A DNA stretch of 64,000 nucleotides from the NCBI GenBank assembly GCA_040830765.1, contig JBFOMH010000005.1, positions 375,780 through 439,779 of the forward strand, given 5' to 3'. The translations under genes were made by a program, and so were the position numbers. This DNA is from Puniceicoccaceae bacterium. Its GTDB lineage: Bacteria; Verrucomicrobiota; Verrucomicrobiia; Opitutales; Oceanipulchritudinaceae. Positions 1-64,000 of this stretch are shown here, one piece after another (position 1 is the first letter of the stretch; every line of letters begins with the position of its first letter). A model generated the notes under the pieces. It did not search any database. It was not told the DNA's origin and worked only from the letters and a program-made list of their open reading frames with translations.

Positions 1-2
1 AG

Positions 3-1361
3 GCGCTTCTCCACGCCTCCGTCTTCCATTGCATGGACAGCCGCATGAACATGGAATTTGCCCGTGCCAGCAAATACGAGAGTTCCGGTTGCTGGACCTG
101 GCAGCTCAATGCCTCCTGGCCCTCCTTCCACCGCGAACACGTTGACTGGTACGGCGCCCCAAAGCCGGTCTACTACTGGTACAAGAATGCCTGCAAGCCG
201 GTCATCACCCTCGCTGATTTCGAGCGTTTTGTCTATCATCCGGGCGAACCGCTCAATCCGGAGATCATCGCCGTCAACGATACGCACAGACCTGTTGCAA
301 CGGTTGTCGAAATGAAGGTTTACTCCCTCGACGGATCCTTGCTTCATGAAGCAACTCAGTCAGTGACCATACCTGCCGATGACCGCACCTCCCTGGGTCA
401 GATGGATTACACCATTCCGGTGAATCTCACACGCAAAGCCCTTTACCTCTCGCTTACCACCAGCGTGGACGGGGCAGTCGTCCACCGGAACACTTACTAC
501 ATCGCAATCTCCCCCGACACCGTGCAGGCAACTGCAATCGAACTGGGAACCGACATGACTCTGCACTACATGGGCAAGACGGAAAAAGTCAGTGCTCCTC
601 ATTACTATACCTTGATGGAAATAGTCGATGAACCAACGGAGCACGACAAGGAGCAGAAGCAGGCTTCCGCCAGTGAACTGGATGCTGTCTACAGCACGCG
701 TTTTGCTGTACCGGACCACCTCTCCGGTAAGGACTTGGAAATCTTCCTGCCCGGCCCATCTGCGGATGACGTGGTCAAGTTGAACGGGACGGTCATCGGC
801 GAAGGTCTCATTGACCTCGAAAATGAATGGAACTACGAGGCCGATCCGCTGCGTTGGCCAAATCTTCCCAACCGGCACTACCCGATCCCGACTTCCCTCC
901 TCAAGGCCGAAGACAACGTTTTGGAGATCCAGCTCAGCGGCCAGCGCATTGCCTCCCGGACAGACAAGCGCTTCGGGCTCACCCGCATGTTCTACTTACG
1001 CGAAGCGACACCTGTCGACCAGCAGACAGAGCTCGCCGAATACAACCAGCAAATGGAATTCTTCAGGCCCATTGTCGAGGGACCCCGGGCACACCTGGGA
1101 GCGGAAGTCCTGGCAGATGCCTCCGGCGATGGCATATCCCTCCGGATCACCAATTCAGGCCCCGCCAGTGCCGCCTTCCTTACCCTGGACCTGACCAACG
1201 AGGGGGCAACCCGCTTCACCTTTGATGAAGGAGCACCCGCTGCCCTGCATCCAGATGAAAGTATTGAGGTGTCCCTGGACGTCGAAGGCGAGCTATCTCC
1301 CAATGCCGCCCTGGCCATTCGCTGCCTCAATGCGGATGCTTTGAATGTTCCAATTCCCTAA
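3..1361 (+). CDS. Glycoside hydrolase family 2 (beta-mannosidase-like), C-terminal part; 5' end lies outside the window
   Basis: Frame is open from base 3. The motif SSGCWTWQLNASWP...VDWYGAPKPVYY resembles the GH2 beta-mannosidase GxxxWQLNDxWP...DYxGxxK region. Ig-like and jelly-roll-like beta domains follow. Confidence 0.7.
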   Translation, partial: ALLHASVFHCMDSRMNMEFARASKYESSGCWTWQLNASWPSFHREHVDWYGAPKPVYYWYKNACKPVITLADFERFVYHPGEPLNPEIIAVNDTHRPVATVVEMKVYSLDGSLLHEATQSVTIPADDRTSLGQMDYTIPVNLTRKALYLSLTTSVDGAVVHRNTYYIAISPDTVQATAIELGTDMTLHYMGKTEKVSAPHYYTLMEIVDEPTEHDKEQKQASASELDAVYSTRFAVPDHLSGKDLEIFLPGPSADDVVKLNGTVIGEGLIDLENEWNYEADPLRWPNLPNRHYPIPTSLLKAEDNVLEIQLSGQRIASRTDKRFGLTRMFYLREATPVDQQTELAEYNQQMEFFRPIVEGPRAHLGAEVLADASGDGISLRITNSGPASAAFLTLDLTNEGATRFTFDEGAPAALHPDESIEVSLDVEGELSPNAALAIRCLNADALNVPIP

Positions 1362-1432
1362 AAAGCGCCGGACCTGCTTGCGCCATCGAAAACTTATACT
1401 ATCTATTAGAATAATTAAACAAGATTGCCATT

Positions 1433-1825
1433 ATGAAACTATTAAAACTCACATTCGCTGTTATTGGACTCGCCATCTTCACCTCATCCGCCGTCGCCGG
1501 AGACTATCCGGACTTGTCGGTTGATGAGCTCCACCAGGCCATTGAGGCCAATGAAGTGGTCGTCCTTGATGCCAACGGTTCCAAGCGCTACGCCAGTGGA
1601 CACATTCCGGGTGCGATTGACTTCGCCTCCACCAAGGATTTGTCGTCTGTCCTGCCGGAGGACAAGGGAACCCTCATTGTCGCCTACTGTGGCGGCCCGC
1701 GCTGCTCCGCCTTCAAGAAGGCTGCCAAGGCAGCCGAGAAACTGGGCTACACCAACGTCAAGCACCTCTCCGCCGGAATCAGTGGCTGGAAGGATGCCGG
1801 TAAGCCAGTGGAAAAGGTGAACTAA
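1433..1825 (+). CDS. Rhodanese-like domain protein with signal peptide
   Basis: N-terminal signal peptide (MKLLK...AVA), then LDAN...YASGHIPGAI, the active-site loop YCGGPRC and LSAGISGWKDAG. Confidence 0.9.
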   Translation: MKLLKLTFAVIGLAIFTSSAVAGDYPDLSVDELHQAIEANEVVVLDANGSKRYASGHIPGAIDFASTKDLSSVLPEDKGTLIVAYCGGPRCSAFKKAAKAAEKLGYTNVKHLSAGISGWKDAGKPVEKVN

Positions 1826-1848
1826 GCCACTGCATTATAGAATTGCCA

Positions 1849-1883
1849 GGCCCGCCTCCCTGAAAATGGGTGGCGGGCTTTTT
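1849..1883 (+). terminator. Rho-independent terminator
   Basis: GGCCCGCC-TCCC/TGAAAAT/GGGT-GGCGGGCT stem-loop followed by a T run, 24 bp after the rhodanese stop. Confidence 0.8.
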
Positions 1884-1942
1884 CATACCTGTAGACCCCA
1901 AATTAATTGATCCGGGATCAATTCCGGCTATCGTGTGTTGAG

Positions 1943-2419
1943 GTGAAAGAATTCAAACCAGTCCCGGATATTGCCAGCTTGGACACAATGCTCTCCTCGG
2001 TGTCGTTCCTTGGTGGTATCACGGGCGAGCAAAGGAAGTGTGTCTATGACTATCTAGAATGCGCTTCCTACCGGAAAGGCGAATACATCACCCAGCACGG
2101 GGAGGAGCCCTCCCACATCTACATCATCAAGAGCGGGTCCGTGGATCTCATTATCGAGGATGAGGAGGTCACTGTCGTCAAGCGGACCTTCAGGGAAGGT
2201 GACTTCTTTGGCGAAGCGGCTATGCTCTCGCTGATCAACAACACGGCATCCTTCCGGGCCGCCGAGGAAAGCGAGATAATCGTCTTTTCCAGAAAGGCCT
2301 TCAACCGCCTGCGCAAGGAAGACCCCAATGTCTTCTCCCACCTCATTCTCAACCTGGCCCGTGAATTGGCCCGCAAGCTCCAGTTTTCGGATGAGATCCT
2401 GCTGCACCCGAAGCGCTGA
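1943..2419 (+). CDS. Cyclic nucleotide-binding (cNMP) domain protein, stand-alone
   Basis: YRKGEYITQHGE...YIIKSGSV...EGDFFGEAAML...ASFRA cNMP-binding signature, with no HTH after it. The start is uncertain: GTG 1943 preferred over TTG 1907. Confidence 0.85.
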   Translation: MKEFKPVPDIASLDTMLSSVSFLGGITGEQRKCVYDYLECASYRKGEYITQHGEEPSHIYIIKSGSVDLIIEDEEVTVVKRTFREGDFFGEAAMLSLINNTASFRAAEESEIIVFSRKAFNRLRKEDPNVFSHLILNLARELARKLQFSDEILLHPKR

Positions 2420-2466
2420 TCGGGGAAAGGATTCGAGGCTAATCGATCGCGTTTGCTTCCGAGCCT

Positions 2467-3207
2467 CTAGCCGCTCTTCTGGTCGTGCTCGACCTGCTCC
2501 AGGCTGGCTTCCCATTCCTGCAATTGCTGGGCCTTGTCGAAGAGGACGTTCTCGCTTTGTTCGATGAACGCCTCGCGCTCACGCAGGAAGGCCACCTGCT
2601 CCTCCAGGGAAAGATCCGTAACGGCTTCATAGCCATCATCATCCTGCCCATCGGATTGGGCCGCGGCTTCCTTCAATTGCTCGATCTCAGCCCGGAGACT
2701 GGCAATCAGTTCCTCTTTCTCTGCCATCAACTGGCGGGCCTCCTGCAACTCCTGTTGGACAACGATAGGGGGCTGTGGCTTGTCCAGACCAAGGTGATGG
2801 GAAACATTTTCGGCCAACCGGGAGTTGATTTCAGTTTCCCGCTGGTCGAGTTGCTTTTCCCGGGTCTCAAGAAGGACTTCCAGTTCCCGTGCTGCCCGGA
2901 TCCGCTCTAGGGATTCTTCCTTGAGCCGGGCAATCTTGTCCGTTTCAGCAATGATTTCCGCCTCACCGGGTTCTTCCCCCATGAAGCAGTCAATCTGTGT
3001 CGGATCGGCATCCTCAACAGCATTGACCTTTGTCGGGTCAGTCCGCTTCAGAATGGTGTCGATTGATGGTCGGGGTAAACTGATCCGCTTCCGTTTCTTG
3101 CGCTGTTCGAGTCCTTTGCGCGGATCCGGAAAGGTCCGGGGGTCCGGAAATTTCCTTGGATCGGGAAAGTTTACCACTTCGGGAATCTGCTCTGGAGCCG
3201 CACTCAT
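2467..3207 (-). CDS. Hypothetical coiled-coil protein with basic, repeat-containing N-terminus
   Basis: 246-aa ORF with GGAGG upstream and heptad-rich E/Q/K/L stretches. Third gene of a co-oriented operon with the ParA ATPase. Confidence 0.75.
   Translation of the reverse strand: MSAAPEQIPEVVNFPDPRKFPDPRTFPDPRKGLEQRKKRKRISLPRPSIDTILKRTDPTKVNAVEDADPTQIDCFMGEEPGEAEIIAETDKIARLKEESLERIRAARELEVLLETREKQLDQRETEINSRLAENVSHHLGLDKPQPPIVVQQELQEARQLMAEKEELIASLRAEIEQLKEAAAQSDGQDDDGYEAVTDLSLEEQVAFLREREAFIEQSENVLFDKAQQLQEWEASLEQVEHDQKSG
3115..3168 (-). repeat. In-frame 18-bp x3 repeat encoding FPDPRK-FPDPRT-FPDPRK
   Basis: Residues 14-31 of the 246-aa ORF. Codons differ between copies while the peptide is nearly conserved. 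Confidence 0.85.
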
Positions 3208-3226
3208 CTCGATGCCTCCCGGTTGA

Positions 3227-4183
3227 TTAGTTCAAAAAGCTGCCCATGAAACCCTTGAAACGGGGCTTGCCGGGCAGGGCCGCCAGGGCAACAGCAAGGG
3301 CCAAGGCTTCCAGTTCCGGGTCGTCAAGGGAAACAAAAAAGCGCACACTGGAATTGAGGCCGGATTCAATGGCTGCCCGCAGTTCCTGGGCCTGGTCCGG
3401 CATCTGCTCAAATCCCTTCAGCACCTTTTCCTTGACCTGGTTGATGAGTGAAAGCGCTCCCGCCTTTGGCAAAACGTAACTGTCTCCCCATGCCTCCTTG
3501 TTACACTTGACGTTGAAAGCGTAAATGAGGGTGGCGGCCTGCTGATCCGTCAGCTTGCTGGCCATGTGTCCAATCGCCTCGGCAAGGAAAATCCCCTTCG
3601 AGCCGTCCCGGATTGGCAGAAGCTTGCTCAGGGCGACCTGGTCGAAGTTGTTATAGGCCCGCATGAGCTCCCGGTATTCCTCATTGAGAGTGGTCGCGGT
3701 CTTGCTCTTTTCAAGGAAGGCAATCAGTTCGCTGATGGTGTTGTGCTTTCCCTGGCGGCAGGAATCGAGGGTTTCCCGTGAGAATGTCATCAACTCGACC
3801 GGCATATCGACCGGTACTTCCAACAGCTCCAAGGGAGTCTTCGGTTTCTGAACCTCATCGCTGTAGTCATCGAACAACTGGACCATCTCCGCGTAGGGAT
3901 CATCAAACTGCTTGGTCTCCAAGAGGATGTTATAGAGCAACGGCAAACGACTGTCCTTGCCATAGAATTCCGGAAGCTGCTTCAAGGCTTCGAGGGAATA
4001 GTCAAGATAGCGTGCCGGAGTTTCTTCCTCACCCCGGATTGGCCACTTGCGGTCAAGGTTCTTGGCCAGGGTGCAGAGATTGATATCTGCCATTTCGCTG
4101 TCCTTGAGACTTTCGCGCAAGGCGTCCCATTCCTCGGCGGTGAAGGTTAACTGAACTGGGTATGCTGTGTTTTGCTGCTTCAT
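3227..4183 (-). CDS. Hypothetical protein with RNA polymerase alphaCTD-like segments and a C-terminal amphipathic helix
   Basis: 318-aa ORF 4 bp downstream of the ParA gene. DMPVELMTFSRETLDSCRQGKHNTISELIAF and YSLEALKQLPEFYGK resemble alphaCTD/HhH motifs. Ends RFKGFMGSFLN. Confidence 0.65.
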   Translation of the reverse strand: MKQQNTAYPVQLTFTAEEWDALRESLKDSEMADINLCTLAKNLDRKWPIRGEEETPARYLDYSLEALKQLPEFYGKDSRLPLLYNILLETKQFDDPYAEMVQLFDDYSDEVQKPKTPLELLEVPVDMPVELMTFSRETLDSCRQGKHNTISELIAFLEKSKTATTLNEEYRELMRAYNNFDQVALSKLLPIRDGSKGIFLAEAIGHMASKLTDQQAATLIYAFNVKCNKEAWGDSYVLPKAGALSLINQVKEKVLKGFEQMPDQAQELRAAIESGLNSSVRFFVSLDDPELEALALAVALAALPGKPRFKGFMGSFLN

Positions 4184-4187
4184 GTTT

Positions 4188-5114
4188 TTAAACGGTTTCG
4201 GCCATTTGAAGGTTGTCGACTGTCGCGATGTTGTTCGGATCGAGGGCCTCGAGTTCGTTCGTGACGCCCTCGTAGTCCTCCATCACATCCTCGGTACCAA
4301 TGGCATTGCCGATGCAATTGACCGGCAGACCAAGCGTAACGGCACGACGCACGACAATGGCATCGCGGACCATTGTGCCGAATATACGGGTCTTGGGGGA
4401 AATCTTCTTCTGGTTTTTGAATTGATTGATCCGGAACTGCATCCGCATCTTCGGTACTTCGACATCCGTACCGCCCTTGACGGCATTGAAAATGACTCCG
4501 TTGATTGTCGCCGGTTGGCCCATTCCAGGGGTGCGGTAGCGGGCGGAACGATCATTGAACTGCAAAAGCTTGCCGGTCAGGAGAGTCAATCCGATCAAGC
4601 TCAGGGCATCCGGGTTGGCCGGGACAATCACCTCGTTGGCACAGAAGAGGCCACACTGGGAAGCTCGCAAGACATTCGGTGGGCAGTCAAAAAGGATATA
4701 GTCGTAGTTGGGCTCGATGGCCTGGAGGGTCTGCCAGAAACGGACAAAAACCGGTTCGTCGGCCGGCGGCTCATACTCGTGTTCGATATCGATAAGATCG
4801 AAGGTCGTCGGAACCAAATCCAGTCCCGGGAGAATCTTTCGTCCTTCGCGGTCCTCAACCACGTCACGAACCACGATATCTTTCAACTGCTGATCCCCTG
4901 GATTAAATAAACTGTAAACGGAATCCCTTTTGGACCCGTGCAGCTTGTTCCAACGGTCGATGCGCAGGAGCCAGATGCTGACGTTTGACTGGGCGTCGAG
5001 GTCAACCAAGAGGACCCGTTTGCCGCGTTTTGCGAGGCAGGCAGCCATGTTGACGAGGCAACTGGTCTTTCCTACCCCTCCCTTATAGTTGATGAATGCT
5101 ATTTTTCTTGCCAT
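4188..5114 (-). CDS. ParA/Soj-family ATPase
   Basis: Deviant Walker A INYKGGVGKTS, LLVDLDAQSN and Walker B YDYILFDCPP. ATG 5114 chosen as start. No parB nearby. Confidence 0.92.
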   Translation of the reverse strand: MARKIAFINYKGGVGKTSCLVNMAACLAKRGKRVLLVDLDAQSNVSIWLLRIDRWNKLHGSKRDSVYSLFNPGDQQLKDIVVRDVVEDREGRKILPGLDLVPTTFDLIDIEHEYEPPADEPVFVRFWQTLQAIEPNYDYILFDCPPNVLRASQCGLFCANEVIVPANPDALSLIGLTLLTGKLLQFNDRSARYRTPGMGQPATINGVIFNAVKGGTDVEVPKMRMQFRINQFKNQKKISPKTRIFGTMVRDAIVVRRAVTLGLPVNCIGNAIGTEDVMEDYEGVTNELEALDPNNIATVDNLQMAETV

Positions 5115-5395
5115 TGCTACTTCTTTCAAGGCCCAGTTAAGCTCAGTTCAGCCCCTTAGACATGCGTCTTTTGCCGCTTTCCGAATAGTTTAAAATTTTT
5201 TGACAAAGGGCGGTTTTCGAGGAATCGGCAGAATTTACCAAATCCGGTGAATAAATCCCTTCCTGTGGTCGTTCAACGGGTATGAAGCGCCCAGCAACCA
5301 CTATCGGAACAATTGACTCCAACCCTTGTCTTGGTATATTGGAATTAGACCCGGAAACTGAACGGTTAACGGGTCCAAGCCGAAAGGAACACCTC

Positions 5396-6961
5396 ATGAA
5401 ACTACTCACCCGAAGCCTGCTTACCCCTCTCCTCCTCTCCATGGTCGCCTGTGTCCAGGTCACAAAGGAAGTGACGGCTATCCCCGCCGAACAGGTTCCG
5501 GCACAGGAAACGGTCCAGGATGAGGCGACTTTCAGCCAGGCCGCTCTCGACCAGATGCTGGCCCCGATTGCCCTTTATCCCGACGTCCTCCTGTCCCAGG
5601 TATTGATTGCCTCCACCTATCCCCTTGAGATCGTCGAGGCTTCCCGCTGGTCCCGTGCCAACCCGGATCTGGAAGGGGACGATGCCGTTGCCGCCGTTGA
5701 CGAAATGGATTGGGATCCCAGCATTAAGGCCTTGGTCGCTTTCCCCGAACTGCTCCAACTGATGGACGAGAATCTGACCTGGACCCGTCGCCTCGGAGAT
5801 GCCTTCCTGCTTCAGGAGGCCCAAATGATGGATACCATCCAGAATCTCCGTCAGGTCGCCCTTGATGAGGGCTCGCTGGAGGAACTAGAACATGTCGTTG
5901 TCTCCCAGCAGGAGGAAGTGATCTACATTGAGCCGAGAAGTACCCGAATCGTTTATGTTCCTTATTACGACACCCGCTATGTCTATGGCAGCTGGTGGTG
6001 GTATGATTACCCGCCGGTCTGCTGGTATACACGGCCAGTCCCCTATCATAGTGGCGTCAGTATAGGATTCCACTGGACCAGCGGCATCCACTTTTCATCC
6101 AGTTTCTTCTACAGCGACTGCTACTGGCCAAGTCGGAGGGTGGTCGTGGTCAAGCATCACCACAAGCACCATCGGCCGCACTACAAGGATGGCCGCCGGG
6201 ATTACCATCGCTACCGGGAAGCCCCTACCTGGCGCCACAATCCCTACCACCGCCGTGGGGTTCGCTACCCCAGCGAGGAGTTGCATCGTCGTCATGACCG
6301 CCACAGCGCCTCCGGCATCACCCGTCACCGGGTCCCGGATCGGGATTCCCGCATGGATCACCGGATCAGCCGCCATCCTGACCAACGGCCCATTCCTTCC
6401 GAAACACCGGTTCAGCTAACCCGCCGCAGTCGGGAGGCGGAACAACCCGGACCCGTTGTCAGCAGCCGCGGTACCCGGCAGCAGGATATCTCCAGCCGGC
6501 CCAAGCCGAACGCTTCAGCACCAGCTATTTCACGCTCTGAACGAGCCAACCGCCTGGCCCGCAGCAGCGAGGCCCGCCGGACTGTCCGGACCAGCCAGAT
6601 TGCGCGGAACAATCGAGTTACCCAGCCGAAACCGGTCGAACGTTCGTCGAATCGGGTTGCTTCTTCAAGGAAGCCTGAGGCCAGCCAACGAAGCACCATC
6701 GCCAGGACTCAATCAAAGCCAAAACCGAAAGGTAACTCCCAATCGGCCCGCCAGTCGGGTTCCTCCACCAACCGGAGCAGCTCAACCAAGTCCAGCGACT
6801 CGGGCAACAAAACCACCTACGCGAATAATAACAACAACAGCTACAGTGGATCCTCAAACTCCTCCTGGAAGAGTAATAATAAGTCTTACGCTTCGAACCG
6901 TCCGTCGCGCCAGCATAGGGCTGACGGCATCCGCAAGGCAATCCGGCCCCATCAGCCGTAG
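5396..6961 (+). CDS. DUF3300-domain lipoprotein with long disordered His/Arg/Ser-rich tail
   Basis: RBS AAAGGA before ATG 5396 and lipobox-like MVAC. LDQMLAPIALYPDVLLSQVLIASTYPLEIVEA and WDPSIKALVAFPELL are typical of DUF3300. Confidence 0.85.
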   Translation: MKLLTRSLLTPLLLSMVACVQVTKEVTAIPAEQVPAQETVQDEATFSQAALDQMLAPIALYPDVLLSQVLIASTYPLEIVEASRWSRANPDLEGDDAVAAVDEMDWDPSIKALVAFPELLQLMDENLTWTRRLGDAFLLQEAQMMDTIQNLRQVALDEGSLEELEHVVVSQQEEVIYIEPRSTRIVYVPYYDTRYVYGSWWWYDYPPVCWYTRPVPYHSGVSIGFHWTSGIHFSSSFFYSDCYWPSRRVVVVKHHHKHHRPHYKDGRRDYHRYREAPTWRHNPYHRRGVRYPSEELHRRHDRHSASGITRHRVPDRDSRMDHRISRHPDQRPIPSETPVQLTRRSREAEQPGPVVSSRGTRQQDISSRPKPNASAPAISRSERANRLARSSEARRTVRTSQIARNNRVTQPKPVERSSNRVASSRKPEASQRSTIARTQSKPKPKGNSQSARQSGSSTNRSSSTKSSDSGNKTTYANNNNNSYSGSSNSSWKSNNKSYASNRPSRQHRADGIRKAIRPHQP

Positions 6962-7051
6962 GCCCTGCCAGTGCTCTTCAGGCCAGTGACACCGGGAAAG
7001 CCTTCAGATTCGGTATTGTACTGCTGAACCGGACCCGCCATAACGGCTGGT

Positions 7052-7888
7052 GTGAGTGCCGAGACTGACCAGGAACGATGCCGCAATTGCGGCACAGAGT
7101 TGCAAGGTGATTTTTGTCACCAATGTGGCCAGTCCTCCAAGGTCATCCGGCGGCCAACCCGTGAGGTCCTCGACGATGCCCTGGGTAATGTATTCCACTG
7201 GGATTCCCGCCTCTTCAGGACGCTTCGGCTTCTCTTTTTCCATCCGGGTCGCCTCTCGGCGGAATGGGTCGAGGGCCGCCGGATGCGGTATGTTCCTCCG
7301 TTCAGGCTCTACATCATCGCCAGCTTTGTGCTTTTTTTGCTCGTCGGCCTATCAACCAGACAAAGCAGTGACGACTTTCAGGCCTTTTCCGCAAGCGACA
7401 ACGCCATCAAATCCCTGCAAGCCAGCATCGACAAGGCGAAGGAAGCCGGTGATTGGCTGGAAGGAATTATTCTCCAGGCAACCCTGCAGGCGATTCAAGA
7501 CCCGGCGGCCTACTTCAGGAAAATCACCTCAAACCTGCCCAAGGCCGCCTTTGTTTTCCTTCCGCTCTTCGCGCTGCTGCACAGGCTGGCAAACTTGCGC
7601 CAGAAACGGTTCTATATCGACTACCTGGTCTTTTCCCTCAACTTCCACGCCTTCAGTTTTTTACTGATCGCGATTGTCCTCCTCGCGGGATTGCTCTCCT
7701 CATTCGTGGGCGAATTTCTGGAGCTGTTCTACCCGCTGATCCTCGTCTATGGGATTATCGCCTTCCGCAACTTCAGCCAGCAGGGCTGGGGAAAAAGCAT
7801 CCTCAAGGGATTCCTCGTCTTCGGGGCCTACGCCACTGTACTCAGTTTCGGCATCGCCTTTTACCTGGCTGCGGTTCTCTTCCTGTAG
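7052..7888 (+). CDS. DUF3667-domain membrane protein with N-terminal zinc ribbon
   Basis: CRNCG...FCHQCGQ, then DSRLFRTLRLLFFHPGRLSAEWVEGRRMRYVPPFRLY, and several hydrophobic segments. Confidence 0.88.
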   Translation: MSAETDQERCRNCGTELQGDFCHQCGQSSKVIRRPTREVLDDALGNVFHWDSRLFRTLRLLFFHPGRLSAEWVEGRRMRYVPPFRLYIIASFVLFLLVGLSTRQSSDDFQAFSASDNAIKSLQASIDKAKEAGDWLEGIILQATLQAIQDPAAYFRKITSNLPKAAFVFLPLFALLHRLANLRQKRFYIDYLVFSLNFHAFSFLLIAIVLLAGLLSSFVGEFLELFYPLILVYGIIAFRNFSQQGWGKSILKGFLVFGAYATVLSFGIAFYLAAVLFL

Positions 7889-8260
7889 GATGGAGAGGAC
7901 CTTATCTTTCTCATCTGCATAAGTGACCCGGTCATGCGCATCGATGCGGAAGTAGCCATCCTTGATCAAGTAGTCGATCATCTGGTCAACCTCGGTGTCT
8001 CGAATACCACCGCTACCATGGAACATCGACCGGATTGACCGAAAGACCTCCTGACGGTTTTCCGGCCGCAATTGATTCAGGCAATTGCGGATGTAGCCCT
8101 GCTTGCGATGGACCGCCATCACCGGCCGGTTGGCTGGCTTTTTTTCCTCCGATTCATCCACTCCGGATTTCGGACCCATGACCTGGGTCAAGGCTGCATA
8201 TTGGGCAGCCGTCATTTCGATGATTACTGAACCGGTGGAAGTTGAACCTATCTTACGCAT
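7700..8260 (-). CDS. Hypothetical protein with small winged-helix-like domain; 3' end overlaps the DUF3667 gene
   Basis: Fills the otherwise empty 7890-8260 gap. RPENRQEVFRSIRSMF...EVDQMIDYLIKDGYFRID..DRVTY reads as a compact helical domain. The last ~63 codons are antisense to DUF3667. Confidence 0.55.
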   Translation of the reverse strand: MRKIGSTSTGSVIIEMTAAQYAALTQVMGPKSGVDESEEKKPANRPVMAVHRKQGYIRNCLNQLRPENRQEVFRSIRSMFHGSGGIRDTEVDQMIDYLIKDGYFRIDAHDRVTYADEKDKVLSILQEENRSQVKGDAETEYSGVGPEDEESLEDAFSPALLAEVAEGDNPIDEDQRVEQLQKFAHE

Positions 8261-8415
8261 CTGGTTGTTATCCAACAATCGTTTCCATCCAGGGAAAAGG
8301 GGAAGCGATGAGATGCGGTATTTATCATTAAATTTTTACCAGAAGCGCGCCTTCTATCGCCCACTAAACAATCCGCCTTCTTGAAAATTCCCTCAATTCC
8401 ATTACCCCTGTTTCT

Positions 8416-9318
8416 ATGATGAAGAAATTCCTCCTTATGAGCATCCTTGCGGCAACAACCGCCGGCCTTTGGGCTGGTCCTGACTCCAGGGAGGGAACGG
8501 GTCGGCCGCCTGGTAGCGGATGGACCGCAGACCTGAGTACCTTTCACTCGGGCAGTGCTGACCTCGATTCGGGAGGAGACTTCACTATTGCCTCCGTTCG
8601 CTTCAAGACGGGCTACAGCTGGACCTCCAGCACACAAAGCCGTTCCTCGGTTGAACTCTATTTTGACTGGCGGGACTATAACTTCGATGGCCTCTTCGAC
8701 CCATGGAGTACTGTTTTCGAGACCGGCCTCTCCTACTCCTACAATCATGATTTCGGCAACGACTGGAGCCTCATGCTGACCCCTTCGATCCGGATATCCA
8801 TGGAGGATGGGGCGGATCTGAGCGACTCCCTCCAGGCCGGCGGTATCTTTGCTTTCACGAGGGAGATTTCACCGGCTCTTCGCCTTGGTATCGGGGCAGG
8901 CGTATTTACCGGACTGGAGGACACCAGCGCTTTTCCGTTTCTTCTCATTCGCTGGCAGATCGATGAGCATTGGTACGTCGGCAATCCATTCGCCCCGGGT
9001 CCGGTTGGTCCGGCCGGACTGGAACTGGGCTACCGATACAACAACCAGTGGAGTTTCGCCATCGGAGGAGCCTACCGCTCCGACCGCTTTGCCCTCAGAG
9101 ATGACGGCTTATGGGCGAACGGATACGGCGAAGTGGAAGGTACGCCAGTCTTCCTGCGAGCCTCCTACAACACCGGCTCCGGTAGTCGCGTTCACCTCTA
9201 TCTCGGTACTATCCTGTCCGGTGAACTGCAAATCGATGATTCCAGGGGCCGCAAGTGGTTGAAAACCGATTATGATCCCAGTCTGCTCCTGGCTCTTGCC
9301 TGGCAAGGCAGGTTTTGA
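8416..9318 (+). CDS. Outer-membrane beta-barrel protein (DUF6268-like)
   Basis: Signal peptide, alternating aromatic/Gly beta-strands and a terminal Phe (LALAWQGRF). Confidence 0.8.
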   Translation: MMKKFLLMSILAATTAGLWAGPDSREGTGRPPGSGWTADLSTFHSGSADLDSGGDFTIASVRFKTGYSWTSSTQSRSSVELYFDWRDYNFDGLFDPWSTVFETGLSYSYNHDFGNDWSLMLTPSIRISMEDGADLSDSLQAGGIFAFTREISPALRLGIGAGVFTGLEDTSAFPFLLIRWQIDEHWYVGNPFAPGPVGPAGLELGYRYNNQWSFAIGGAYRSDRFALRDDGLWANGYGEVEGTPVFLRASYNTGSGSRVHLYLGTILSGELQIDDSRGRKWLKTDYDPSLLLALAWQGRF

Positions 9319-9337
9319 CGAAAGCTTCTCTAATAAT

Positions 9338-9419
9338 TGGGGATTTACTAATCTAGTCCCCACTAATACTGCCGGTTTACAGCTGTAATTAGCATTGACC
9401 GCATAAGTATTCCTACTTA
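9338..9419 (+). promoter_or_regulatory. AT-rich promoter region of the giant-protein operon with three dyad elements
   Basis: TGGGGA-N13-TCCCCA (9338-9362), perfect palindrome TTACAGCTGTAA (9377-9388), TTGACC (9395-9400) and TAAGTA-TTCC-TACTTA (9404-9419). Confidence 0.5.
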
Positions 9420-9447
9420 CCCCTATTAGGGTCCTTTTCACAGGAAT

Positions 9448-10089
9448 ATGAGTAGAATACTTGTACTGATGGTTTCCTTTGGAGTCATGCTGGGCCACGG
9501 CATGGTCAATGCCGGAATATTGCAAAACGAGGACTTCTCATCGGGCCTGGAGGGATGGGATTCCCAGGGAGCGGTATTCGAGGGGATCGAGGAAGTAGCA
9601 TTAACCGATGAAAATGTTAAGCAATCTTTTCTTTACCAAGGAGTTACGTTAGATCCAGGCACCTATGAAGTAGCCATCAGTTTCCGCCAGATCCTTTCCC
9701 CGGCGGAACCCTTGGGATTCGCCAAAGACACTTTCTTCGCCTCGATTTACCTCAGCAACACACCCGAGCAGTTTGATCCCCAAGCCCCAGACGGATTTGA
9801 AGGAATCCTTGAGCTATTCAACTTTGATTCTGCCGGTCCCTTCGCATTTTCAGGCGAATTTATCCCAGATCCGGTAAGGCCAGACTACCTGAGTTACCGG
9901 CAAACTTTGTCCCTGACAGAGCCGAGTACCCTTTTCACTGTATTTGAGTTAACCGATCTGAATGGAATCAACGATAACAGCCTCGTTTTGGTGGATTCCG
10001 TGGTCGTTGTGATTCCCGAGCCACTGGCGGCGGTTCCATTCGGATTAGCCGTCCTGGCATTCCTGCTTATCCGGAGAAAGGTGCGCTGA
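9448..10089 (+). CDS. PEP-CTERM sorting-domain protein
   Basis: Signal peptide, jelly-roll-like body (LQNEDFSSGLEGW...VLVDSV), then C-terminal VIPEP + hydrophobic helix + RRKVR. Confidence 0.92.
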   Translation: MSRILVLMVSFGVMLGHGMVNAGILQNEDFSSGLEGWDSQGAVFEGIEEVALTDENVKQSFLYQGVTLDPGTYEVAISFRQILSPAEPLGFAKDTFFASIYLSNTPEQFDPQAPDGFEGILELFNFDSAGPFAFSGEFIPDPVRPDYLSYRQTLSLTEPSTLFTVFELTDLNGINDNSLVLVDSVVVVIPEPLAAVPFGLAVLAFLLIRRKVR

Positions 10090-13000
10090 TGCGATTGCGG
10101 CAGCTCAGGGTGATTGTTCTCTTGCTCACTTGTGGCTTCCTGACCGGGTCACTGGAAGGGCAACCGATACCCGTGGGTGACAGCGTTCAACTGGCCGTTG
10201 GCAACTCGCGTTCCAGCCTCGACCGGGCCTCCGGTATTATCGAAACCAGTTTTGATCTCACCCTGACAAACACCGGGGAAATCGATATTGAAGCGCCGCT
10301 GCACGTCGCCATGACCCTGAATGGGGACTACCTGCCTGGTACGGCGGGATTTATCGAGGCCATGGGGGGTGACGGCTCAGGACCTTACGGGACATGGTAT
10401 TTCGATCTTTCCCCGGAAATCGGGGCCGCGCTTGAGCAGGGACAATCCCTCGTCGTCCCGATTCGCTACTACAGGCCATCCGATATTAGTGTCTCCTACG
10501 GCATCGAAGTCTACGGGGTTGTCAACAGCATGCCGGAGCTGGCCGAGTTGCCTCAATTCCAAGGGGTTGTCGGAGAGCCACTGACACTAAGCGGTGTCTT
10601 CGTTACCGATCCAGACGGCGATCCATTGTTCTACAACTGGACGACCAGCACCGGGCAGTCTTCAACCGAACCGGCACCCACCTTCCAGTTTGACATACCG
10701 GGAATCCATGAAGTTGTCCTCGAGGTAAGCGATGATCGGGAAGGTCTGCTGACGACCCGTTTCACGGTGACCATACTCCCGTCAGGTGATAAGGCCAATG
10801 GGCGTACCCGCACTCTGGACGGAACCGGTCTGCCACTGGATTCAGTTACAGTCGAAGAATACTTTGCGGGAAGAGAACCAATCACTTACTTGTCCGATGA
10901 AGAATCAGGATTCACTTCCCTCGGTTCAACAAGTGGTTTCTACCTGTGGAAATTCAGCAAAGCGGGATATCTCTCCGTTTGGCGCGCAGGAGAACTGGTT
11001 TCCGGTAAGGTCACAGCAGTCCCTAATCCCTGGCTTAAGGAAGTCGAGTCGACGCCGCATTCCCTCTCCGTTCTCGGGGTAACGGAAATCACCGATGCCG
11101 GGGAATCCATCAGGCTAATCTTTCCTGAAGGCTCCTTTGAACAAACCGGGAATGCCTTTCTTACCCGACTCAACAGCCAGTCACTTCCCTATCCCCTTCC
11201 CGCTGGATGGAGTCCCTTGCAGGCCTTTCACTTCGCCTCGGATTCTCCTCCGATAACTTCCGGTTCCGTTGAGGCTACATTGATTGATGAAACACTGGCC
11301 GGCGAAACCGTTGTTCTCGTTTCCTTTGACGAGGGAAGCGCCGCCTGGATCACCGAATCCATTGCCTCGGGCACCGGTTCAAGTGTTTTCACGGGATCCA
11401 TTGAAGCCCCCGGTACCTATGCCGTGGTTGTGCCCGACAGCGGACCCAACGCGCCCTCGGAGGCTGTCCCAAGCGAGGCTCTTCCCTCCTCCCCGATGGT
11501 GGAGATCGATTCTAACCTTCTTACGGTCACGGGTGAGGTCGTGCCGGGTTCCGTCATTGCCTCGGTCATTCCCAGCGAGGTCACGGTCAGCGGTCAACTA
11601 TCCGTCAACGCGGATTCGCTTCCAACGAGCGGATTCTGGCTATCCGGTCGTATTGACGAAGTCTATACATTGCTGGACGGCCGGGACATCCGGACACCGG
11701 ACTATGATTCGACCCTTTTCAGTTATTCCCGTCCAGCGGGAGTTGAAGGCGGCATGTCTATTCAGCTTCCCTTGCGGCCCCAGTTGCTCTTTCCCCCTGA
11801 GGACCTGTTTGAAGCCCGTATCCGGATGGATGTCTTTGGCTCCGTTCAAGCAGAGGGGACCATCCTCGATACGGAGGGCGGGATTCTGGCCCGCGATGGC
11901 GTCCGTATCGTCGCTCCGGCAGGTCTGCTTGGCCAGGCAACAACCGCGGAAATCCTCTCCTCACGCATCGAGTCCTTCATCAGCGTCGCCCCCAGGGCAA
12001 TCCCGGTAAAGGCCTTTCAAGTCAACCTTTCCGGATTGGATGGAACCCAGGCATTGGAGATCAGCTTTGAACCCCTCAGCCCAAATGTGGAATATGTCCT
12101 CGCCCGCCTTGTCATCGGTGGGGGTGACTTTGGCCTGCAACCGGTGGAGCGCTTCTCCAGTGATGAGAACGGCATCCTGGCAAGTTCCGAACCAGTCTCC
12201 GGGCCCCGACTTCCCGGACTTGTCAGGGCTGGCCAATATGTCCTCCTTCAGGTCCCCGAGGCCCTCGGCTTGATTGAGGGGATTGTCTCCGGGAATGAGA
12301 GCCAGCCCCTTGAGGGAGTCTCCATCCGGGTGGATAACACCCCGTGGGGCGGTGTCACCGGGCCCGGCGGCACCTACCAGATGCTGTCCCCGGCGGGCGG
12401 ATTTACTCTCTTCGCCTACGATCCTCAAACCGGGGAGGAGGGCCGCGCTGACGGAGAGCTGGCTAATCCCACAGACTCCCTGCAACTTGACTTTACCGCT
12501 GCCCTTGTCGGGCCACGGGTGGCCTCGGTTTCCCCCACAGACAACGCCTCCGAGGTATCCGAGGTCGCCCCGGTCGTCCTTCGCTTCAGCAAGGCCCTCG
12601 ATCCGGCCAGCTTTGGGCCCGCGGCCGTTTCTGTCCTGACAGTCGATGGCGGGGAACTTGTTTCCGGCTCGCTCGGCCTGAATCTCAACGCCACCGAGGC
12701 TACATTTCTCCCTGCCAATCCATTCGAACGCGATACTGCCTATCGTATCGTTTTGGCCGCTACAATCCGCGATCTCAACGGACTCCCGATTGAAGGTTCC
12801 CTGGAATTTTCCTTCACCACCCGTCCGCCTGAGGCCCGCGCCCTTGGCGCTCAGCTGGTCATTTACGAGCCCGGGGCTGCCATCATCCCGCCGGAGGTCC
12901 TTGACCAGCTGGTTGGCTACGAACCGGGCGGCTCACTTGTCGTCGCACATGGCTCCTCCGGCACCGCCGATCCCGAGGTCCCGGTTATTCTCGTCAACGA

Positions 13001-16000
13001 AACCACCGGGGAGACGGCTACCGTCCTTTCCAATCCGGATGGCAGCTTCGCCAACTTCATTTATGCCGACGAGGCGGATTTCATCAGCGCGGTCTTCGTC
13101 AATCAGAACGGTACCCGGATCACCGTCCCGGCGACCAAACAACTGTTCGACGACGGCCGGCAGGGACTTTACCGCTACGGCGGCATCCTCGAGGCCCAGA
13201 GTGATGGCGGACCCGTCCAGGTCCTTGTCGAACCGGAAGCAATCAACAACCGGTCGGTATTCAAGATGGAACCCCTCGGCGTCGATGAGCTCCTCGCCCT
13301 CACCGGCGGGGTTGAGCCGGTTGGAGAAGCTGAGCTCATCGGCGGGGTACGCATCTCAACCGAAGGCGATGAGTTGCAGCAATCGGCAAAGGTCCGTATC
13401 CCAGTCACCCTGCAGCAACTCGGTCTCACCCCCGAGGATGATCCCAATGATGGCTCCTTCGCCCTCACTGTTCCACGGGAAGTTGACGGGGTGCAGGTCT
13501 ATGAAATCATCGACAAGGTGGTCTACGAGAATGGCTACCTCACCACCACCTCCCCACCTTTCGCCGGCTACACGGCCGACGATACCCGCCAAGTCATGGC
13601 CATGGCCCGCATGTCCTTCGGCAATGCGGCCGTCATTGTCGGACGCGTCACCTCGGCCACCAATCCGGACGCACCCGCCTCCAGCGACCTCCGGGCCGTC
13701 CCTGGGGCTGTGGTCTTCAGTACAGAGACAGCTATTGTCGGGACACAGAACAAGGTCGTCGCCGGTGCATTCGTTGCCATTGCAGAGACAAGCGGCCGAT
13801 TCAGCCTGATTGTACCAACATCGTCATTCTCACCTTCTGGAACAAATTCAGCCGTCACCCTTGCCGCTGGTAGTGGACGTTTCCCAAATCAGGTCGTGGC
13901 AGGATTCGCCACCTTGGTGGATCCCGAATCCGTCTCGATTCTCACAGCATCTGGTCTCATCTTCAAGCGCACCACTGCAAGCGGTTTCGTGGGGGACGAT
14001 CGCAGCCCACCCCAAGTCACTTTCAGCCAGAGCGTGTATGATCCGGATCCAGGTGAGTATTTCTCTTTTGAATTCCTGGCATCTGACGACAGGACGGTAC
14101 CCACCTTTACGGCATCAGTAGTCAATGCCATTCCCCTGAACAATGGTCCACAGGTCTTTCCGGCAGACATTACCTTTGATTTTGAAAGTAACGTCATCGT
14201 CGGAACTTCACGGCGCGTTCGATACCGGGTAAGGTGCACTAAACCCGCTTCCATCCTCATTTCCTTCACGGCAACGGACGGTTCAGGCAATGTTACAACC
14301 GGGTATGCCAGTCCAAACATCACCGCATCGGATGCTCCACCTCCTGTCGCTCCCGATCCGAATGATGTCGAGGGCCCGTTTGTCCTCAACTCTCGACCAA
14401 TAACTGGGGCCCAATTTGTCAGCCCCTTTGAACCGATCGAACTTCAATTCAGCGAGCCAATCGATCCGGCTTTCATTAATACTGCGGATCAGGTCTTTGT
14501 CCTCAGCCCGGATGCTGGCAAGCCCTACTTCAGTCAAAGTGAAGATGGGAAGACGATAACTTTCCAGTACCCGAAACTGAAACCGAATCAAGGTTACAGC
14601 TTCTACATCAATACCGGTCCATCCGGCTTCCTGCGCGATCCCGCCGGCAATCCCTTTGATCAGATTCCCGGCGGATTCCAGGATTTCTTCAGCCTCACAT
14701 TCACAACTGAACCTGTCTTGTTCGAAACGAATCTTGCCGTCGAACGAGGCGTTGGTGCGGCCGGTAACCGGGAGTGGGCCTTCCTTCTCGACCGCCGGGA
14801 CGGGATTAAACCAGGAATTGTCCATATCTACGGCCGGAATCCGGATGACTCCATCAATCTAGATTCCATCAAAATTGACCTCGGCCTGCCCTACCCCAGG
14901 GACTTGTTCCTGATAGAGGATTACGACTATTACATTCCAGAGACATCCATCTCGGACGACCTCCTCCTCGACAGGGATCTCCTTGTCGTCATTGGCGGTA
15001 GCGTTGCCGTCCCGGCTCTCAGTGGGACTATCTCGCAGACCGATATTCCCTGGCTTAAGGTATACGATGTTACCGACCCGACAAAGCCGGAAGAAGTGGC
15101 CTATATTCCCGTGCGTTCAGCGATTGGCAACGCCCTCGTGAAGATGGAGTGGTCCCCACCCTTGCTGGGCGTCATGGAGCTCGGGGCGGAAGGTGTGCAT
15201 ATCAACCTCCTCAACCTGCAGCTGTTGCTCTACAGCGAGAAACTGACGCCTTACCTGTTGACCTTCCAACCGGAAGCACCAGTGGCCGGGACGGATCTCA
15301 ATGCAGATGGAGATTATGCTGATGCCGGTGACGTTTTCCCAAAACCATCCAGCGTCCTGCCCCAACTCGGATGGATTAACAATGGCTTGGTTGGTAGCAT
15401 CAACCTTCCGGATGACGATAGCCGGCGGATTATGGACTTCTCCATGGTCCAGGGAGGTGCGCTCGTCGGGGCCGTCCTTCGGAGCACTCCCGGGACGCCT
15501 TATTATAAGACCCTGGTAAGCGGAGGAACCCCAACGGATCCCGGCCAAGGGGAGCTGGCCCTGGATGTGGATCCAAGGCGGATACTCATCGTTATGGGAG
15601 TTCCCGTCAGCCTCGGAGGAACGGATGTTCAAATCGTCAACCTCGCCTTTGTCACTAGAAGCGGACAGTCCAACTTAAGAGTCATAGACATCACCGATCC
15701 CGTGAACCCAACCCTCTTCGCAGATGTGGAGGTATCGGACACCGAATCGGAAACCCTCTTCACCCCCATGTTGGCACCGCCAGCACCCGATGGTTCCATC
15801 AGGATAGTCGTGGCTTCCGAGAGCAACCTGTACATAATCGATCCTACCAAGATCAAGCTTTCCACATCGGGAACAACCCGCCCCTACATCACCGGTTTCC
15901 TGCCTAATGGGGGCACTCCCACCCGACGATTCCTGACCGACGGAGCAGCATTCTATGCCGTGGCATCATGGGACCGGAATCGTATCGTCACCGACAAGCC

Positions 16001-17138
16001 GACGGATCCGGTATTCACCACCAGCAATCCGACTCTGATCGATACCAACAGCAAGAAGGTCGGTAACAACACGGTTATCATTGAGCGAAAGTCCAAGGAT
16101 AATCTATTGGAGATTGTCGCCAAGGACCCGACTGATATCAAAGGCAAGATTGATGTCAGCCCATCCGGAGTGCAATTGCCGGAAGATTATCCGTCCTGGT
16201 ACGCAGAGGACCATGTTGGCGCGGAAAAGGCCCAAACGGGATTAAACAGTCTTTACCGTTTTCCCGGGATCAGTAATCCCATCGAATCCACCCTGACAGC
16301 TGCAAACTCAGCCGTAACCCTCACGACAGTATTCAATTGGGTTCCTGAGTTTCACGATGTCGATGTCGATACCCATCTCCTCAAGCTCAACGTCTATCCT
16401 GCGGGCAGCCTTAAGTTCGGGGTTTCCCCGGATAAGATTACGGAACTCTACAACAAATTAAAGGCTGCCGAGAGCACTCTGAGGGCAGTCGGAACAGCGG
16501 CTAACCCGGGACCCTTTGCTTTCGATATAACCATTGAAAAACCCAAGGGTTCCTTCAGCGCCAGTTTGTCCTACGCTGAATGTGACAACACGAGCGATCC
16601 ATCGGCCCAGTTGCATCTGGTGTTCGTCAAGGTCGAGGCCGAGCCAAAGTTCGATCCCCTCTTCGGGGTCAAGGGCAAGTTCAGCATCAAGCCACCACTT
16701 CCAGGCATAATCACAAGTTTCCTCGGCAAGGCGGAGGTCTTTGTCGAAGCAGGGGGTTCCGTTTCCATTTCCGGAAAACTAGGATTGGATCAGTGCGGCT
16801 TCCCCATTATTGAAGCGCCAATTTCCGGAAAAGTAAGTCTCTCAATTGGAGCCTCCATTGCTGCTATTCCTGTCACTCCCAGTACACCGACACAATCCGG
16901 CACCCAGGAGTACCTGCTCTCCCTGACCGCAAAAGCCAGCGCGGAAGTGACGATAAACTTTAATCCAGCCTTGAGTCAGAGTTCCGGACTGCAGGCAACC
17001 TACAAGGCTGACTACAGTGGAGTAAAAGGAACCCTGGAGGCCAAGGCCATGTGGGGCAACCTGACATGGAAGAATGAAGTCACCTTCATTCAAGGTGGAA
17101 ACCTTATACCCGAAACAACAACCGTCCTGATTGATTAA
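10089..17138 (+). CDS. Giant secreted multidomain protein (2349 aa): PKD/Ig-like, carboxypeptidase-regulatory-like and SbsA/Big_5-like domains, LVIVD-like repeats, distinct beta-rich C-terminal domain
   Basis: ATG overlaps the upstream TGA. Signal peptide; TDPDGDPLFYNW...PGIHEVVLEVSD (PKD); PRVASVSPTDNASEV...VLRFSKALD and PFVLNSRP...IELQFSEPID (Big_5-like); LKVYDVTDPTKP and LRVIDITDPVNP (LVIVD-like). Confidence 0.9.
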   Translation: MRLRQLRVIVLLLTCGFLTGSLEGQPIPVGDSVQLAVGNSRSSLDRASGIIETSFDLTLTNTGEIDIEAPLHVAMTLNGDYLPGTAGFIEAMGGDGSGPYGTWYFDLSPEIGAALEQGQSLVVPIRYYRPSDISVSYGIEVYGVVNSMPELAELPQFQGVVGEPLTLSGVFVTDPDGDPLFYNWTTSTGQSSTEPAPTFQFDIPGIHEVVLEVSDDREGLLTTRFTVTILPSGDKANGRTRTLDGTGLPLDSVTVEEYFAGREPITYLSDEESGFTSLGSTSGFYLWKFSKAGYLSVWRAGELVSGKVTAVPNPWLKEVESTPHSLSVLGVTEITDAGESIRLIFPEGSFEQTGNAFLTRLNSQSLPYPLPAGWSPLQAFHFASDSPPITSGSVEATLIDETLAGETVVLVSFDEGSAAWITESIASGTGSSVFTGSIEAPGTYAVVVPDSGPNAPSEAVPSEALPSSPMVEIDSNLLTVTGEVVPGSVIASVIPSEVTVSGQLSVNADSLPTSGFWLSGRIDEVYTLLDGRDIRTPDYDSTLFSYSRPAGVEGGMSIQLPLRPQLLFPPEDLFEARIRMDVFGSVQAEGTILDTEGGILARDGVRIVAPAGLLGQATTAEILSSRIESFISVAPRAIPVKAFQVNLSGLDGTQALEISFEPLSPNVEYVLARLVIGGGDFGLQPVERFSSDENGILASSEPVSGPRLPGLVRAGQYVLLQVPEALGLIEGIVSGNESQPLEGVSIRVDNTPWGGVTGPGGTYQMLSPAGGFTLFAYDPQTGEEGRADGELANPTDSLQLDFTAALVGPRVASVSPTDNASEVSEVAPVVLRFSKALDPASFGPAAVSVLTVDGGELVSGSLGLNLNATEATFLPANPFERDTAYRIVLAATIRDLNGLPIEGSLEFSFTTRPPEARALGAQLVIYEPGAAIIPPEVLDQLVGYEPGGSLVVAHGSSGTADPEVPVILVNETTGETATVLSNPDGSFANFIYADEADFISAVFVNQNGTRITVPATKQLFDDGRQGLYRYGGILEAQSDGGPVQVLVEPEAINNRSVFKMEPLGVDELLALTGGVEPVGEAELIGGVRISTEGDELQQSAKVRIPVTLQQLGLTPEDDPNDGSFALTVPREVDGVQVYEIIDKVVYENGYLTTTSPPFAGYTADDTRQVMAMARMSFGNAAVIVGRVTSATNPDAPASSDLRAVPGAVVFSTETAIVGTQNKVVAGAFVAIAETSGRFSLIVPTSSFSPSGTNSAVTLAAGSGRFPNQVVAGFATLVDPESVSILTASGLIFKRTTASGFVGDDRSPPQVTFSQSVYDPDPGEYFSFEFLASDDRTVPTFTASVVNAIPLNNGPQVFPADITFDFESNVIVGTSRRVRYRVRCTKPASILISFTATDGSGNVTTGYASPNITASDAPPPVAPDPNDVEGPFVLNSRPITGAQFVSPFEPIELQFSEPIDPAFINTADQVFVLSPDAGKPYFSQSEDGKTITFQYPKLKPNQGYSFYINTGPSGFLRDPAGNPFDQIPGGFQDFFSLTFTTEPVLFETNLAVERGVGAAGNREWAFLLDRRDGIKPGIVHIYGRNPDDSINLDSIKIDLGLPYPRDLFLIEDYDYYIPETSISDDLLLDRDLLVVIGGSVAVPALSGTISQTDIPWLKVYDVTDPTKPEEVAYIPVRSAIGNALVKMEWSPPLLGVMELGAEGVHINLLNLQLLLYSEKLTPYLLTFQPEAPVAGTDLNADGDYADAGDVFPKPSSVLPQLGWINNGLVGSINLPDDDSRRIMDFSMVQGGALVGAVLRSTPGTPYYKTLVSGGTPTDPGQGELALDVDPRRILIVMGVPVSLGGTDVQIVNLAFVTRSGQSNLRVIDITDPVNPTLFADVEVSDTESETLFTPMLAPPAPDGSIRIVVASESNLYIIDPTKIKLSTSGTTRPYITGFLPNGGTPTRRFLTDGAAFYAVASWDRNRIVTDKPTDPVFTTSNPTLIDTNSKKVGNNTVIIERKSKDNLLEIVAKDPTDIKGKIDVSPSGVQLPEDYPSWYAEDHVGAEKAQTGLNSLYRFPGISNPIESTLTAANSAVTLTTVFNWVPEFHDVDVDTHLLKLNVYPAGSLKFGVSPDKITELYNKLKAAESTLRAVGTAANPGPFAFDITIEKPKGSFSASLSYAECDNTSDPSAQLHLVFVKVEAEPKFDPLFGVKGKFSIKPPLPGIITSFLGKAEVFVEAGGSVSISGKLGLDQCGFPIIEAPISGKVSLSIGASIAAIPVTPSTPTQSGTQEYLLSLTAKASAEVTINFNPALSQSSGLQATYKADYSGVKGTLEAKAMWGNLTWKNEVTFIQGGNLIPETTTVLID

Positions 17139-17144
17139 TTTAAA

Positions 17145-18107
17145 ATGAATGCACTTAAATATTCACTACTTATTGCATCGCTGGTCGCGATAGGAACACA
17201 ACAGACATCCGGCTCCTACCTTATCTCTACCAGTGCGCGCGAGCAGGCGGGCGAGATGCGCGTCAACGGCTTTCCTTTCAGTCTGTCCTCAGAAGAGGAA
17301 ATCGAGAACCGCTCAATTGTTGCGCTGCCTTATCTTCTCTCAGGAGGAAACCTCGTGGAACTGAGATTGGAGGAAGTCCGACCTGTTCCAGTCGACAGCG
17401 TGCCGTTTGTCTCACTGAGAATCGAAGAGGAAGTGGCGGAAAGTGAATTGGTAAAACTCGTTGATACGAGTCGTCAGGTTGACCGATTCGAGGATGTCGA
17501 CCTTGGGACAATCACTTACACTGAAATTTTCGAAACGGACTTCCCTGGAAAATATTCCCAGAGGCAGTCCATTGAGATTGCTGATGGGGCTAGCCTACTC
17601 GAACTGGATGCGGTTCAGGGAACAACCACCTACTCCGTCTCCGCCAGTTCCGAGGCCCGGGTTCAGCTGAGCATTAACCTCGATGCAGCTCGATTAACTT
17701 CGCTGCCATGGCTCCAGCCAGGTGGAATACTGGATAGTGCTGGGCAGGCTAATATACGCCAACTCATCACGGGGATTCATACTGCCTTGGTGAATCAGGA
17801 CATGGCCGGCTTGAAAACGGCCTTTCAGGCCAAAAACAACCGGCTTGCAGATGCCTTTGGCGTGACATTGGCCGACATCGAATCCTCCCAGGAGGGATTC
17901 TATTCCCAATTGTTTAGTTTATCAGGGTATTCAGTTCTCCCTCTTGATACGAACCAGCTGCGGTTCACATCCATTGCCGATGTGAACCTAGTTCATGTGA
18001 CGGGTCCCGATGGAGCACCGGCCGTTACGGTAGATAGCGATGAACTGACCTTCAGCTTGACCTTCTATTTCTCCGAGGTCGAGGGCCAATGGGTTTTTGT
18101 AGAATAG
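17145..18107 (+). CDS. Exported hypothetical protein, candidate immunity/partner of the upstream giant protein
   Basis: 320-aa ORF starting 6 bp after the upstream stop. Signal peptide, beta-sandwich N-half (GEMRVNGFP...PYLLSGGNLVEL) and alpha/beta C-half ending FYFSEVEGQWVFVE. The immunity role is inference. Confidence 0.8.
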   Translation: MNALKYSLLIASLVAIGTQQTSGSYLISTSAREQAGEMRVNGFPFSLSSEEEIENRSIVALPYLLSGGNLVELRLEEVRPVPVDSVPFVSLRIEEEVAESELVKLVDTSRQVDRFEDVDLGTITYTEIFETDFPGKYSQRQSIEIADGASLLELDAVQGTTTYSVSASSEARVQLSINLDAARLTSLPWLQPGGILDSAGQANIRQLITGIHTALVNQDMAGLKTAFQAKNNRLADAFGVTLADIESSQEGFYSQLFSLSGYSVLPLDTNQLRFTSIADVNLVHVTGPDGAPAVTVDSDELTFSLTFYFSEVEGQWVFVE

Positions 18108-18125
18108 ACAAAAACAACCGGAAGC

Positions 18126-21100
18126 ATGAAAAGCAGCAACGTCAGCATAAAGCCTCACCAAACCCATTGGTTTGGGCTTTTGGCTGCATCTGCTGAACGC
18201 CTGCTTGGCAATGGTTTCGCCTGTTTCCTGTTTTTGCTTCCTGGAATCGCAGCACTGGCAGACACACCCCTCACCACCCTTGAATACACCGTATCGGGAC
18301 AGGTACTACAGGTAACGCCTTCCGCGGTAGCGGTTCCGAAGGGCATTCCCGGCTCGATCCTGACAAATGTCCAGGGGGACATTCCCGAGGGGGCCTTTGT
18401 CGAGGCTTACTTGAGGGGACCCTCCTTTCCGGCCCGGAGTCTGGTGGCGCTGCCGAACGAGCCTATGCTCTTTCCGCCAATCAACCTGGTGGGCGACTAT
18501 TCCCTGGACGGCATCCGGCTGGTGGATCCGGCAACGGGCGACACCCTCCTTGAAGGCAATCCCGGTTCTGTTCCGGTGCGGGTCTTCGACGAAGTCCTTA
18601 TTTCGCGGGTTACCTCCCGTCCCCTGACCCTGGAGGAAATCCAGGAAAAGGGCATTGTCATCGACGAAAGCAACTATCGGGCGGTGGAGTTCGAGGTCGG
18701 ATTTGTCCTCGATGGCCAGACCATTCCTGTGAAGTTCCCGGTGGTCGCCCCAAACTTCAGCCAGAATACCGAAATCATCCCCACGGCGGAGCTGGAGGAG
18801 CAACTGGCGGAAGTGGATCGTATCAATGATGAGCTGGCCCTTGGGGTGGAATTACCACCAGCCTTGGAAACCGCCAACGTCAATATCGAGATGCGTGGCA
18901 TCAACTTCCAGTTTGTCGACGGCGAAGATCCGGACCTCGCCCTGCAGGTGCCACCCATTCCGGCCCTGATGGTCATTCCCGGCAACATCGGCTATTTGAA
19001 CCAGTTCTTCAGCGTCCTCATCTTTACCGAGAATGGATCACCCAACGGGTCCGGGCTCAGCGTGCGGGATGTCGTCGCGGAAATTGATCTTCCGGATGGC
19101 AGTGACCGCATTCAGGGAACCTATGCCGAGCCGGGGGATGATCCCCTGCGCATGGCCCGGGTCGGACCGGATGCGATCATCGAGACGATGCAACCGGTAG
19201 TGGCCCTGGGACCGGATGGGGAATTGGGTACGGCTGACGATGTTCCCCGCCTCTACCCTGGCGAGACGGGTCAGGCGGAATTCCTGGTTGAGGGCCTGCA
19301 GGAAGGCCTGCATGTACTCAACCTCAATTTGACGGCCCAACTGGATGGCCTCGCTGCCGGTTCCGTGCAAGTGACCGGAAAGGCCGCCGGAAGTGTCCTT
19401 GTGCGCAATCCCAACTTCTCGATGGCCTTCTCCCATCCGCGGACCGTCCGGGCGGGCGAGCCCTATGAGGCATTTGTCACCATCCTGAATACCTCGAATG
19501 TCCCAGCCAACCTGGTCAATGTCACCTTGAACAACAACAGTATCAGTGGGGGAATCCTCGAAAGCGAGGAAACGGTCCAACTGGGCACCATTCTACCCGG
19601 ACAGACAGCGACCGCCCGCTACCGCATCCGATCCCAGCGCACCGGCTCCATCACTTTTTCCAACCTGACAACGGCGGAAGACAGTCTCATCGGCCGTTTC
19701 CGGCTGAGGGTCGGTGTCGATGAACGGGGCGTGCCGCTCTCGCCTGACACCCTGCTGCTGCCGGACTTTGTTGATGAACTCCCGCCCGAACTGGTTTTGG
19801 CAGCCAACCGTATCCTCGGTCAAGCATTGAGCATTTCTACCGCTCCGCTCCTACCAGCGGGCGTGGAGAAGGTCTCCAAACGTCATCTGCGACAGAAAGC
19901 GATCGAGCTGGCCGAAGCCGGGCAGCGGGTGCGCTACGGTGAGCCGTTGCAATCCGTGCTTCCGGACCTGCTCCTCGACTGGCAGGGCGCCCGCGATTTC
20001 CTTTCCGGATGGGACCAGATTCTCCGCGAGACCGATGCGGGGCTGGAATGGCGCGTTGCCATGGCCCAGGCAATGGCGGATGCCAGTGGCGGCTCGGATC
20101 CGGTTATCCAGATGGAGACAGCCGCAGCCGACCTTGCCGGCCGGGGCGAGACCTGGACATTCGGGGCTCTTTCCGCAGCCGGTGAGATGGAATTGCAAGT
20201 CTCGGCCAACGAGACTGTGGCCGCTGCCGGAAGTTCGGTACTTCAGGGACATGCCTACCCTACTTCGGAGGGATCCCTCATCGCCAGTGCCCGGTCGGGT
20301 ATTTTCACCTGGACCTTCAGCGAGGCCCCTCCCGGGCCGGTCGATGTCGGGGTCTGGATAGTCAACGATGACGGCACCACCGGGGAACTGGTCTGGCGAC
20401 TGGACGCGATCCAGGCTGGCACCTGCCTGCGCTACGATGCCACCTCCGGAACAGGAGTCCTTGATATTGATACGGACTGTGACGGCACCATCGACTCCAC
20501 CCTTACCACAACCCTTTCCAACATCGTTGAACTGCCTCCGACGGTCATTGCCGTGCGGCAGGATCCGGAAGTGCTGGTCGGGCGGCCCAAGGAGCAATGT
20601 ATCCAGATTTCCACCACAACCGATGACTCAGGGGAATTTCGGAGCGTAAACAACTATGCCAACGTGCTCGCTGTCCTCTTCAGCAAGCCGATGGTCCAGC
20701 AAACCGCTGACATCCCGGAAGCCTATCGCCTGGACAATGGCAACGAGGCCGCCTTTGTCCGTGTCCAACCCGGTGGCCGGGTCGCCCTGCTGACGATGCG
20801 TGAACCCGTCGGGGCCTTGATCCCCAGGAACATGACCGTTGCCTCAACTATCACCGACGTCCGCGGCAACAACCTGAGTGCCGTTGCCCTGCCGGTTGAG
20901 TCCCGTCTGGTGGAGGGAATTTCCGTACGGGGACGGGTCATCCGGGCAGATGGTTCCTATGCCGCCAACGTGCCCGTGACGCTGACTTATTACGATCAGA
21001 AATCCACCCTCTTTGGCTGCAGTGACTGGATCATGCGGCCGTCCCAGGTATTTACCGACGAGGAAGGACTGTTTGCTTACGATTTTGTCCTCAATGGAAT

Positions 21101-24100
21101 TTCCTACAGCTTGTCGGCAACGGATACCTCCAATCTTTCTGCCGAGGCGGTTGACCTAATCCTGGATTCCTATCGCGGCGATCAACTTGATGTTTCCCTT
21201 TTGGAGGAACTGGCCAGCGATGCAGAATTGGAAAACACCCTCCTCGGTGAGTTTGCAGCCTCCTCTTTGCCAGAAGCGATTGCCCAGGCGGAAGGAATCG
21301 ACCGGGCAGTTGTCCGCGACAACGTGGCTGCCGGTTCCGCCAGAGTGGGTACGGAGTCCGTATTCGCCCTCCGCTTCCGGGGCCGTGGCACAATCATCGG
21401 CCAAGTCCTCGAATCCGATGGCATTACCCCCGCAGCTGGTTCCGGGGTTAATCTATTCCCCGATCCCGACAGCCGTGAACTCGGCCGCGGCCTCTTTGCC
21501 GATTCAGAAGGTCGCTTTGCCTTTTTCGGCGTTCCGCTGGGGGTCTTCAGTGTCGAGGCGACCAGTCCCTCAGGCAGGACCCGTGTCCTTGCCGATGTCA
21601 TTAATACCCCCGGGCAAGTTCTCAACCTGGAGGTCGTCCTCAGCGAAAGTATTCCCCAGCTCACGTCCCTGCAGGGCCGGATAACGGAACCGGATGGGAC
21701 CCCCCATGCCAACGGGCGCGTCTATATTGGTCAATATGTCCAGGGCAAATTCTGCTGTATTGTCTCCACCGCTACAGCTGACACGGATGGATATTGGACT
21801 GCCGAGGGGGTCCCCGTGGATGATTACGATATCATCGCTATTTCGGCCGACAGCCGTCGCAAGGGCGAACGACGAGATATCCTCGCCGTTGCAGGCTCCA
21901 TCAACACCGTCAATATTTCCCTGCAGGCGCGAGCCATTGTCCAAGGGCGGGTGGAAACCAGCACTGGACTACCCGTTGAAAATGCCATTGTCGGTGGTGG
22001 CGAAACGCTGGTCCGGACCGATGCCCTCGGCCGCTTCACCCTGACCGGGGTACCGACCGGGGACCGGAGCATTTCCGCCGGACTGGAGCGCAACCCGGAT
22101 GCTGGAATCGACTTCCCAAGGCTGGGCAGTGCTTCCCTGAATGTCCTTCCGGGGGACGACAACTTTGTCATCGTGCGCTTACGACCGGCCGGTCGCATCA
22201 TCGGTAGGGTCTTTGATTCCCTGGGCCAACCCATCCCCAGGGCGCGGGTGGCTATTCCTCAGGCCGATGGATTCCTCTGGGTCGAAGCAGACGCTCAAGG
22301 GAACTACGAATTCCCGGGCCTTGGATTGGCCCGATACTCTGTCAGCTCGCCGGCTCCGGCAACAGGAGGAGACTTTGATGCCTCGGATGCCCTAAGCGCA
22401 ATCCGCCAGGGCAACCAGGAGGAGATCCTCGCTGCCATTGGCGAAGCCTACGCCGCCTTCACCGGCGTCGATGACCCGCTTCTCAATGGGGATGGTTCAA
22501 CATTCAATCCCCGCAGCTGGGGCTATGTGGACAATATCCGCCTTTCCTTCGATGGCCAAACCGTCGTCGCTGACATTCGGCATCTTGGGAACTCGACGGT
22601 TTCCGGAACCGTTCTCAATGGACAAGGTGTGCCCATCGGCGCTCGAGTCCGGTTGACGGGAATCGGCCCCTCCCTGACCGGCCGTCCAACGATGATTATT
22701 CGCGGCGAGCGCAACAGTGATCCGGCACTGGGGACATTCAGCTTTGAGGGGCAAGCCCTTATCGGCGACTGGGGCTTGCAGGCGGCCTCCCCATTTTTCC
22801 CGGTTGTTGTCAGTACCAGTGGACGCACCACCAGCCTCCAACCCGATGCAACCGGAATTATCCTCCAATTCCCGGAGGTTCGTGATACCAACGGCAGTCT
22901 TTCCGGTCAGGTTCTCAGCCCGGATGGAGAACCAGCCGGGCCAGGGATCGATGTCCAAATCAGCTTCGGTCCGGACTTTATCATCCGCACCGATGAGGAT
23001 GGCCGCTTCGCCACCCAGCAGGATACCTACACCCTGCCAGCGGGCAACTACAGCGTTACCGCCACCGATCCGGCAACCGGGGCAACCGGGCGCAGTGGCG
23101 TCAGGGTCCTGGCCAGTCAGGACAATAGTGTCACAGTACAGCTCCTCGGCCGCGGTACCGCGGTGGTGAATGTTCAGTTGGCCGACGGGTCGGCCGCAGA
23201 AGGAGCCGCCGTCGTAATTGAAGGAGGAGCCTATCCCGGGGAACGATTTGAAGGAACGACCGATGCCAGCGGGACGGTGGAGTTCCTCAATGTCTTCGAG
23301 GGACCCTACGGAGCCACAGCCGGACTGACCCTTGGCGCTACGCGGGTTTCTGGACGATCCGGTCTCAGTGTTCCGCTTGGAGGATCCGGGCAAACGACGG
23401 TCGTCCTGTCCGGAACAGCTGGGATTGTGGGACGCTTCCTCGGGACCGACGGGGAATCACCGTTCGCTTTCGCCAATGTTGCCCTTGGGAACCTCGCCTT
23501 CACCTCAACCGATGCGGAGGGTAATTTTGCTTTCCCGGATGTCCCGCTGGGGACCTACCGGATTGTCGCCACTGATGCCGTCACGGGTCGCAGCGGCTCA
23601 ACCGAAGTGCAGTTGGTAACCGTCGGCGAAACCCGGCAGGTGACAATAATCGAGACTTCACTCGGTAACATCTCAGGATTTGTCATCGATGGTTATGGAG
23701 TTGCCATGGTCCCCAACGCGGAAGTCGTCCTGGTCCATGCCGATCCTTACGTCGCCGACCGCACCGTGACGACAGGACCGGACGGCTCCTTCAGCTTCCC
23801 CGCCACGCCATTCGGAGACTTTACCATTCAGGCAAGGGACCCCTTGACCGGAAACACCGGTTCCAATTCCGGCGAAGTGACCTCAACGACGACAGCTGTT
23901 CAATTGAACATTGGATTGCGCCCATTGGGCAACTTGACGGTCCAGGTATTCGAAGAAGATGGTTCCACGCCAGCCCAACTGGCAACCGTCAACTTGAGAA
24001 TTGGCCTGACAGGAATATCCGTCGATACCGACAGTAATGGCTCCGCCCGATTCGAGGGCATTCCCGTCGGTCCGGGTGCCATTGGTGTCACTGCTGTCTC

Positions 24101-27100
24101 CCGGGTCCCCGGAATGACCCGCAGTTGGGGAGGCGCCTTTGTCACAGTGGATTCCCAGGGAACAGAGGAGACTGCCACCATTACCCTTTCCGGTGTAGGC
24201 AGTCTCGAAGGACAGGTATTGCTTGCTGATGAGGTAACACCCGCTCCCGGCGCGGAGGTCAGGATACGCATAATTGCCGAGACCGTCCCCGTCGAAAACG
24301 GTGAAATGGCGCCCCCATCCAGCGGGGAGGAAGACGTCATCATCGCTGATGCATCGGGCCAGTTTTCATTCAACGATCTTCCGGTCGGAACGATCAATCT
24401 ACGTGCTGTTTCCCAGTCACTGGGAGCTAACACCGATGCTGCCATAACCTTCCCCGGGGAGATTGTGACTCAGGACCTCATCCTTTCGGCCAGTGGCACG
24501 GTATCCGGCCGGATACTGAGGGCGGATGCAACAACACCCGCCGAAGGCACGGAAGTCCTCATTACCTTCCAGTCGCAAAGTGGCTTGCCGGGCCGCCTGA
24601 CTGCCCGGGCTGATGTAAACGGGCTTTTCAATCTGGAACCGGTTCCGGTTGGCCTCTTCAATGCGGAATTTGTCCTCACCGGTGTGGGAGGATTGGCTCG
24701 TCTCTCTGAATCCATCAACTCGAACGGCGAGATACTGGACCTGGGCGACATCATCCTCGACGAAGACTTCCCGGAGGTCCTTGTCGTCGATCCCGAAGAC
24801 ACGGCCAACGATGTGGATATCAACACAGCTGTGGAACTTGTCTTCAGTGAAGGACTGGATGCGGATTCCCTCTTCGCGGATGGGGTTCTCCTCCAGACAG
24901 CGGACGAGGGAACACCCGTCTCCACAAACCTGCAGCTATTGCCCGAACAAGGCGGGGATCCCACCGTCCTGAATCGTCTTCTCATTACTCCTGACGCACC
25001 GCTGGAAAGTGAAACCACATACCAGGTGGTTGTTGTCGACGGTGATTTACTCAATGCAGTGGGCCAGGTGACCAACCGGGGTCCACGCGATCGGGTGGGC
25101 CGACCACTCAACGCCCTCTTCAGTTCCACCTTCACGACCCGGGACCAGAGGCCTCCGGAGCTGCTCTCCTTCACGCCCGAGAACGGGACAGCCCAACTGG
25201 ACACCCGTTCGGTCATCCGACTCTCCTTCGATGAGCCGATTGATGATGGTGCCACCATTAGCCTGAATGGTCCTTCCGGAGCGGTTCCTGGTACAACCTC
25301 CCTCGGACTGAACAGCCTTATTGTCGTCTTTACACCAGACCTTGAGCTCGAGCCCAATGCGGAATACACAACCTCGGTTTCCAACATCCGCGACCTCGCC
25401 GGTAACTTTGCCCTCGACCAGCCGTTTGTTTCCACTTTCGCGACCCTTGACACAATCGGTCCCTCCATTGCCCAGCTCCGCATCAAGGATGGCCAAATCC
25501 CCACCGCCGGGGCCGGGATCGTCCTTGAGGCCGTCCTCGAATCGCCCGAGCCGGGCGTTCGCATCCGCGTCACGGCTGATTTTGAAAGCATTGGATTGAC
25601 TGATCCGGGCGTCCTCGAAGTGCCCTATACATTGGCGGATGCCGGAACGGTCACCTTCCGGGCCATTGCCATTGATCCCTATGGCAACGAGGGCCCATTG
25701 GCCGAGTTGCCGGTCACCATCCTGGCCAACCAGCCTCCACAGATCCAATTCGAGAAATTGCAACCCTCCACGGAGACCGTTGGCAATGGTGAGCTTGTCC
25801 AGGTCCGGGTCAGCGCTACTGATGACAGCGAGGTCGTCGAACTGCGTGCCGCCATCACCGGTGCGGCCACGGCCAGCCTCCGCTCCACCCCGGGTGATCC
25901 CATAACAATAGTCGCCTCCGTTCCCGATACGGCAATTCCCGGGACGACTGTCGATGTCAGGGCCATTGCGTTTGACAACAGCGATGCGGTATCCGGAGAA
26001 CAAATTTACAGTATCGAAATTGTTGATACAGCCCCGCCCAATGCCTCAATTGTGACGCCGGCTGAATTCAGTGTCGCCGATCCGGACCTGCCCTTCCCGG
26101 TTGAAATCGCCTGGTCGGACAACTCGGGCAGTGCCACCCTGCAAGTGAGCCTGACTGGCCTCAACGTTGACCCGGAAGTCATAGAGGTATCCATGAATCC
26201 AAATGAACCGGCGCTTGAGGTGGTTCAGTTTGACCTGTCTTCGGCACCACTCGACTTGACGGGCTTTTCGGTCTTGGTCCGGGCCATCGATGAGGAGGGG
26301 AATGAGTCCTCCACCTCCCGCGATTTCCTCCTTCCCGACCGGGTACCTCCCCTTCTGCAGTCTGTCACCCCTCTGGATGGTGCATCGGGTATCAGCCTTT
26401 GGTCGGGCGGCTGGACCCTTGTCTTTGATGAAAGCATGGAGGCCACTACCCTGACTGGAGATAACCTTGTCGTCCTTGACGAGGCGGACGCTGTTGTTCC
26501 GACGACGATTGCTTCGCCTACACCGGATACGGTAACCATTTCCCCGGATCTCCCCTTGCTACCGGAGACAACCTACCGACTGGTTGTCGGGGCAAACTTG
26601 ACCGATTTAGCAGGCAATAGCTGGGAAGAATCGGAAGGCGTCCCGGTTCCCCCGGAAGGCATCCCCTTCACCCTGACAGCAGCCTCACTCGTGCTCGATT
26701 CACCATCGGCGGGTGATCCGGTTATTCCCGGTCAGGAAGTCGAGGTCCGCTTGACTTATGAAGCAACCGCTGGCGTGGATACCTTTTCCATTTCCTTCAA
26801 TGGCCTCGATCCCGATGTTATTGCCGTCGGTAACGAATCCACTACGACGAACGAACTTCTTCGCCTTCCGCTTGATGCCACCGAGGCCGTTCTGCAGGTT
26901 TCTGCGGGACGAAGCGGAGAGCCGGACTTCGTCCTCCCCGGTCGCGTCCTAGACCTGCGCCCGCGCGATGCCGATGACGATGGGGATACCATTCCCAATG
27001 GTGTCGAGGCGGACAACGGCCTGGACCCGTTCCGTGACGACACCGCTGAAGACCTGGACGAGGACGGTGTCTCCAATATTGATGAAATCAATCAAGGCAC

Positions 27101-30100
27101 CTTCCCCGATAACCCCGACTCGGATGAAGATGGCCTGAACGACGGTGAGGAAAAGGCAGCCGGTACAAATCCATTGAACGAGGATTCCGATGGCGATGGT
27201 ATTCTCGATGGGGCGGATCCTTTCCCCTTGCTCGGCAATCGCAATCCGGTCGCTGAGGACGATTCTGGCTTTACCGTCCCCCAGGGACAAGTACTCAGCA
27301 TCCAGGAAGCAAATCTACTCGCCAACGACAGCGATCCAGACGGCGATTCCATTAGCATCGATGCGACCTTCATCCTGTCGGCAACAAATGGATCCGTTGT
27401 TTACAGCAGCGCTCTCGGCACCTTCACCTACACCCCCGCTGACGGCTTCACCGGTAGCGATTCGTTCGAGTACCAGATTGTTGATGCTTTTGGACTGATA
27501 GCCACCGCAAGCGTATCCATAACTGTTGGTGAAAACCGGCCTCCGGTCGCCGGTACTGATTCCGGGCTCAACTTGCTTTTCAACGGAGGCTCCGGAAGAG
27601 TTACCCTTCCGAACAGCATGATTCACGGATCGACCACATTAACAGTGGAAATGTGGTTCAAGGCCGAACCGGGATCCTCCGGGGGCGGCCTCATTGGTTA
27701 CCAGAATGTTGCCTACCCGGGAAGTCCGGGTAATTGGATTCCCGCCATCTACATCGGTACGGACGGCAGGCTGCGTGGTGAATATTGGGTTGGCAGCGTA
27801 ACTCCGATCACCTCAACGGTCGATGTCCGGGACGGTCAGTGGCACCATGTTTCCCTGATCGGATCCGTCAATACCCAGACGCTCTATCTGGATGGACAAC
27901 CGGTTGGCACTCTCTCAGGAGGCATTAACCACCTGAGCATGGTCCACAATCAAATCGGAACCGTCTATACGTCAGTATGGCCTGGCGGCAACGGATCCTG
28001 GTTCACCTTCGACGGCCGTATCGATAATGTCCGCATCTGGTACCGGGCATTTGATGATACCGAGGCCTTCTCCCTTTTCAGCCAACCGGCCAGCATCGAC
28101 AGGACCGGGCTCGTAGGAGAATACACCTTTGATTCCGATCCGGTACCCGATGTCCTGGACGATAGCGGCCTGGCCAATGACGGTACACTCGAGGGTTCAC
28201 AAAGTGAACAGCCGCAGTACGAGCTTTCGGATTCCCCAGTTTCCGGTACAACCATCTATTACAACACTTTCGAAAACCAGGCTTCAGTAGTGACCCTCAT
28301 CGGCAGCGATGAGGATGGTGACGCGCTAAGCGGGATAGTCCTATCACTCCCATCAAACGGTTCCCTTTTCCAACTTGTCAATGGAACGTTCGGGCCGCCA
28401 ATTGATACAGTTCCAGCGACAGTAACGGATCCCCTTATGCGACTGGTTTATCAACCGGCAGTCGACTTCACTGGCAATGACCTGTTCCAGTATTTGGTCA
28501 ATGATGGTATCGAGGATTCCAATACCGCGAAGGCCCTCGTGTCCGTTAGTCCGTCCATCTCAGAAACAGGGAATGATCTCTGGGATCCCAGCCTCGGAGC
28601 GATCGTAACCGCCTCAAGCGGGGTTTCCGGATCTTCTTCGGCGGAGAATATGTTCGGCGGTTCCTCTGGAATCGAATCAGAAAACACCCTTTTCCAGGAT
28701 GGCCAAGCAGCCGGATTCACTCATTGGGTCGAATGGGAAACGGCTAATTTTGTCGTTGTCGATGGATTCAACCTCTTTGCCGCGGACAATGGATTCGCTT
28801 CCGGTGGTGAACGCGGTTTCACGGAGATGCGTCTTTACGGGCGCCTTGATACCGCTGAAGCGTTTACCTTGCTGGCTACCCTGAACCCCCCGGCCAATCC
28901 ATATGCCCCGGATAGCGAATTCAATAACCAAGTGTTCATCGATCCATTTGCCGGTAAATACTTCCGGGCCGAATTTGACCAGGCGGCCGATACACCGACC
29001 AGTGGACCAAGAGTCATTGAGCTGGATCTGATTGGCGAATCGGTAGCCCTCATCCCGGAAGACATTCCCGTCTCATTGCAGAATGCCAGTTCCGACCAGT
29101 CCCAGAACGGCTTCCCGCCCTCGGAAATGATCGATGGAATTATTGAAGGGGCTAGCACTCAAAACGGCTGGGCCGGTAGCACCAACAGTGGAACGATTTC
29201 CATGACGGCCGTAGTGGAAACGGTCGAGGATATCCTGGCAGAAACGACAACTGAGTTTACCTTCGAGATGATTCAGCCATACGGGAGTGGCCACTTCCTC
29301 GGAAGATTCCGTATCTCCGCAACAACCGATTCGCGGGATCAATTCGCCGATGGACAGGCCATTGGCGGTGATATAACTGCCAATTGGACAGTCCTCGATG
29401 TGCTTGAGATTACCAGTACCGGTGGAGAGACATTCACCGTCCTCGGGGACGGCTCCATCCTCGTCAGCGGCAACCTGCCCTCATCGACTACCTACACCGT
29501 ACGGGCTTCCGGCATTGAGGGCGCTGTCACGGGCTTCCGTGTGGAGGCTATCGAAGACGCGTCGTTACCAACCAACGGACCGGGACGAGCCGGCAACGGC
29601 AATTGGGTCCTCAATGAACTGCAGGTTTACAATGATGGGGTGACCATCAACCGGGGACCGCTAGCTAACGATGATGCTTATCAGGCTACCCAGGGATTCA
29701 GCCTGACCACTGGCAATGTCCTCACCAATGACACTGACCCGGAAGGGGACACCATCAGCATCCTCGAATTCACCCAGGCGGCAAACGGTTCTGTCGTGGA
29801 TAATGGTGACGGTACATTTACTTACACATCCGATCCTTCCTTTAGCGGCGAGGATTCCTTCACCTATCGCATCACCGATGGTTTCCAAACAAGTCTGGCG
29901 GCAACAGTTACGATCACCGTCAACCCCAGTGAATTTGTTGCCTGGAACAATCCCGCCGGTGGCGACTGGCATGATCCTGCCAACTGGCAACCGGCCCGTG
30001 TTCCCAATGGTACGGACAGGGCCCTGGTAGCGCTTCCCGGTGCCTATACCGTCAGCCTGACAGCTGGTGTTAACGTAACCGACCTGACCGTTGGAGGAGA

Positions 30101-33100
30101 TGGTGCGGAGGCGACCCTGCGCCTGAATGGACAAGTCCTGACCCTGCAGCAGGACTCCACCGTCCTTGCCGGTTCATCCTTCATCATCGATGGCAACAGT
30201 CGGTTGACGATGCAGAATGGTACCACCTTGACCGTCAACGGCACCCTTGAATTCAACCGTGGCACCATCACAAACGGCGGAACACTGGTTCTGGGCAACG
30301 GTGGTATCGGTACCCTTTCCGGGACCAGCCAGAAGTGGATCGACGGAACCCTCCGCAACCATGGCACCCTGACCTACAACGGGACACAGGTCCGCTTTGG
30401 CGTCGATGCCTCCAACCTCACCTGCCAGTTGGTCAACGCCCCGGACGGAATTTTCATTGCCGATGGCGATGGGGATTTCGCACAATGGAACGGCAGCCAG
30501 AATTACAGCATTATCAATGAGGGAACCTGGATTCGCCGGGGAACCGGCACTACCGCGGTACTCAATCCTGTCCGCTTCAACAGTACCGGGACTGTCCAGA
30601 TCGAGGAAGGGACATTCCGCTTTACCCAGTCGACCAATTTCTCCGGAACGGTCGAGGGAGCAGGTACCATTTATTTCAATGGCGGCACCCATGCCCTTGG
30701 CGATGGCATGACCTTTGAACCCGCCTCCATGCTCACCGAGAGCTCAACGATAAACTTCGGCACAGGTGTCTATCAAACGATCAACACGCTCGACCTCAAC
30801 AGTGCCACTGCCGTTTTCAAGGAAGACAGGTCCGTACCGAACGTAATCATCAGGGGTACCAGCCGGGTGACGGTGCTGAATGATTCCACCCTCACCGCCA
30901 CCAGCACCCTCGACTTCAGCCGGGGAATCATTACCAATGGGGGCACACTGGCTCTCGCCAATGGCGCCACCGGCACCCTCTCCGGCACCGTGCAAAAGTG
31001 GATCGATGGAACGCTGCTCAACCATGGCACCCTCACTTACTCGGGCACCCAGGTCCGCTTTGGAATCGACGCCTCCAACCTCACCAGCCAACTCATCAAT
31101 GCCCCCGACGGAGTCTTCATTGCCGATGGGGATGGAGATTTCGAACAATGGAACGGCGGCCAGAATTACAGCATACTCAATGAGGGCACCTGGATCCGCA
31201 GGGGCGCAGGCACAACAGCGGTCCTCAATCCAGTCCGTTTCACCAGTAGCGGCCTTATCCAGGTCGAGGAAGGGACATTCCGCTTTACCCAGTCAACCAA
31301 CCTCTCCGGAACGGTAGAGGGAGCGGGTACCATTTACTTCAACGGCGGTTCCCATGTTCTTGGGGATGGCATGACCTTTGAGCCGGCATCCATGCTCACA
31401 GAAAGTACCACAGTGACCTTCGGCACGGGCGTTTATCCGGGCATAAACTCCCTCGATGCCAACAGCGCTCACATTATCTTCTCCGAGGACCGCTCCATTC
31501 CCAATGTGACCATCCGGGGCACGGGTCGACTCACCATGCAGAATGGCTCCACCCTGACGGCTACCAACAGCCTCAGCTTTACTCGCGGCACCATTACCAA
31601 CGGTGGAACCCTGGCTCTGGGCAGCGGCGCCACCGGCACCCTCTCCGGGACCAGCCAGAAGTGGATTGACGGCATCCTCCTCAACCACGGCACCCTCACT
31701 TATTCCGGTTCCGAAATCCGCTTTGGAATTGATGCTTCCAACCTTACCTGCCAGCTCATCAATGCCCCGGATGGTATCTTCATTGCCGACGGGGATGGGG
31801 ATTTCCAACAATGGAATGGCAGCCAGAATTATAGCATCCTCAATGAAGGGACCTGGATCCGACGGGGAACCGGCACCACCGCCATTCTCAACCCCGTCCG
31901 CTTCACCAGTACTGGTTCCATTCAGGTCGAGGAAGGAACCCTCCGCTTTACCCAGTCGACCAACCTCTCCGGCACCGTCGAGGGGGCCGGGACGATCTAT
32001 TTCAACGGTGGTTCCCATGTCCTCGGCGACGGCATGACCTTCGAGCCGGCTTCCATGCTCACAGAAAGTACCACGGTGACCTTCGGAGCGGGTGTCTACC
32101 AGACCATTGACACGCTCGACGCCAACAGCGCCCACATCATCTTCCCAGAGAATCGCTCCATACCCAATATTACCATCCGGGGCACCGGCCGCCTGACCAT
32201 GCAGAACGGATCCACCCTGACCGCGACCAACAATCTCACATACAGCCGGGGCACCATTACCAATGGAGGTACCCTCGTCCTCGCCAACGGGGCTACCGGT
32301 ACCCTTTCCGGGACCAGCCAGAAGTGGATTGACGGCATCCTTCGCAACCACGGTACCCTTACCTATTCCGGTGCTGAGTTCCGTTTTGGTTTGGATGCTT
32401 CAAACCTTACCAGCCAACTCATCAATGCCCCGGATGGCACCTTTATTGCCGATGGGGATGGGGATTTCCAACAATGGAACGGCAGCCAGAACTACAGTAT
32501 CCTCAATGAGGGCACCTGGATCCGACGGGGAGCTGGCACGACCGCCATCCTCAATCCTGTCCGTTTCACCAGTACCGGTTCAGTGCAAATTGAGGAAGGG
32601 ACTCTGCGGTTGACTCAATCATCCAACTTCTCCGGTACCGTCGAGGGAGCTGGAACCCTCTTTTTAAATGGGGGTACCCACACTCTGGCAGATGATATGA
32701 CCTTTGAACCAGCGGTTCTGAATACCACAAGCACCACCGTCGTTTTCGGTACAGGGACTTTCCAAACTGTCCAAGCCCTTGATGCCAATGCTTCCGCCCT
32801 TGTCTTCCCGGAGGACCGCTCCATCCCCAACCTGACCATTCGCTCCAACGGTCGCCTGACCATGCAGAACGGCTCCACCATGACGGTCAATAACACCCTC
32901 GATTTCCGGAACGGCATCATCACCAATGGCGGGACGCTGGCACTTGCCAGCAGCGCGACCGGAACGCTTTCCGGAACTTCCCAAAAATGGATCGATGGTA
33001 CCCTCCGCAACCATGGCACCCTCACTTACACCGGCTCCCAGGTCGTCTTTGGTCGCGATGCCAGCAACCTGACCAGCCTTCTTGAGAACGCTTCCGACGG

Positions 33101-34199
33101 AACCTTTGTCATCGATGGCGGCGGAGACTTCGCCCAATGGAGCGGCAGCCAGAATTATCGTATCGAGAATGCCGGTACATGGATTAAACGGGGTGAAGGA
33201 ACCGTGACACAAGTCTTCAACCCGGTTGTCATGACCAATACCGGAACCATCCGTGTTGAATCGGGAACCTTGAACCTCTACAACCAGTTCGCCCAAACGG
33301 ATAGCCTGGCATTGACTGAAGTGCTTGGCGGGACCCTGACTTCGAACGGAGCCCTCTCGTTCGCCTCCGGGACGCTTTCCCTTGAGTCCGGCAGCCTGGG
33401 CCAATCGATTTCCGTTGGGGAAATGTTAACCGCTGGGCCGGGCAACTTCACTCTGAATGGTAATCTCACCATCGGGGCATCCGCGATGACCGAACTGAAA
33501 TTGGGCGCAGGTGCGGGCTTGAATCACACTGCCCTCGCGGTCACCGGCACCGCCTCAATCGACGGCCCCTTGCAAATCACCCTCGCCGAGGGCTTCGAGG
33601 AACTGGAGTCTGTGGTCTTCCCCGCTCTGACCTATGCCTCTGCCTCCGGCGGGTTTACCTCGGTCGACGGCCTTACCCAGAGCGGCTACATTCTTTCCTC
33701 AAGCACGGATGCAGCAGCCCTGAACCTGACCGTTGTCCAGAGTGGCGGTATCGTTGCTCCCCTTTCCCTCATCAACTCCTTCACCTTCGCCAAGTGGAGA
33801 AACGATAACTTCTCAACATTCCACGCCGAGAATGACTTTAGCAAGTGCGGGCCGGGGGAAGATCCCGACAGTGACGGAATGTGCAATCTTCTTGAATACA
33901 CTATGGGGTCCGATCCCTTGTCATGGGATCGCAGCTACCCGCGGATTCAGTTGGTCAATATCAATGGCCTGACTTTCATGGACCTCACTTATCCGCGCAA
34001 TCTGGATGCCAGTGGAACGCGCCTGGTCCTTGAATTCACAACCGACCTCCTCAACTGGAGCCAGCTGACCCGGGTCCAGAGCATGGAACCGGCCAATGCA
34101 GAAGCCTCCGTCTACTGGGTCACCGAGCGGACCGTTTTCCCGGTTGATAATATTGACCTCAGCCTCTTCCGCCTGCGCATCGCAGAGGCGGCCTTTTAA
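18126..34199 (+). CDS. Giant surface protein (5357 aa): about 13 carboxypeptidase-regulatory-like repeats, Big_5-like domains, TSP3-like Ca-binding repeats, cadherin-like/Big_9, LamG, jelly-roll modules, beta-helix-like tandem repeats, C-terminal domain
   Basis: Uninterrupted 16-kb ORF with a signal-like N-terminus ending AALA-DTP. Recurring xxxGRVxxxDGxxP units at ~20920-24760, DxDxDG repeats at ~26970-27230, LLANDSDPDGD and VLTNDTDPEGD, and LamG TLTVEMWFK...DGQWHHV...FDGRIDNVRIW. Confidence 0.93.
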   Translation: MKSSNVSIKPHQTHWFGLLAASAERLLGNGFACFLFLLPGIAALADTPLTTLEYTVSGQVLQVTPSAVAVPKGIPGSILTNVQGDIPEGAFVEAYLRGPSFPARSLVALPNEPMLFPPINLVGDYSLDGIRLVDPATGDTLLEGNPGSVPVRVFDEVLISRVTSRPLTLEEIQEKGIVIDESNYRAVEFEVGFVLDGQTIPVKFPVVAPNFSQNTEIIPTAELEEQLAEVDRINDELALGVELPPALETANVNIEMRGINFQFVDGEDPDLALQVPPIPALMVIPGNIGYLNQFFSVLIFTENGSPNGSGLSVRDVVAEIDLPDGSDRIQGTYAEPGDDPLRMARVGPDAIIETMQPVVALGPDGELGTADDVPRLYPGETGQAEFLVEGLQEGLHVLNLNLTAQLDGLAAGSVQVTGKAAGSVLVRNPNFSMAFSHPRTVRAGEPYEAFVTILNTSNVPANLVNVTLNNNSISGGILESEETVQLGTILPGQTATARYRIRSQRTGSITFSNLTTAEDSLIGRFRLRVGVDERGVPLSPDTLLLPDFVDELPPELVLAANRILGQALSISTAPLLPAGVEKVSKRHLRQKAIELAEAGQRVRYGEPLQSVLPDLLLDWQGARDFLSGWDQILRETDAGLEWRVAMAQAMADASGGSDPVIQMETAAADLAGRGETWTFGALSAAGEMELQVSANETVAAAGSSVLQGHAYPTSEGSLIASARSGIFTWTFSEAPPGPVDVGVWIVNDDGTTGELVWRLDAIQAGTCLRYDATSGTGVLDIDTDCDGTIDSTLTTTLSNIVELPPTVIAVRQDPEVLVGRPKEQCIQISTTTDDSGEFRSVNNYANVLAVLFSKPMVQQTADIPEAYRLDNGNEAAFVRVQPGGRVALLTMREPVGALIPRNMTVASTITDVRGNNLSAVALPVESRLVEGISVRGRVIRADGSYAANVPVTLTYYDQKSTLFGCSDWIMRPSQVFTDEEGLFAYDFVLNGISYSLSATDTSNLSAEAVDLILDSYRGDQLDVSLLEELASDAELENTLLGEFAASSLPEAIAQAEGIDRAVVRDNVAAGSARVGTESVFALRFRGRGTIIGQVLESDGITPAAGSGVNLFPDPDSRELGRGLFADSEGRFAFFGVPLGVFSVEATSPSGRTRVLADVINTPGQVLNLEVVLSESIPQLTSLQGRITEPDGTPHANGRVYIGQYVQGKFCCIVSTATADTDGYWTAEGVPVDDYDIIAISADSRRKGERRDILAVAGSINTVNISLQARAIVQGRVETSTGLPVENAIVGGGETLVRTDALGRFTLTGVPTGDRSISAGLERNPDAGIDFPRLGSASLNVLPGDDNFVIVRLRPAGRIIGRVFDSLGQPIPRARVAIPQADGFLWVEADAQGNYEFPGLGLARYSVSSPAPATGGDFDASDALSAIRQGNQEEILAAIGEAYAAFTGVDDPLLNGDGSTFNPRSWGYVDNIRLSFDGQTVVADIRHLGNSTVSGTVLNGQGVPIGARVRLTGIGPSLTGRPTMIIRGERNSDPALGTFSFEGQALIGDWGLQAASPFFPVVVSTSGRTTSLQPDATGIILQFPEVRDTNGSLSGQVLSPDGEPAGPGIDVQISFGPDFIIRTDEDGRFATQQDTYTLPAGNYSVTATDPATGATGRSGVRVLASQDNSVTVQLLGRGTAVVNVQLADGSAAEGAAVVIEGGAYPGERFEGTTDASGTVEFLNVFEGPYGATAGLTLGATRVSGRSGLSVPLGGSGQTTVVLSGTAGIVGRFLGTDGESPFAFANVALGNLAFTSTDAEGNFAFPDVPLGTYRIVATDAVTGRSGSTEVQLVTVGETRQVTIIETSLGNISGFVIDGYGVAMVPNAEVVLVHADPYVADRTVTTGPDGSFSFPATPFGDFTIQARDPLTGNTGSNSGEVTSTTTAVQLNIGLRPLGNLTVQVFEEDGSTPAQLATVNLRIGLTGISVDTDSNGSARFEGIPVGPGAIGVTAVSRVPGMTRSWGGAFVTVDSQGTEETATITLSGVGSLEGQVLLADEVTPAPGAEVRIRIIAETVPVENGEMAPPSSGEEDVIIADASGQFSFNDLPVGTINLRAVSQSLGANTDAAITFPGEIVTQDLILSASGTVSGRILRADATTPAEGTEVLITFQSQSGLPGRLTARADVNGLFNLEPVPVGLFNAEFVLTGVGGLARLSESINSNGEILDLGDIILDEDFPEVLVVDPEDTANDVDINTAVELVFSEGLDADSLFADGVLLQTADEGTPVSTNLQLLPEQGGDPTVLNRLLITPDAPLESETTYQVVVVDGDLLNAVGQVTNRGPRDRVGRPLNALFSSTFTTRDQRPPELLSFTPENGTAQLDTRSVIRLSFDEPIDDGATISLNGPSGAVPGTTSLGLNSLIVVFTPDLELEPNAEYTTSVSNIRDLAGNFALDQPFVSTFATLDTIGPSIAQLRIKDGQIPTAGAGIVLEAVLESPEPGVRIRVTADFESIGLTDPGVLEVPYTLADAGTVTFRAIAIDPYGNEGPLAELPVTILANQPPQIQFEKLQPSTETVGNGELVQVRVSATDDSEVVELRAAITGAATASLRSTPGDPITIVASVPDTAIPGTTVDVRAIAFDNSDAVSGEQIYSIEIVDTAPPNASIVTPAEFSVADPDLPFPVEIAWSDNSGSATLQVSLTGLNVDPEVIEVSMNPNEPALEVVQFDLSSAPLDLTGFSVLVRAIDEEGNESSTSRDFLLPDRVPPLLQSVTPLDGASGISLWSGGWTLVFDESMEATTLTGDNLVVLDEADAVVPTTIASPTPDTVTISPDLPLLPETTYRLVVGANLTDLAGNSWEESEGVPVPPEGIPFTLTAASLVLDSPSAGDPVIPGQEVEVRLTYEATAGVDTFSISFNGLDPDVIAVGNESTTTNELLRLPLDATEAVLQVSAGRSGEPDFVLPGRVLDLRPRDADDDGDTIPNGVEADNGLDPFRDDTAEDLDEDGVSNIDEINQGTFPDNPDSDEDGLNDGEEKAAGTNPLNEDSDGDGILDGADPFPLLGNRNPVAEDDSGFTVPQGQVLSIQEANLLANDSDPDGDSISIDATFILSATNGSVVYSSALGTFTYTPADGFTGSDSFEYQIVDAFGLIATASVSITVGENRPPVAGTDSGLNLLFNGGSGRVTLPNSMIHGSTTLTVEMWFKAEPGSSGGGLIGYQNVAYPGSPGNWIPAIYIGTDGRLRGEYWVGSVTPITSTVDVRDGQWHHVSLIGSVNTQTLYLDGQPVGTLSGGINHLSMVHNQIGTVYTSVWPGGNGSWFTFDGRIDNVRIWYRAFDDTEAFSLFSQPASIDRTGLVGEYTFDSDPVPDVLDDSGLANDGTLEGSQSEQPQYELSDSPVSGTTIYYNTFENQASVVTLIGSDEDGDALSGIVLSLPSNGSLFQLVNGTFGPPIDTVPATVTDPLMRLVYQPAVDFTGNDLFQYLVNDGIEDSNTAKALVSVSPSISETGNDLWDPSLGAIVTASSGVSGSSSAENMFGGSSGIESENTLFQDGQAAGFTHWVEWETANFVVVDGFNLFAADNGFASGGERGFTEMRLYGRLDTAEAFTLLATLNPPANPYAPDSEFNNQVFIDPFAGKYFRAEFDQAADTPTSGPRVIELDLIGESVALIPEDIPVSLQNASSDQSQNGFPPSEMIDGIIEGASTQNGWAGSTNSGTISMTAVVETVEDILAETTTEFTFEMIQPYGSGHFLGRFRISATTDSRDQFADGQAIGGDITANWTVLDVLEITSTGGETFTVLGDGSILVSGNLPSSTTYTVRASGIEGAVTGFRVEAIEDASLPTNGPGRAGNGNWVLNELQVYNDGVTINRGPLANDDAYQATQGFSLTTGNVLTNDTDPEGDTISILEFTQAANGSVVDNGDGTFTYTSDPSFSGEDSFTYRITDGFQTSLAATVTITVNPSEFVAWNNPAGGDWHDPANWQPARVPNGTDRALVALPGAYTVSLTAGVNVTDLTVGGDGAEATLRLNGQVLTLQQDSTVLAGSSFIIDGNSRLTMQNGTTLTVNGTLEFNRGTITNGGTLVLGNGGIGTLSGTSQKWIDGTLRNHGTLTYNGTQVRFGVDASNLTCQLVNAPDGIFIADGDGDFAQWNGSQNYSIINEGTWIRRGTGTTAVLNPVRFNSTGTVQIEEGTFRFTQSTNFSGTVEGAGTIYFNGGTHALGDGMTFEPASMLTESSTINFGTGVYQTINTLDLNSATAVFKEDRSVPNVIIRGTSRVTVLNDSTLTATSTLDFSRGIITNGGTLALANGATGTLSGTVQKWIDGTLLNHGTLTYSGTQVRFGIDASNLTSQLINAPDGVFIADGDGDFEQWNGGQNYSILNEGTWIRRGAGTTAVLNPVRFTSSGLIQVEEGTFRFTQSTNLSGTVEGAGTIYFNGGSHVLGDGMTFEPASMLTESTTVTFGTGVYPGINSLDANSAHIIFSEDRSIPNVTIRGTGRLTMQNGSTLTATNSLSFTRGTITNGGTLALGSGATGTLSGTSQKWIDGILLNHGTLTYSGSEIRFGIDASNLTCQLINAPDGIFIADGDGDFQQWNGSQNYSILNEGTWIRRGTGTTAILNPVRFTSTGSIQVEEGTLRFTQSTNLSGTVEGAGTIYFNGGSHVLGDGMTFEPASMLTESTTVTFGAGVYQTIDTLDANSAHIIFPENRSIPNITIRGTGRLTMQNGSTLTATNNLTYSRGTITNGGTLVLANGATGTLSGTSQKWIDGILRNHGTLTYSGAEFRFGLDASNLTSQLINAPDGTFIADGDGDFQQWNGSQNYSILNEGTWIRRGAGTTAILNPVRFTSTGSVQIEEGTLRLTQSSNFSGTVEGAGTLFLNGGTHTLADDMTFEPAVLNTTSTTVVFGTGTFQTVQALDANASALVFPEDRSIPNLTIRSNGRLTMQNGSTMTVNNTLDFRNGIITNGGTLALASSATGTLSGTSQKWIDGTLRNHGTLTYTGSQVVFGRDASNLTSLLENASDGTFVIDGGGDFAQWSGSQNYRIENAGTWIKRGEGTVTQVFNPVVMTNTGTIRVESGTLNLYNQFAQTDSLALTEVLGGTLTSNGALSFASGTLSLESGSLGQSISVGEMLTAGPGNFTLNGNLTIGASAMTELKLGAGAGLNHTALAVTGTASIDGPLQITLAEGFEELESVVFPALTYASASGGFTSVDGLTQSGYILSSSTDAAALNLTVVQSGGIVAPLSLINSFTFAKWRNDNFSTFHAENDFSKCGPGEDPDSDGMCNLLEYTMGSDPLSWDRSYPRIQLVNINGLTFMDLTYPRNLDASGTRLVLEFTTDLLNWSQLTRVQSMEPANAEASVYWVTERTVFPVDNIDLSLFRLRIAEAAF
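30201..33270 (+). repeat. Intragenic tandem repeat, 663-nt (221-aa) period, about 4.6 copies
   Basis: The Lys codon of KWIDG falls at 30333, 30996, 31659, 32322 and 32985, exactly 663 nt apart. The unit is G/T/N-rich. Confidence 0.95.
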
Positions 34200-34258
34200 G
34201 CGGATCCCTTGCATTTGAGGTTGGCCCTGCCATCCACCATCATCATAGTTTCCCCTAT

Positions 34259-34480
34259 ATGGATTCCGGACCTGATTCTATACCCCATCTCGAGCGCCAA
34301 CTGGACCAACTGCAGGGACATGTCGCCGCGCAGGACCAGGAAATCTTCCGCCTTTCCAAGATTATCGAAAAGCTGGAGAAGCGATTCCAGAAGCTGGAGG
34401 GCCGGCTGGATGCAGATGGCGGCGAAAGTCCCCTCCTTGAGGATCGAAAACCCTCCGAGGAGCGTCCCCCGCACTATTAG
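34259..34480 (+). CDS. slyX: SlyX family protein
   Basis: Short coiled coil ending in the family-typical EERPPHY. Confidence 0.85.
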   Translation: MDSGPDSIPHLERQLDQLQGHVAAQDQEIFRLSKIIEKLEKRFQKLEGRLDADGGESPLLEDRKPSEERPPHY

Positions 34481-34617
34481 GAAGCCCGGCTTTCCCCGGA
34501 GGACAACATATCTCATATGGGTCCGACTACGGCTTGAAGTGTGCCCCAAAACCTGACAGGATTCCCTCGAACGCAAAGCACCCGCTTATCCATTACTAAA
34601 AACAAGGAGAATATCTC

Positions 34618-34887
34618 ATGAGCAAACCTGTCGTCGCCCAGAATAAACCCGTTCCCGTTGAACTCGAGGAAGGCAAAACCTACTTTTTCTGCACCTGTGG
34701 CATGTCATCCGGCCAGCCTTTTTGCGACGGTGCCCACAAGGGTAGCGGCATGGCCCCGAAACCCTTCAAGGCGGAGAAATCGGGTACCGCCTACCTCTGC
34801 CAGTGCAAGGCCACTGACAACGCCCCTTTCTGCGATGGTTCCCACTCCGCCATCCCCGATGAAAAGGTCGGCAGCCCTGCTGAATAA
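34618..34887 (+). CDS. CDGSH iron-sulfur domain protein (two CDGSH motifs)
   Basis: CTCGMSSGQPFCDGAH and CQCKATDNAPFCDGSH; RBS AAGGAG. Confidence 0.95.
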   Translation: MSKPVVAQNKPVPVELEEGKTYFFCTCGMSSGQPFCDGAHKGSGMAPKPFKAEKSGTAYLCQCKATDNAPFCDGSHSAIPDEKVGSPAE

Positions 34888-34956
34888 ACGGTTCCGATCC
34901 CCTCTGGGTCAAAATGGCGCTTAAATGAGGCGCATGGCACAATCTCCCTGTCGACG

Positions 34957-34973
34957 TGTGCAAAAATGGCACA
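34957..34973 (+). promoter_or_regulatory. Candidate enhancer-binding-protein site (UAS)
   Basis: Dyad TGTGC-AAAAATG-GCACA about 65 bp upstream of the sigma-54 motif. A related sequence, TGGGTCAAAATGGCGCT, lies at 34905-34921. Confidence 0.5.
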
Positions 34974-35036
34974 TGCGGGTTGTGGATTAATTTACTTAAG
35001 TATTTCTTTATAAATGACTTAACGATTTTCCGATCC

Positions 35037-35054
35037 TTGGCATCCCGCCTGCAT
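35037..35054 (+). promoter_or_regulatory. Sigma-54 (-24/-12) promoter of the Hsp20 pair
   Basis: TTGGCATCCCGCCTGCAT: GG (35039-40) and GC (35051-52) are separated by exactly 10 nt, about 40 bp upstream of the ATG, with an AT-rich tract upstream. Confidence 0.75.
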
Positions 35055-35093
35055 AATCAAGGGCACATTAATTGAACCAAGAAAGGAAAATCA

Positions 35094-35510
35094 ATGAAAC
35101 TGATAAAACACGACTCATTCTTCAATGATCCGTGGACGGACCTGGACCGGCTTTTCGAGACAACGCTCCCGGAGCTTTACCAGTGGAGTCCACTGCGCAT
35201 CAGCGGACGGGTGAGAAGCCTTCCGTTGGATGTTTACGAAGGGGATGACGAGCGGGTAATCCGGCTCGAAATGCCCGGGGTGCAAAAGAAGGATATCCAG
35301 CTGGAGCTGGAAAACGCCGTCCTCTCCGTCGAAGCCAAGCGCATCGAAAAGACGGAATCCGGCGAATCGACAATCGAGCTGAGCCGCTCGGTCTCGGTCG
35401 GTGACGATATCGACGCGGAGAATATCAAGGCCCATCTCGAGAACGGAATCCTGTCCATCAGCCTGCCCAAGCGCGAACAGGCCAAGCCGAAGCAAATCAC
35501 CATCAGCTAA
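35094..35510 (+). CDS. Hsp20/alpha-crystallin small heat-shock protein
   Basis: PLDVYE...LEMPGVQKKDIQLELENAVL...IKAHLENGILSISLPK...KPKQITI; RBS AAAGGA. Confidence 0.95.
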   Translation: MKLIKHDSFFNDPWTDLDRLFETTLPELYQWSPLRISGRVRSLPLDVYEGDDERVIRLEMPGVQKKDIQLELENAVLSVEAKRIEKTESGESTIELSRSVSVGDDIDAENIKAHLENGILSISLPKREQAKPKQITIS

Positions 35511-35523
35511 GGAGACCACATCC

Positions 35524-35898
35524 ATGACTACGGAAATGGCCAAGAAAGAGAAAACCGAAGCGAGGACTCCCGCCATGCGCCGCCGCCCCGATTACCGGGT
35601 GCTGGGTGGCAAGGAATCCTACACCGTGGAGGTATTCATGCCAGGTGTGGCCAAGGGAGACTACAATGTGTCCCTGCACGACCATGAGCTGTTGATCGAG
35701 GGCCGCAAGGTCCTGCCGATTCCCTCGGACGCCAAGTGGGTCCACCGGGAGATCACGGTCGAGCCCTACAAGCTTCGCCTGCAACTCAATGTGGATGTCG
35801 ATGCCGAGGGTATCACGGCCAGGAGCGAGGATGGCATCCTTCGTGTGACCCTGCCCGTCGCCGCCGAGGCCCGGCCCCGGAAGATCACCATCCAGTAA
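35524..35898 (+). CDS. Hsp20/alpha-crystallin small heat-shock protein (second)
   Basis: RBS AAGGAG before ATG 35524; VFMPGVAK...ITARSEDGILRVTLP...RPRKITI. Confidence 0.93.
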   Translation: MTTEMAKKEKTEARTPAMRRRPDYRVLGGKESYTVEVFMPGVAKGDYNVSLHDHELLIEGRKVLPIPSDAKWVHREITVEPYKLRLQLNVDVDAEGITARSEDGILRVTLPVAAEARPRKITIQ

Positions 35899-35924
35899 CC
35901 ATTATTCATTCAAATATTCTTCAA

Positions 35925-35957
35925 GGAGCCCCGGGAAACCGGGGCTTCTTTTTTTTT
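35925..35957 (+). terminator. Rho-independent terminator after the Hsp20 pair, between convergent genes
   Basis: GGAGCCCCGG-GAAA-CCGGGGCTTC followed by a T run. Confidence 0.92.
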
Positions 35958-38900
35958 AGCCTTCATCCGATGCCTCGGCCTTGCCGGTGGCCCGGTTGAA
36001 GCGCATCGAAATCATGTTACTGACGCCCTTCTCCTGCATCGTCACCCCGTAGATGGAGTCGGCCACGCTGATCGTGCGCTTGTTGTGGGTGATGATGAGG
36101 AACTGGGAGAACTCGAGGAATTTCTCCAGCATATTGGTGAAGCGACCGATGTTGGCGTCGTCCAGCGGTGCGTCGATTTCGTCAAGGACACAGAACGGGC
36201 TCGGCTTCACCATGTAGATGGCAAAAAGCAGGGCCACCGCGGTCATGGTCTTCTGTCCACCGCTGAGCAGACCGAGGTTGCGCAGGCGCGTTCCCGGCGG
36301 CTGGGCGGTGATTTCAATCCCACTCTCAAGGACATCCTCGGCATCGACGAGTTTTAGGTCGGCCTTGCCGCCTCCAAAGAGGGTTTCAAAGGTATAGAGG
36401 AAGTTTTCCCGGATCGCCGCAAAGGTCTCGGCAAACATCGACTGGCTCGTGTTGTTGATTTCATCGATGGCTTCCAGCAGCTGCTCCTTGGACTTCCACA
36501 AGTCCTCGCTCTGCGTCGAAAGGAACTCATAGCGCTCCTTAAGGTCCTTGTACTCCTCGATGGCGACAAGATTAACCGGTCCCATGGCCTGGATGCGGGT
36601 GCGTAGGGAGGCGATCTCTTCCTCGATGGCATCCCAGTCGACTGGGTCGAGGCTCTCGCGCTCCTCGTCGGTTGGGTCCGGGCGCTCGGTGACACTTTCC
36701 ATGTCCTCGGGCGTCGATTCCTCGATGTCCACCCGGATGCGTTCGGGCAGGGTCTCACCGGCCTTCCACAGCTCCAGTTTCCAGTCGATGGATTCCGGGT
36801 CGCGCTCGTATTTATTGAGGCATTCCTCCTGGATGAACTGCAAGCGGGATTCCTGGCGCGCCAGGTTGACTTCCGTTTTGTTCAGTTCGGTAGCAATCTT
36901 CTGCAGGGACTCGCGCTTGGGGGCGATCCCTTCCTCGACCACGGCAATCTGCTTTTCGACCTCCCGGAGGGCTTCCCGGTCGGCATCCAGCTTCTTCATC
37001 AGCTTGTCCAGCGATGACTGGATCTTCTTCTCCGAATCTCCGTGATCGGCAGCCTCCTTCTGCAGTCCGGCAATCTGTTTCTTCAAGGAATCCATCTCCT
37101 CAAGCCTCTTGATACGGGATTGCTCGTTTTCCTTGGATTTCTGCTGCAGCTCGTTCAACCCACGGTCGAGCAATTCCAGCCGCTGCTTCTTCTTGGCCAC
37201 GTCGAAACGGACCTCGTCAAAGTCTTCCCGCTTGGCTTCCCGCTCCTTGCGCAACTCGTCGACCTGCGTTTCCGTTTCGGCTATTTTCTGCTTCTGGGCC
37301 TCAAAGTCGGTCTCGGTATCTTCCAGTTCCTTGCGGGCAGCTTCCAGTTTTTCCGTCGACTTGCCCTTGGTCGCCTCGAGCTTCTCCAGTTCACCGGACT
37401 TGCTTTCGTGCGACTTGCCGTTCGTCTCCAGGTTGCGCTCAACTCCCTGAAACTGGGCCTGGAGGGTAGTGATTTCCGTGCCAATCTCGCTGATCAGGCG
37501 CCCCTGTTCCTCAATCTTCTTTTCGGATGCATCCAGCTTGCCTTGGGCCTGACCGGTTTCAAGACGGTGGCGCTCCTGCAGATCATCAAGGTCAGCCAGT
37601 TGCTTGTTGAATTTCTTGAGCTGGTTCTGGCGTGAAAGGAAGGAACTGTTTTCCTTCTTGGCCTTGGAACTGCCAGCAAGGACAATTCCCCGGGGATCGA
37701 TGAGCTCGCCATCCCGGGTCACCGCCAGATGAAAGGCGAACTTCGGATTGCTTTCCCAGTGTGTGAGAAAGGCATCAAGGCTTTCGGCAATGTAGCAACC
37801 GGTGAAGTACGTTTCCAGAAAGGCCTGGATTTCCTTGTCCGCGGAACTGACAACCGAGGCGACCTCAATGATCGTTTCCGGCAACTTGGCCTTGCCGCCC
37901 GGCATGTTGACCGGATGGACCGGTTTGGCCAGCAAACTTGCCCGGCCAGCCTTTTTGTCCGCCAAGGCATGGGCAATGGTCCGGACCATCTTGTTGTCCC
38001 GGACGAATATGCCGTCATTGGCCGTTCCCAGTAACTGCTCCACGGCCTGCGTGAAGCCATCCTTCACCTTCAGCTGCTTCAGAAACAGGGCAATTGCCCC
38101 CGCCGGGACCGTCTCCTCAAACTTGCCCTGCAGGATGGCCTTGGCCCCTTCCGAGAAACCTTCAAATTTCGACTGCAGATCTTCCAGCACGCCGATCTGG
38201 GCCTGTAGCCCTGCCCGCTGGCGTTCTGTCTCTTGGATGGTCTGCTGCAGATCCCGGAACGATTGCATCAGGCCCTGATGCTTCTCCTTCAGCTCCGCCA
38301 ACTTGGCTTCCTGACGTTCCCGTTCCTTTTCCCGGGCAACGCGGGTCTTCTCCAGCGTCTCGCGATCCTTTTGCAAGAGCTCCTTTTCGTTGGAAAGCGT
38401 CTGCAGTTCCTCGGTCAGGTTGGCGTGGCGTACCTGGTAGGTCTTCAGGTCCAGCTCAAGACTGGTGCAATTGCTCCGCAGGCGGCTGATGGCACTTTCC
38501 TTGACCAGTAGTCCCTGCTTGAGCCGGGATAGTTCAGTCTCCGCCGCGTTGAGCTGCTTCTGCAAATCGGCCAGATTCTCACTCCGTTTCTGGAATTCCT
38601 CGTCGGAATTGCCAAAGAGGTCCATCTGTTCCTGCTTCTGCTTGGTCTCACTGGAAAGGCGCTCTGCGAGGACCTCCTCCTCCTGGGCCAGTTCCGCCAA
38701 CTCGGTGGCGATCCGGGAAAGCCGCTCCTGCATGTCCTCCCGGCGAACATTGGACATCTCCACCCGGCTGGCCGCATTCTCCTTCTCGGAGCGCAGGTCG
38801 TACACCTCACGTTGAAATTCTTCCAGCCGTTGGCGCAGCTCCTGCGCCTTCTCGCGTTTGTCCAGCAAGCCTGCTTCGGTGGCTTCAAGGGCCTTTTCCA

Positions 38901-39672
38901 ATCCGGCCTTTTCCTTCTCCAGAACAGAGACTTTGCCATGCCCAGCCTCGCTCTCGGTACTAACTTCCGAAAATCGAAAGCCGCTGTGGGCGAGATCCAG
39001 TTGCGTCAGGCGGTGGTTGATTCGCTGGTACCGGAGGGCCTTGCCGGCCTGGCGCTTCAGGGAAGTCGTCTGTCGGGCCACTTCCTCCATGACATCGGTC
39101 ACCCGGGCCAGGTTGGCGTCAACCTGGGCCAGCTTGTTCAGGGCTTCCCGCCGCTGGGCCTTGTACTTGGAAATGCCCGCTGCTTCCTCGAAAATGGCCC
39201 GTCGCTCACTGGGATTGCTGGAGAGGACCTGGTCAATCTGACCCTGCAGCATGAAGGAATAGCTCACCTGGCCAACGCCGGTATCAAGAAAGAGATTGTG
39301 GATGTCCTTCAGGCGGCAGGTCTTGCCGTTGAGCAGATATTCGCTCCCCCCGTCACGGATGACCCGGCGGGTCACCTCCACCTCATTGTGGGGGGTTCCT
39401 AGGCTCTTTTCGCAATCGGTGAAAACAAGCGATACTTCACAGAGATTGACCTGCTTACGGCCCGACGTTCCCTGGAAAATGACATCCTGCATCGCTCCGG
39501 CCCGCAGGGACTTGGCACTCTGCTCCCCGAGGACCCAGCGGATGGCGTCGGCGATATTGCTCTTGCCACAGCCGTTCGGACCGACGATAGCCGTAACCCC
39601 GCGCTCCAGATCCAGCCGGACTGGATCCGCAAAACTTTTAAAACCATGAAGACGGAGTTCTTTTAAATACAT
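35956..39672 (-). CDS. smc: Chromosome segregation protein SMC
   Basis: GFKSFA, GPNGCGKSN, long coiled coils with a central hinge, LLSGGQK and PFCVLDEIDAPLDD. Confidence 0.98.
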   Translation of the reverse strand: MYLKELRLHGFKSFADPVRLDLERGVTAIVGPNGCGKSNIADAIRWVLGEQSAKSLRAGAMQDVIFQGTSGRKQVNLCEVSLVFTDCEKSLGTPHNEVEVTRRVIRDGGSEYLLNGKTCRLKDIHNLFLDTGVGQVSYSFMLQGQIDQVLSSNPSERRAIFEEAAGISKYKAQRREALNKLAQVDANLARVTDVMEEVARQTTSLKRQAGKALRYQRINHRLTQLDLAHSGFRFSEVSTESEAGHGKVSVLEKEKAGLEKALEATEAGLLDKREKAQELRQRLEEFQREVYDLRSEKENAASRVEMSNVRREDMQERLSRIATELAELAQEEEVLAERLSSETKQKQEQMDLFGNSDEEFQKRSENLADLQKQLNAAETELSRLKQGLLVKESAISRLRSNCTSLELDLKTYQVRHANLTEELQTLSNEKELLQKDRETLEKTRVAREKERERQEAKLAELKEKHQGLMQSFRDLQQTIQETERQRAGLQAQIGVLEDLQSKFEGFSEGAKAILQGKFEETVPAGAIALFLKQLKVKDGFTQAVEQLLGTANDGIFVRDNKMVRTIAHALADKKAGRASLLAKPVHPVNMPGGKAKLPETIIEVASVVSSADKEIQAFLETYFTGCYIAESLDAFLTHWESNPKFAFHLAVTRDGELIDPRGIVLAGSSKAKKENSSFLSRQNQLKKFNKQLADLDDLQERHRLETGQAQGKLDASEKKIEEQGRLISEIGTEITTLQAQFQGVERNLETNGKSHESKSGELEKLEATKGKSTEKLEAARKELEDTETDFEAQKQKIAETETQVDELRKEREAKREDFDEVRFDVAKKKQRLELLDRGLNELQQKSKENEQSRIKRLEEMDSLKKQIAGLQKEAADHGDSEKKIQSSLDKLMKKLDADREALREVEKQIAVVEEGIAPKRESLQKIATELNKTEVNLARQESRLQFIQEECLNKYERDPESIDWKLELWKAGETLPERIRVDIEESTPEDMESVTERPDPTDEERESLDPVDWDAIEEEIASLRTRIQAMGPVNLVAIEEYKDLKERYEFLSTQSEDLWKSKEQLLEAIDEINNTSQSMFAETFAAIRENFLYTFETLFGGGKADLKLVDAEDVLESGIEITAQPPGTRLRNLGLLSGGQKTMTAVALLFAIYMVKPSPFCVLDEIDAPLDDANIGRFTNMLEKFLEFSQFLIITHNKRTISVADSIYGVTMQEKGVSNMISMRFNRATGKAEASDEG

Positions 39673-39767
39673 CTAGGGCTGCTACAATTCCTCGTGAAAA
39701 AAGGTCATTCAATGAAGACTCTTCCACTCAGCAAGGAATAATTAGTCCCAAAACCCATCTAATTGTC

Positions 39768-40376
39768 ATGAAAGCACGATTGAAAAGATTTTCCCTGGCC
39801 CTTGCCCTTCTCGCCACAGGGGTTTTATTCCCGGTCATGACTTCAGCTGAATCCAATGATAGTCCTGCCGTTAAGAAAAAGAGCATTGTCCTCGGGGGCG
39901 GTTGCTTCTGGTGTGTCGAGGCTCTCTATGAAACCTTGGACGGCGTAACCGCAGCCGTTTCCGGCTATGCCGGGGGCGAGACCGACAACCCGGACTATTA
40001 CAGCGTTTGTTCCGGGCGGACCGGACACGCAGAAGTGGTCCGTATTGATTTCGATCCCGAAAAAGTCAGCCTCGAGGAGCTGCTCGACTTCTTCTGGGAA
40101 GCCCATGATCCGACCACCCTCAACCGGCAGGGCGCCGACGTCGGGACCCAGTATCGCTCAATAATCCTTTTCAACTCACCGGAACAGGAAGCAGCTGCCA
40201 AGGCGTCTCTAAAGAAGGCACAGGCGAAGTTCAGCAACCCCATCGTCACGGAAATCGGGCCCCTCGAACGCTTCTACAAGGCTGAAGTCAGCCATCAGGA
40301 TTACTTCCGAAATAATCCAAACGCACCTTATTGCCGGTATGTCATTGCTCCGAAGCTGAAGAAGCTTGAATCCTAG
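39768..40376 (+). CDS. msrA: Peptide-methionine (S)-S-oxide reductase with signal peptide
   Basis: GGGCFWC, TGHAEVV, HDPTTLNRQGADVGTQYRS and AEVSHQDY. Confidence 0.96.
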   Translation: MKARLKRFSLALALLATGVLFPVMTSAESNDSPAVKKKSIVLGGGCFWCVEALYETLDGVTAAVSGYAGGETDNPDYYSVCSGRTGHAEVVRIDFDPEKVSLEELLDFFWEAHDPTTLNRQGADVGTQYRSIILFNSPEQEAAAKASLKKAQAKFSNPIVTEIGPLERFYKAEVSHQDYFRNNPNAPYCRYVIAPKLKKLES

Positions 40377-40401
40377 GCGGGCGGACCTATCATTCCGCAC
40401 C

Positions 40402-40926
40402 ATGAAGAAAATCTTTCTCGCCGTCACCTTGCTGTCCCTTCTAGCGGGATGTTCAACATTCCAGAAAAACGACCCGCTTCCCAGCGCTGACCGGGTCGAC
40501 CTGGACCGCTTCATGGGCAAGTGGTACGTCATTGGCTCTGTGCAGGGCATTGTTGACCGCAAGCCTTACAATTCCACGACCACCTACACCCGGGCCAAGC
40601 GGGGCATTGACATTACTTACGAGTTCAATGCCGGCGATTACAACGGCAAGCTCAAGACCTATTCGGTTAGGGCCATGGTCGACAATCCGGGAATCAACAG
40701 TGACTGGGAAGTGCGCTACGTGACCTGGCCTTTTGAGTCCGACTACCGGGTTATGCACCTTGAACCGGATTACTCGGTCGCCGTGGTCGGTCAACCCAGC
40801 CGCAAGTATGTCTGGATCCTTTCCCGCCAGAAGACCATAGATGACCCGGTTTACTCGGACATCATCCTCTTCCTGCAGGACCTCGGCTACGACGTGGGCA
40901 AAATCCGCCTCGTCCCGCACAATTAA
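40402..40926 (+). CDS. blc: Lipocalin (Blc-like) lipoprotein
   Basis: Lipobox LAGC; VDLDRFMGKWYVI; DYSVAVVGQPSRKYVWILSR. Confidence 0.92.
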   Translation: MKKIFLAVTLLSLLAGCSTFQKNDPLPSADRVDLDRFMGKWYVIGSVQGIVDRKPYNSTTTYTRAKRGIDITYEFNAGDYNGKLKTYSVRAMVDNPGINSDWEVRYVTWPFESDYRVMHLEPDYSVAVVGQPSRKYVWILSRQKTIDDPVYSDIILFLQDLGYDVGKIRLVPHN

Positions 40927-40950
40927 GCAAAGCCTCCAGCTTACCAGTTC

Positions 40951-42474
40951 ATGGCTGAAAGCACTCCCTTCGCCTGGCTGACGGATCGTTCGGCCGGAAT
41001 TCTTCTCCATCCTTCTTCCCTTCCCAGCGATCAGGGAATCGGTGTCCTTGGCGGCAGTGCCTACGCCTTTGTGGAATTCCTGCAGCGGGCCGGCATCCGC
41101 TACTGGCAGATGCTTCCGCTCGGGCCAACGGGTTATGGGGACTCACCCTATTCCAGCCTCTCGGCCTTTGCCGGGAATCCCTACCTAATCGACCTCGAAC
41201 CACTGGCGGAAAACGGCATCCTCCAGGCCAACGACCTCGAGCCACTGCGGCAGCTGCCAGGGGATTATGTCGAGTTCAGTTCCCTTTACCGCATCAAGTG
41301 GCCCCTCCTGCGCCTTGCCCACAAGCGCTTTCTTGAGCAAAAACGCAGCTACCTGCCCAATTACGGACTTTACGATGAGTTCCTTGAAGCACACCGCGAC
41401 TGGCTGGAGCATTATTGTGCCTATGTTGCCCTGAAGGAGCGTTTTTCCGGCAAATACTGGGGGGAATGGCCGGAAGAATGCCGCACACCCGAAGGCGCCC
41501 GCAAATCACCCTACTGGAAGGAAACAGAGCAGGCCCGGGAAGCCCACGCCTTTTTCCAATACCTATTCTTTGGCCAATGGAAGCAGCTACGGGCCCACGC
41601 CAACAATGCCGGCATCGAGATCATTGGCGATATTCCCATTTTCGTCTCCCTCGATAGCGCGGATGCCTGGGCCCATCCGGAAATCTTCGAGATGGCCACT
41701 CCCGGGAAGCCCGATTTCGTCGCCGGCGTGCCACCGGATTACTTCTCCACCACAGGTCAGCTTTGGGGCAATCCGCTCTACGACTGGAAGACCTTGGCGG
41801 ACAACAAGTTTGATTGGTGGATGAAACGCATGGCCGCCAACTTCGAGCTCTTCGACATCGTCCGGCTGGATCATTTCCGGGCCTTTTATGACTATTGGCG
41901 CATCCCCGCTGATGCCCAGGATGCCCGCAGCGGGAAATGGGCCAAGGGACCGGCTCTGGCCTTTTTCAAGGAGCTCAAGAAGCGCTTTCCCGATGCCCGC
42001 CTGATCGCTGAGGACCTTGGGGAAATCCATGACGGGGTCCGCGAATTCCGTGACGCCCTCGGCCTGCCGGGTATGGCCATCCTCCATTTCGCCTTTGGGG
42101 GTGGCTCGGACAACCTCTACCTCCCCCACAATGTTGTGCCCAATTCGGTGACTTATCCCGGGACTCACGACAACAACACAACCCGCGGATGGTATGAGTC
42201 AGCCCCGGCCGCCCTGCAGGACCATGTCCGGCGTTACCTGAGGGTCGACGGGAGCGATATCGCCTGGGACATGGTCCGCTGGTCCTACCAGTGCCCAAGC
42301 CGCCTGGTCGTCATCCAGATGCAGGACATCCTCTCCCTTGATGGCGAAGCTCGCATGAATGAACCCGGCACCAGCCAGGGTAACTGGAAGTGGCGCATGA
42401 CTGGCGAGGCCTTTTACAACCAGCAGGACAGTGCGGATTACCTCAAGGAGCTGGCTCGCCTCTACGGGCGTTAA
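40951..42474 (+). CDS. malQ: 4-alpha-glucanotransferase (GH77)
   Basis: RSAGILLHPSSLP, WQMLPLGPTGYGDSPY, AGVPPDYFS.TGQLWGNP, RLDHFR, IAEDLG and GTHDNNT. Confidence 0.97.
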   Translation: MAESTPFAWLTDRSAGILLHPSSLPSDQGIGVLGGSAYAFVEFLQRAGIRYWQMLPLGPTGYGDSPYSSLSAFAGNPYLIDLEPLAENGILQANDLEPLRQLPGDYVEFSSLYRIKWPLLRLAHKRFLEQKRSYLPNYGLYDEFLEAHRDWLEHYCAYVALKERFSGKYWGEWPEECRTPEGARKSPYWKETEQAREAHAFFQYLFFGQWKQLRAHANNAGIEIIGDIPIFVSLDSADAWAHPEIFEMATPGKPDFVAGVPPDYFSTTGQLWGNPLYDWKTLADNKFDWWMKRMAANFELFDIVRLDHFRAFYDYWRIPADAQDARSGKWAKGPALAFFKELKKRFPDARLIAEDLGEIHDGVREFRDALGLPGMAILHFAFGGGSDNLYLPHNVVPNSVTYPGTHDNNTTRGWYESAPAALQDHVRRYLRVDGSDIAWDMVRWSYQCPSRLVVIQMQDILSLDGEARMNEPGTSQGNWKWRMTGEAFYNQQDSADYLKELARLYGR

Positions 42475-43343
42475 GCCTTTCCGGCAAGATTGCCGATCGC
42501 GGCCGTCACTTCTTCCCCGGCATCCTCCAGAAGGTAGTGCCCCGCCTTTTCAAAGCGCTGGACCTCGGCATCGGGAAGAACGGATTGCCAATGGGCGAGA
42601 AACTTGTCGTGGAAGCACCAGTCATGCATGCCCCATAATAACTGGACCGGTTTCTCGCGCCATAAGGAGAGGCTCCTTTCCAGTTCCAGCAGGGTTTCGT
42701 AGCTGCGATGCGAGGAGCGCATGGGAATATCCCGGACAAAGGCGTGCAACGCCACCCGGTCATGCCAGTTGCCATAGGGTTTCAAGTAGCCTTCTGTCAC
42801 GGCCTCAGAAAGCGGCTCCACCGTCGTCATGCGGGTTGCCCTACGAGCAAAGGCATTGAGGCCACGGACCAGAAAAGCCCCCATAAACGGAAACCGGCAG
42901 GCCGCTATGCGGGCCGGGATCGTCGAAAACGGGAAAGCGGCTGTATTGAGAATACTGATACTCTTGATACGCTCATGGAGACGTGCGGCCATCCCCAGGC
43001 CAATCGGGCCGCCCCAGTCATGAACGACCAGATGAGTCGACTCGACACCCGTCGATTCCACCCATTCGCAGGCCCGCTGGACGTGGCCGGCCAGGGTGTA
43101 ATCGCCGGTTTGCGGTTTCTCGGAGAACCCGCAGCCTAGGTTGTCGAGCGCAAGGCAACGGTGCTTATGCCTCAACCCGAGAACCACGTCGCGGTAGAAG
43201 AAGGACCATGTTGGATTGCCATGGAACATCAGGATTGCCGGCCCCTCCCCTTCGTCGAGGTAATGCAGTTGACCACCGGAGGAGGCGAAGGTCTTCCCCT
43301 CGAAGGGATAGAGCACTTTTAGACGGGGTGGCAGTTCAGGCAT
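42471..43343 (-). CDS. oleB: OleB-like alpha/beta hydrolase (haloalkane-dehalogenase family; beta-lactone decarboxylase candidate)
   Basis: HGNPTWSFFYR, VVHDWGG and AGHYLLEDA; overlaps the oleA stop by 8 bp. Confidence 0.8.
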   Translation of the reverse strand: MPELPPRLKVLYPFEGKTFASSGGQLHYLDEGEGPAILMFHGNPTWSFFYRDVVLGLRHKHRCLALDNLGCGFSEKPQTGDYTLAGHVQRACEWVESTGVESTHLVVHDWGGPIGLGMAARLHERIKSISILNTAAFPFSTIPARIAACRFPFMGAFLVRGLNAFARRATRMTTVEPLSEAVTEGYLKPYGNWHDRVALHAFVRDIPMRSSHRSYETLLELERSLSLWREKPVQLLWGMHDWCFHDKFLAHWQSVLPDAEVQRFEKAGHYLLEDAGEEVTAAIGNLAGKA

Positions 43344-44379
43344 TGTATCCCTCCACGGCTAGCATGACGGAGCTCAGGCCGCTGCCGATCCCCAAGAGGG
43401 AGGCGCGCCGGGATGCGTCCAGTTCTCCGGCCTCCACAGCCTTGTGAAACGTAAAGGGCAAGGAGACGGATCCCACGTTGCCCATGTATTCGAAAGTCGT
43501 GAAATCCTTTTCCCGGTCCAGTTCCAGGCTGTCGAAGAGGCGGCGCTGGTGGGTACGGCCCACCTGGTGGCAAATGAAGCAATCGGGTGTCTCCCGGTTC
43601 CAGCCAATTTCCTCCTCGAAGGCATCCCATGCCCCGGAGGCCAGGTTGATGCCCGCATCAAGCAGTTCCTCAGCATTGGTCTGCATCTCGAAGCCTTCAA
43701 TACCCACCGAGTCCCCCTGGCACAATTGATTGGCGGAGGAATCGGTCCGGGCCACACCACCAAGGAGGCGGAAGGAATCGCCCTGGGTGAGATCCTCCCG
43801 GGAAACCAGCATGGCGGCCGCACCGGCCCCTATGGTCAGGTTTGCAAAGTACGGCTTGACGGCATTGCGGTCGAGGTCGCCCTTCAGCAGAACGCGGATG
43901 GTATTCTCCAGCAAGGGCCGTCCGTTTTCCCCTGAGACCAGCAGGGCATGGCGGATTTGCCCGCTCTCAATAAGCCCTCCTGCCAGGACCATGGCGTTGA
44001 CAAAGCCGAGGCAGGCATTGCTGATATCGAGGATCTGGCAACTGCCGGGAAGGCCGAGGAGGCCATGGACATAGGCCGCCGTGGCCGGCTCCATCCGATC
44101 CCGGCAAACACCGCAATGGATAAGCAGGTCGATTTCTTCCAGAGGCACCCGGCCTTCATCAAGAAGGGTTCTCCCCGCTTCAGCGCTCCCCTGCGAAGGC
44201 AGAATATCGGTCTCCCAATAGTGACGTTCTTGGATACCGGTCATCATCTCCAAGCGCCCCTCTGGCAGACGGAGGCGTTCGTACATCGGGGCCAGGCGCT
44301 CCTCGATGTCGCTGGAAGTGACGGCAACCGGCGGAATAACGACCGCGGTCCCGTTAATGGCTACCCGGGAAAACCTCAT
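43336..44379 (-). CDS. oleA: OleA-type thiolase/3-oxoacyl-ACP synthase III (head-to-head condensing enzyme)
   Basis: Likely start is ATG 44379, overlapping the fabI TGA. Motifs VCRDRMEPATA, DISNACLGFVN, LTIGAGA, CHQVG, GNVGSVSLP and LLGIGSGL. Confidence 0.88.
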   Translation of the reverse strand: MRFSRVAINGTAVVIPPVAVTSSDIEERLAPMYERLRLPEGRLEMMTGIQERHYWETDILPSQGSAEAGRTLLDEGRVPLEEIDLLIHCGVCRDRMEPATAAYVHGLLGLPGSCQILDISNACLGFVNAMVLAGGLIESGQIRHALLVSGENGRPLLENTIRVLLKGDLDRNAVKPYFANLTIGAGAAAMLVSREDLTQGDSFRLLGGVARTDSSANQLCQGDSVGIEGFEMQTNAEELLDAGINLASGAWDAFEEEIGWNRETPDCFICHQVGRTHQRRLFDSLELDREKDFTTFEYMGNVGSVSLPFTFHKAVEAGELDASRRASLLGIGSGLSSVMLAVEGYNA

Positions 44380-45197
44380 TTTTGTGAATCGCTGGAAGGA
44401 TCCTTGCGACTGATGCGCTCCACGATGGACTCGTCGAAATAGTTCCAGTCCATGCCGGCATTGACGACAATGCCCTGGGCGTTGATCCCCGAACTGCGCG
44501 GACTGAGCAGGAATATCGCCGTGTCCGCGACTTCCTGGGTGGTCAGGGCTCGTTTGCGGTAGGTCAGCTGCTCCGCGTAAAGGTAGTTGTCGAGGTACCC
44601 CGGGATGCCGGCGGAGGACTTGGTCCTCAGAGGACCGGCATTGACGGAATTGAAGCGGATTTCTGAATCCGCACTGAAGGACTTGGCGAGGAAGCGCACA
44701 CAACCCTCGAGGGCGTTCTTGATCGGCGACATGTAGCCGTAGTTGGCAGCCGTCACGGAGGAGGAAATCCCAATCGCCACAACAGCCGCATCCGGCTTCA
44801 GGATTGGCTTCAGGCTGCGAGCCATTTCCACCAGCGAGAAAGCGCTAATCTGGGTCGCCTGCAGGAAGTCGTCCCGTTTCGTCTCATGGAAAGGAACAAA
44901 GCCCTCACTGAAATTGGCAAAGGCGATGGAATGGACGAAACCATCCAGCTCACCGTATTCCTCCCGGATGCGCTCCCCGAGGGAAGCCACGTCGTTCTCA
45001 TATTCGACATCGCAAAGGATGTGCGGTCGACCGTCGAGCAGCTTGGCCAGCTCGGATGCCCGCTCCTCATTGCGGACCGAGTAAATGACCCTGGCTCCCG
45101 CTTCCTCAAGGCCCTGACCGATTGCCCAGGCGACGCTGCGCCGGTTGCCCAGCCCGCAGATGAGGTATTGTTTGCCTGCCAGTTTCAGGAAATCCAT
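44376..45197 (-). CDS. fabI: Enoyl-ACP reductase (FabI-like SDR)
   Basis: GLGNRRSVAWAI, LDGFVHSIAFA, QISAFSL, NYGYMSPIKNALE and NAGPLRT. Confidence 0.85.
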   Translation of the reverse strand: MDFLKLAGKQYLICGLGNRRSVAWAIGQGLEEAGARVIYSVRNEERASELAKLLDGRPHILCDVEYENDVASLGERIREEYGELDGFVHSIAFANFSEGFVPFHETKRDDFLQATQISAFSLVEMARSLKPILKPDAAVVAIGISSSVTAANYGYMSPIKNALEGCVRFLAKSFSADSEIRFNSVNAGPLRTKSSAGIPGYLDNYLYAEQLTYRKRALTTQEVADTAIFLLSPRSSGINAQGIVVNAGMDWNYFDESIVERISRKDPSSDSQK

Positions 45198-45206
45198 TTC
45201 AATGCA

Positions 45207-45647
45207 TCATTTGCCATCGCCATCTATCATGGCCAGCCCGAACTCCACCGTCAGGGCGGTCTTGCCATTTACGAGGACGCGTCCCCGCATGAAATGGAAG
45301 CGGCTCAGGGATTCCTTGTAGGTGGTTTCAATCCGGATGAGGTCCCCGGGACGGACCATCTGCTTGAACTTGGCCTCACTGATGCGGGTCAGGACAGGTG
45401 TCTTGCTTGCCCCGTCGACGCCCTCCTTCTCAAAGCGGCGGACCATGTAGATTGCCGCGGTCTGAAAAACGGATTCGCAGAGGAGCACTCCCGGCATCAG
45501 GGGATTGCCCGGGTAATGGCCGGCAAAATGCGGCTCGTCGGCACGGATTTCCCGCTCTGCCACGGCCCCCTCGTCCGTCACCTCGAGAATGCGGTCGACA
45601 AAGAGGAATGGCTCCCGGTGGGGAATGGTTTTGTAGATTTCTTCCAT
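45207..45647 (-). CDS. fabZ: FabZ/FabA-family 3-hydroxyacyl-ACP dehydratase
   Basis: IPHREPFLFVD, HFAGHYPGNPLMPGVLLCE and AKFKQMVRPGD; start ATG 45647. Confidence 0.85.
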   Translation of the reverse strand: MEEIYKTIPHREPFLFVDRILEVTDEGAVAEREIRADEPHFAGHYPGNPLMPGVLLCESVFQTAAIYMVRRFEKEGVDGASKTPVLTRISEAKFKQMVRPGDLIRIETTYKESLSRFHFMRGRVLVNGKTALTVEFGLAMIDGDGK

Positions 45648-45678
45648 TATATAACAGTTCGGGCGGTCGTTCCGCCGA

Positions 45679-47148
45679 TTAGCGCTTTTCTCCTTCATGG
45701 AGCCACTTGTCAACTTCGTTGGCCACGATGACCCCGTAATTCATTGTCCCGAGCCAGCCCGACATGATGATGCCAACGCTCCCGGCATGATAGAGCCCGG
45801 GCAGCTCATTCGGCAGCCGCTGGGAGACCTTGAGGCCCTCAAACTTGGTCCCAAAGGAGGTGCCGCCCATATGCCGGGTATAGTGATGAACCGTCCGCGG
45901 AGTCGCTGCCTCGACATGGTCCAGCTTCTGGCGGATATCCGGAATCAAGGTTTCCAATGCCTCGACTGAGCTTTCCTCGAGCCAGCGCTTCTCGGCAAGG
46001 TACTCCTCATCCGAGAGCTCCTTCCAATTGTCCCAGCGGGCGTTGATGGAGGCGACCACTGTATAACGCGGGTTCCTCGAGTGCGGCCGCGTGTCAGGAT
46101 AATAGACCGAGAAGGTGCGGCTGCTACTCCGCAGGCGGGTCAGTTCATCGGTAGAAAATCGCTCCGCCTGCGAGGTGAAGACGAGGTCCCCGATATGGGG
46201 GATGCTTTCCCCTTCTCGGATGCCCATGTAGACCTGGCAGGAACTGGTATTGACCCGCACCGCCTCCGCTTCACGGACAAAGGCCTCTGAAAAGTGCTCC
46301 TTTCCGGCCAGACTCAGGATCGTGTTCTTGATGTTGGCATTGGAGACCACCGACTGGCAGCGGATCTCGCGGGACGGGAAGGCTTCCCCGGTGTTCTGGC
46401 TGCGGGCCCTGACGCCGATCACCCGGGATTGGCCATCCTCCGTTTGCTCAACGAGAATCTCCTTCACCAAAGCACACTTGCGCAGCTCGGCCCCGTTGCG
46501 GCGCAGCTCCTCCACCATCTTCCGGATGAGCGTGTCCGTTCCCCCCTTGTAGATAAAGACGCCCTTGCTCATGAAGTTGGAAAAGACGATTCCATAGGTG
46601 ATCGCCGGGTCATCCAGTCCGGAGCCGTTGGCATAGGATATGGGCTCCATCAGGAGACGGTGGACGTCATTGCGCCCGGGAAAGTATTCCTCAAACAGTT
46701 CCTCGGTGGTCAGGCGGTCATCATCAAAGAAGTTCATTCCGGCAAGCCGGGCGAAGAATGCCTCCACCTGCTCCCGCTCAATCCCAAACTCCTCCACCAG
46801 GATGCGGATGAAGTCCGCCTTGTCGAAAGTGGTCTGCAGGTCCATCTGCGGATTGATGAAGCGGACATCCTTCAGTTGCTCGATGGAATCAGCAATCTCC
46901 CGTGTCCAGTACTTGCGGCAGGACTTGATCATGCCGTGCGGGAATCCGTGCAGGGAAATGTCGAAGATATGGCCGCCCGGGCGCTTGAACCATGTCGCCA
47001 GGCCGCCGTACTGGTAATGATGCTCCAGGACGAGGACCTTGCGACCCGCCTTGGCAAGGACGTTGGCGGCCGTCAATCCACCGATGCCACTACCCACGAC
47101 AACCACGTCATAGGCCGGTGCGACACCTTCTAGCCAATCTTTCGCCAT
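45679..47148 (-). CDS. Phytoene-desaturase-family FAD-dependent oxidoreductase
   Basis: Rossmann motif [16 protein letters not shown]...LVLEHH..GG, plus KGGTDTL, ATPRT and LPGLYHAG. Confidence 0.88.
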
Positions 47149-47212
47149 ACGGATAGGCTTTGCTAGCCGTGGGACGCATCAGCGCAACCCAAATCGGCCA
47201 TTAGGTAAAATC

Positions 47213-47233
47213 AACAGGCTTTAGCCTGTTTTT
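47213..47233. promoter_or_regulatory. Perfect inverted repeat in divergent promoter region
   Basis: AACAGGCT-TT-AGCCTGTT followed by TTT, between the desaturase operon and the aminotransferase gene. Confidence 0.4.
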
Positions 47234-47333
47234 AATAACTCTCGCAAAGTTCCTTGACGGGCTTGCTCCTTGCCTCTTTACAGGCACTTCATCGCTTTTC
47301 CACTGAGAACCGTCTCAAAATCAAAAAGCAAAG

Positions 47334-48419
47334 ATGTCCTACAAACTCTTCATTCCCGGGCCCATTGAGGTCTCCGCCAAAACTTACAAGGCCATGACGA
47401 CGCCGGTCTTCGGCCATCGCAGTCCTGACTTTGTCGAGCTCTACCAGTCCGTGCAGCCCGGCTTGCAGGAACTGTTTTATACCAAGGACCCGGTCTACAT
47501 TTCCACCAGCTCCGCGTGGGGCGTCATGGAAGGTTCCATCCGCAACCTCGTCCACAAGAAGGTCCTCAATGTCTGCTCGGGGGCCTTTTCGGACAAGTGG
47601 TTCGACGTCTCCAAACGCTGCGGCAAGGAAGCCAAAGCCCTCCAGTACGAATGGGGCACCCCGGTCGACCCGGAGGACATCCGCCGCGAACTGTCCACCG
47701 GCGAATTTGATACCATTACCCTGATCCATAACGAGACCTCCACCGGAACCATGAATCCTCTCCCGGAAATCATGGCCGTTCTCCGTGAATTTCCGGATGT
47801 AATCTCGGTCGTGGACAGCGTCAGCTCCTTCTCCGCGGTCAAGATTGCCAAGGATGAACTGGGCATCGACGTGCTCCTGACCGGAAGTCAGAAGGCCCTC
47901 GCCATGCCGCCGGGTATGGCCCTGCTCTGCGTCTCCGAACGCGCGCGTGAGCGGGCTGCCACCATGCCGGATCGCGGCTACTACTTCGATTTTCTCGAGT
48001 TCCAGAAGAACCATGAAAAGGGCATGACGCCGTCCACGCCGATCATCCCGTTGATTTTCGCCCTTCGCTCAAAATTGGAGGATATCTTCGCGGAAGGGCT
48101 GGAAGCCCGCTATCAGCGTCACGAGCGCCTCAACGGCCTCGTCCACGCCTGGATTGACAAGCACGGCCTCGAGACTTTGCCGCCGCGTGCCTTTGCCTCC
48201 AAGTCCCTCTCCTGCATTAAAAACAGGTACGAATGGGACTTGCCCGCCATCAACAACCATCTGAAATCAAACTTCAACTGCGTCATTGATGGTGGATATG
48301 GCAAAATCAAGGGTAAGACCTTCCGCATTTCCAACATGGGTGACGAAACCGATGCCACCATGGAGGAACTGCTGAACAACCTTGACCAGACACTCGCGGC
48401 TCTCAATTACTCCGCCTGA
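47334..48419 (+). CDS. Class V PLP-dependent aminotransferase (alanine-glyoxylate/serine-pyruvate family)
   Basis: LFIPGP, GHRS, HNETSTG, VDSVSS, the PLP lysine in TGSQKALAMPPG, and FRISNMG. Confidence 0.93.
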   Translation: MSYKLFIPGPIEVSAKTYKAMTTPVFGHRSPDFVELYQSVQPGLQELFYTKDPVYISTSSAWGVMEGSIRNLVHKKVLNVCSGAFSDKWFDVSKRCGKEAKALQYEWGTPVDPEDIRRELSTGEFDTITLIHNETSTGTMNPLPEIMAVLREFPDVISVVDSVSSFSAVKIAKDELGIDVLLTGSQKALAMPPGMALLCVSERARERAATMPDRGYYFDFLEFQKNHEKGMTPSTPIIPLIFALRSKLEDIFAEGLEARYQRHERLNGLVHAWIDKHGLETLPPRAFASKSLSCIKNRYEWDLPAINNHLKSNFNCVIDGGYGKIKGKTFRISNMGDETDATMEELLNNLDQTLAALNYSA

Positions 48420-48452
48420 GCCTAGAACCCCCCATAGAAAAGAGAGAGCACA

Positions 48453-50990
48453 TTGCCGGAAAACAACAAGACCCTCATCATTGCCGAAAAGCCCAGCGTG
48501 GCCCAGGATATCGCCCGGGCCATCGGTAAGTTCAAGAAAACCGACACCGGATTCGAGAACGATGACTATGTCATCAGTTCCGCCGTCGGACACCTCGTCG
48601 AACTCTTCATGCCCGAAGATATCGACAAGAAGGAATATGGCTTCTGGCGCCTCGGCAGCCTGCCGATCATTCCCAAGACCTTCAAGCTGAAGCCGATCAG
48701 CGACAAGCGGAGCAAGGAACGCTTCCAGGCACTGAAAAAGCTGATCGCCCGCAAGGACGTTACGGAAATCTACAACGCCTGTGACGCCGGTCGCGAGGGC
48801 GAGCTCATCTTTACCTACATCTACGAACTCTGCAAAAGCAAGAAACCGTTCAAGCGGGTCTGGATGCAGTCCATGACTCCCCAGTCCATCCGCGAAGCCT
48901 TCGAAGCGCTCCGCGGTCCCGAGCAGATGCAGGGCTTGCAGGATGCGGCCCGCAGCCGTTCTGAAGCCGACTGGCTAATCGGGATCAACGGCACCCGCGC
49001 CATCACCAAGCGGATGTTCGGCCGCAGCAAGGGAGTGGCCACAGTGGGACGAGTCCAGACCCCCACCCTGTCGATTGTCCTGGAAAGGGAATTTGCCATC
49101 CGCAACTTCAAGCCGCGGCCCTTCTGGCGCATCGAGGGCAAGTTCAACGTTACCGAAGGTGAATACAGCGGCTTCCTGCAACGAGTGGACAAGGTCGACA
49201 AGGAAAAGGATCCCCACGACAAGCCGGACCGGTTCTGGGATTCGGAAGCCGCTGATGCTCTGGTCGCCCGCCTCAACGAAGCCAAGGGAGCGGTTGTTTC
49301 CGACAAGAAAAAGCGCACCCGCCAGTCCAGCGGCCGGCTTTATGACCTCACCTCCCTGCAGCGCGAGGCCAATGGCCGTTACGGCTATTCCGCCGCCCGT
49401 ACCCTGCAGCTGGCCCAGAGTCTCTATGAGCGCCACAAGTTGCTGACCTACCCGCGTACCGACAGCCGGGCTCTGCCGGAAGACTACATCGGCACCGTCA
49501 AGTCGGCCCTTTCCGACCTGACCGGCCCCATCAGCGACCATGCCCGGAAGGTACTCGACAATGACTGGGTCAAGCCGAACAAGCGGATTTTCAACAACAA
49601 GCAGGTCAGCGACCACTTTGCCATCATCCCCACCGGTGAAGTCCCGAAGCGCCTCTCCCCGGAGGAGGAACGGATCTTCGAAATGGTCTGCCAGCGCTTT
49701 GTCGCCATCTTCTTTCCGCCGGCCGAATTCGACGTCACCACCCGTACCACACAAGTGGCCGAGGACCTGAACTTCCTCACCGAGGGCAAGGTCCTCGTCG
49801 AACCGGGCTATCTCCAGGTCTACGGCAAGGCCGGGACCAAGAGCGAGCTCCCTGCCCTTACCGATGCCGACAAGCAGCCGGCATGGCTGGCCGAGGCAGG
49901 GCTTCAGGCTGACGATAACTACAAGTCACGCGTTGCCGCCATCGAGATTCACGAGGAAGCCACCAAGCCGCCTGCCCGCTTTACCGAAGCAACCCTTCTT
50001 AGCGCCATGGAAGGGGCCGGAAAACTCGTCGAGGATGACGATTTGGCCGACGCAATGAAGGAAAAGGGCCTCGGGACACCGGCCACCCGCGCCAGCATCA
50101 TCGACCACCTGGTCCGGGAGAAGTACATCGAGCGGGACGGCCGCAACCTGATGGCCACCGTCAAGGCGGAGAACCTCTTCGAATTCCTCCAGGCGGTGAA
50201 GGCGGATGCCCTCACCCGGCCCGACCTTACCGGCGAGTGGGAATATCGGCTCCGCCACATGGAAACCGGTGAAATTACCCGCCAGGAATTCATGGACGGA
50301 ATTACCAAAATGACCTGCGCCATCGTCGAGAGCGTGAAGACTTTTGAGGAGGACCCTGCCGAGGCGCCGGATTCCTCCATCATCTCCCCGACCGACAACA
50401 AGCCGATGAAGGAACTGCTGCGACATTACCGCTCGCAGGACGGGGAATTGACGGTCTACAAGACCATTTCCAACCGCAAGTTCTCCCCGGAGGAGGTCCA
50501 GACGCTAGTCAAGGAACGGGTTGTCGGCCCCTTGGACGGATTCCGTTCCAAGGCGGGGAAGCCATTCTCCGCTATTCTCCGGCTCGATGCCATGAACAAG
50601 GTCAGTTTTGACTTCGGGGACAATGGAAATGGCAACGGCAATGGCGAAGAGGAAGACCTCAACCTCGATGAACTGCCGGTGGTAGGCAAATTCAAGGAAT
50701 CCGGGGCCGTTGTCTACGAAACCCCGAAGGCCTATGCCTGTGAGCGGACCCTGAAGGGCGAGCCTGGTGATAATTTCCGGCTTTCCCGGACCATGCTTGG
50801 CAAGACCCTTCCCAAGGAGGATGTCGTCAAGCTGCTGGAAGAAGGAAAAACGGGCCTTATCAAGGGCTTCAAGTCCAAGCGCACCGGCCGCAACTTCGAT
50901 GCCTTCCTCATCCTCAAGAAGGGCGGCAATATCGGGTTTGAATTTCCGCCCCGCAAGAAGGTCGCCAAGAAGGCCGCCGCCAAGGAATAA
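48453..50990 (+). CDS. topB: DNA topoisomerase III (type IA)
   Basis: LIIAEKPSVA, NACDAGREGELIF, ADWLIGINGTRA, VGRVQTPTL, catalytic LTYPRTDS and GLGTPATRA. C-terminal GFRSK/GFKSK repeats; TTG start. Confidence 0.93.
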   Translation: MPENNKTLIIAEKPSVAQDIARAIGKFKKTDTGFENDDYVISSAVGHLVELFMPEDIDKKEYGFWRLGSLPIIPKTFKLKPISDKRSKERFQALKKLIARKDVTEIYNACDAGREGELIFTYIYELCKSKKPFKRVWMQSMTPQSIREAFEALRGPEQMQGLQDAARSRSEADWLIGINGTRAITKRMFGRSKGVATVGRVQTPTLSIVLEREFAIRNFKPRPFWRIEGKFNVTEGEYSGFLQRVDKVDKEKDPHDKPDRFWDSEAADALVARLNEAKGAVVSDKKKRTRQSSGRLYDLTSLQREANGRYGYSAARTLQLAQSLYERHKLLTYPRTDSRALPEDYIGTVKSALSDLTGPISDHARKVLDNDWVKPNKRIFNNKQVSDHFAIIPTGEVPKRLSPEEERIFEMVCQRFVAIFFPPAEFDVTTRTTQVAEDLNFLTEGKVLVEPGYLQVYGKAGTKSELPALTDADKQPAWLAEAGLQADDNYKSRVAAIEIHEEATKPPARFTEATLLSAMEGAGKLVEDDDLADAMKEKGLGTPATRASIIDHLVREKYIERDGRNLMATVKAENLFEFLQAVKADALTRPDLTGEWEYRLRHMETGEITRQEFMDGITKMTCAIVESVKTFEEDPAEAPDSSIISPTDNKPMKELLRHYRSQDGELTVYKTISNRKFSPEEVQTLVKERVVGPLDGFRSKAGKPFSAILRLDAMNKVSFDFGDNGNGNGNGEEEDLNLDELPVVGKFKESGAVVYETPKAYACERTLKGEPGDNFRLSRTMLGKTLPKEDVVKLLEEGKTGLIKGFKSKRTGRNFDAFLILKKGGNIGFEFPPRKKVAKKAAAKE

Positions 50991-51084
50991 AGCAGGAGGG
51001 TCCGCGTCCCCCGGACCGGCGGTGGCATCATAATTTCTTGCCAATCCCGTTTCCTTTTTCCGGAAAGCTGCCATAGTTCAAATC

Positions 51085-51441
51085 ATGGCAGGATTAAAAG
51101 TGTATTGCTATGCCAAGTGCGGAACATGCCGCAAGGCACTGAAGTGGCTCGATGCCCGCTCCATCGACTATCAGGAGCTTCCCATTCGGGAAACGCCGCC
51201 CTCATCGGCTGAACTGAAACTGGCGCTCAAGACCGTTGGCAGCATCCGCAAGCTCATCAACACTTCAAGCAAGGACTACCGCGATGCGGGCCTCAAGGAC
51301 AAGCTCGACTCCATGAGCCCGGATGGCGTTTTCGCGCTTCTCCGGGAGAACGGTAACCTCGTCAAGCGACCCTTCGTGGTACAAGGCAAAACTGCCTGGG
51401 CCGGTTTCCGCGAGGCGGACTGGGAAGATCGCCTTTCCTGA
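51085..51441 (+). CDS. ArsC/Spx-family protein
   Basis: CGTCRKALKWL, LINTSSKDYR and LVKRPF. Confidence 0.92.
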   Translation: MAGLKVYCYAKCGTCRKALKWLDARSIDYQELPIRETPPSSAELKLALKTVGSIRKLINTSSKDYRDAGLKDKLDSMSPDGVFALLRENGNLVKRPFVVQGKTAWAGFREADWEDRLS

Positions 51442-51447
51442 TTGCCG

Positions 51448-54400
51448 ATGCCGTCGAAAGCACCAACAGCGATTCGCCTGCGCGGCGTTCGCCAGAACAA
51501 CCTCAAGTCCATCGACCTCGATCTGCCGCTGGGCAAGCTCATCGTTGTCACCGGTCTGAGTGGTGCGGGCAAATCATCGCTGGTCTTTGACGCCTTGCAT
51601 GCGGAGGGACACCGGCGGTATGCGGAAACCTTCAGTCCCTACACGCGTCAATTCCTCGACCTCATGGACCGGCCGGATGTTGATTCCATTGAGAACATCC
51701 GACCCTCGATCGCCATTGAACAGGGCAACACGGTCAAGACCTCCCGCTCCACCGTGGGGACCATGACTGAGCTCTGCGACTACTTCAAGGTCTGGTTCTC
51801 CCATGTCGCCTCCCTCCACGATCCGGAAACCGGAGAGGTCATAACCACAGACACCCCACAGACCATCTGGCGGAAGTCCCTCAAGCGATTCCGGGATGAA
51901 ACTGTCCTGATTGGTTTTGCCGTCAACCGCCCGGGCAAGCTGGAGTGGGCAACCATCCTCAAGTCGGTTACCGGGCAGGGCTACACCCGTGCCGTCAAGC
52001 GTGGGAAGGTTATAAGGCTGGAGGCCATCAAGCCGGAGAAACTGCCTGCGGATTCCATTCTTCACATTATCCAGGACCGCGTCCGCATCCAACCAGGCTC
52101 CCGGGGCCGCTTCATCGACTCAGCAACTTCCGCCCTGCATTTTGGGGATGGTCAACTCCAGCTCTTCAGCCCCGAAGGCAAGCGATTAGCCGAATTTAGT
52201 GAGGGCCTGCATCGTCCGGGGAGCAAAACCCGCTTCCGCCCTGCCACCCCGAACCTGTTTTCCTTCAATTCCCCGCTGGGTGCCTGTCCCCAGTGCCGGG
52301 GCTTTGGTCGCATCATTGAAATTGACGACCGCCTCATCCTTCCTGATCGCACGCTCTCGATTGAGGATGGTGTCATCAAGGCGTTCAGCGGTGCCGTCTA
52401 TTCGGAAAGCCAGCGCGACCTCATCAAGTCCTGTCGACGAAAGAAGATTCCTACCGATGTACCCTGGCAGGACATGCCGGAGAAGCATCGCCAGTTTGTC
52501 CTTGAGGGCGAGCCGGGCTACGGTACTGGCAACAAGCGCTGGCCCAGGGCGTGGTACGGCGTGCGCCGCTTCTTTTCCTGGCTTGAGGAGAACACCTACA
52601 AGATGCACGTCCGGGTGTTCCTTTCCCGCTACCGTTCCTACGTCCCCTGCCCGGCTTGCGGGGGCAGTCGCCTGCAACCCGAATCACTCTGCTGGAAATG
52701 GAAAGGCCATACCCTCCCCGACCTCTACAACCTGCCCATCAAGGAACTGAAGGCACTCATGGATCAGGAGAGTCCCCTTCCCCGCGATTCACAAGCCGAC
52801 GATACCGACCCCCAGTTCGCCCTCGCCAATGAGGCCATCCTGACCCGTCTCTCCTACCTGCAGGCGGTCGGACTCGATTACCTGACCCTGAACCGCTCTT
52901 CGCGGTCGCTCTCCGGCGGGGAAACCCAGCGGGTCAATTTGACCTCCTGCCTTGGGACGGCCCTGGTCGACACTCTTTTCATTCTCGACGAACCATCCAT
53001 TGGCCTGCATTGCCGCGACATCGACCGGCTCATCAGCATCTTGAGGCAACTGACCAACGTCGGGAACACAGTGGTTGTGGTTGAACACGATGAGGCCATC
53101 ATGGCCGCAGCCGACATGATCGTGGAAATTGGCCCCGAGCCCGGCAAGGCCGGTGGGGAAGTCGTCTACGCCGGCCCGGTTGGTGGCTTGAAGAAACGCA
53201 AAACCTCTCCAACCGGACAATTTTTGTCGGGAGACCGAAGGATTCCCCTCCCCGCTCAACGCCGGGCGGTCAACGGGCAATGTTCCTACCTGCGGCTGGG
53301 CGGCGTAACGAAGCACAACCTCCGCGATCTCGATGTCGATATCCCATTGCAGCGCCTTGTCGTCCTCAGCGGGGTTAGCGGATCCGGCAAGTCCACCCTT
53401 CTCCACAATGCCATCTACCAGGGCTTGCTCGCCCGCAGTGGCAAAGCTTGTGAGGATCCGGCCAGGATTGCCGAGCTCTCCACCGACCGGGGATTTGGGG
53501 AAGTGCTCCTTGTCGACCAGTCCCCGGCCAGCCGTACTCCACGTTCCAATCCGGCCCTCTTTGTCGGGGCATGGGACGGAATCCGGAAATTGTTTGCCGA
53601 AACGGAAGCAGCGCAAAAGGCCGGCCTGACCGCCTCCTCCTTTTCCTTTAACGCCGGGAACGGCCGCTGCCCGCATTGCCAGGGTCTTGGCTATGAACGG
53701 GTGGAAATGCAATTCATGGCGGATATCTTTGTCCCCTGCCCGGTCTGTGAAGGCCGCCAGTTCACGGAGGAGGTGCTTTCAATCCGCTGGAACCGGTTTT
53801 CGGTCACGGAGGTCCTGGCCATGAACGTCTCCGAGGCCATCGAAGTATTTTCCAAGGTGCCCGGCGTGGTCAAGAAGCTTCAGGGCCTTGAGGAGGTCGG
53901 GCTCGGCTACCTCCCGCTGGGCCAGCCGTTGAACACCCTTTCCGGCGGCGAGTCCCAGCGGCTGAAGCTCATTCGCTACCTCGGTTCCCTGCAAAACCGA
54001 CAGAACCCGGCCCTGCTCCTGCTCGATGAGCCGACAACGGGTCTTCACATGGCTGACATTGAACGTTTGTTGCTGGTCCTGCAGAAGCTGGTCGACGCCG
54101 GTCACTCCCTCATTGTCATTGAGCACCATCCGGATGTCATTCGCGCAGCCGACTGGGTCCTCGAACTAGGGCCGGAAGCGGGTGATGCCGGAGGCGAACT
54201 GGTCTATAGTGGCCCGCCGGACGGGTATGGGAAAAAGAACACCGCCACGGCACCCTATGTCGTTGAAGAGTCACGACGGAAATCCGACTACAAGACGATA
54301 TCACGCACCAAAGGCATCAAACGCAAGATCGGCAGCAACCAACTGGAACTGACCGGTGCCCGCGAGCACAACCTGAAGAACCTCTCCACCCGGATTCCCC

Positions 54401-57003
54401 GCGAGGCCATGACGGTTGTTACCGGGGTCAGCGGATCGGGCAAGTCCACCCTCGCCTTTGATATCATCTTCGCGGAGGGCCAGCGCCGCTTCATGGAATC
54501 GATGTCCTCCTGGGCGCGGCAATATGTCGAGCAGATGCCAAAACCGGATATCGACCACCTCAGTGGCATCTCCCCCACCGTGGCCATCGAGCAGCGGGTA
54601 ACCCGCGGGACCCGGAAATCCACCGTGGCTACGATTACTGAAGTCGCCCAGTACCTGCGGCTTCTCTATGCCCGCGTGGGTGTCCAGCATAGCCCGACAA
54701 CGGGAGAACCCCTGGTCGCCCTGCGGGAAGACGCCATCGTGGCCCATGTAGGTAAACGCATCAAGGCCTTGCGCCCGAAACGCGGAGCCACCCTTGTTCA
54801 TTTGCTCGCCCCGCTGGTCCGCGGCCGCAAGGGCCACCACGAACCGCTGGCCAACTGGGCCCGGAAGCAGGGTTACAAACTCCTGCGCATCGATGGCGGT
54901 TGGACACCCCTGGACCAGTTCCAGAAGCTGGACCGCTACCGGGAGCATGATGTCGATCTCGTTGTCGCAACGGCAACCGTACCCGCGACAGGACCGGTCA
55001 AGTTGCGATTGCCGTCCGGCGAACCTGTCAAGACGGAGGCTGCCGTGGCATCAGCACTTGATTCGGGTAAGGGAAGTTTCTACATCCTGGCCGACCACGG
55101 AAAGCAACCGGTTTGGTTTTCCACCCGCCGGTCCGATCCGGTCAGCGGCGAGGCTTTCCCGGAGCTCGACCCCAAGGACTTCTCCTGGAACGCACCCCGT
55201 GGGTGGTGCCCGACCTGTCGCGGTCATGGTGTCCTCTATCCTTGGATGAAAGAGGACGAGCGCTTTCAGCTGGTGGAGGATTCCATCGAGGAGGCCGAGG
55301 ACTGTCCGGACTGCCACGGGCAACGGCTCAATGCCGTCAGCCGGGCGGTCTATTTGAAAGATGTAGCGGGTAATAACTACAACTTGCCTGAATTGCTGTC
55401 CCTGACCCCCGGACGCCTCCTGAAGACCCTCAAGGACCTCGAGCTGGATGCCCGCGACCGGAAGATTGTCGATGAAATCTATCCGGAGGTTAAGGAGCGG
55501 CTCACCTTCATGGATGAAGTTGGCTTGCAGTACCTCTCCCTCGATCGGCCCACCAACACCCTCTCCGGAGGAGAAGCCCAGCGGATTCGACTAGCTGCCC
55601 AACTGGGCTCCAATCTCGCCGGGGCCCTCTATGTCCTTGATGAGCCTTCCATCGGACTGCACGAGCGGGATAACCAGCGTCTTCTGGAGTCCCTCGACCA
55701 GCTGAAAAGGAAGGGCAACACCCTCCTCGTCGTCGAGCATGATCCCCTGACCATGCGGCAGGCCGATCATGTCATCGACCTTGGACCGGGAGCGGGCCGC
55801 AACGGGGGCGAAATCCTAGCCGCCGGTACGGTAGCCAAGCTGCTCAAGAGCCGCCGCAGCTTGACGGGCAAGTATCTCAAGAAGGGCCTCATGCACCCGT
55901 CGCGGGGGATGTGGCGATCCCTCCCGGAGGCATTCAACGCCCGCAAGCCAGCGTCGCGCGAGGCATGGATGGTTCTGCGGAACGCTTCCCTGCGCAACCT
56001 CAAGGGTCTGGAAGTCCGGTTTCCCAAGCAGCGGCTGATTATGGTTTGCGGGATCTCCGGTGCCGGAAAATCAACCCTGGTCCGGGACCTGCTCATGCCG
56101 TCAGTCAAGGAGGCCATTCGCAGCGGACAATCAACGCTCAAGGGATCGCCGCTCCGCGATGGTTTCAGCTCCCTTTTGGGTGCCCATTCCTTCCGCACCG
56201 TTATCGAGGTGGACCAGTCCCCCATCGGAAAGACACCCCGCTCGACGCCGGCCACCTACATCGGGGCCTTCGACCAGATCCGGAAGTTCTTTGCCAATAC
56301 GCCGGAAGCACGGCTCCACGGCCACACCCCCGGCACCTTTTCCTTCAATACCAAGGGGGGGCGCTGCGAAACCTGCAAGGGAGCCGGCCGCATCAAGCTG
56401 GAAATGAACTTCATGCCGGACACCTATGTGCCCTGCGATGATTGCAATGGACGGCGCTACGGCACCGAGCTGGATGAGGTTCGCTGGAACGGGAAAACCA
56501 TCGCCGATGTCCTCGATATGTCCTTTGAAGAGGCAGCGGACTTCTTTTCCTTTGATTCCCGATTGGGGGCCCTTCTCGAACTGATGGTCAGGACTGGTCT
56601 GGGCTACCTTACCCTCGGGCAAAGCTCACCCACCCTCTCTGGAGGGGAAGCCCAGCGGCTCAAGCTGGTCAGTGAGCTGGCCAAGGGCCTGCCAACGTTT
56701 CAGGAGCGAAAGACCGCGTCCATCCAACCCAACCTCTACATCCTCGAGGAGCCGACAATTGGACTGCACCTCCACGATTGTGAGCGATTGACACGTCTCC
56801 TCCACGAACTGGTCGACCAGGGCCACACCATCATTGTCATTGAACACAATCTCGATCTGGTTGCTGAAGGGGACTACCTGATTGAAGTCGGTCCTGAAGG
56901 CGGTGAATTGGGTGGGGAAATCCTATATCAGGGACCGGTCGATGGCTTGAAAATGATCAAGAATTCGCCCACTTCACCATTTCTTAACGAAATCTTAACA
57001 TAA
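51448..57003 (+). CDS. uvrA: Excinuclease ABC subunit A, fused tandem (double-length) form
   Basis: About 1850 aa with four Walker A motifs (GLSGAGKSS, GVSGSGKST x2, GISGAGKST), four LSGGE signatures and several CxxC zinc motifs. Confidence 0.96.
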   Translation: MPSKAPTAIRLRGVRQNNLKSIDLDLPLGKLIVVTGLSGAGKSSLVFDALHAEGHRRYAETFSPYTRQFLDLMDRPDVDSIENIRPSIAIEQGNTVKTSRSTVGTMTELCDYFKVWFSHVASLHDPETGEVITTDTPQTIWRKSLKRFRDETVLIGFAVNRPGKLEWATILKSVTGQGYTRAVKRGKVIRLEAIKPEKLPADSILHIIQDRVRIQPGSRGRFIDSATSALHFGDGQLQLFSPEGKRLAEFSEGLHRPGSKTRFRPATPNLFSFNSPLGACPQCRGFGRIIEIDDRLILPDRTLSIEDGVIKAFSGAVYSESQRDLIKSCRRKKIPTDVPWQDMPEKHRQFVLEGEPGYGTGNKRWPRAWYGVRRFFSWLEENTYKMHVRVFLSRYRSYVPCPACGGSRLQPESLCWKWKGHTLPDLYNLPIKELKALMDQESPLPRDSQADDTDPQFALANEAILTRLSYLQAVGLDYLTLNRSSRSLSGGETQRVNLTSCLGTALVDTLFILDEPSIGLHCRDIDRLISILRQLTNVGNTVVVVEHDEAIMAAADMIVEIGPEPGKAGGEVVYAGPVGGLKKRKTSPTGQFLSGDRRIPLPAQRRAVNGQCSYLRLGGVTKHNLRDLDVDIPLQRLVVLSGVSGSGKSTLLHNAIYQGLLARSGKACEDPARIAELSTDRGFGEVLLVDQSPASRTPRSNPALFVGAWDGIRKLFAETEAAQKAGLTASSFSFNAGNGRCPHCQGLGYERVEMQFMADIFVPCPVCEGRQFTEEVLSIRWNRFSVTEVLAMNVSEAIEVFSKVPGVVKKLQGLEEVGLGYLPLGQPLNTLSGGESQRLKLIRYLGSLQNRQNPALLLLDEPTTGLHMADIERLLLVLQKLVDAGHSLIVIEHHPDVIRAADWVLELGPEAGDAGGELVYSGPPDGYGKKNTATAPYVVEESRRKSDYKTISRTKGIKRKIGSNQLELTGAREHNLKNLSTRIPREAMTVVTGVSGSGKSTLAFDIIFAEGQRRFMESMSSWARQYVEQMPKPDIDHLSGISPTVAIEQRVTRGTRKSTVATITEVAQYLRLLYARVGVQHSPTTGEPLVALREDAIVAHVGKRIKALRPKRGATLVHLLAPLVRGRKGHHEPLANWARKQGYKLLRIDGGWTPLDQFQKLDRYREHDVDLVVATATVPATGPVKLRLPSGEPVKTEAAVASALDSGKGSFYILADHGKQPVWFSTRRSDPVSGEAFPELDPKDFSWNAPRGWCPTCRGHGVLYPWMKEDERFQLVEDSIEEAEDCPDCHGQRLNAVSRAVYLKDVAGNNYNLPELLSLTPGRLLKTLKDLELDARDRKIVDEIYPEVKERLTFMDEVGLQYLSLDRPTNTLSGGEAQRIRLAAQLGSNLAGALYVLDEPSIGLHERDNQRLLESLDQLKRKGNTLLVVEHDPLTMRQADHVIDLGPGAGRNGGEILAAGTVAKLLKSRRSLTGKYLKKGLMHPSRGMWRSLPEAFNARKPASREAWMVLRNASLRNLKGLEVRFPKQRLIMVCGISGAGKSTLVRDLLMPSVKEAIRSGQSTLKGSPLRDGFSSLLGAHSFRTVIEVDQSPIGKTPRSTPATYIGAFDQIRKFFANTPEARLHGHTPGTFSFNTKGGRCETCKGAGRIKLEMNFMPDTYVPCDDCNGRRYGTELDEVRWNGKTIADVLDMSFEEAADFFSFDSRLGALLELMVRTGLGYLTLGQSSPTLSGGEAQRLKLVSELAKGLPTFQERKTASIQPNLYILEEPTIGLHLHDCERLTRLLHELVDQGHTIIVIEHNLDLVAEGDYLIEVGPEGGELGGEILYQGPVDGLKMIKNSPTSPFLNEILT

Positions 57004-57096
57004 ATTTACTTGTTTCTACGCTTTTAATTGATAAAACAAAACAATCTACCGGTGTTACAGCCGAGATTACCTGTAATTTTTATCAACCAGCGAGTC

Positions 57097-57366
57097 ATGA
57101 GCAAGTCCCTCTTTGTCGGCAACATCGCCTACGGCGCGATGGAAATGGAAATCCGCGAACTGTTTTCCTCCTATGGGACCGTCCAGAATGTTCGCTTTGC
57201 GATGGATCATCGGCGCGGCCGCTTCAGGGGATTCGGATTCGTCATCATGTCCGACAATGATGCCGAGGTAGCCGTCCAGGAGCTGGACGGAACAGAGTTC
57301 CAGGGTCGCCGGCTCAAGGTTAGCGTAGCCCGGGCCTCCCGGGAAGCCAGCCTTCAATCAGCCTGA
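57097..57366 (+). CDS. RRM (RNP-1) RNA-binding protein
   Basis: RNP2 LFVGNI and RNP1 RGFGFVIM; start ATG 57097. Confidence 0.95.
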   Translation: MSKSLFVGNIAYGAMEMEIRELFSSYGTVQNVRFAMDHRRGRFRGFGFVIMSDNDAEVAVQELDGTEFQGRRLKVSVARASREASLQSA

Positions 57367-57369
57367 GCC

Positions 57370-58221
57370 TCAGGACTCGGTCAGTTTCCCATAGAATTCC
57401 GGACGGCGGTCGCGGAAGAATCCCATTGAGGCCCGCTTCGCTCGGATATCTTCGAGGTCAAAGGCCTGCAGGAGTACCTTTTCTTCCTCCGGCTCTGCCT
57501 CAGCGAGAATTTCCCCATAACAATCCGTGATGAAACTGTGCCCGTAGAAAATCTGCCCGCCTTCGTTGCCGATGCGGTTGGCGGCAATCACTGGGATGAT
57601 ATTGGCTACCGCATGGCCCTGCATGACCCGTTGCCACATCCGGCTGGTATCAAGGTCCGGTTCCTCCGGCTCCGAGCCGATGGCGGTCGGATAGAGGAGG
57701 AGGTCCGCGCCCATCAGGGTCATGGCCCGGGCACACTCCGGGAACCACTGGTCCCAGCAAATCCCCACGCCCAAGGTCCCGAACTTTGTTTCCCAGACTT
57801 TAAACCCCGTATTGCCGGGGCGAAAATAGAATTTTTCCTCGTATCCCGGGCCGTCGGGAATGTGCGTCTTGCGGTAGCGGCCCATCACCTCTCCCTCATG
57901 GTCAACCATGACCACCGTGTTGTAATAGGCCTGGCCGTCCCGTTCAAACAGGGAAACAGGGATAACAATCCCTAGTTCCGCCGCCAGGGCGGACATGACC
58001 TCAAGCACCGGGTGTGCACCCAAGGGATAGGCCATGGAGAAGAAGCTTTCCTTTTCCTCCCGGCAGAAATAAGGACCTTGAAACAATTCCGGAGGCAGGA
58101 CGACCTGAGCACCCTGCCCGGCTGCTTTTCGGACAAGGTTCTCTACCCGGTCGAGGTTTTCTTTAATCGGACCACCTAGAGACAACTGGAGGGCAGCAAC
58201 GCTTGTATGAGCTGAATCCAT
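57370..58221 (-). CDS. aguB: N-carbamoylputrescine amidase
   Basis: Nitrilase triad motifs LPPELF, YRKTHIPDGPGYEEKFYF and GICWDQWFPE; YPTAIGSEP; adjacent to aguA. Confidence 0.95.
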   Translation of the reverse strand: MDSAHTSVAALQLSLGGPIKENLDRVENLVRKAAGQGAQVVLPPELFQGPYFCREEKESFFSMAYPLGAHPVLEVMSALAAELGIVIPVSLFERDGQAYYNTVVMVDHEGEVMGRYRKTHIPDGPGYEEKFYFRPGNTGFKVWETKFGTLGVGICWDQWFPECARAMTLMGADLLLYPTAIGSEPEEPDLDTSRMWQRVMQGHAVANIIPVIAANRIGNEGGQIFYGHSFITDCYGEILAEAEPEEEKVLLQAFDLEDIRAKRASMGFFRDRRPEFYGKLTES

Positions 58222-58262
58222 AAGGATAGAATGCTAGGCAATCATCCGTCCCGGGCAAGCCC

Positions 58263-59294
58263 TCACAAGGGTTGCTGTTGGGTGATACAGTGGAAGGCCC
58301 CGCCACCCATGAGGAGCCCAAGGGCTGGCAGACCGACTACCTCCCGGCCCGGAAAAAGATCCTGCAATTGCTGCAGTGCCTTTTCCTCGAAATCCGTTCC
58401 ATAGACCGGGACCAGGACCCGGTGGTTGGCAATGTAGAAATTCATGTGGCTGGCCGGGACAATCGAACCGTCCGGGCCAGTGACCTTGCCGGGGGACGGG
58501 ATCTCAATGACCTCCAATGCGCGACCAGAGGGTGTACGGTAGGCCCGCAAGTCAGCGGCAATCTGTTCCATGACAGCCTCGTTGGGATCATCCGCGCCCG
58601 AGGGATGCTGGCACACCACCTTACCTGGGCCGACAAAGCGGGCGATATTGTCGACATGTCCGTCCGTATGGTCGTTGAGTAATCCGTCCTCCAGCCAGAT
58701 CAGGGAGTCCACTCCCAGGTGTTCCTCTAGCAGGCGTTCCATGTCCTGTTGCGAAGCGTTCGGGTTCCGGTTTGGATTGAGCAGGCAGCTGCGTGTTGTC
58801 AGGCCAAGTCCGGTCCCGTCAACGTCAAGTGCCCCACCCTCGAAGATCTCCGGGATACGCTGGCCCGCCAATCCGCTAACGGAAGCAATCCTCTGGCCCA
58901 CGGTGTCATCGTGCTCCATGAGGTACTTGCCGCCCCAGCCATTGTAGCCGAAAACCCGATACTGGAGTGAGCCCTCAGAATCCCGGACGAAGATGGGCCC
59001 GATGTCACGGAACCAGATATCTCCCAATGGCTGCTCCGTAATGACAATATCCATACCCGCAAGCGTGCTGCGGGCGGAACCCGTAGCGGAGGGATCCACC
59101 CACAGGTGCACCCGTTCGGGGGAAGCCCCATCATGACAAGGTTCGCTCAAGGACTTGAGCATCCGGGCGACATCAACCCGGGCCGCCTCAAAGTGGCCCT
59201 CCCAGTATTCAGCATGGCTCGGCCAGGCCGTCCACACCGCGGCATGCGGTTCCCATTCCGCAGGCTGGCGAACGCAAGGCGGGCCGCTTGGCAT
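58263..59294 (-). CDS. aguA: Agmatine deiminase
   Basis: PAEWEPH, DIWFRDIGP, NGWGGKY, EGGALDVDG, DHTDGHVD and GGGAFHCITQQQP. Confidence 0.96.
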   Translation of the reverse strand: MPSGPPCVRQPAEWEPHAAVWTAWPSHAEYWEGHFEAARVDVARMLKSLSEPCHDGASPERVHLWVDPSATGSARSTLAGMDIVITEQPLGDIWFRDIGPIFVRDSEGSLQYRVFGYNGWGGKYLMEHDDTVGQRIASVSGLAGQRIPEIFEGGALDVDGTGLGLTTRSCLLNPNRNPNASQQDMERLLEEHLGVDSLIWLEDGLLNDHTDGHVDNIARFVGPGKVVCQHPSGADDPNEAVMEQIAADLRAYRTPSGRALEVIEIPSPGKVTGPDGSIVPASHMNFYIANHRVLVPVYGTDFEEKALQQLQDLFPGREVVGLPALGLLMGGGAFHCITQQQPL

Positions 59295-59299
59295 CCCGG

Positions 59300-62200
59300 T
59301 CAGGAAGGGAAGCAGGTATCGCGACCCAGCGTCCCGTCGAGTAGCCCCCGGTATGCCTTGTCCTTGCTGGCCTCAAGCCGGGAAGCGGCTTTCTCGCGAA
59401 GCGCGTCGAGGTTGTCCAGCGGAAGGTAATAGGCATCGAGGTAGTTGATGATCTTCTGCCAATGGGCGATATCCACTTTCTGCTTCTCATCGAGACGGGC
59501 GGCGTACCAGTCACTGCCAAGGATCGTCTCGGGTTCGAAGAGATTGCGGATTTCCGGGTCATCGAGCCCCTTGCCCTCGTAGGTCCCGTCGCGCATGATA
59601 TGCAGCAGGACCTTCATTGGCGGGCAGGCCAACTCGATGGAACCGTCATTGAAGTAGTTCTCCGCAACAACCCGGTGTGTTGTCAGGATATTGTCCATAC
59701 CATCGGCAAAGATGTCCATGTCCTGAATCTCCGGTTTCAGCATCGCTTCAGAAAACAGGACTTCCGGACTGGTGAATATCCGTCCGAGGAAGTAGTTCAC
59801 GAAGGCCTGGTTGATGCGGTAACCGAGGAGCCCTGTCGGCAGTTTGGTGCCGTTATGCTCATAAGCGGGAACCGCCTCCAGGAGGCCGTTCTCAATGAGC
59901 CATTTGGGGTCGCGTTCGTAGCGTCGCATGCGGCACCAGATCTCCGGCACCAGAAGGCTGATATCATGGTCGACCCGGAAATTGGGTCCAACATAGCCAG
60001 CGGCGGTGATAAACGGATTGAGCCCAGTCAAGGCGGCGGCGACAAGGGCGTTGTTGAGATCCGTAATCGGCAGGAGGGCATTGAAGGGAGCCTTGGTCAA
60101 TGCACCCTCGGAACCGGCCCCCGTGGTCGAGGGGCTCTTGCCGGTCATGCTGGAAGTGAATTCCATGAACGCTTCCGGAAGCGGCAGGTAATGAATCGGG
60201 TTGAACACCGCCAGGGAACGGATCGGCCCTTCCGGCGGATTGTTCCGGCGTCCCGGGAGAAATCCGTTCACCGGGTACAAGACTGCCTCTTCCTCCTTGA
60301 GTTGACGCTTGAAGCGTGCCCCGATTTCCGCCACGTAGCTTTCGATTGGGCTCTCCAGGGCAGTTGCAGTCTGCAGGTAGCGGGGATTGGCCGTGGGAAC
60401 GCCGTTGACCAGCCGCGGATTGGAGGGAGATACCACATAGGTTGGGGAACCCTCTTCCTTCTCGGCGAAACGGGTCAGAAGACCCTTCATGGGATCCGTG
60501 AAGTAATCGAAGCGGACAGCATCCTCGACCATCTCCTTGACCTCCCCATGGGTCAACGGGTGGTAATTCGAGAAGAAGTTAACCGGCTGGGACATGTCCC
60601 ACTCCGTCTTCTTGTCGTAGCCCCGGACAATGGCATCGTCCGGGCGCTGGAAAAGCCGGAATTCGCAGTTATGGACCACCTTGGCACTCGTCCCACCCTG
60701 TGATTGACCGGGCTGGGCGGGAATCTTTGACCAGGGAACAACCACCGAGGCGGTGATGTCATCCTCGGTCTGGATCTTGGTCGCCGGGAAATAATCCTTG
60801 CGGAGACTGAAGACCCGCCAGGCGTCACTGTCATCATAGCCAACCCGCAGGTAGCTGGTGATGAGCTTCATCCCCTTGTACTTCAATTCATGACCGGGAA
60901 TGCCGTTGATAATGTCGACGGAGAAGCGATCCCGCCAGTCTTCCCCCCAATCCGGCTTGTAAAACCGCTTGATGAGCAGGACCAGTTCCTTGATATGGGT
61001 CGGGATATTACGGACAAAGGCATTGTGTTCCTCGTTGTACTCCGGACTGGGGGTCAGGAGCTTGATGACGGAACCCAGCGACCGCTGGTCGGATAGAATC
61101 GGACGGCTGCTCTCGGCACACTTGGAGGAATCCTTAAACCGCTTGCCGAAATCCGTCTTCAGAAGGCGCTCCACGGCATCGAAGTCCTTCTTCAGGTTAC
61201 CCACATAAAACGGGGCATGAATAATGGCATCGGCGATAGACTTGGAAATCTCCGACTTGCCACCGCCAGATACCGTACAGGGCTTATGGCAGTTCGTGGC
61301 CTCCGGGACTGTACCGATGAGGCGCCAGCGGCGGCCTTCGGCCGGCTTGACCAACTGAACCTTGTATCCATTAGGATAAATGTAGATTTTGCCGGAGAGC
61401 AACTTGATCGAGGCTTCCTCATCCCCGCTGGTCCAGGAGATGGTCTGCTCACCAAGGGAGAACCGGGCATCCTCCGGAATGTAGATAATACTCGGAAAAC
61501 GCTTGTCGACGGCGTGACCTTCAGGCTGGAGGTCCATCCGGTCCCCGTAATCCTCCAGAACGGAAGCAAATGTACGGACCTCCTCGTCGATATAAGGAGA
61601 GAGGCGGAAATCCTCCCCGAGATCATAGGAACTGAAGGCCAGTGTACCCCCGGCGTGCTCTTCCTCGCACAAGCCATAGAGGTTGGCAGCAAAGCCGACC
61701 TGTGTCTTTACCTCCTTCTTGCAGTAGCCAAAATAATTGTCGGCGATGAGCGTCACCACGATTCCGGCTTCCGTGCGGGCCGTGATCTTGAACGCACCCC
61801 CGTCGTTGTACTTTTCATCTTCCGACTCCCAGCACATGCTGTCCCGCTTCTGGCGCTCGGTAGCCTCGGACACATGCGGCAGGCCGAGCTCTTTCTTTGT
61901 CAGCTCCTTGATATGGGGTGCCAGGATGACACAGCCAGAATGACCCGACCAGTGCTCGACATCGAGACCGGCATCGTTTTCAGGCAAGAAGGGGTCACCG
62001 GCATTGCCAAAGATTGATTCCACAAAATCCAGGTTCGCGGTCATGCTGCCCGGTGCGAAAAAGCGGATCTCCATGCGTTTCTCCGGAATGGTTCCCGGGA
62101 TTTCCGGGCAGATCACTGGTCGCAGAAGCAAGGATACCCAGACGTGCGCCTTATCCTCCTCGTTGCTTGTAAACGGAAGCAAGGTCAGGTCCTCCGGCGG

Positions 62201-62749
62201 CTGGAGGGCCGCCTTGAGCAGGCGGGCAAAGGTCACCTTCGGCACCGACTTCTTGTCGTGCGGAACCGGAAGCCCCCCTTCGGCCACGTGGAATACCCCC
62301 TTGGTCGTGCGCTTGTCCTTGACCGGATTATGCAGCACCCCGTTGGCCAAACGGTAGGATTCAATGATATCCGACTTGAATTCATCCCCGTCCGCAGGCA
62401 GGGAAAGCGCGCGGGCGACCCCGTGCTGGGACAGGTTGAAGGTATTGCCGGGCAAGTGGATCTCTCCCTCGTCTTCCAAATCGGCGAGGTAATCGTGGAT
62501 AAAGGCCTCAATCCGCAGGTCCACGGGCGGGCGCAGGCCTTCCTTGACGAGGGCGTTCTTGGCCCGGAAATGTGCCAGCAGGTTGTCGCTGATCGTAATG
62601 GCTGGGTAGGACTCCTTCTCTCCGAATATGGGCTGGCCGAGGGCCAGCAGGTTCAAATCGATTCGCTCGACGATATTCTCGGAAACGGGAACACTTTGTC
62701 CCTTCTCGCTGTCAAAGCCAATTCTGCGTTTAAGGTTTGTCTCTGGCAT
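59300..62749 (-). CDS. PPi-dependent phosphoenolpyruvate carboxykinase (PEP carboxytransphosphorylase)
   Basis: 1149 aa with HNPVKDKRTTKGVFH, NLDFVESIFGNAGDP, ADNYFGYCKKEVKTQ, CHKPCTVSGGGKSEISKS and TGKSPSTTGAGSEGALTK. These match my recollection of the PPi-PEPCK family. Confidence 0.85.
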   Translation of the reverse strand: MPETNLKRRIGFDSEKGQSVPVSENIVERIDLNLLALGQPIFGEKESYPAITISDNLLAHFRAKNALVKEGLRPPVDLRIEAFIHDYLADLEDEGEIHLPGNTFNLSQHGVARALSLPADGDEFKSDIIESYRLANGVLHNPVKDKRTTKGVFHVAEGGLPVPHDKKSVPKVTFARLLKAALQPPEDLTLLPFTSNEEDKAHVWVSLLLRPVICPEIPGTIPEKRMEIRFFAPGSMTANLDFVESIFGNAGDPFLPENDAGLDVEHWSGHSGCVILAPHIKELTKKELGLPHVSEATERQKRDSMCWESEDEKYNDGGAFKITARTEAGIVVTLIADNYFGYCKKEVKTQVGFAANLYGLCEEEHAGGTLAFSSYDLGEDFRLSPYIDEEVRTFASVLEDYGDRMDLQPEGHAVDKRFPSIIYIPEDARFSLGEQTISWTSGDEEASIKLLSGKIYIYPNGYKVQLVKPAEGRRWRLIGTVPEATNCHKPCTVSGGGKSEISKSIADAIIHAPFYVGNLKKDFDAVERLLKTDFGKRFKDSSKCAESSRPILSDQRSLGSVIKLLTPSPEYNEEHNAFVRNIPTHIKELVLLIKRFYKPDWGEDWRDRFSVDIINGIPGHELKYKGMKLITSYLRVGYDDSDAWRVFSLRKDYFPATKIQTEDDITASVVVPWSKIPAQPGQSQGGTSAKVVHNCEFRLFQRPDDAIVRGYDKKTEWDMSQPVNFFSNYHPLTHGEVKEMVEDAVRFDYFTDPMKGLLTRFAEKEEGSPTYVVSPSNPRLVNGVPTANPRYLQTATALESPIESYVAEIGARFKRQLKEEEAVLYPVNGFLPGRRNNPPEGPIRSLAVFNPIHYLPLPEAFMEFTSSMTGKSPSTTGAGSEGALTKAPFNALLPITDLNNALVAAALTGLNPFITAAGYVGPNFRVDHDISLLVPEIWCRMRRYERDPKWLIENGLLEAVPAYEHNGTKLPTGLLGYRINQAFVNYFLGRIFTSPEVLFSEAMLKPEIQDMDIFADGMDNILTTHRVVAENYFNDGSIELACPPMKVLLHIMRDGTYEGKGLDDPEIRNLFEPETILGSDWYAARLDEKQKVDIAHWQKIINYLDAYYLPLDNLDALREKAASRLEASKDKAYRGLLDGTLGRDTCFPS

Positions 62750-62847
62750 TAGAAAATTTAAGTAAAAGTATTAGCGCTATCTGTATTAACTTGGTTTAAG
62801 CCTTCTGACGAAATTACCTCAGGACCCAAGGTCAAGAATCTCTGATT

Positions 62848-64000
62848 ATGAAATCCAAAAATTCATCACTTTTGTGGGCCGTTCTTGCTCTTGCAAGTGG
62901 CGTGCCAGTTGCGCATCTGTCCGCCGTTCAACTCGATATGGAGAGCCGCTGGCAAATCCGGGACTATTACTCAATGGCCTATTTCAGGGGATCCGACGCC
63001 CGCATGGAATGGACGGGCAACCGCACTACCGGGGATTCTGGAACGGTTTCCGGGCCCTGGCTTGATGCCACCCGCGACCGGGTAAACTTTTACCGGGCCA
63101 TGGGAGGCCTGGCAGACAATATTGTCTTCGACTCCGACCTGAATGCCGCCTGCCAGGACTCCGCCCTGATGATGAGCACAAAAAATGCTCTCAGCCACGA
63201 GCCCTTACCCGCTGAGGAATGGGAACATTGGACGCAGGAAGGATACAATGCGGCCAATAATGGCAACATCGCCATCGGCTCGGTTGGCGCGGACGCCATT
63301 GACGGATACATGGCTGATACAGGATGGACGAACGCCGGGGTCGGTCACCGCCGCTGGATCCTCTTTCCACAGGCAGGCATCATGGGCAGTGGTGACGTGC
63401 CGAGCGACTTCTCCTTGAATCCACCCAAGAACAGCGCCAATACACTCTGGGTCATCCCGGACCCCATTGGACCACGGCCGGAAATCCGCGATGAGTTCGT
63501 TGCCTGGCCGCCCAAAGGTCATGTGCCCGCCCCGCTGGTCTGGTCCCGCTGGTCCTTTTCCTATCCCAACGCAAATTTCAATTCTGCCATCGTGACCATG
63601 GAGACCGGGGGACAGGCCATTGAAGACATCGACATCCAATTCCGCGGAAGCGGAACCGGCTATCCGGAGAGCTCTATTGTCTGGGTCCCCAATGGGATGG
63701 ATACCAACAGCCGGGCTACCTGGCCGACTCCCGACGTGGATGAAACGGTTAATGTCACCGTAAGCAACGTCTTTATTGGCGGCCAGGCGCATTCCTTTAG
63801 CTATGCCGTCACTATTTTTGATCCCTCCGAGGCAGGCGTTGAGGAATATACAACCAGCCTGACTCATCCGGCCAAAGTCATCAAGACAGCTCCCGCCAAT
63901 TTTGCCGTAACAACAAGGCCATGGTCTGAAGGCGTGCAGGGGCGAACAATTTCCACCACTGCATACACCACGGTCCACGGTGCGGAAGGTGGCGTGAATC
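62848..64000 (+). CDS. Secreted CAP (SCP-like) domain protein, runs off the window end
   Basis: Absent from the ORF track because there is no stop in the window. Hand translation from ATG 62848 gives signal peptide MKSKNSSLLWAVLALASG..., then RVNFYRAMGGL, CQDSALMMS...LSHEP and GHRRWILFP. Confidence 0.88.
   Translation, partial: MKSKNSSLLWAVLALASGVPVAHLSAVQLDMESRWQIRDYYSMAYFRGSDARMEWTGNRTTGDSGTVSGPWLDATRDRVNFYRAMGGLADNIVFDSDLNAACQDSALMMSTKNALSHEPLPAEEWEHWTQEGYNAANNGNIAIGSVGADAIDGYMADTGWTNAGVGHRRWILFPQAGIMGSGDVPSDFSLNPPKNSANTLWVIPDPIGPRPEIRDEFVAWPPKGHVPAPLVWSRWSFSYPNANFNSAIVTMETGGQAIEDIDIQFRGSGTGYPESSIVWVPNGMDTNSRATWPTPDVDETVNVTVSNVFIGGQAHSFSYAVTIFDPSEAGVEEYTTSLTHPAKVIKTAPANFAVTTRPWSEGVQGRTISTTAYTTVHGAEGGVN

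Follow-up and report, generated by a model that had tools for sequence, protein, structure and literature searches.

A four-gene cluster in a 64,000-nucleotide stretch of DNA from a Puniceicoccaceae bacterium (the window; its genome is referred to as G000) is probably one variant of a conserved, sparsely distributed module of three core genes in the Verrucomicrobiota, which would constitute a Sec-exported, surface-displayed polymorphic toxin system independent of the T6SS. The first core gene would encode a small secreted protein with a PEP-CTERM-type exosortase sorting signal at its end. The second would supply a giant carrier, built from a Sec signal, an Ig-like stalk, a seven-bladed beta-propeller and an exchangeable C-terminal payload, and the third a second giant, in which a strongly conserved 886-aa N-terminal module is followed by a variable array of Ig-like, transthyretin-like, cadherin-like and lectin domains. 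In most relatives the putative payload would be either an RHS shell that is hypervariable at its end or a lipase of the LCAT-like kind, while that of G000 would be a 374-aa domain which elsewhere is fused to VgrG, PAAR or Hcp spikes of the T6SS. Full-text searches of the literature outside subscription journals found no description of the module. The cluster and the parts of its products are as follows.

9448..10089, + strand: P1, 213 aa, with a signal-like N-terminus, a body without known family and a predicted C-terminal PEP-CTERM sorting signal.
10089..17138, + strand: P2, the first giant, 2349 aa.
10089..16013, + strand: conserved part of P2 (residues 1–1975), with signal peptide, N-terminal domain, PKD, Big_5 and transthyretin-like domains, and propeller.
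16014..17138, + strand: C-terminal tail of P2 (residues 1976–2349, 374 aa), a candidate effector or toxin domain.
17145..18107, + strand: P3, 320 aa, with a signal peptide and, in its C-terminal half, an NTF2-like appearance; a candidate periplasmic immunity or partner protein.
18126..34199, + strand: P4, the second giant, 5357 aa.
18126..20900, + strand: N-terminal module of P4 (residues 1–925), with signal peptide and a conserved stretch of 886 aa made up of beta-sandwich domains and a six-helix domain.
20901..34199, + strand: variable body of P4, with CarboxypepD_reg repeats, three Big_5 domains, TSP3, tandem-95/cadherin-like domains, Laminin_G_3, 221-aa repeats and a C-terminal beta-rich domain.

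An earlier sequence-only reading of the window had described four co-oriented genes with a 1-bp TGA/ATG overlap and gaps of 6 and 18 bp, and this layout was confirmed to the base. At the P1/P2 junction (CTGATG) the TGA stop and the ATG start have the A at 10089 in common; TTTAAA lies between the TAA of P2 and the ATG of P3, and 18 bp separate the TAG of P3 from the ATG of P4. The remark that no obvious internal terminator is present held as well, given that terminator-like sites were not enriched relative to shuffled sequence (8 versus 11.4 ± 3.7 between 8200 and 19000; 9 versus 14.9 ± 3.7 between 19000 and 35200) and none fell within the three junctions. The four N-termini are all hydrophobic and signal-like, as had been proposed, when the translations are judged by eye. 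Contigs from RNA libraries, 100% identical to the cluster, cover 28 of its 30 bins and span the P1/P2 and P3/P4 junctions, while the P2/P3 junction is spanned by none of them among the matches listed; since these contigs may include DNA, a single transcript for the cluster cannot be shown from them. The sequencing runs that contain the DNA of the cluster are labelled mollusc metagenome. The genes flanking the cluster in the window are ordinary housekeeping genes. A Pfam scan of 31 flanking ORFs found no T1SS, TpsB, autotransporter, T6SS or RHS family, and P2 itself contains neither a match to RHS_repeat (PF05593) nor a YD-like motif recognizable by regular expression, which agrees with the earlier statement that no such core is visible in the window.

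The association of the two giants extends well beyond this genome. The P2-family HMM matches the same-strand ORF directly 5' of a P4 homologue in 54 of 66 evaluable loci, and in 11 further loci a contig-cut upstream ORF is homologous to P2-type tails, so that relatives of P2 and P4 are adjacent in 65 of the 66. By ORF calls, most loci have a spacing of −207 to +38 bp between the stop codon of the first giant and the start codon of the second, and a 4-bp overlap occurs in 12 loci. This linkage, on which the idea of a common system depended, spans several families and unrelated genomic contexts; the genes flanking the module differ from genome to genome. The module is rare, being present in 5 of the 401 Verrucomicrobiota genomes sampled. 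With a prevalence of only 1% and P4 heads that are some 55% identical across distant families, it may have spread horizontally.

The core shared by P2 and its relatives comprises about 1975 aa of Ig-like domains with the propeller at the end, and is homologous in 54 loci according to the P2 HMM. Pfam recognizes PKD and two Big_5 domains in P2, whereas CarbopepD_reg_2 stays below threshold (19.6 bits vs a cut-off of 32.2). The seven-bladed propeller, predicted at about residues 1540–1970, has a pLDDT of ~90 throughout in the AF2 model me7ffe3ff1215; it aligns to Sec12 and to E. coli YncE in VIA-align (Z 25.9 and 24.5, respectively) and to WD40 propellers in Foldseek with a probability of 1.0. 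At least 294 giant proteins match the 886 aa of the P4 head at E <= 0.001, with 47–93% identity (53–93% among the 120 matches listed), and 125 stretches were found in the genome contigs searched; by sequence, the N-terminal module of P4 is the best-conserved piece of the whole system. The AF2 model of this module (m1a2ec24a2db9, pLDDT 78) has as top Foldseek matches members of the alpha-2-macroglobulin/TEP family (A2ML1, TEP1, ECAM) at a probability of 0.96–0.98 and a TM of ~0.1. This family, of which the head might be a member, is marked by an array of MG domains, a thioester domain and the CxEQ motif. A C.EQ motif is absent from P4, the helical domain of the head has only ~120 aa, and no PDB sequence matched the head.

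P1 would be the anchoring component. It ends in IPEP followed by a hydrophobic stretch and RRK, and its last 63 aa match TIGR02595 at 16.6 bits (cut-off 16) over the last 24 residues, which upholds the PEP-CTERM assignment made in the first reading; no Pfam family matched the protein. Three exosortase genes (PF09721, above cut-off) are found in G000 at C4:64179, C9:103685 and C9:50351, all outside the window, and with the TIGR02595 match they make P1 a predicted substrate of PEP-CTERM/exosortase type. Sorting of proteins by this system was reportedly described by Haft et al. Homologues of P1 occupy the same position in G010 (84% identity), G015 (42%) and G209 (28%), and in G312, G313, G314 and L089 that place is taken by positional analogues whose ends are PEP-CTERM-like. 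PEP-CTERM-type matches were obtained for six of these seven small proteins, two of them above the TIGR02595 cut-off; the scores were 16.3 for the G010 homologue and 20.4 for the analogue in L089. In eight of the nine loci with a readable 5' side (G000 included), the first giant is preceded by a small protein that ends in a PEP-CTERM-like sequence, as would be expected if the giants recurrently co-occur with such a gene. Across the phylum, these small proteins are at most putative homologues: the P1 HMM had no match in five complete or near-complete genomes, though positional analogues exist there, and hhalign gave a probability of 38%, confined to the last 47 columns.

What distinguishes one locus from another is the end of the first giant. 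Among 60 classified tails of the P2 family, 33 belong to a class with DUF6531 and RHS repeats (class A; RHS_repeat and DUF6531 were matched in two members, L058 and L063) and 18 to a class with an LCAT-like lipase (class B; LCAT/PGAP1 matched in three members). The remainder are two pairs of 612–722 aa, one pair of ~2860 aa and three tails of the type in G000, the last counted besides this window. The RHS mid-region of class A aligns in 442 of 528 pairs and the last 280 aa in only 51 of 528, falling into 17 clusters; a DPxG motif lies 254–369 aa before the end in 12 of the 26 complete class A tails. Judged by homology, the P2 family consists of a common N-terminal carrier with C-terminal domains that vary among homologues in at least five tail classes, and the anticipated variability of the C-termini, RHS included, was thus found. 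The terminal 400 aa of 32 tails, of the RHS type or shorter, were compared with Pfam without a match at E <= 0.001, so that the P2 family showed no known toxin domain. The second half of that anticipation, variable small genes after the giant, did not hold as a rule. P3 co-varies with the tail type of the window, but where the tail is of the RHS or lipase class the two giants directly adjoin, and the usual toxin–immunity layout is missing there.

The tail of P2 in the window matches no Pfam family. A profile built from five sequences finds 137 cluster representatives at E <= 1e-3, and in nearly all of the rows listed the domain is at or near the C-terminus of the protein. T6SS delivery domains were detected in 12 of the 44 relatives scanned (VgrG in six, PAAR in one, Tox-PAAR-like in four, Hcp in one), in agreement with the VgrG, Hcp and PAAR names of the source records, and some of these T6SS forms contain OmpA and peptidoglycan-binding domains. 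On this profile evidence the tail is homologous to cargo domains of the T6SS and is a candidate effector or toxin domain, much as the proposed variable effector tip would require. The domain family is newly defined, uncharacterized and not known to have toxic activity. G000, which is 96.9% complete, yielded neither the T6SS sheath TssC/VipB (PF05943) nor the VgrG domain Phage_GPD (PF05954), both of which were matched in control genomes. The model of the tail has a low-confidence linker of ~110 aa, followed by a domain that combines a single long helix with six antiparallel beta-strands, all of them very long. When the 870-residue model of tail plus propeller was submitted to Foldseek and to VIA-align (wide), all matches were taken by the propeller; an Atlas search with the tail returned only unnamed clusters at 0.90–0.92, with weak recognition. 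A metagenome scan with patterns from the PAAR-like N-terminus found 14 loci, with neither the tail nor P3, and the tblastn match of the tail relative P0158 to plasmids was confined to its PAAR part.

P3 is encoded directly 3' of this tail. It occurs in five of five loci with the window-type tail (G000, L017, L048, L031, L034) and is missing from the remaining 76 of the 80 loci, a distribution that fits a periplasmic immunity protein; P3 is accordingly a candidate immunity protein for the P2 tail and may represent an immunity family. Its gene, on the same distribution, is an accessory of one tail type and stands outside the core of the module. No Pfam or NCBIfam family matched P3. Atlas structure rows relate residues ~193–320 to Cds6_C/NTF2-like proteins at a TM of 0.27–0.28 and P3 to unnamed 300-aa proteins at a TM of 0.72. 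A word-index search found three relatives, and a search of 401 Verrucomicrobiota genomes with the P3 profile yielded only G000, one distant relative (G380) and two weak matches. The G380 relative lies 3' of a transglutaminase-core protein without the tail domain, which indicates that P3-like proteins are not strictly bound to the tail.

Taken as a mechanism, the proposed system would operate as follows. The four proteins would leave the cytoplasm via Sec, and P1, processed by one of the exosortases of the genome, would help to keep the assembly on the cell surface. The two giants may form a long surface fibre, with the N-terminal module of P4 and the core of P2, both conserved, as the likely contact. 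The payload would be shown to, or released into, a neighbouring cell, the putative target, while P3 would shield the periplasm or membrane of the producer itself. As the first reading had suggested, the products might form one physical complex, residues ~25–145 of P2 might bind P1, and P4 might provide reach and adhesion. For the module proteins, the analysis identified no path through the outer membrane. The original proposal of a surface antagonism system is thereby retained as regards linkage, the PEP-CTERM gene and the variable tail, and given up as regards variable small genes as a general rule.

An unlikely alternative is that the module forms a purely structural adhesion or matrix fibre without any antagonism. 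The giants would then be adhesins and their variable tails ends that bind a substrate or anchor in a membrane; the window tail would insert its long beta-hairpins into the outer membrane of the producer, and P3 would act in the periplasm as a chaperone or assembly factor. Most of either giant is indeed made up of domains typical of adhesins (Ig-like, transthyretin-like, cadherin-like and lectin domains), and the tail model has long amphipathic beta-strands. The absence of a known toxin family from all 32 tails and of an immunity-like gene from most loci would also be accommodated, as would the NTF2-like half of P3, a fold that also occurs in Cds6_C/LolA-associated proteins (in low-TM Atlas rows only). 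However, VgrG, PAAR and Hcp proteins, on which the same tail domain is found, carry cargo effectors and are not anchors, RHS shells with hypervariable ends and LCAT-like lipases are typical effector modules, and the swap of an adhesin tip for an encapsulating RHS shell would be unexpected.

A weapon directed against eukaryotes (host, grazer or prey) is an improbable reading of the module, in spite of its resemblance to Tc toxins and teneurin-like proteins. The architecture of TcB–TcC and of teneurins combines a beta-propeller with a YD shell, and in the 33 RHS-class loci a beta-propeller likewise stands immediately before DUF6531 and the RHS repeats. Propeller and shell would in that case deliver the payload to eukaryotic membranes, immunity would be unnecessary, as the missing adjoining immunity gene in the RHS and lipase classes might indicate, and P3 would have another role; the mollusc metagenome label of the source runs points in the same direction. 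Against this, no TcA-like translocator was recognized, the best structural matches of the P4 head being macroglobulin-like arrays, and the window variant is without a shell. Moreover, the window tail has a co-varying exported partner, as would be expected of an antibacterial cell-envelope toxin, and the OmpA and peptidoglycan-binding forms among its T6SS relatives point to the bacterial envelope. A chance grouping of the four genes, or a set of surface proteins without functional link, could be argued from the housekeeping flanks and the rarity of the module in the phylum, but is very hard to reconcile with linkage in 65 of 66 loci across several families and unrelated contexts, with the tight gene spacing and with the junctions bridged by RNA-library contigs.

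As a polymorphic toxin system, the module would share features with several known ones. Rhs/YD toxins (Rhs effectors of the T6SS, the Gram-positive WapA and the Sec-dependent Rhs toxins catalogued by Zhang et al. 2012, PMC3482391) likewise have a large carrier whose N-terminal region is conserved and whose C-terminal domain can be exchanged. The 33 related loci with DUF6531 and hypervariable-ended RHS repeats, and the small downstream gene that co-varies with the tip in the window, add to this similarity. Unlike them, P2 in the window is without RHS repeats, and no PAAR, VgrG or T6SS sheath was found in the genome; the carrier has a 1975-aa stalk of Ig-like domains plus propeller and is paired with a second giant (65 of 66 loci) and usually with a PEP-CTERM protein, and in most loci the toxin-like gene is followed directly by the next giant. 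Specialized T6SS effectors ("evolved" VgrG, PAAR and Hcp) have C-terminal extensions homologous to the P2 tail (12 of 44 scanned), whereas here the tail is part of an Ig/propeller giant, predicted to be Sec-exported, in a genome in which that sheath and VgrG were not found. The PEP motif, hydrophobic helix and basic cluster at the end of P1 conform to PEP-CTERM/exosortase sorting, as do the three exosortase homologues; what differs is that P1 is the first gene of a giant toxin-like module and that the giants themselves are without PEP-CTERM. The resemblance to CdiA/CdiB and other two-partner secreted filamentous toxins is one of concept, as a long surface filament, a C-terminal toxin that can be exchanged and, directly 3', its cognate immunity gene may all be present here. 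Unlike those systems, the window contains no TpsB/POTRA transporter, TPS domain or FHA repeats (Pfam on P1–P4 and 31 flanking ORFs), the filament would be made of Ig-like domains and the second giant is obligatory. The same Pfam results rule out an autotransporter, a T1SS adhesin or CDI.

More tentatively, the three-gene core could be a self-contained and so far unrecognized delivery system for polymorphic toxins: a Sec/exosortase-dependent surface "lance" that takes RHS, lipase or T6SS-type cargo, with the second giant as translocator or targeting arm. Polymorphic toxins travel by T5SS, T6SS, T7SS, Tc and other routes, and such a lance would be the Verrucomicrobiota counterpart of the T6SS, CDI or Tc complexes, a new delivery route for genomes without a T6SS in a phylum about whose cell surface little is known. 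Exopolysaccharide loci are the usual setting in which PEP-CTERM proteins are described; one outside such loci would gain a first candidate function. The sequence-only reading had noted building blocks common to both giants, and these are indeed found: Big_5 and the sub-threshold CarbopepD_reg_2 in P2 have counterparts in the Big_5 and the seven CarboxypepD_reg stretches of P4, where Pfam and NCBIfam also recognize Big_9/Cadherin_5 (tandem-95), Laminin_G_3 and TSP3_bac. Towards the end of P4, at ~30159–33473, five direct tandem repeats of 221 aa follow one another at a spacing of 663 nt and are 70–77% identical.

The four-gene cluster is best supported as a variant of a Sec-exported, surface-displayed polymorphic-toxin module. 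The three-gene core would comprise a PEP-CTERM protein, an Ig/propeller carrier with an exchangeable payload and a giant partner; in the source genome (G000), the payload would be a cargo domain of T6SS type, with P3 as an exported partner of its own. Four co-oriented ORFs had been claimed from the sequence alone, and on re-reading the window their coordinates were matched exactly.

Genes of the cluster (window positions)
9448-10089, + strand: P1, ORF of 213 aa
10089-17138, + strand: P2, ORF of 2349 aa, the first giant
17145-18107, + strand: P3, ORF of 320 aa
18126-34199, + strand: P4, ORF of 5357 aa, the second giant

The P1/P2 junction reads CTGATG, with one base common to stop and start, and the following junctions place TAA and ATG 6 bp apart (P2/P3) and TAG and ATG 18 bp apart (P3/P4). 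Terminator-like sites are rarer in the cluster than in shuffled sequence, and none was found in any of these three junctions. In RNA-library runs labelled as oligo-dT metatranscriptomes of a mollusc metagenome, contigs are 100% identical to the window over 8000-27999; run X2 covers 28 of 30 bins and contains 0.73 of the sampled words of the stretch. Contigs bridge the P1/P2 junction (X2 9561-10868, X4 9441-10197), the P3/P4 junction (X2 17862-18353) and the boundary between the upstream DUF6268 gene and P1 (X3 8000-9985); the P2/P3 junction is bridged by none of those listed. DNA may be present in contigs of this kind, and they are no proof of one transcript; they are consistent with expression and leave the operon unproven.

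The linkage of the two giants recurs well beyond this genome. A word-index search with the P4 head (within the first 925 aa; 886-aa query), limited to proteins of 2946-9375 aa, scored 1106 proteins and returned 294 at E ≤ 0.001. In the 120 matches listed, identity is 53-93% with 88-100% of the query covered; where sources are named, they are Puniceicoccaceae, Opitutales, Akkermansiaceae, Chthoniobacteraceae, Verrucomicrobiales and Verrucomicrobiae. When a single genome was scanned for each species, 125 P4-head stretches were confirmed, 80 of which formed the locus set on which HMMs built from the proteins of G000 and two comparison genomes, G010 and G209, were run. At least 3 kb is present upstream of the conserved head in 66 of the 80 loci. 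In 54 of these evaluable loci, the same-strand ORF just 5' of the P4 homologue matches the P2 HMM, and in 11 further loci a contig-cut upstream ORF is 33-99% identical to P2-type tails elsewhere. The giants had been predicted to recur as a linked pair, and indeed a P2-type gene lies directly upstream in 65/66 evaluable loci, L091 being the sole exception. With first-start ORF calls, the distance from the first giant's stop to the second giant's start is -207 to +38 bp in most loci, including a 4-bp overlap in 12. Since the genes on either side change between genomes (arginosuccinate synthase, EPSP synthase, enoyl reductase and others), the module travels as a unit. It is sparsely distributed, with strong matches in 4 of 301 sampled genomes of the order and, at E ≤ 1e-20, in 5 of 401 sampled Verrucomicrobiota genomes, G000 counted in both. 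One 7.9-Mb Limisphaerales chromosome (OZ260084.1) carries two copies (L057 and L064), both with lipase-class tails by BLAST clustering.

P2 contains PKD and two Big_5 domains and a weak transthyretin-like match, and the region equivalent to its residues ~1-1975 is common to all family members. An AF2 model of residues 1480-2349 (35-sequence alignment, mean pLDDT 74) places a seven-bladed beta-propeller at ~1540-1970 (pLDDT ~90; Foldseek probability 1.0; VIA-align Z 25.9 to Sec12 and 24.5 to E. coli YncE). It is followed by a low-confidence linker of ~110 residues and a C-terminal domain modelled as one long helix and six antiparallel strands of 14-23 residues (pLDDT 65-85). Past position 1975 the family diverges, and 60 tails were grouped by BLAST clustering. 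Class A (33 loci, ~2000-2300 aa where complete) has DUF6531 and RHS_repeat in both members scanned. Class B (18 loci) has an LCAT/PGAP1-like alpha/beta-hydrolase in all three scanned and also PKD in two of these. Two pairs of tails (612-722 aa) match no Pfam family, one pair is ~2860 aa long, and the G000-type tail (P2 residues 1976-2349, 374 aa) is found in three loci, in G000 and partially in L034. The upstream protein of G029 is nearly tailless, its match ending at about position 1966 (own residue 1565 of 1567 seen).

The hallmark of polymorphic toxins is a conserved carrier whose end is hypervariable. Within class A, 442 of 528 pairs align over the RHS mid-region, forming one cluster; over the last 280 aa only 51 of 528 pairs do so, giving 17 clusters, 13 of them singletons. 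In 12 of 26 complete class A tails, a DPxG motif, which we take to mark the end of the Rhs core, lies 254-369 residues from the C-terminus. Two results weigh against reading the tails simply as toxins: no Pfam family matched any of 32 terminal 400-aa tail segments, and classes A and B have no gene between the giants. A non-toxic adhesion fibre is one of the two main rivals to the polymorphic-toxin reading.

For the G000-type tail, a search of 1.84 billion cluster representatives with a profile built from the five known copies matched 137 proteins at E ≤ 1e-3 (51 at E ≤ 1e-10); in almost all rows listed, the domain sits at the C-terminus or close to it. Twelve of these proteins are P2-sized (2105-2578 aa). 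Among the 44 scanned against Pfam, six contain VgrG (Phage_GPD, Phage_base_V, Gp5_trimer_C), four Tox-PAAR-like, one a PAAR motif, one Hcp with OmpA and PG_binding_1, two more OmpA, three Ig-type domains and one a weak iHKD match; three are P2-like (Big_5) and 23 have no match. Source annotations for some of these proteins include 'type VI secretion system secreted protein VgrG', 'Hcp family effector' and 'Zn-binding protein involved in type VI secretion'. These fusions and annotations mark the tail as a cargo domain mounted on T6SS spikes in other bacteria. It is a candidate effector-type domain. VipB and Phage_GPD gave no match in G000 (96.9% complete genome), and the domain must travel there by another route.

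P3 has a signal peptide and matches no known family. Its Atlas matches include unnamed ~300-aa proteins, mostly from Pseudomonadota (feature score 0.95, TM 0.72), and residues ~193-320 have an NTF2-like (Cds6_C-like) look at low TM. The protein is rare: of 41 relatives, only G010 (57% identity) and, with a weak match, G011 have it. Its HMM matches 4 of the 80 loci (L017, L048, L031 and L034), exactly the four whose P2 homologue has the G000-type tail. P3 thus accompanies this tail in 5/5 loci, G000 included, and is present in 0/76 others, with the caveat that a distant relative in G380 follows a transglutaminase-core protein without the tail domain. The pattern fits P3 as a candidate exported immunity or partner protein for an envelope-acting payload. 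In G380 (L122:9793-15083), the 436-aa P3-like protein overlaps the end of the 1327-aa transglutaminase-core protein by 4 bp; this may be another toxin/partner pair using the same partner fold.

P4 comprises seven CarboxypepD_reg stretches, Big_5, tandem-95/cadherin-like, Laminin_G_3 and TSP3 domains. An AF2 model of residues 40-925 (33-sequence alignment, pLDDT 78) shows a chain of beta-sandwich domains and a six-helix domain (model residues 515-632). The top Foldseek matches are alpha-2-macroglobulin, TEP and complement proteins (probability 0.96-0.98, TM only ~0.1); P4 has no C.EQ motif, and the head profile matched no PDB sequence. The head is read as a macroglobulin-like domain array. Its identity between distant families (~55%) is far above that of P2 (30-37%) and P1 (28-42%), which argues for a constrained interaction surface. 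Further along, five tandem direct repeats (window 30159-33473) are spaced exactly 663 nt (221 aa each) and are 70-77% identical at the DNA level; they match no Pfam family, short PAS matches being spurious. P4 (33900-34196) and its homologues (L024-L090) end in a ~100-aa beta-rich domain, with a DxDxDG (TSP3-like) stretch before it and F/Y-R-V/L-R at its close. An unrelated 963-aa Ig protein adjoining the module in G312 (L100:15176-18064) ends likewise, and the domain may serve in sorting or anchoring Verrucomicrobiota surface proteins. In some loci, the second giant is directly followed by a secreted ~390-400-aa protein ending ...VTVHAWTR (L085:20336-21538; L089:20430-21626 and 433-1644; L090:20937-22097), and in others a glycine-rich ORF starts ≤ 25 bp from its stop (L057:21893-; L061:21866-; L063:21850-). 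Either may be a further optional component.

The last 24 residues of P1 score 16.6 bits against TIGR02595 (cut-off 16). P1 homologues adjoin the 5' side of the P2 homologue in G010 (84% identity), G015 (42%) and G209 (28%). Examination of L089 and of 20 kb more upstream sequence in four complete chromosomes (G312-G315) revealed a 213-246-aa ORF abutting the P2 homologue in G312, G313, G314 and L089, and none in G315. These ORFs end in VPEP, VPEA or IPEP and then a hydrophobic stretch. Among the seven small-ORF tails scanned, those of L089 (20.4 bits) and G010 (16.3 bits) pass TIGR02595, that of G015 scores 14.8 bits, those of G312, G313 and G314 match different PEP-CTERM family models, and these only at their C-terminal ends (14-18 bits), and that of G209 has no match. 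A P1 HMM gave no match over five genomes, and hhalign of P1 with the small positional proteins aligned the last 47 columns only (probability 38%). Homology to P1 could not be demonstrated for the bodies of the G312, G313, G314 and L089 ORFs, which are therefore called positional analogues sharing the sorting signal. Three exosortase homologues are encoded in G000, all outside the window.

In the polymorphic-toxin reading, P1 and both giants would form one complex, anchored by P1 via exosortase processing, whose payload would be toxic and P3 protective. The target could be a bacterium or a eukaryote; an anti-eukaryote Tc/teneurin-like weapon is the other main rival. A full-text search, with subscription journals outside its scope, found no description of the module, nor do passages of a giant-gene preprint (10.1101/2023.11.21.568195), of PMC8550312 and of Zhang et al. 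2012 (PMC3482391) contain one. Zhang et al. report many toxin and immunity families in Verrucomicrobia, and the 300,000 characters available of that text mention neither PEP-CTERM nor exosortase. The module would belong among polymorphic toxin systems as a variant, with a real chance of being a new delivery system.

The surroundings in this 3.99-Mb genome (G000:C5:375780-439779), whose closest relatives are labelled Puniceicoccaceae/Opitutales (Verrucomicrobiota), are ordinary. The 31 flanking ORFs scanned include a ParA-like ATPase, DUF3300, DUF3667, DUF6268, Hsp20, SMC, MsrA, topoisomerase and UvrA-like proteins, and no secretion-system member. The DUF6268 gene (8416-9318) lies directly 5' of P1, a position it also occupies in G010 (312 aa), which shares the whole gene order; it was not seen beside the module in other genomes. 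Directly 3' of P4 lies only a 115-aa ORF of no family (34209-34556), and a 1149-aa ORF at 59300-62749 (- strand) has no Pfam family at E ≤ 0.001. ABC ATPase signatures run the full length of the UvrA-like ORF (51442-57003; 1853 aa, ~2x the usual length), which also contains two UvrA_inter stretches and a single UvrA DNA-binding domain; it may be a UvrA paralogue that arose by tandem duplication or fusion.
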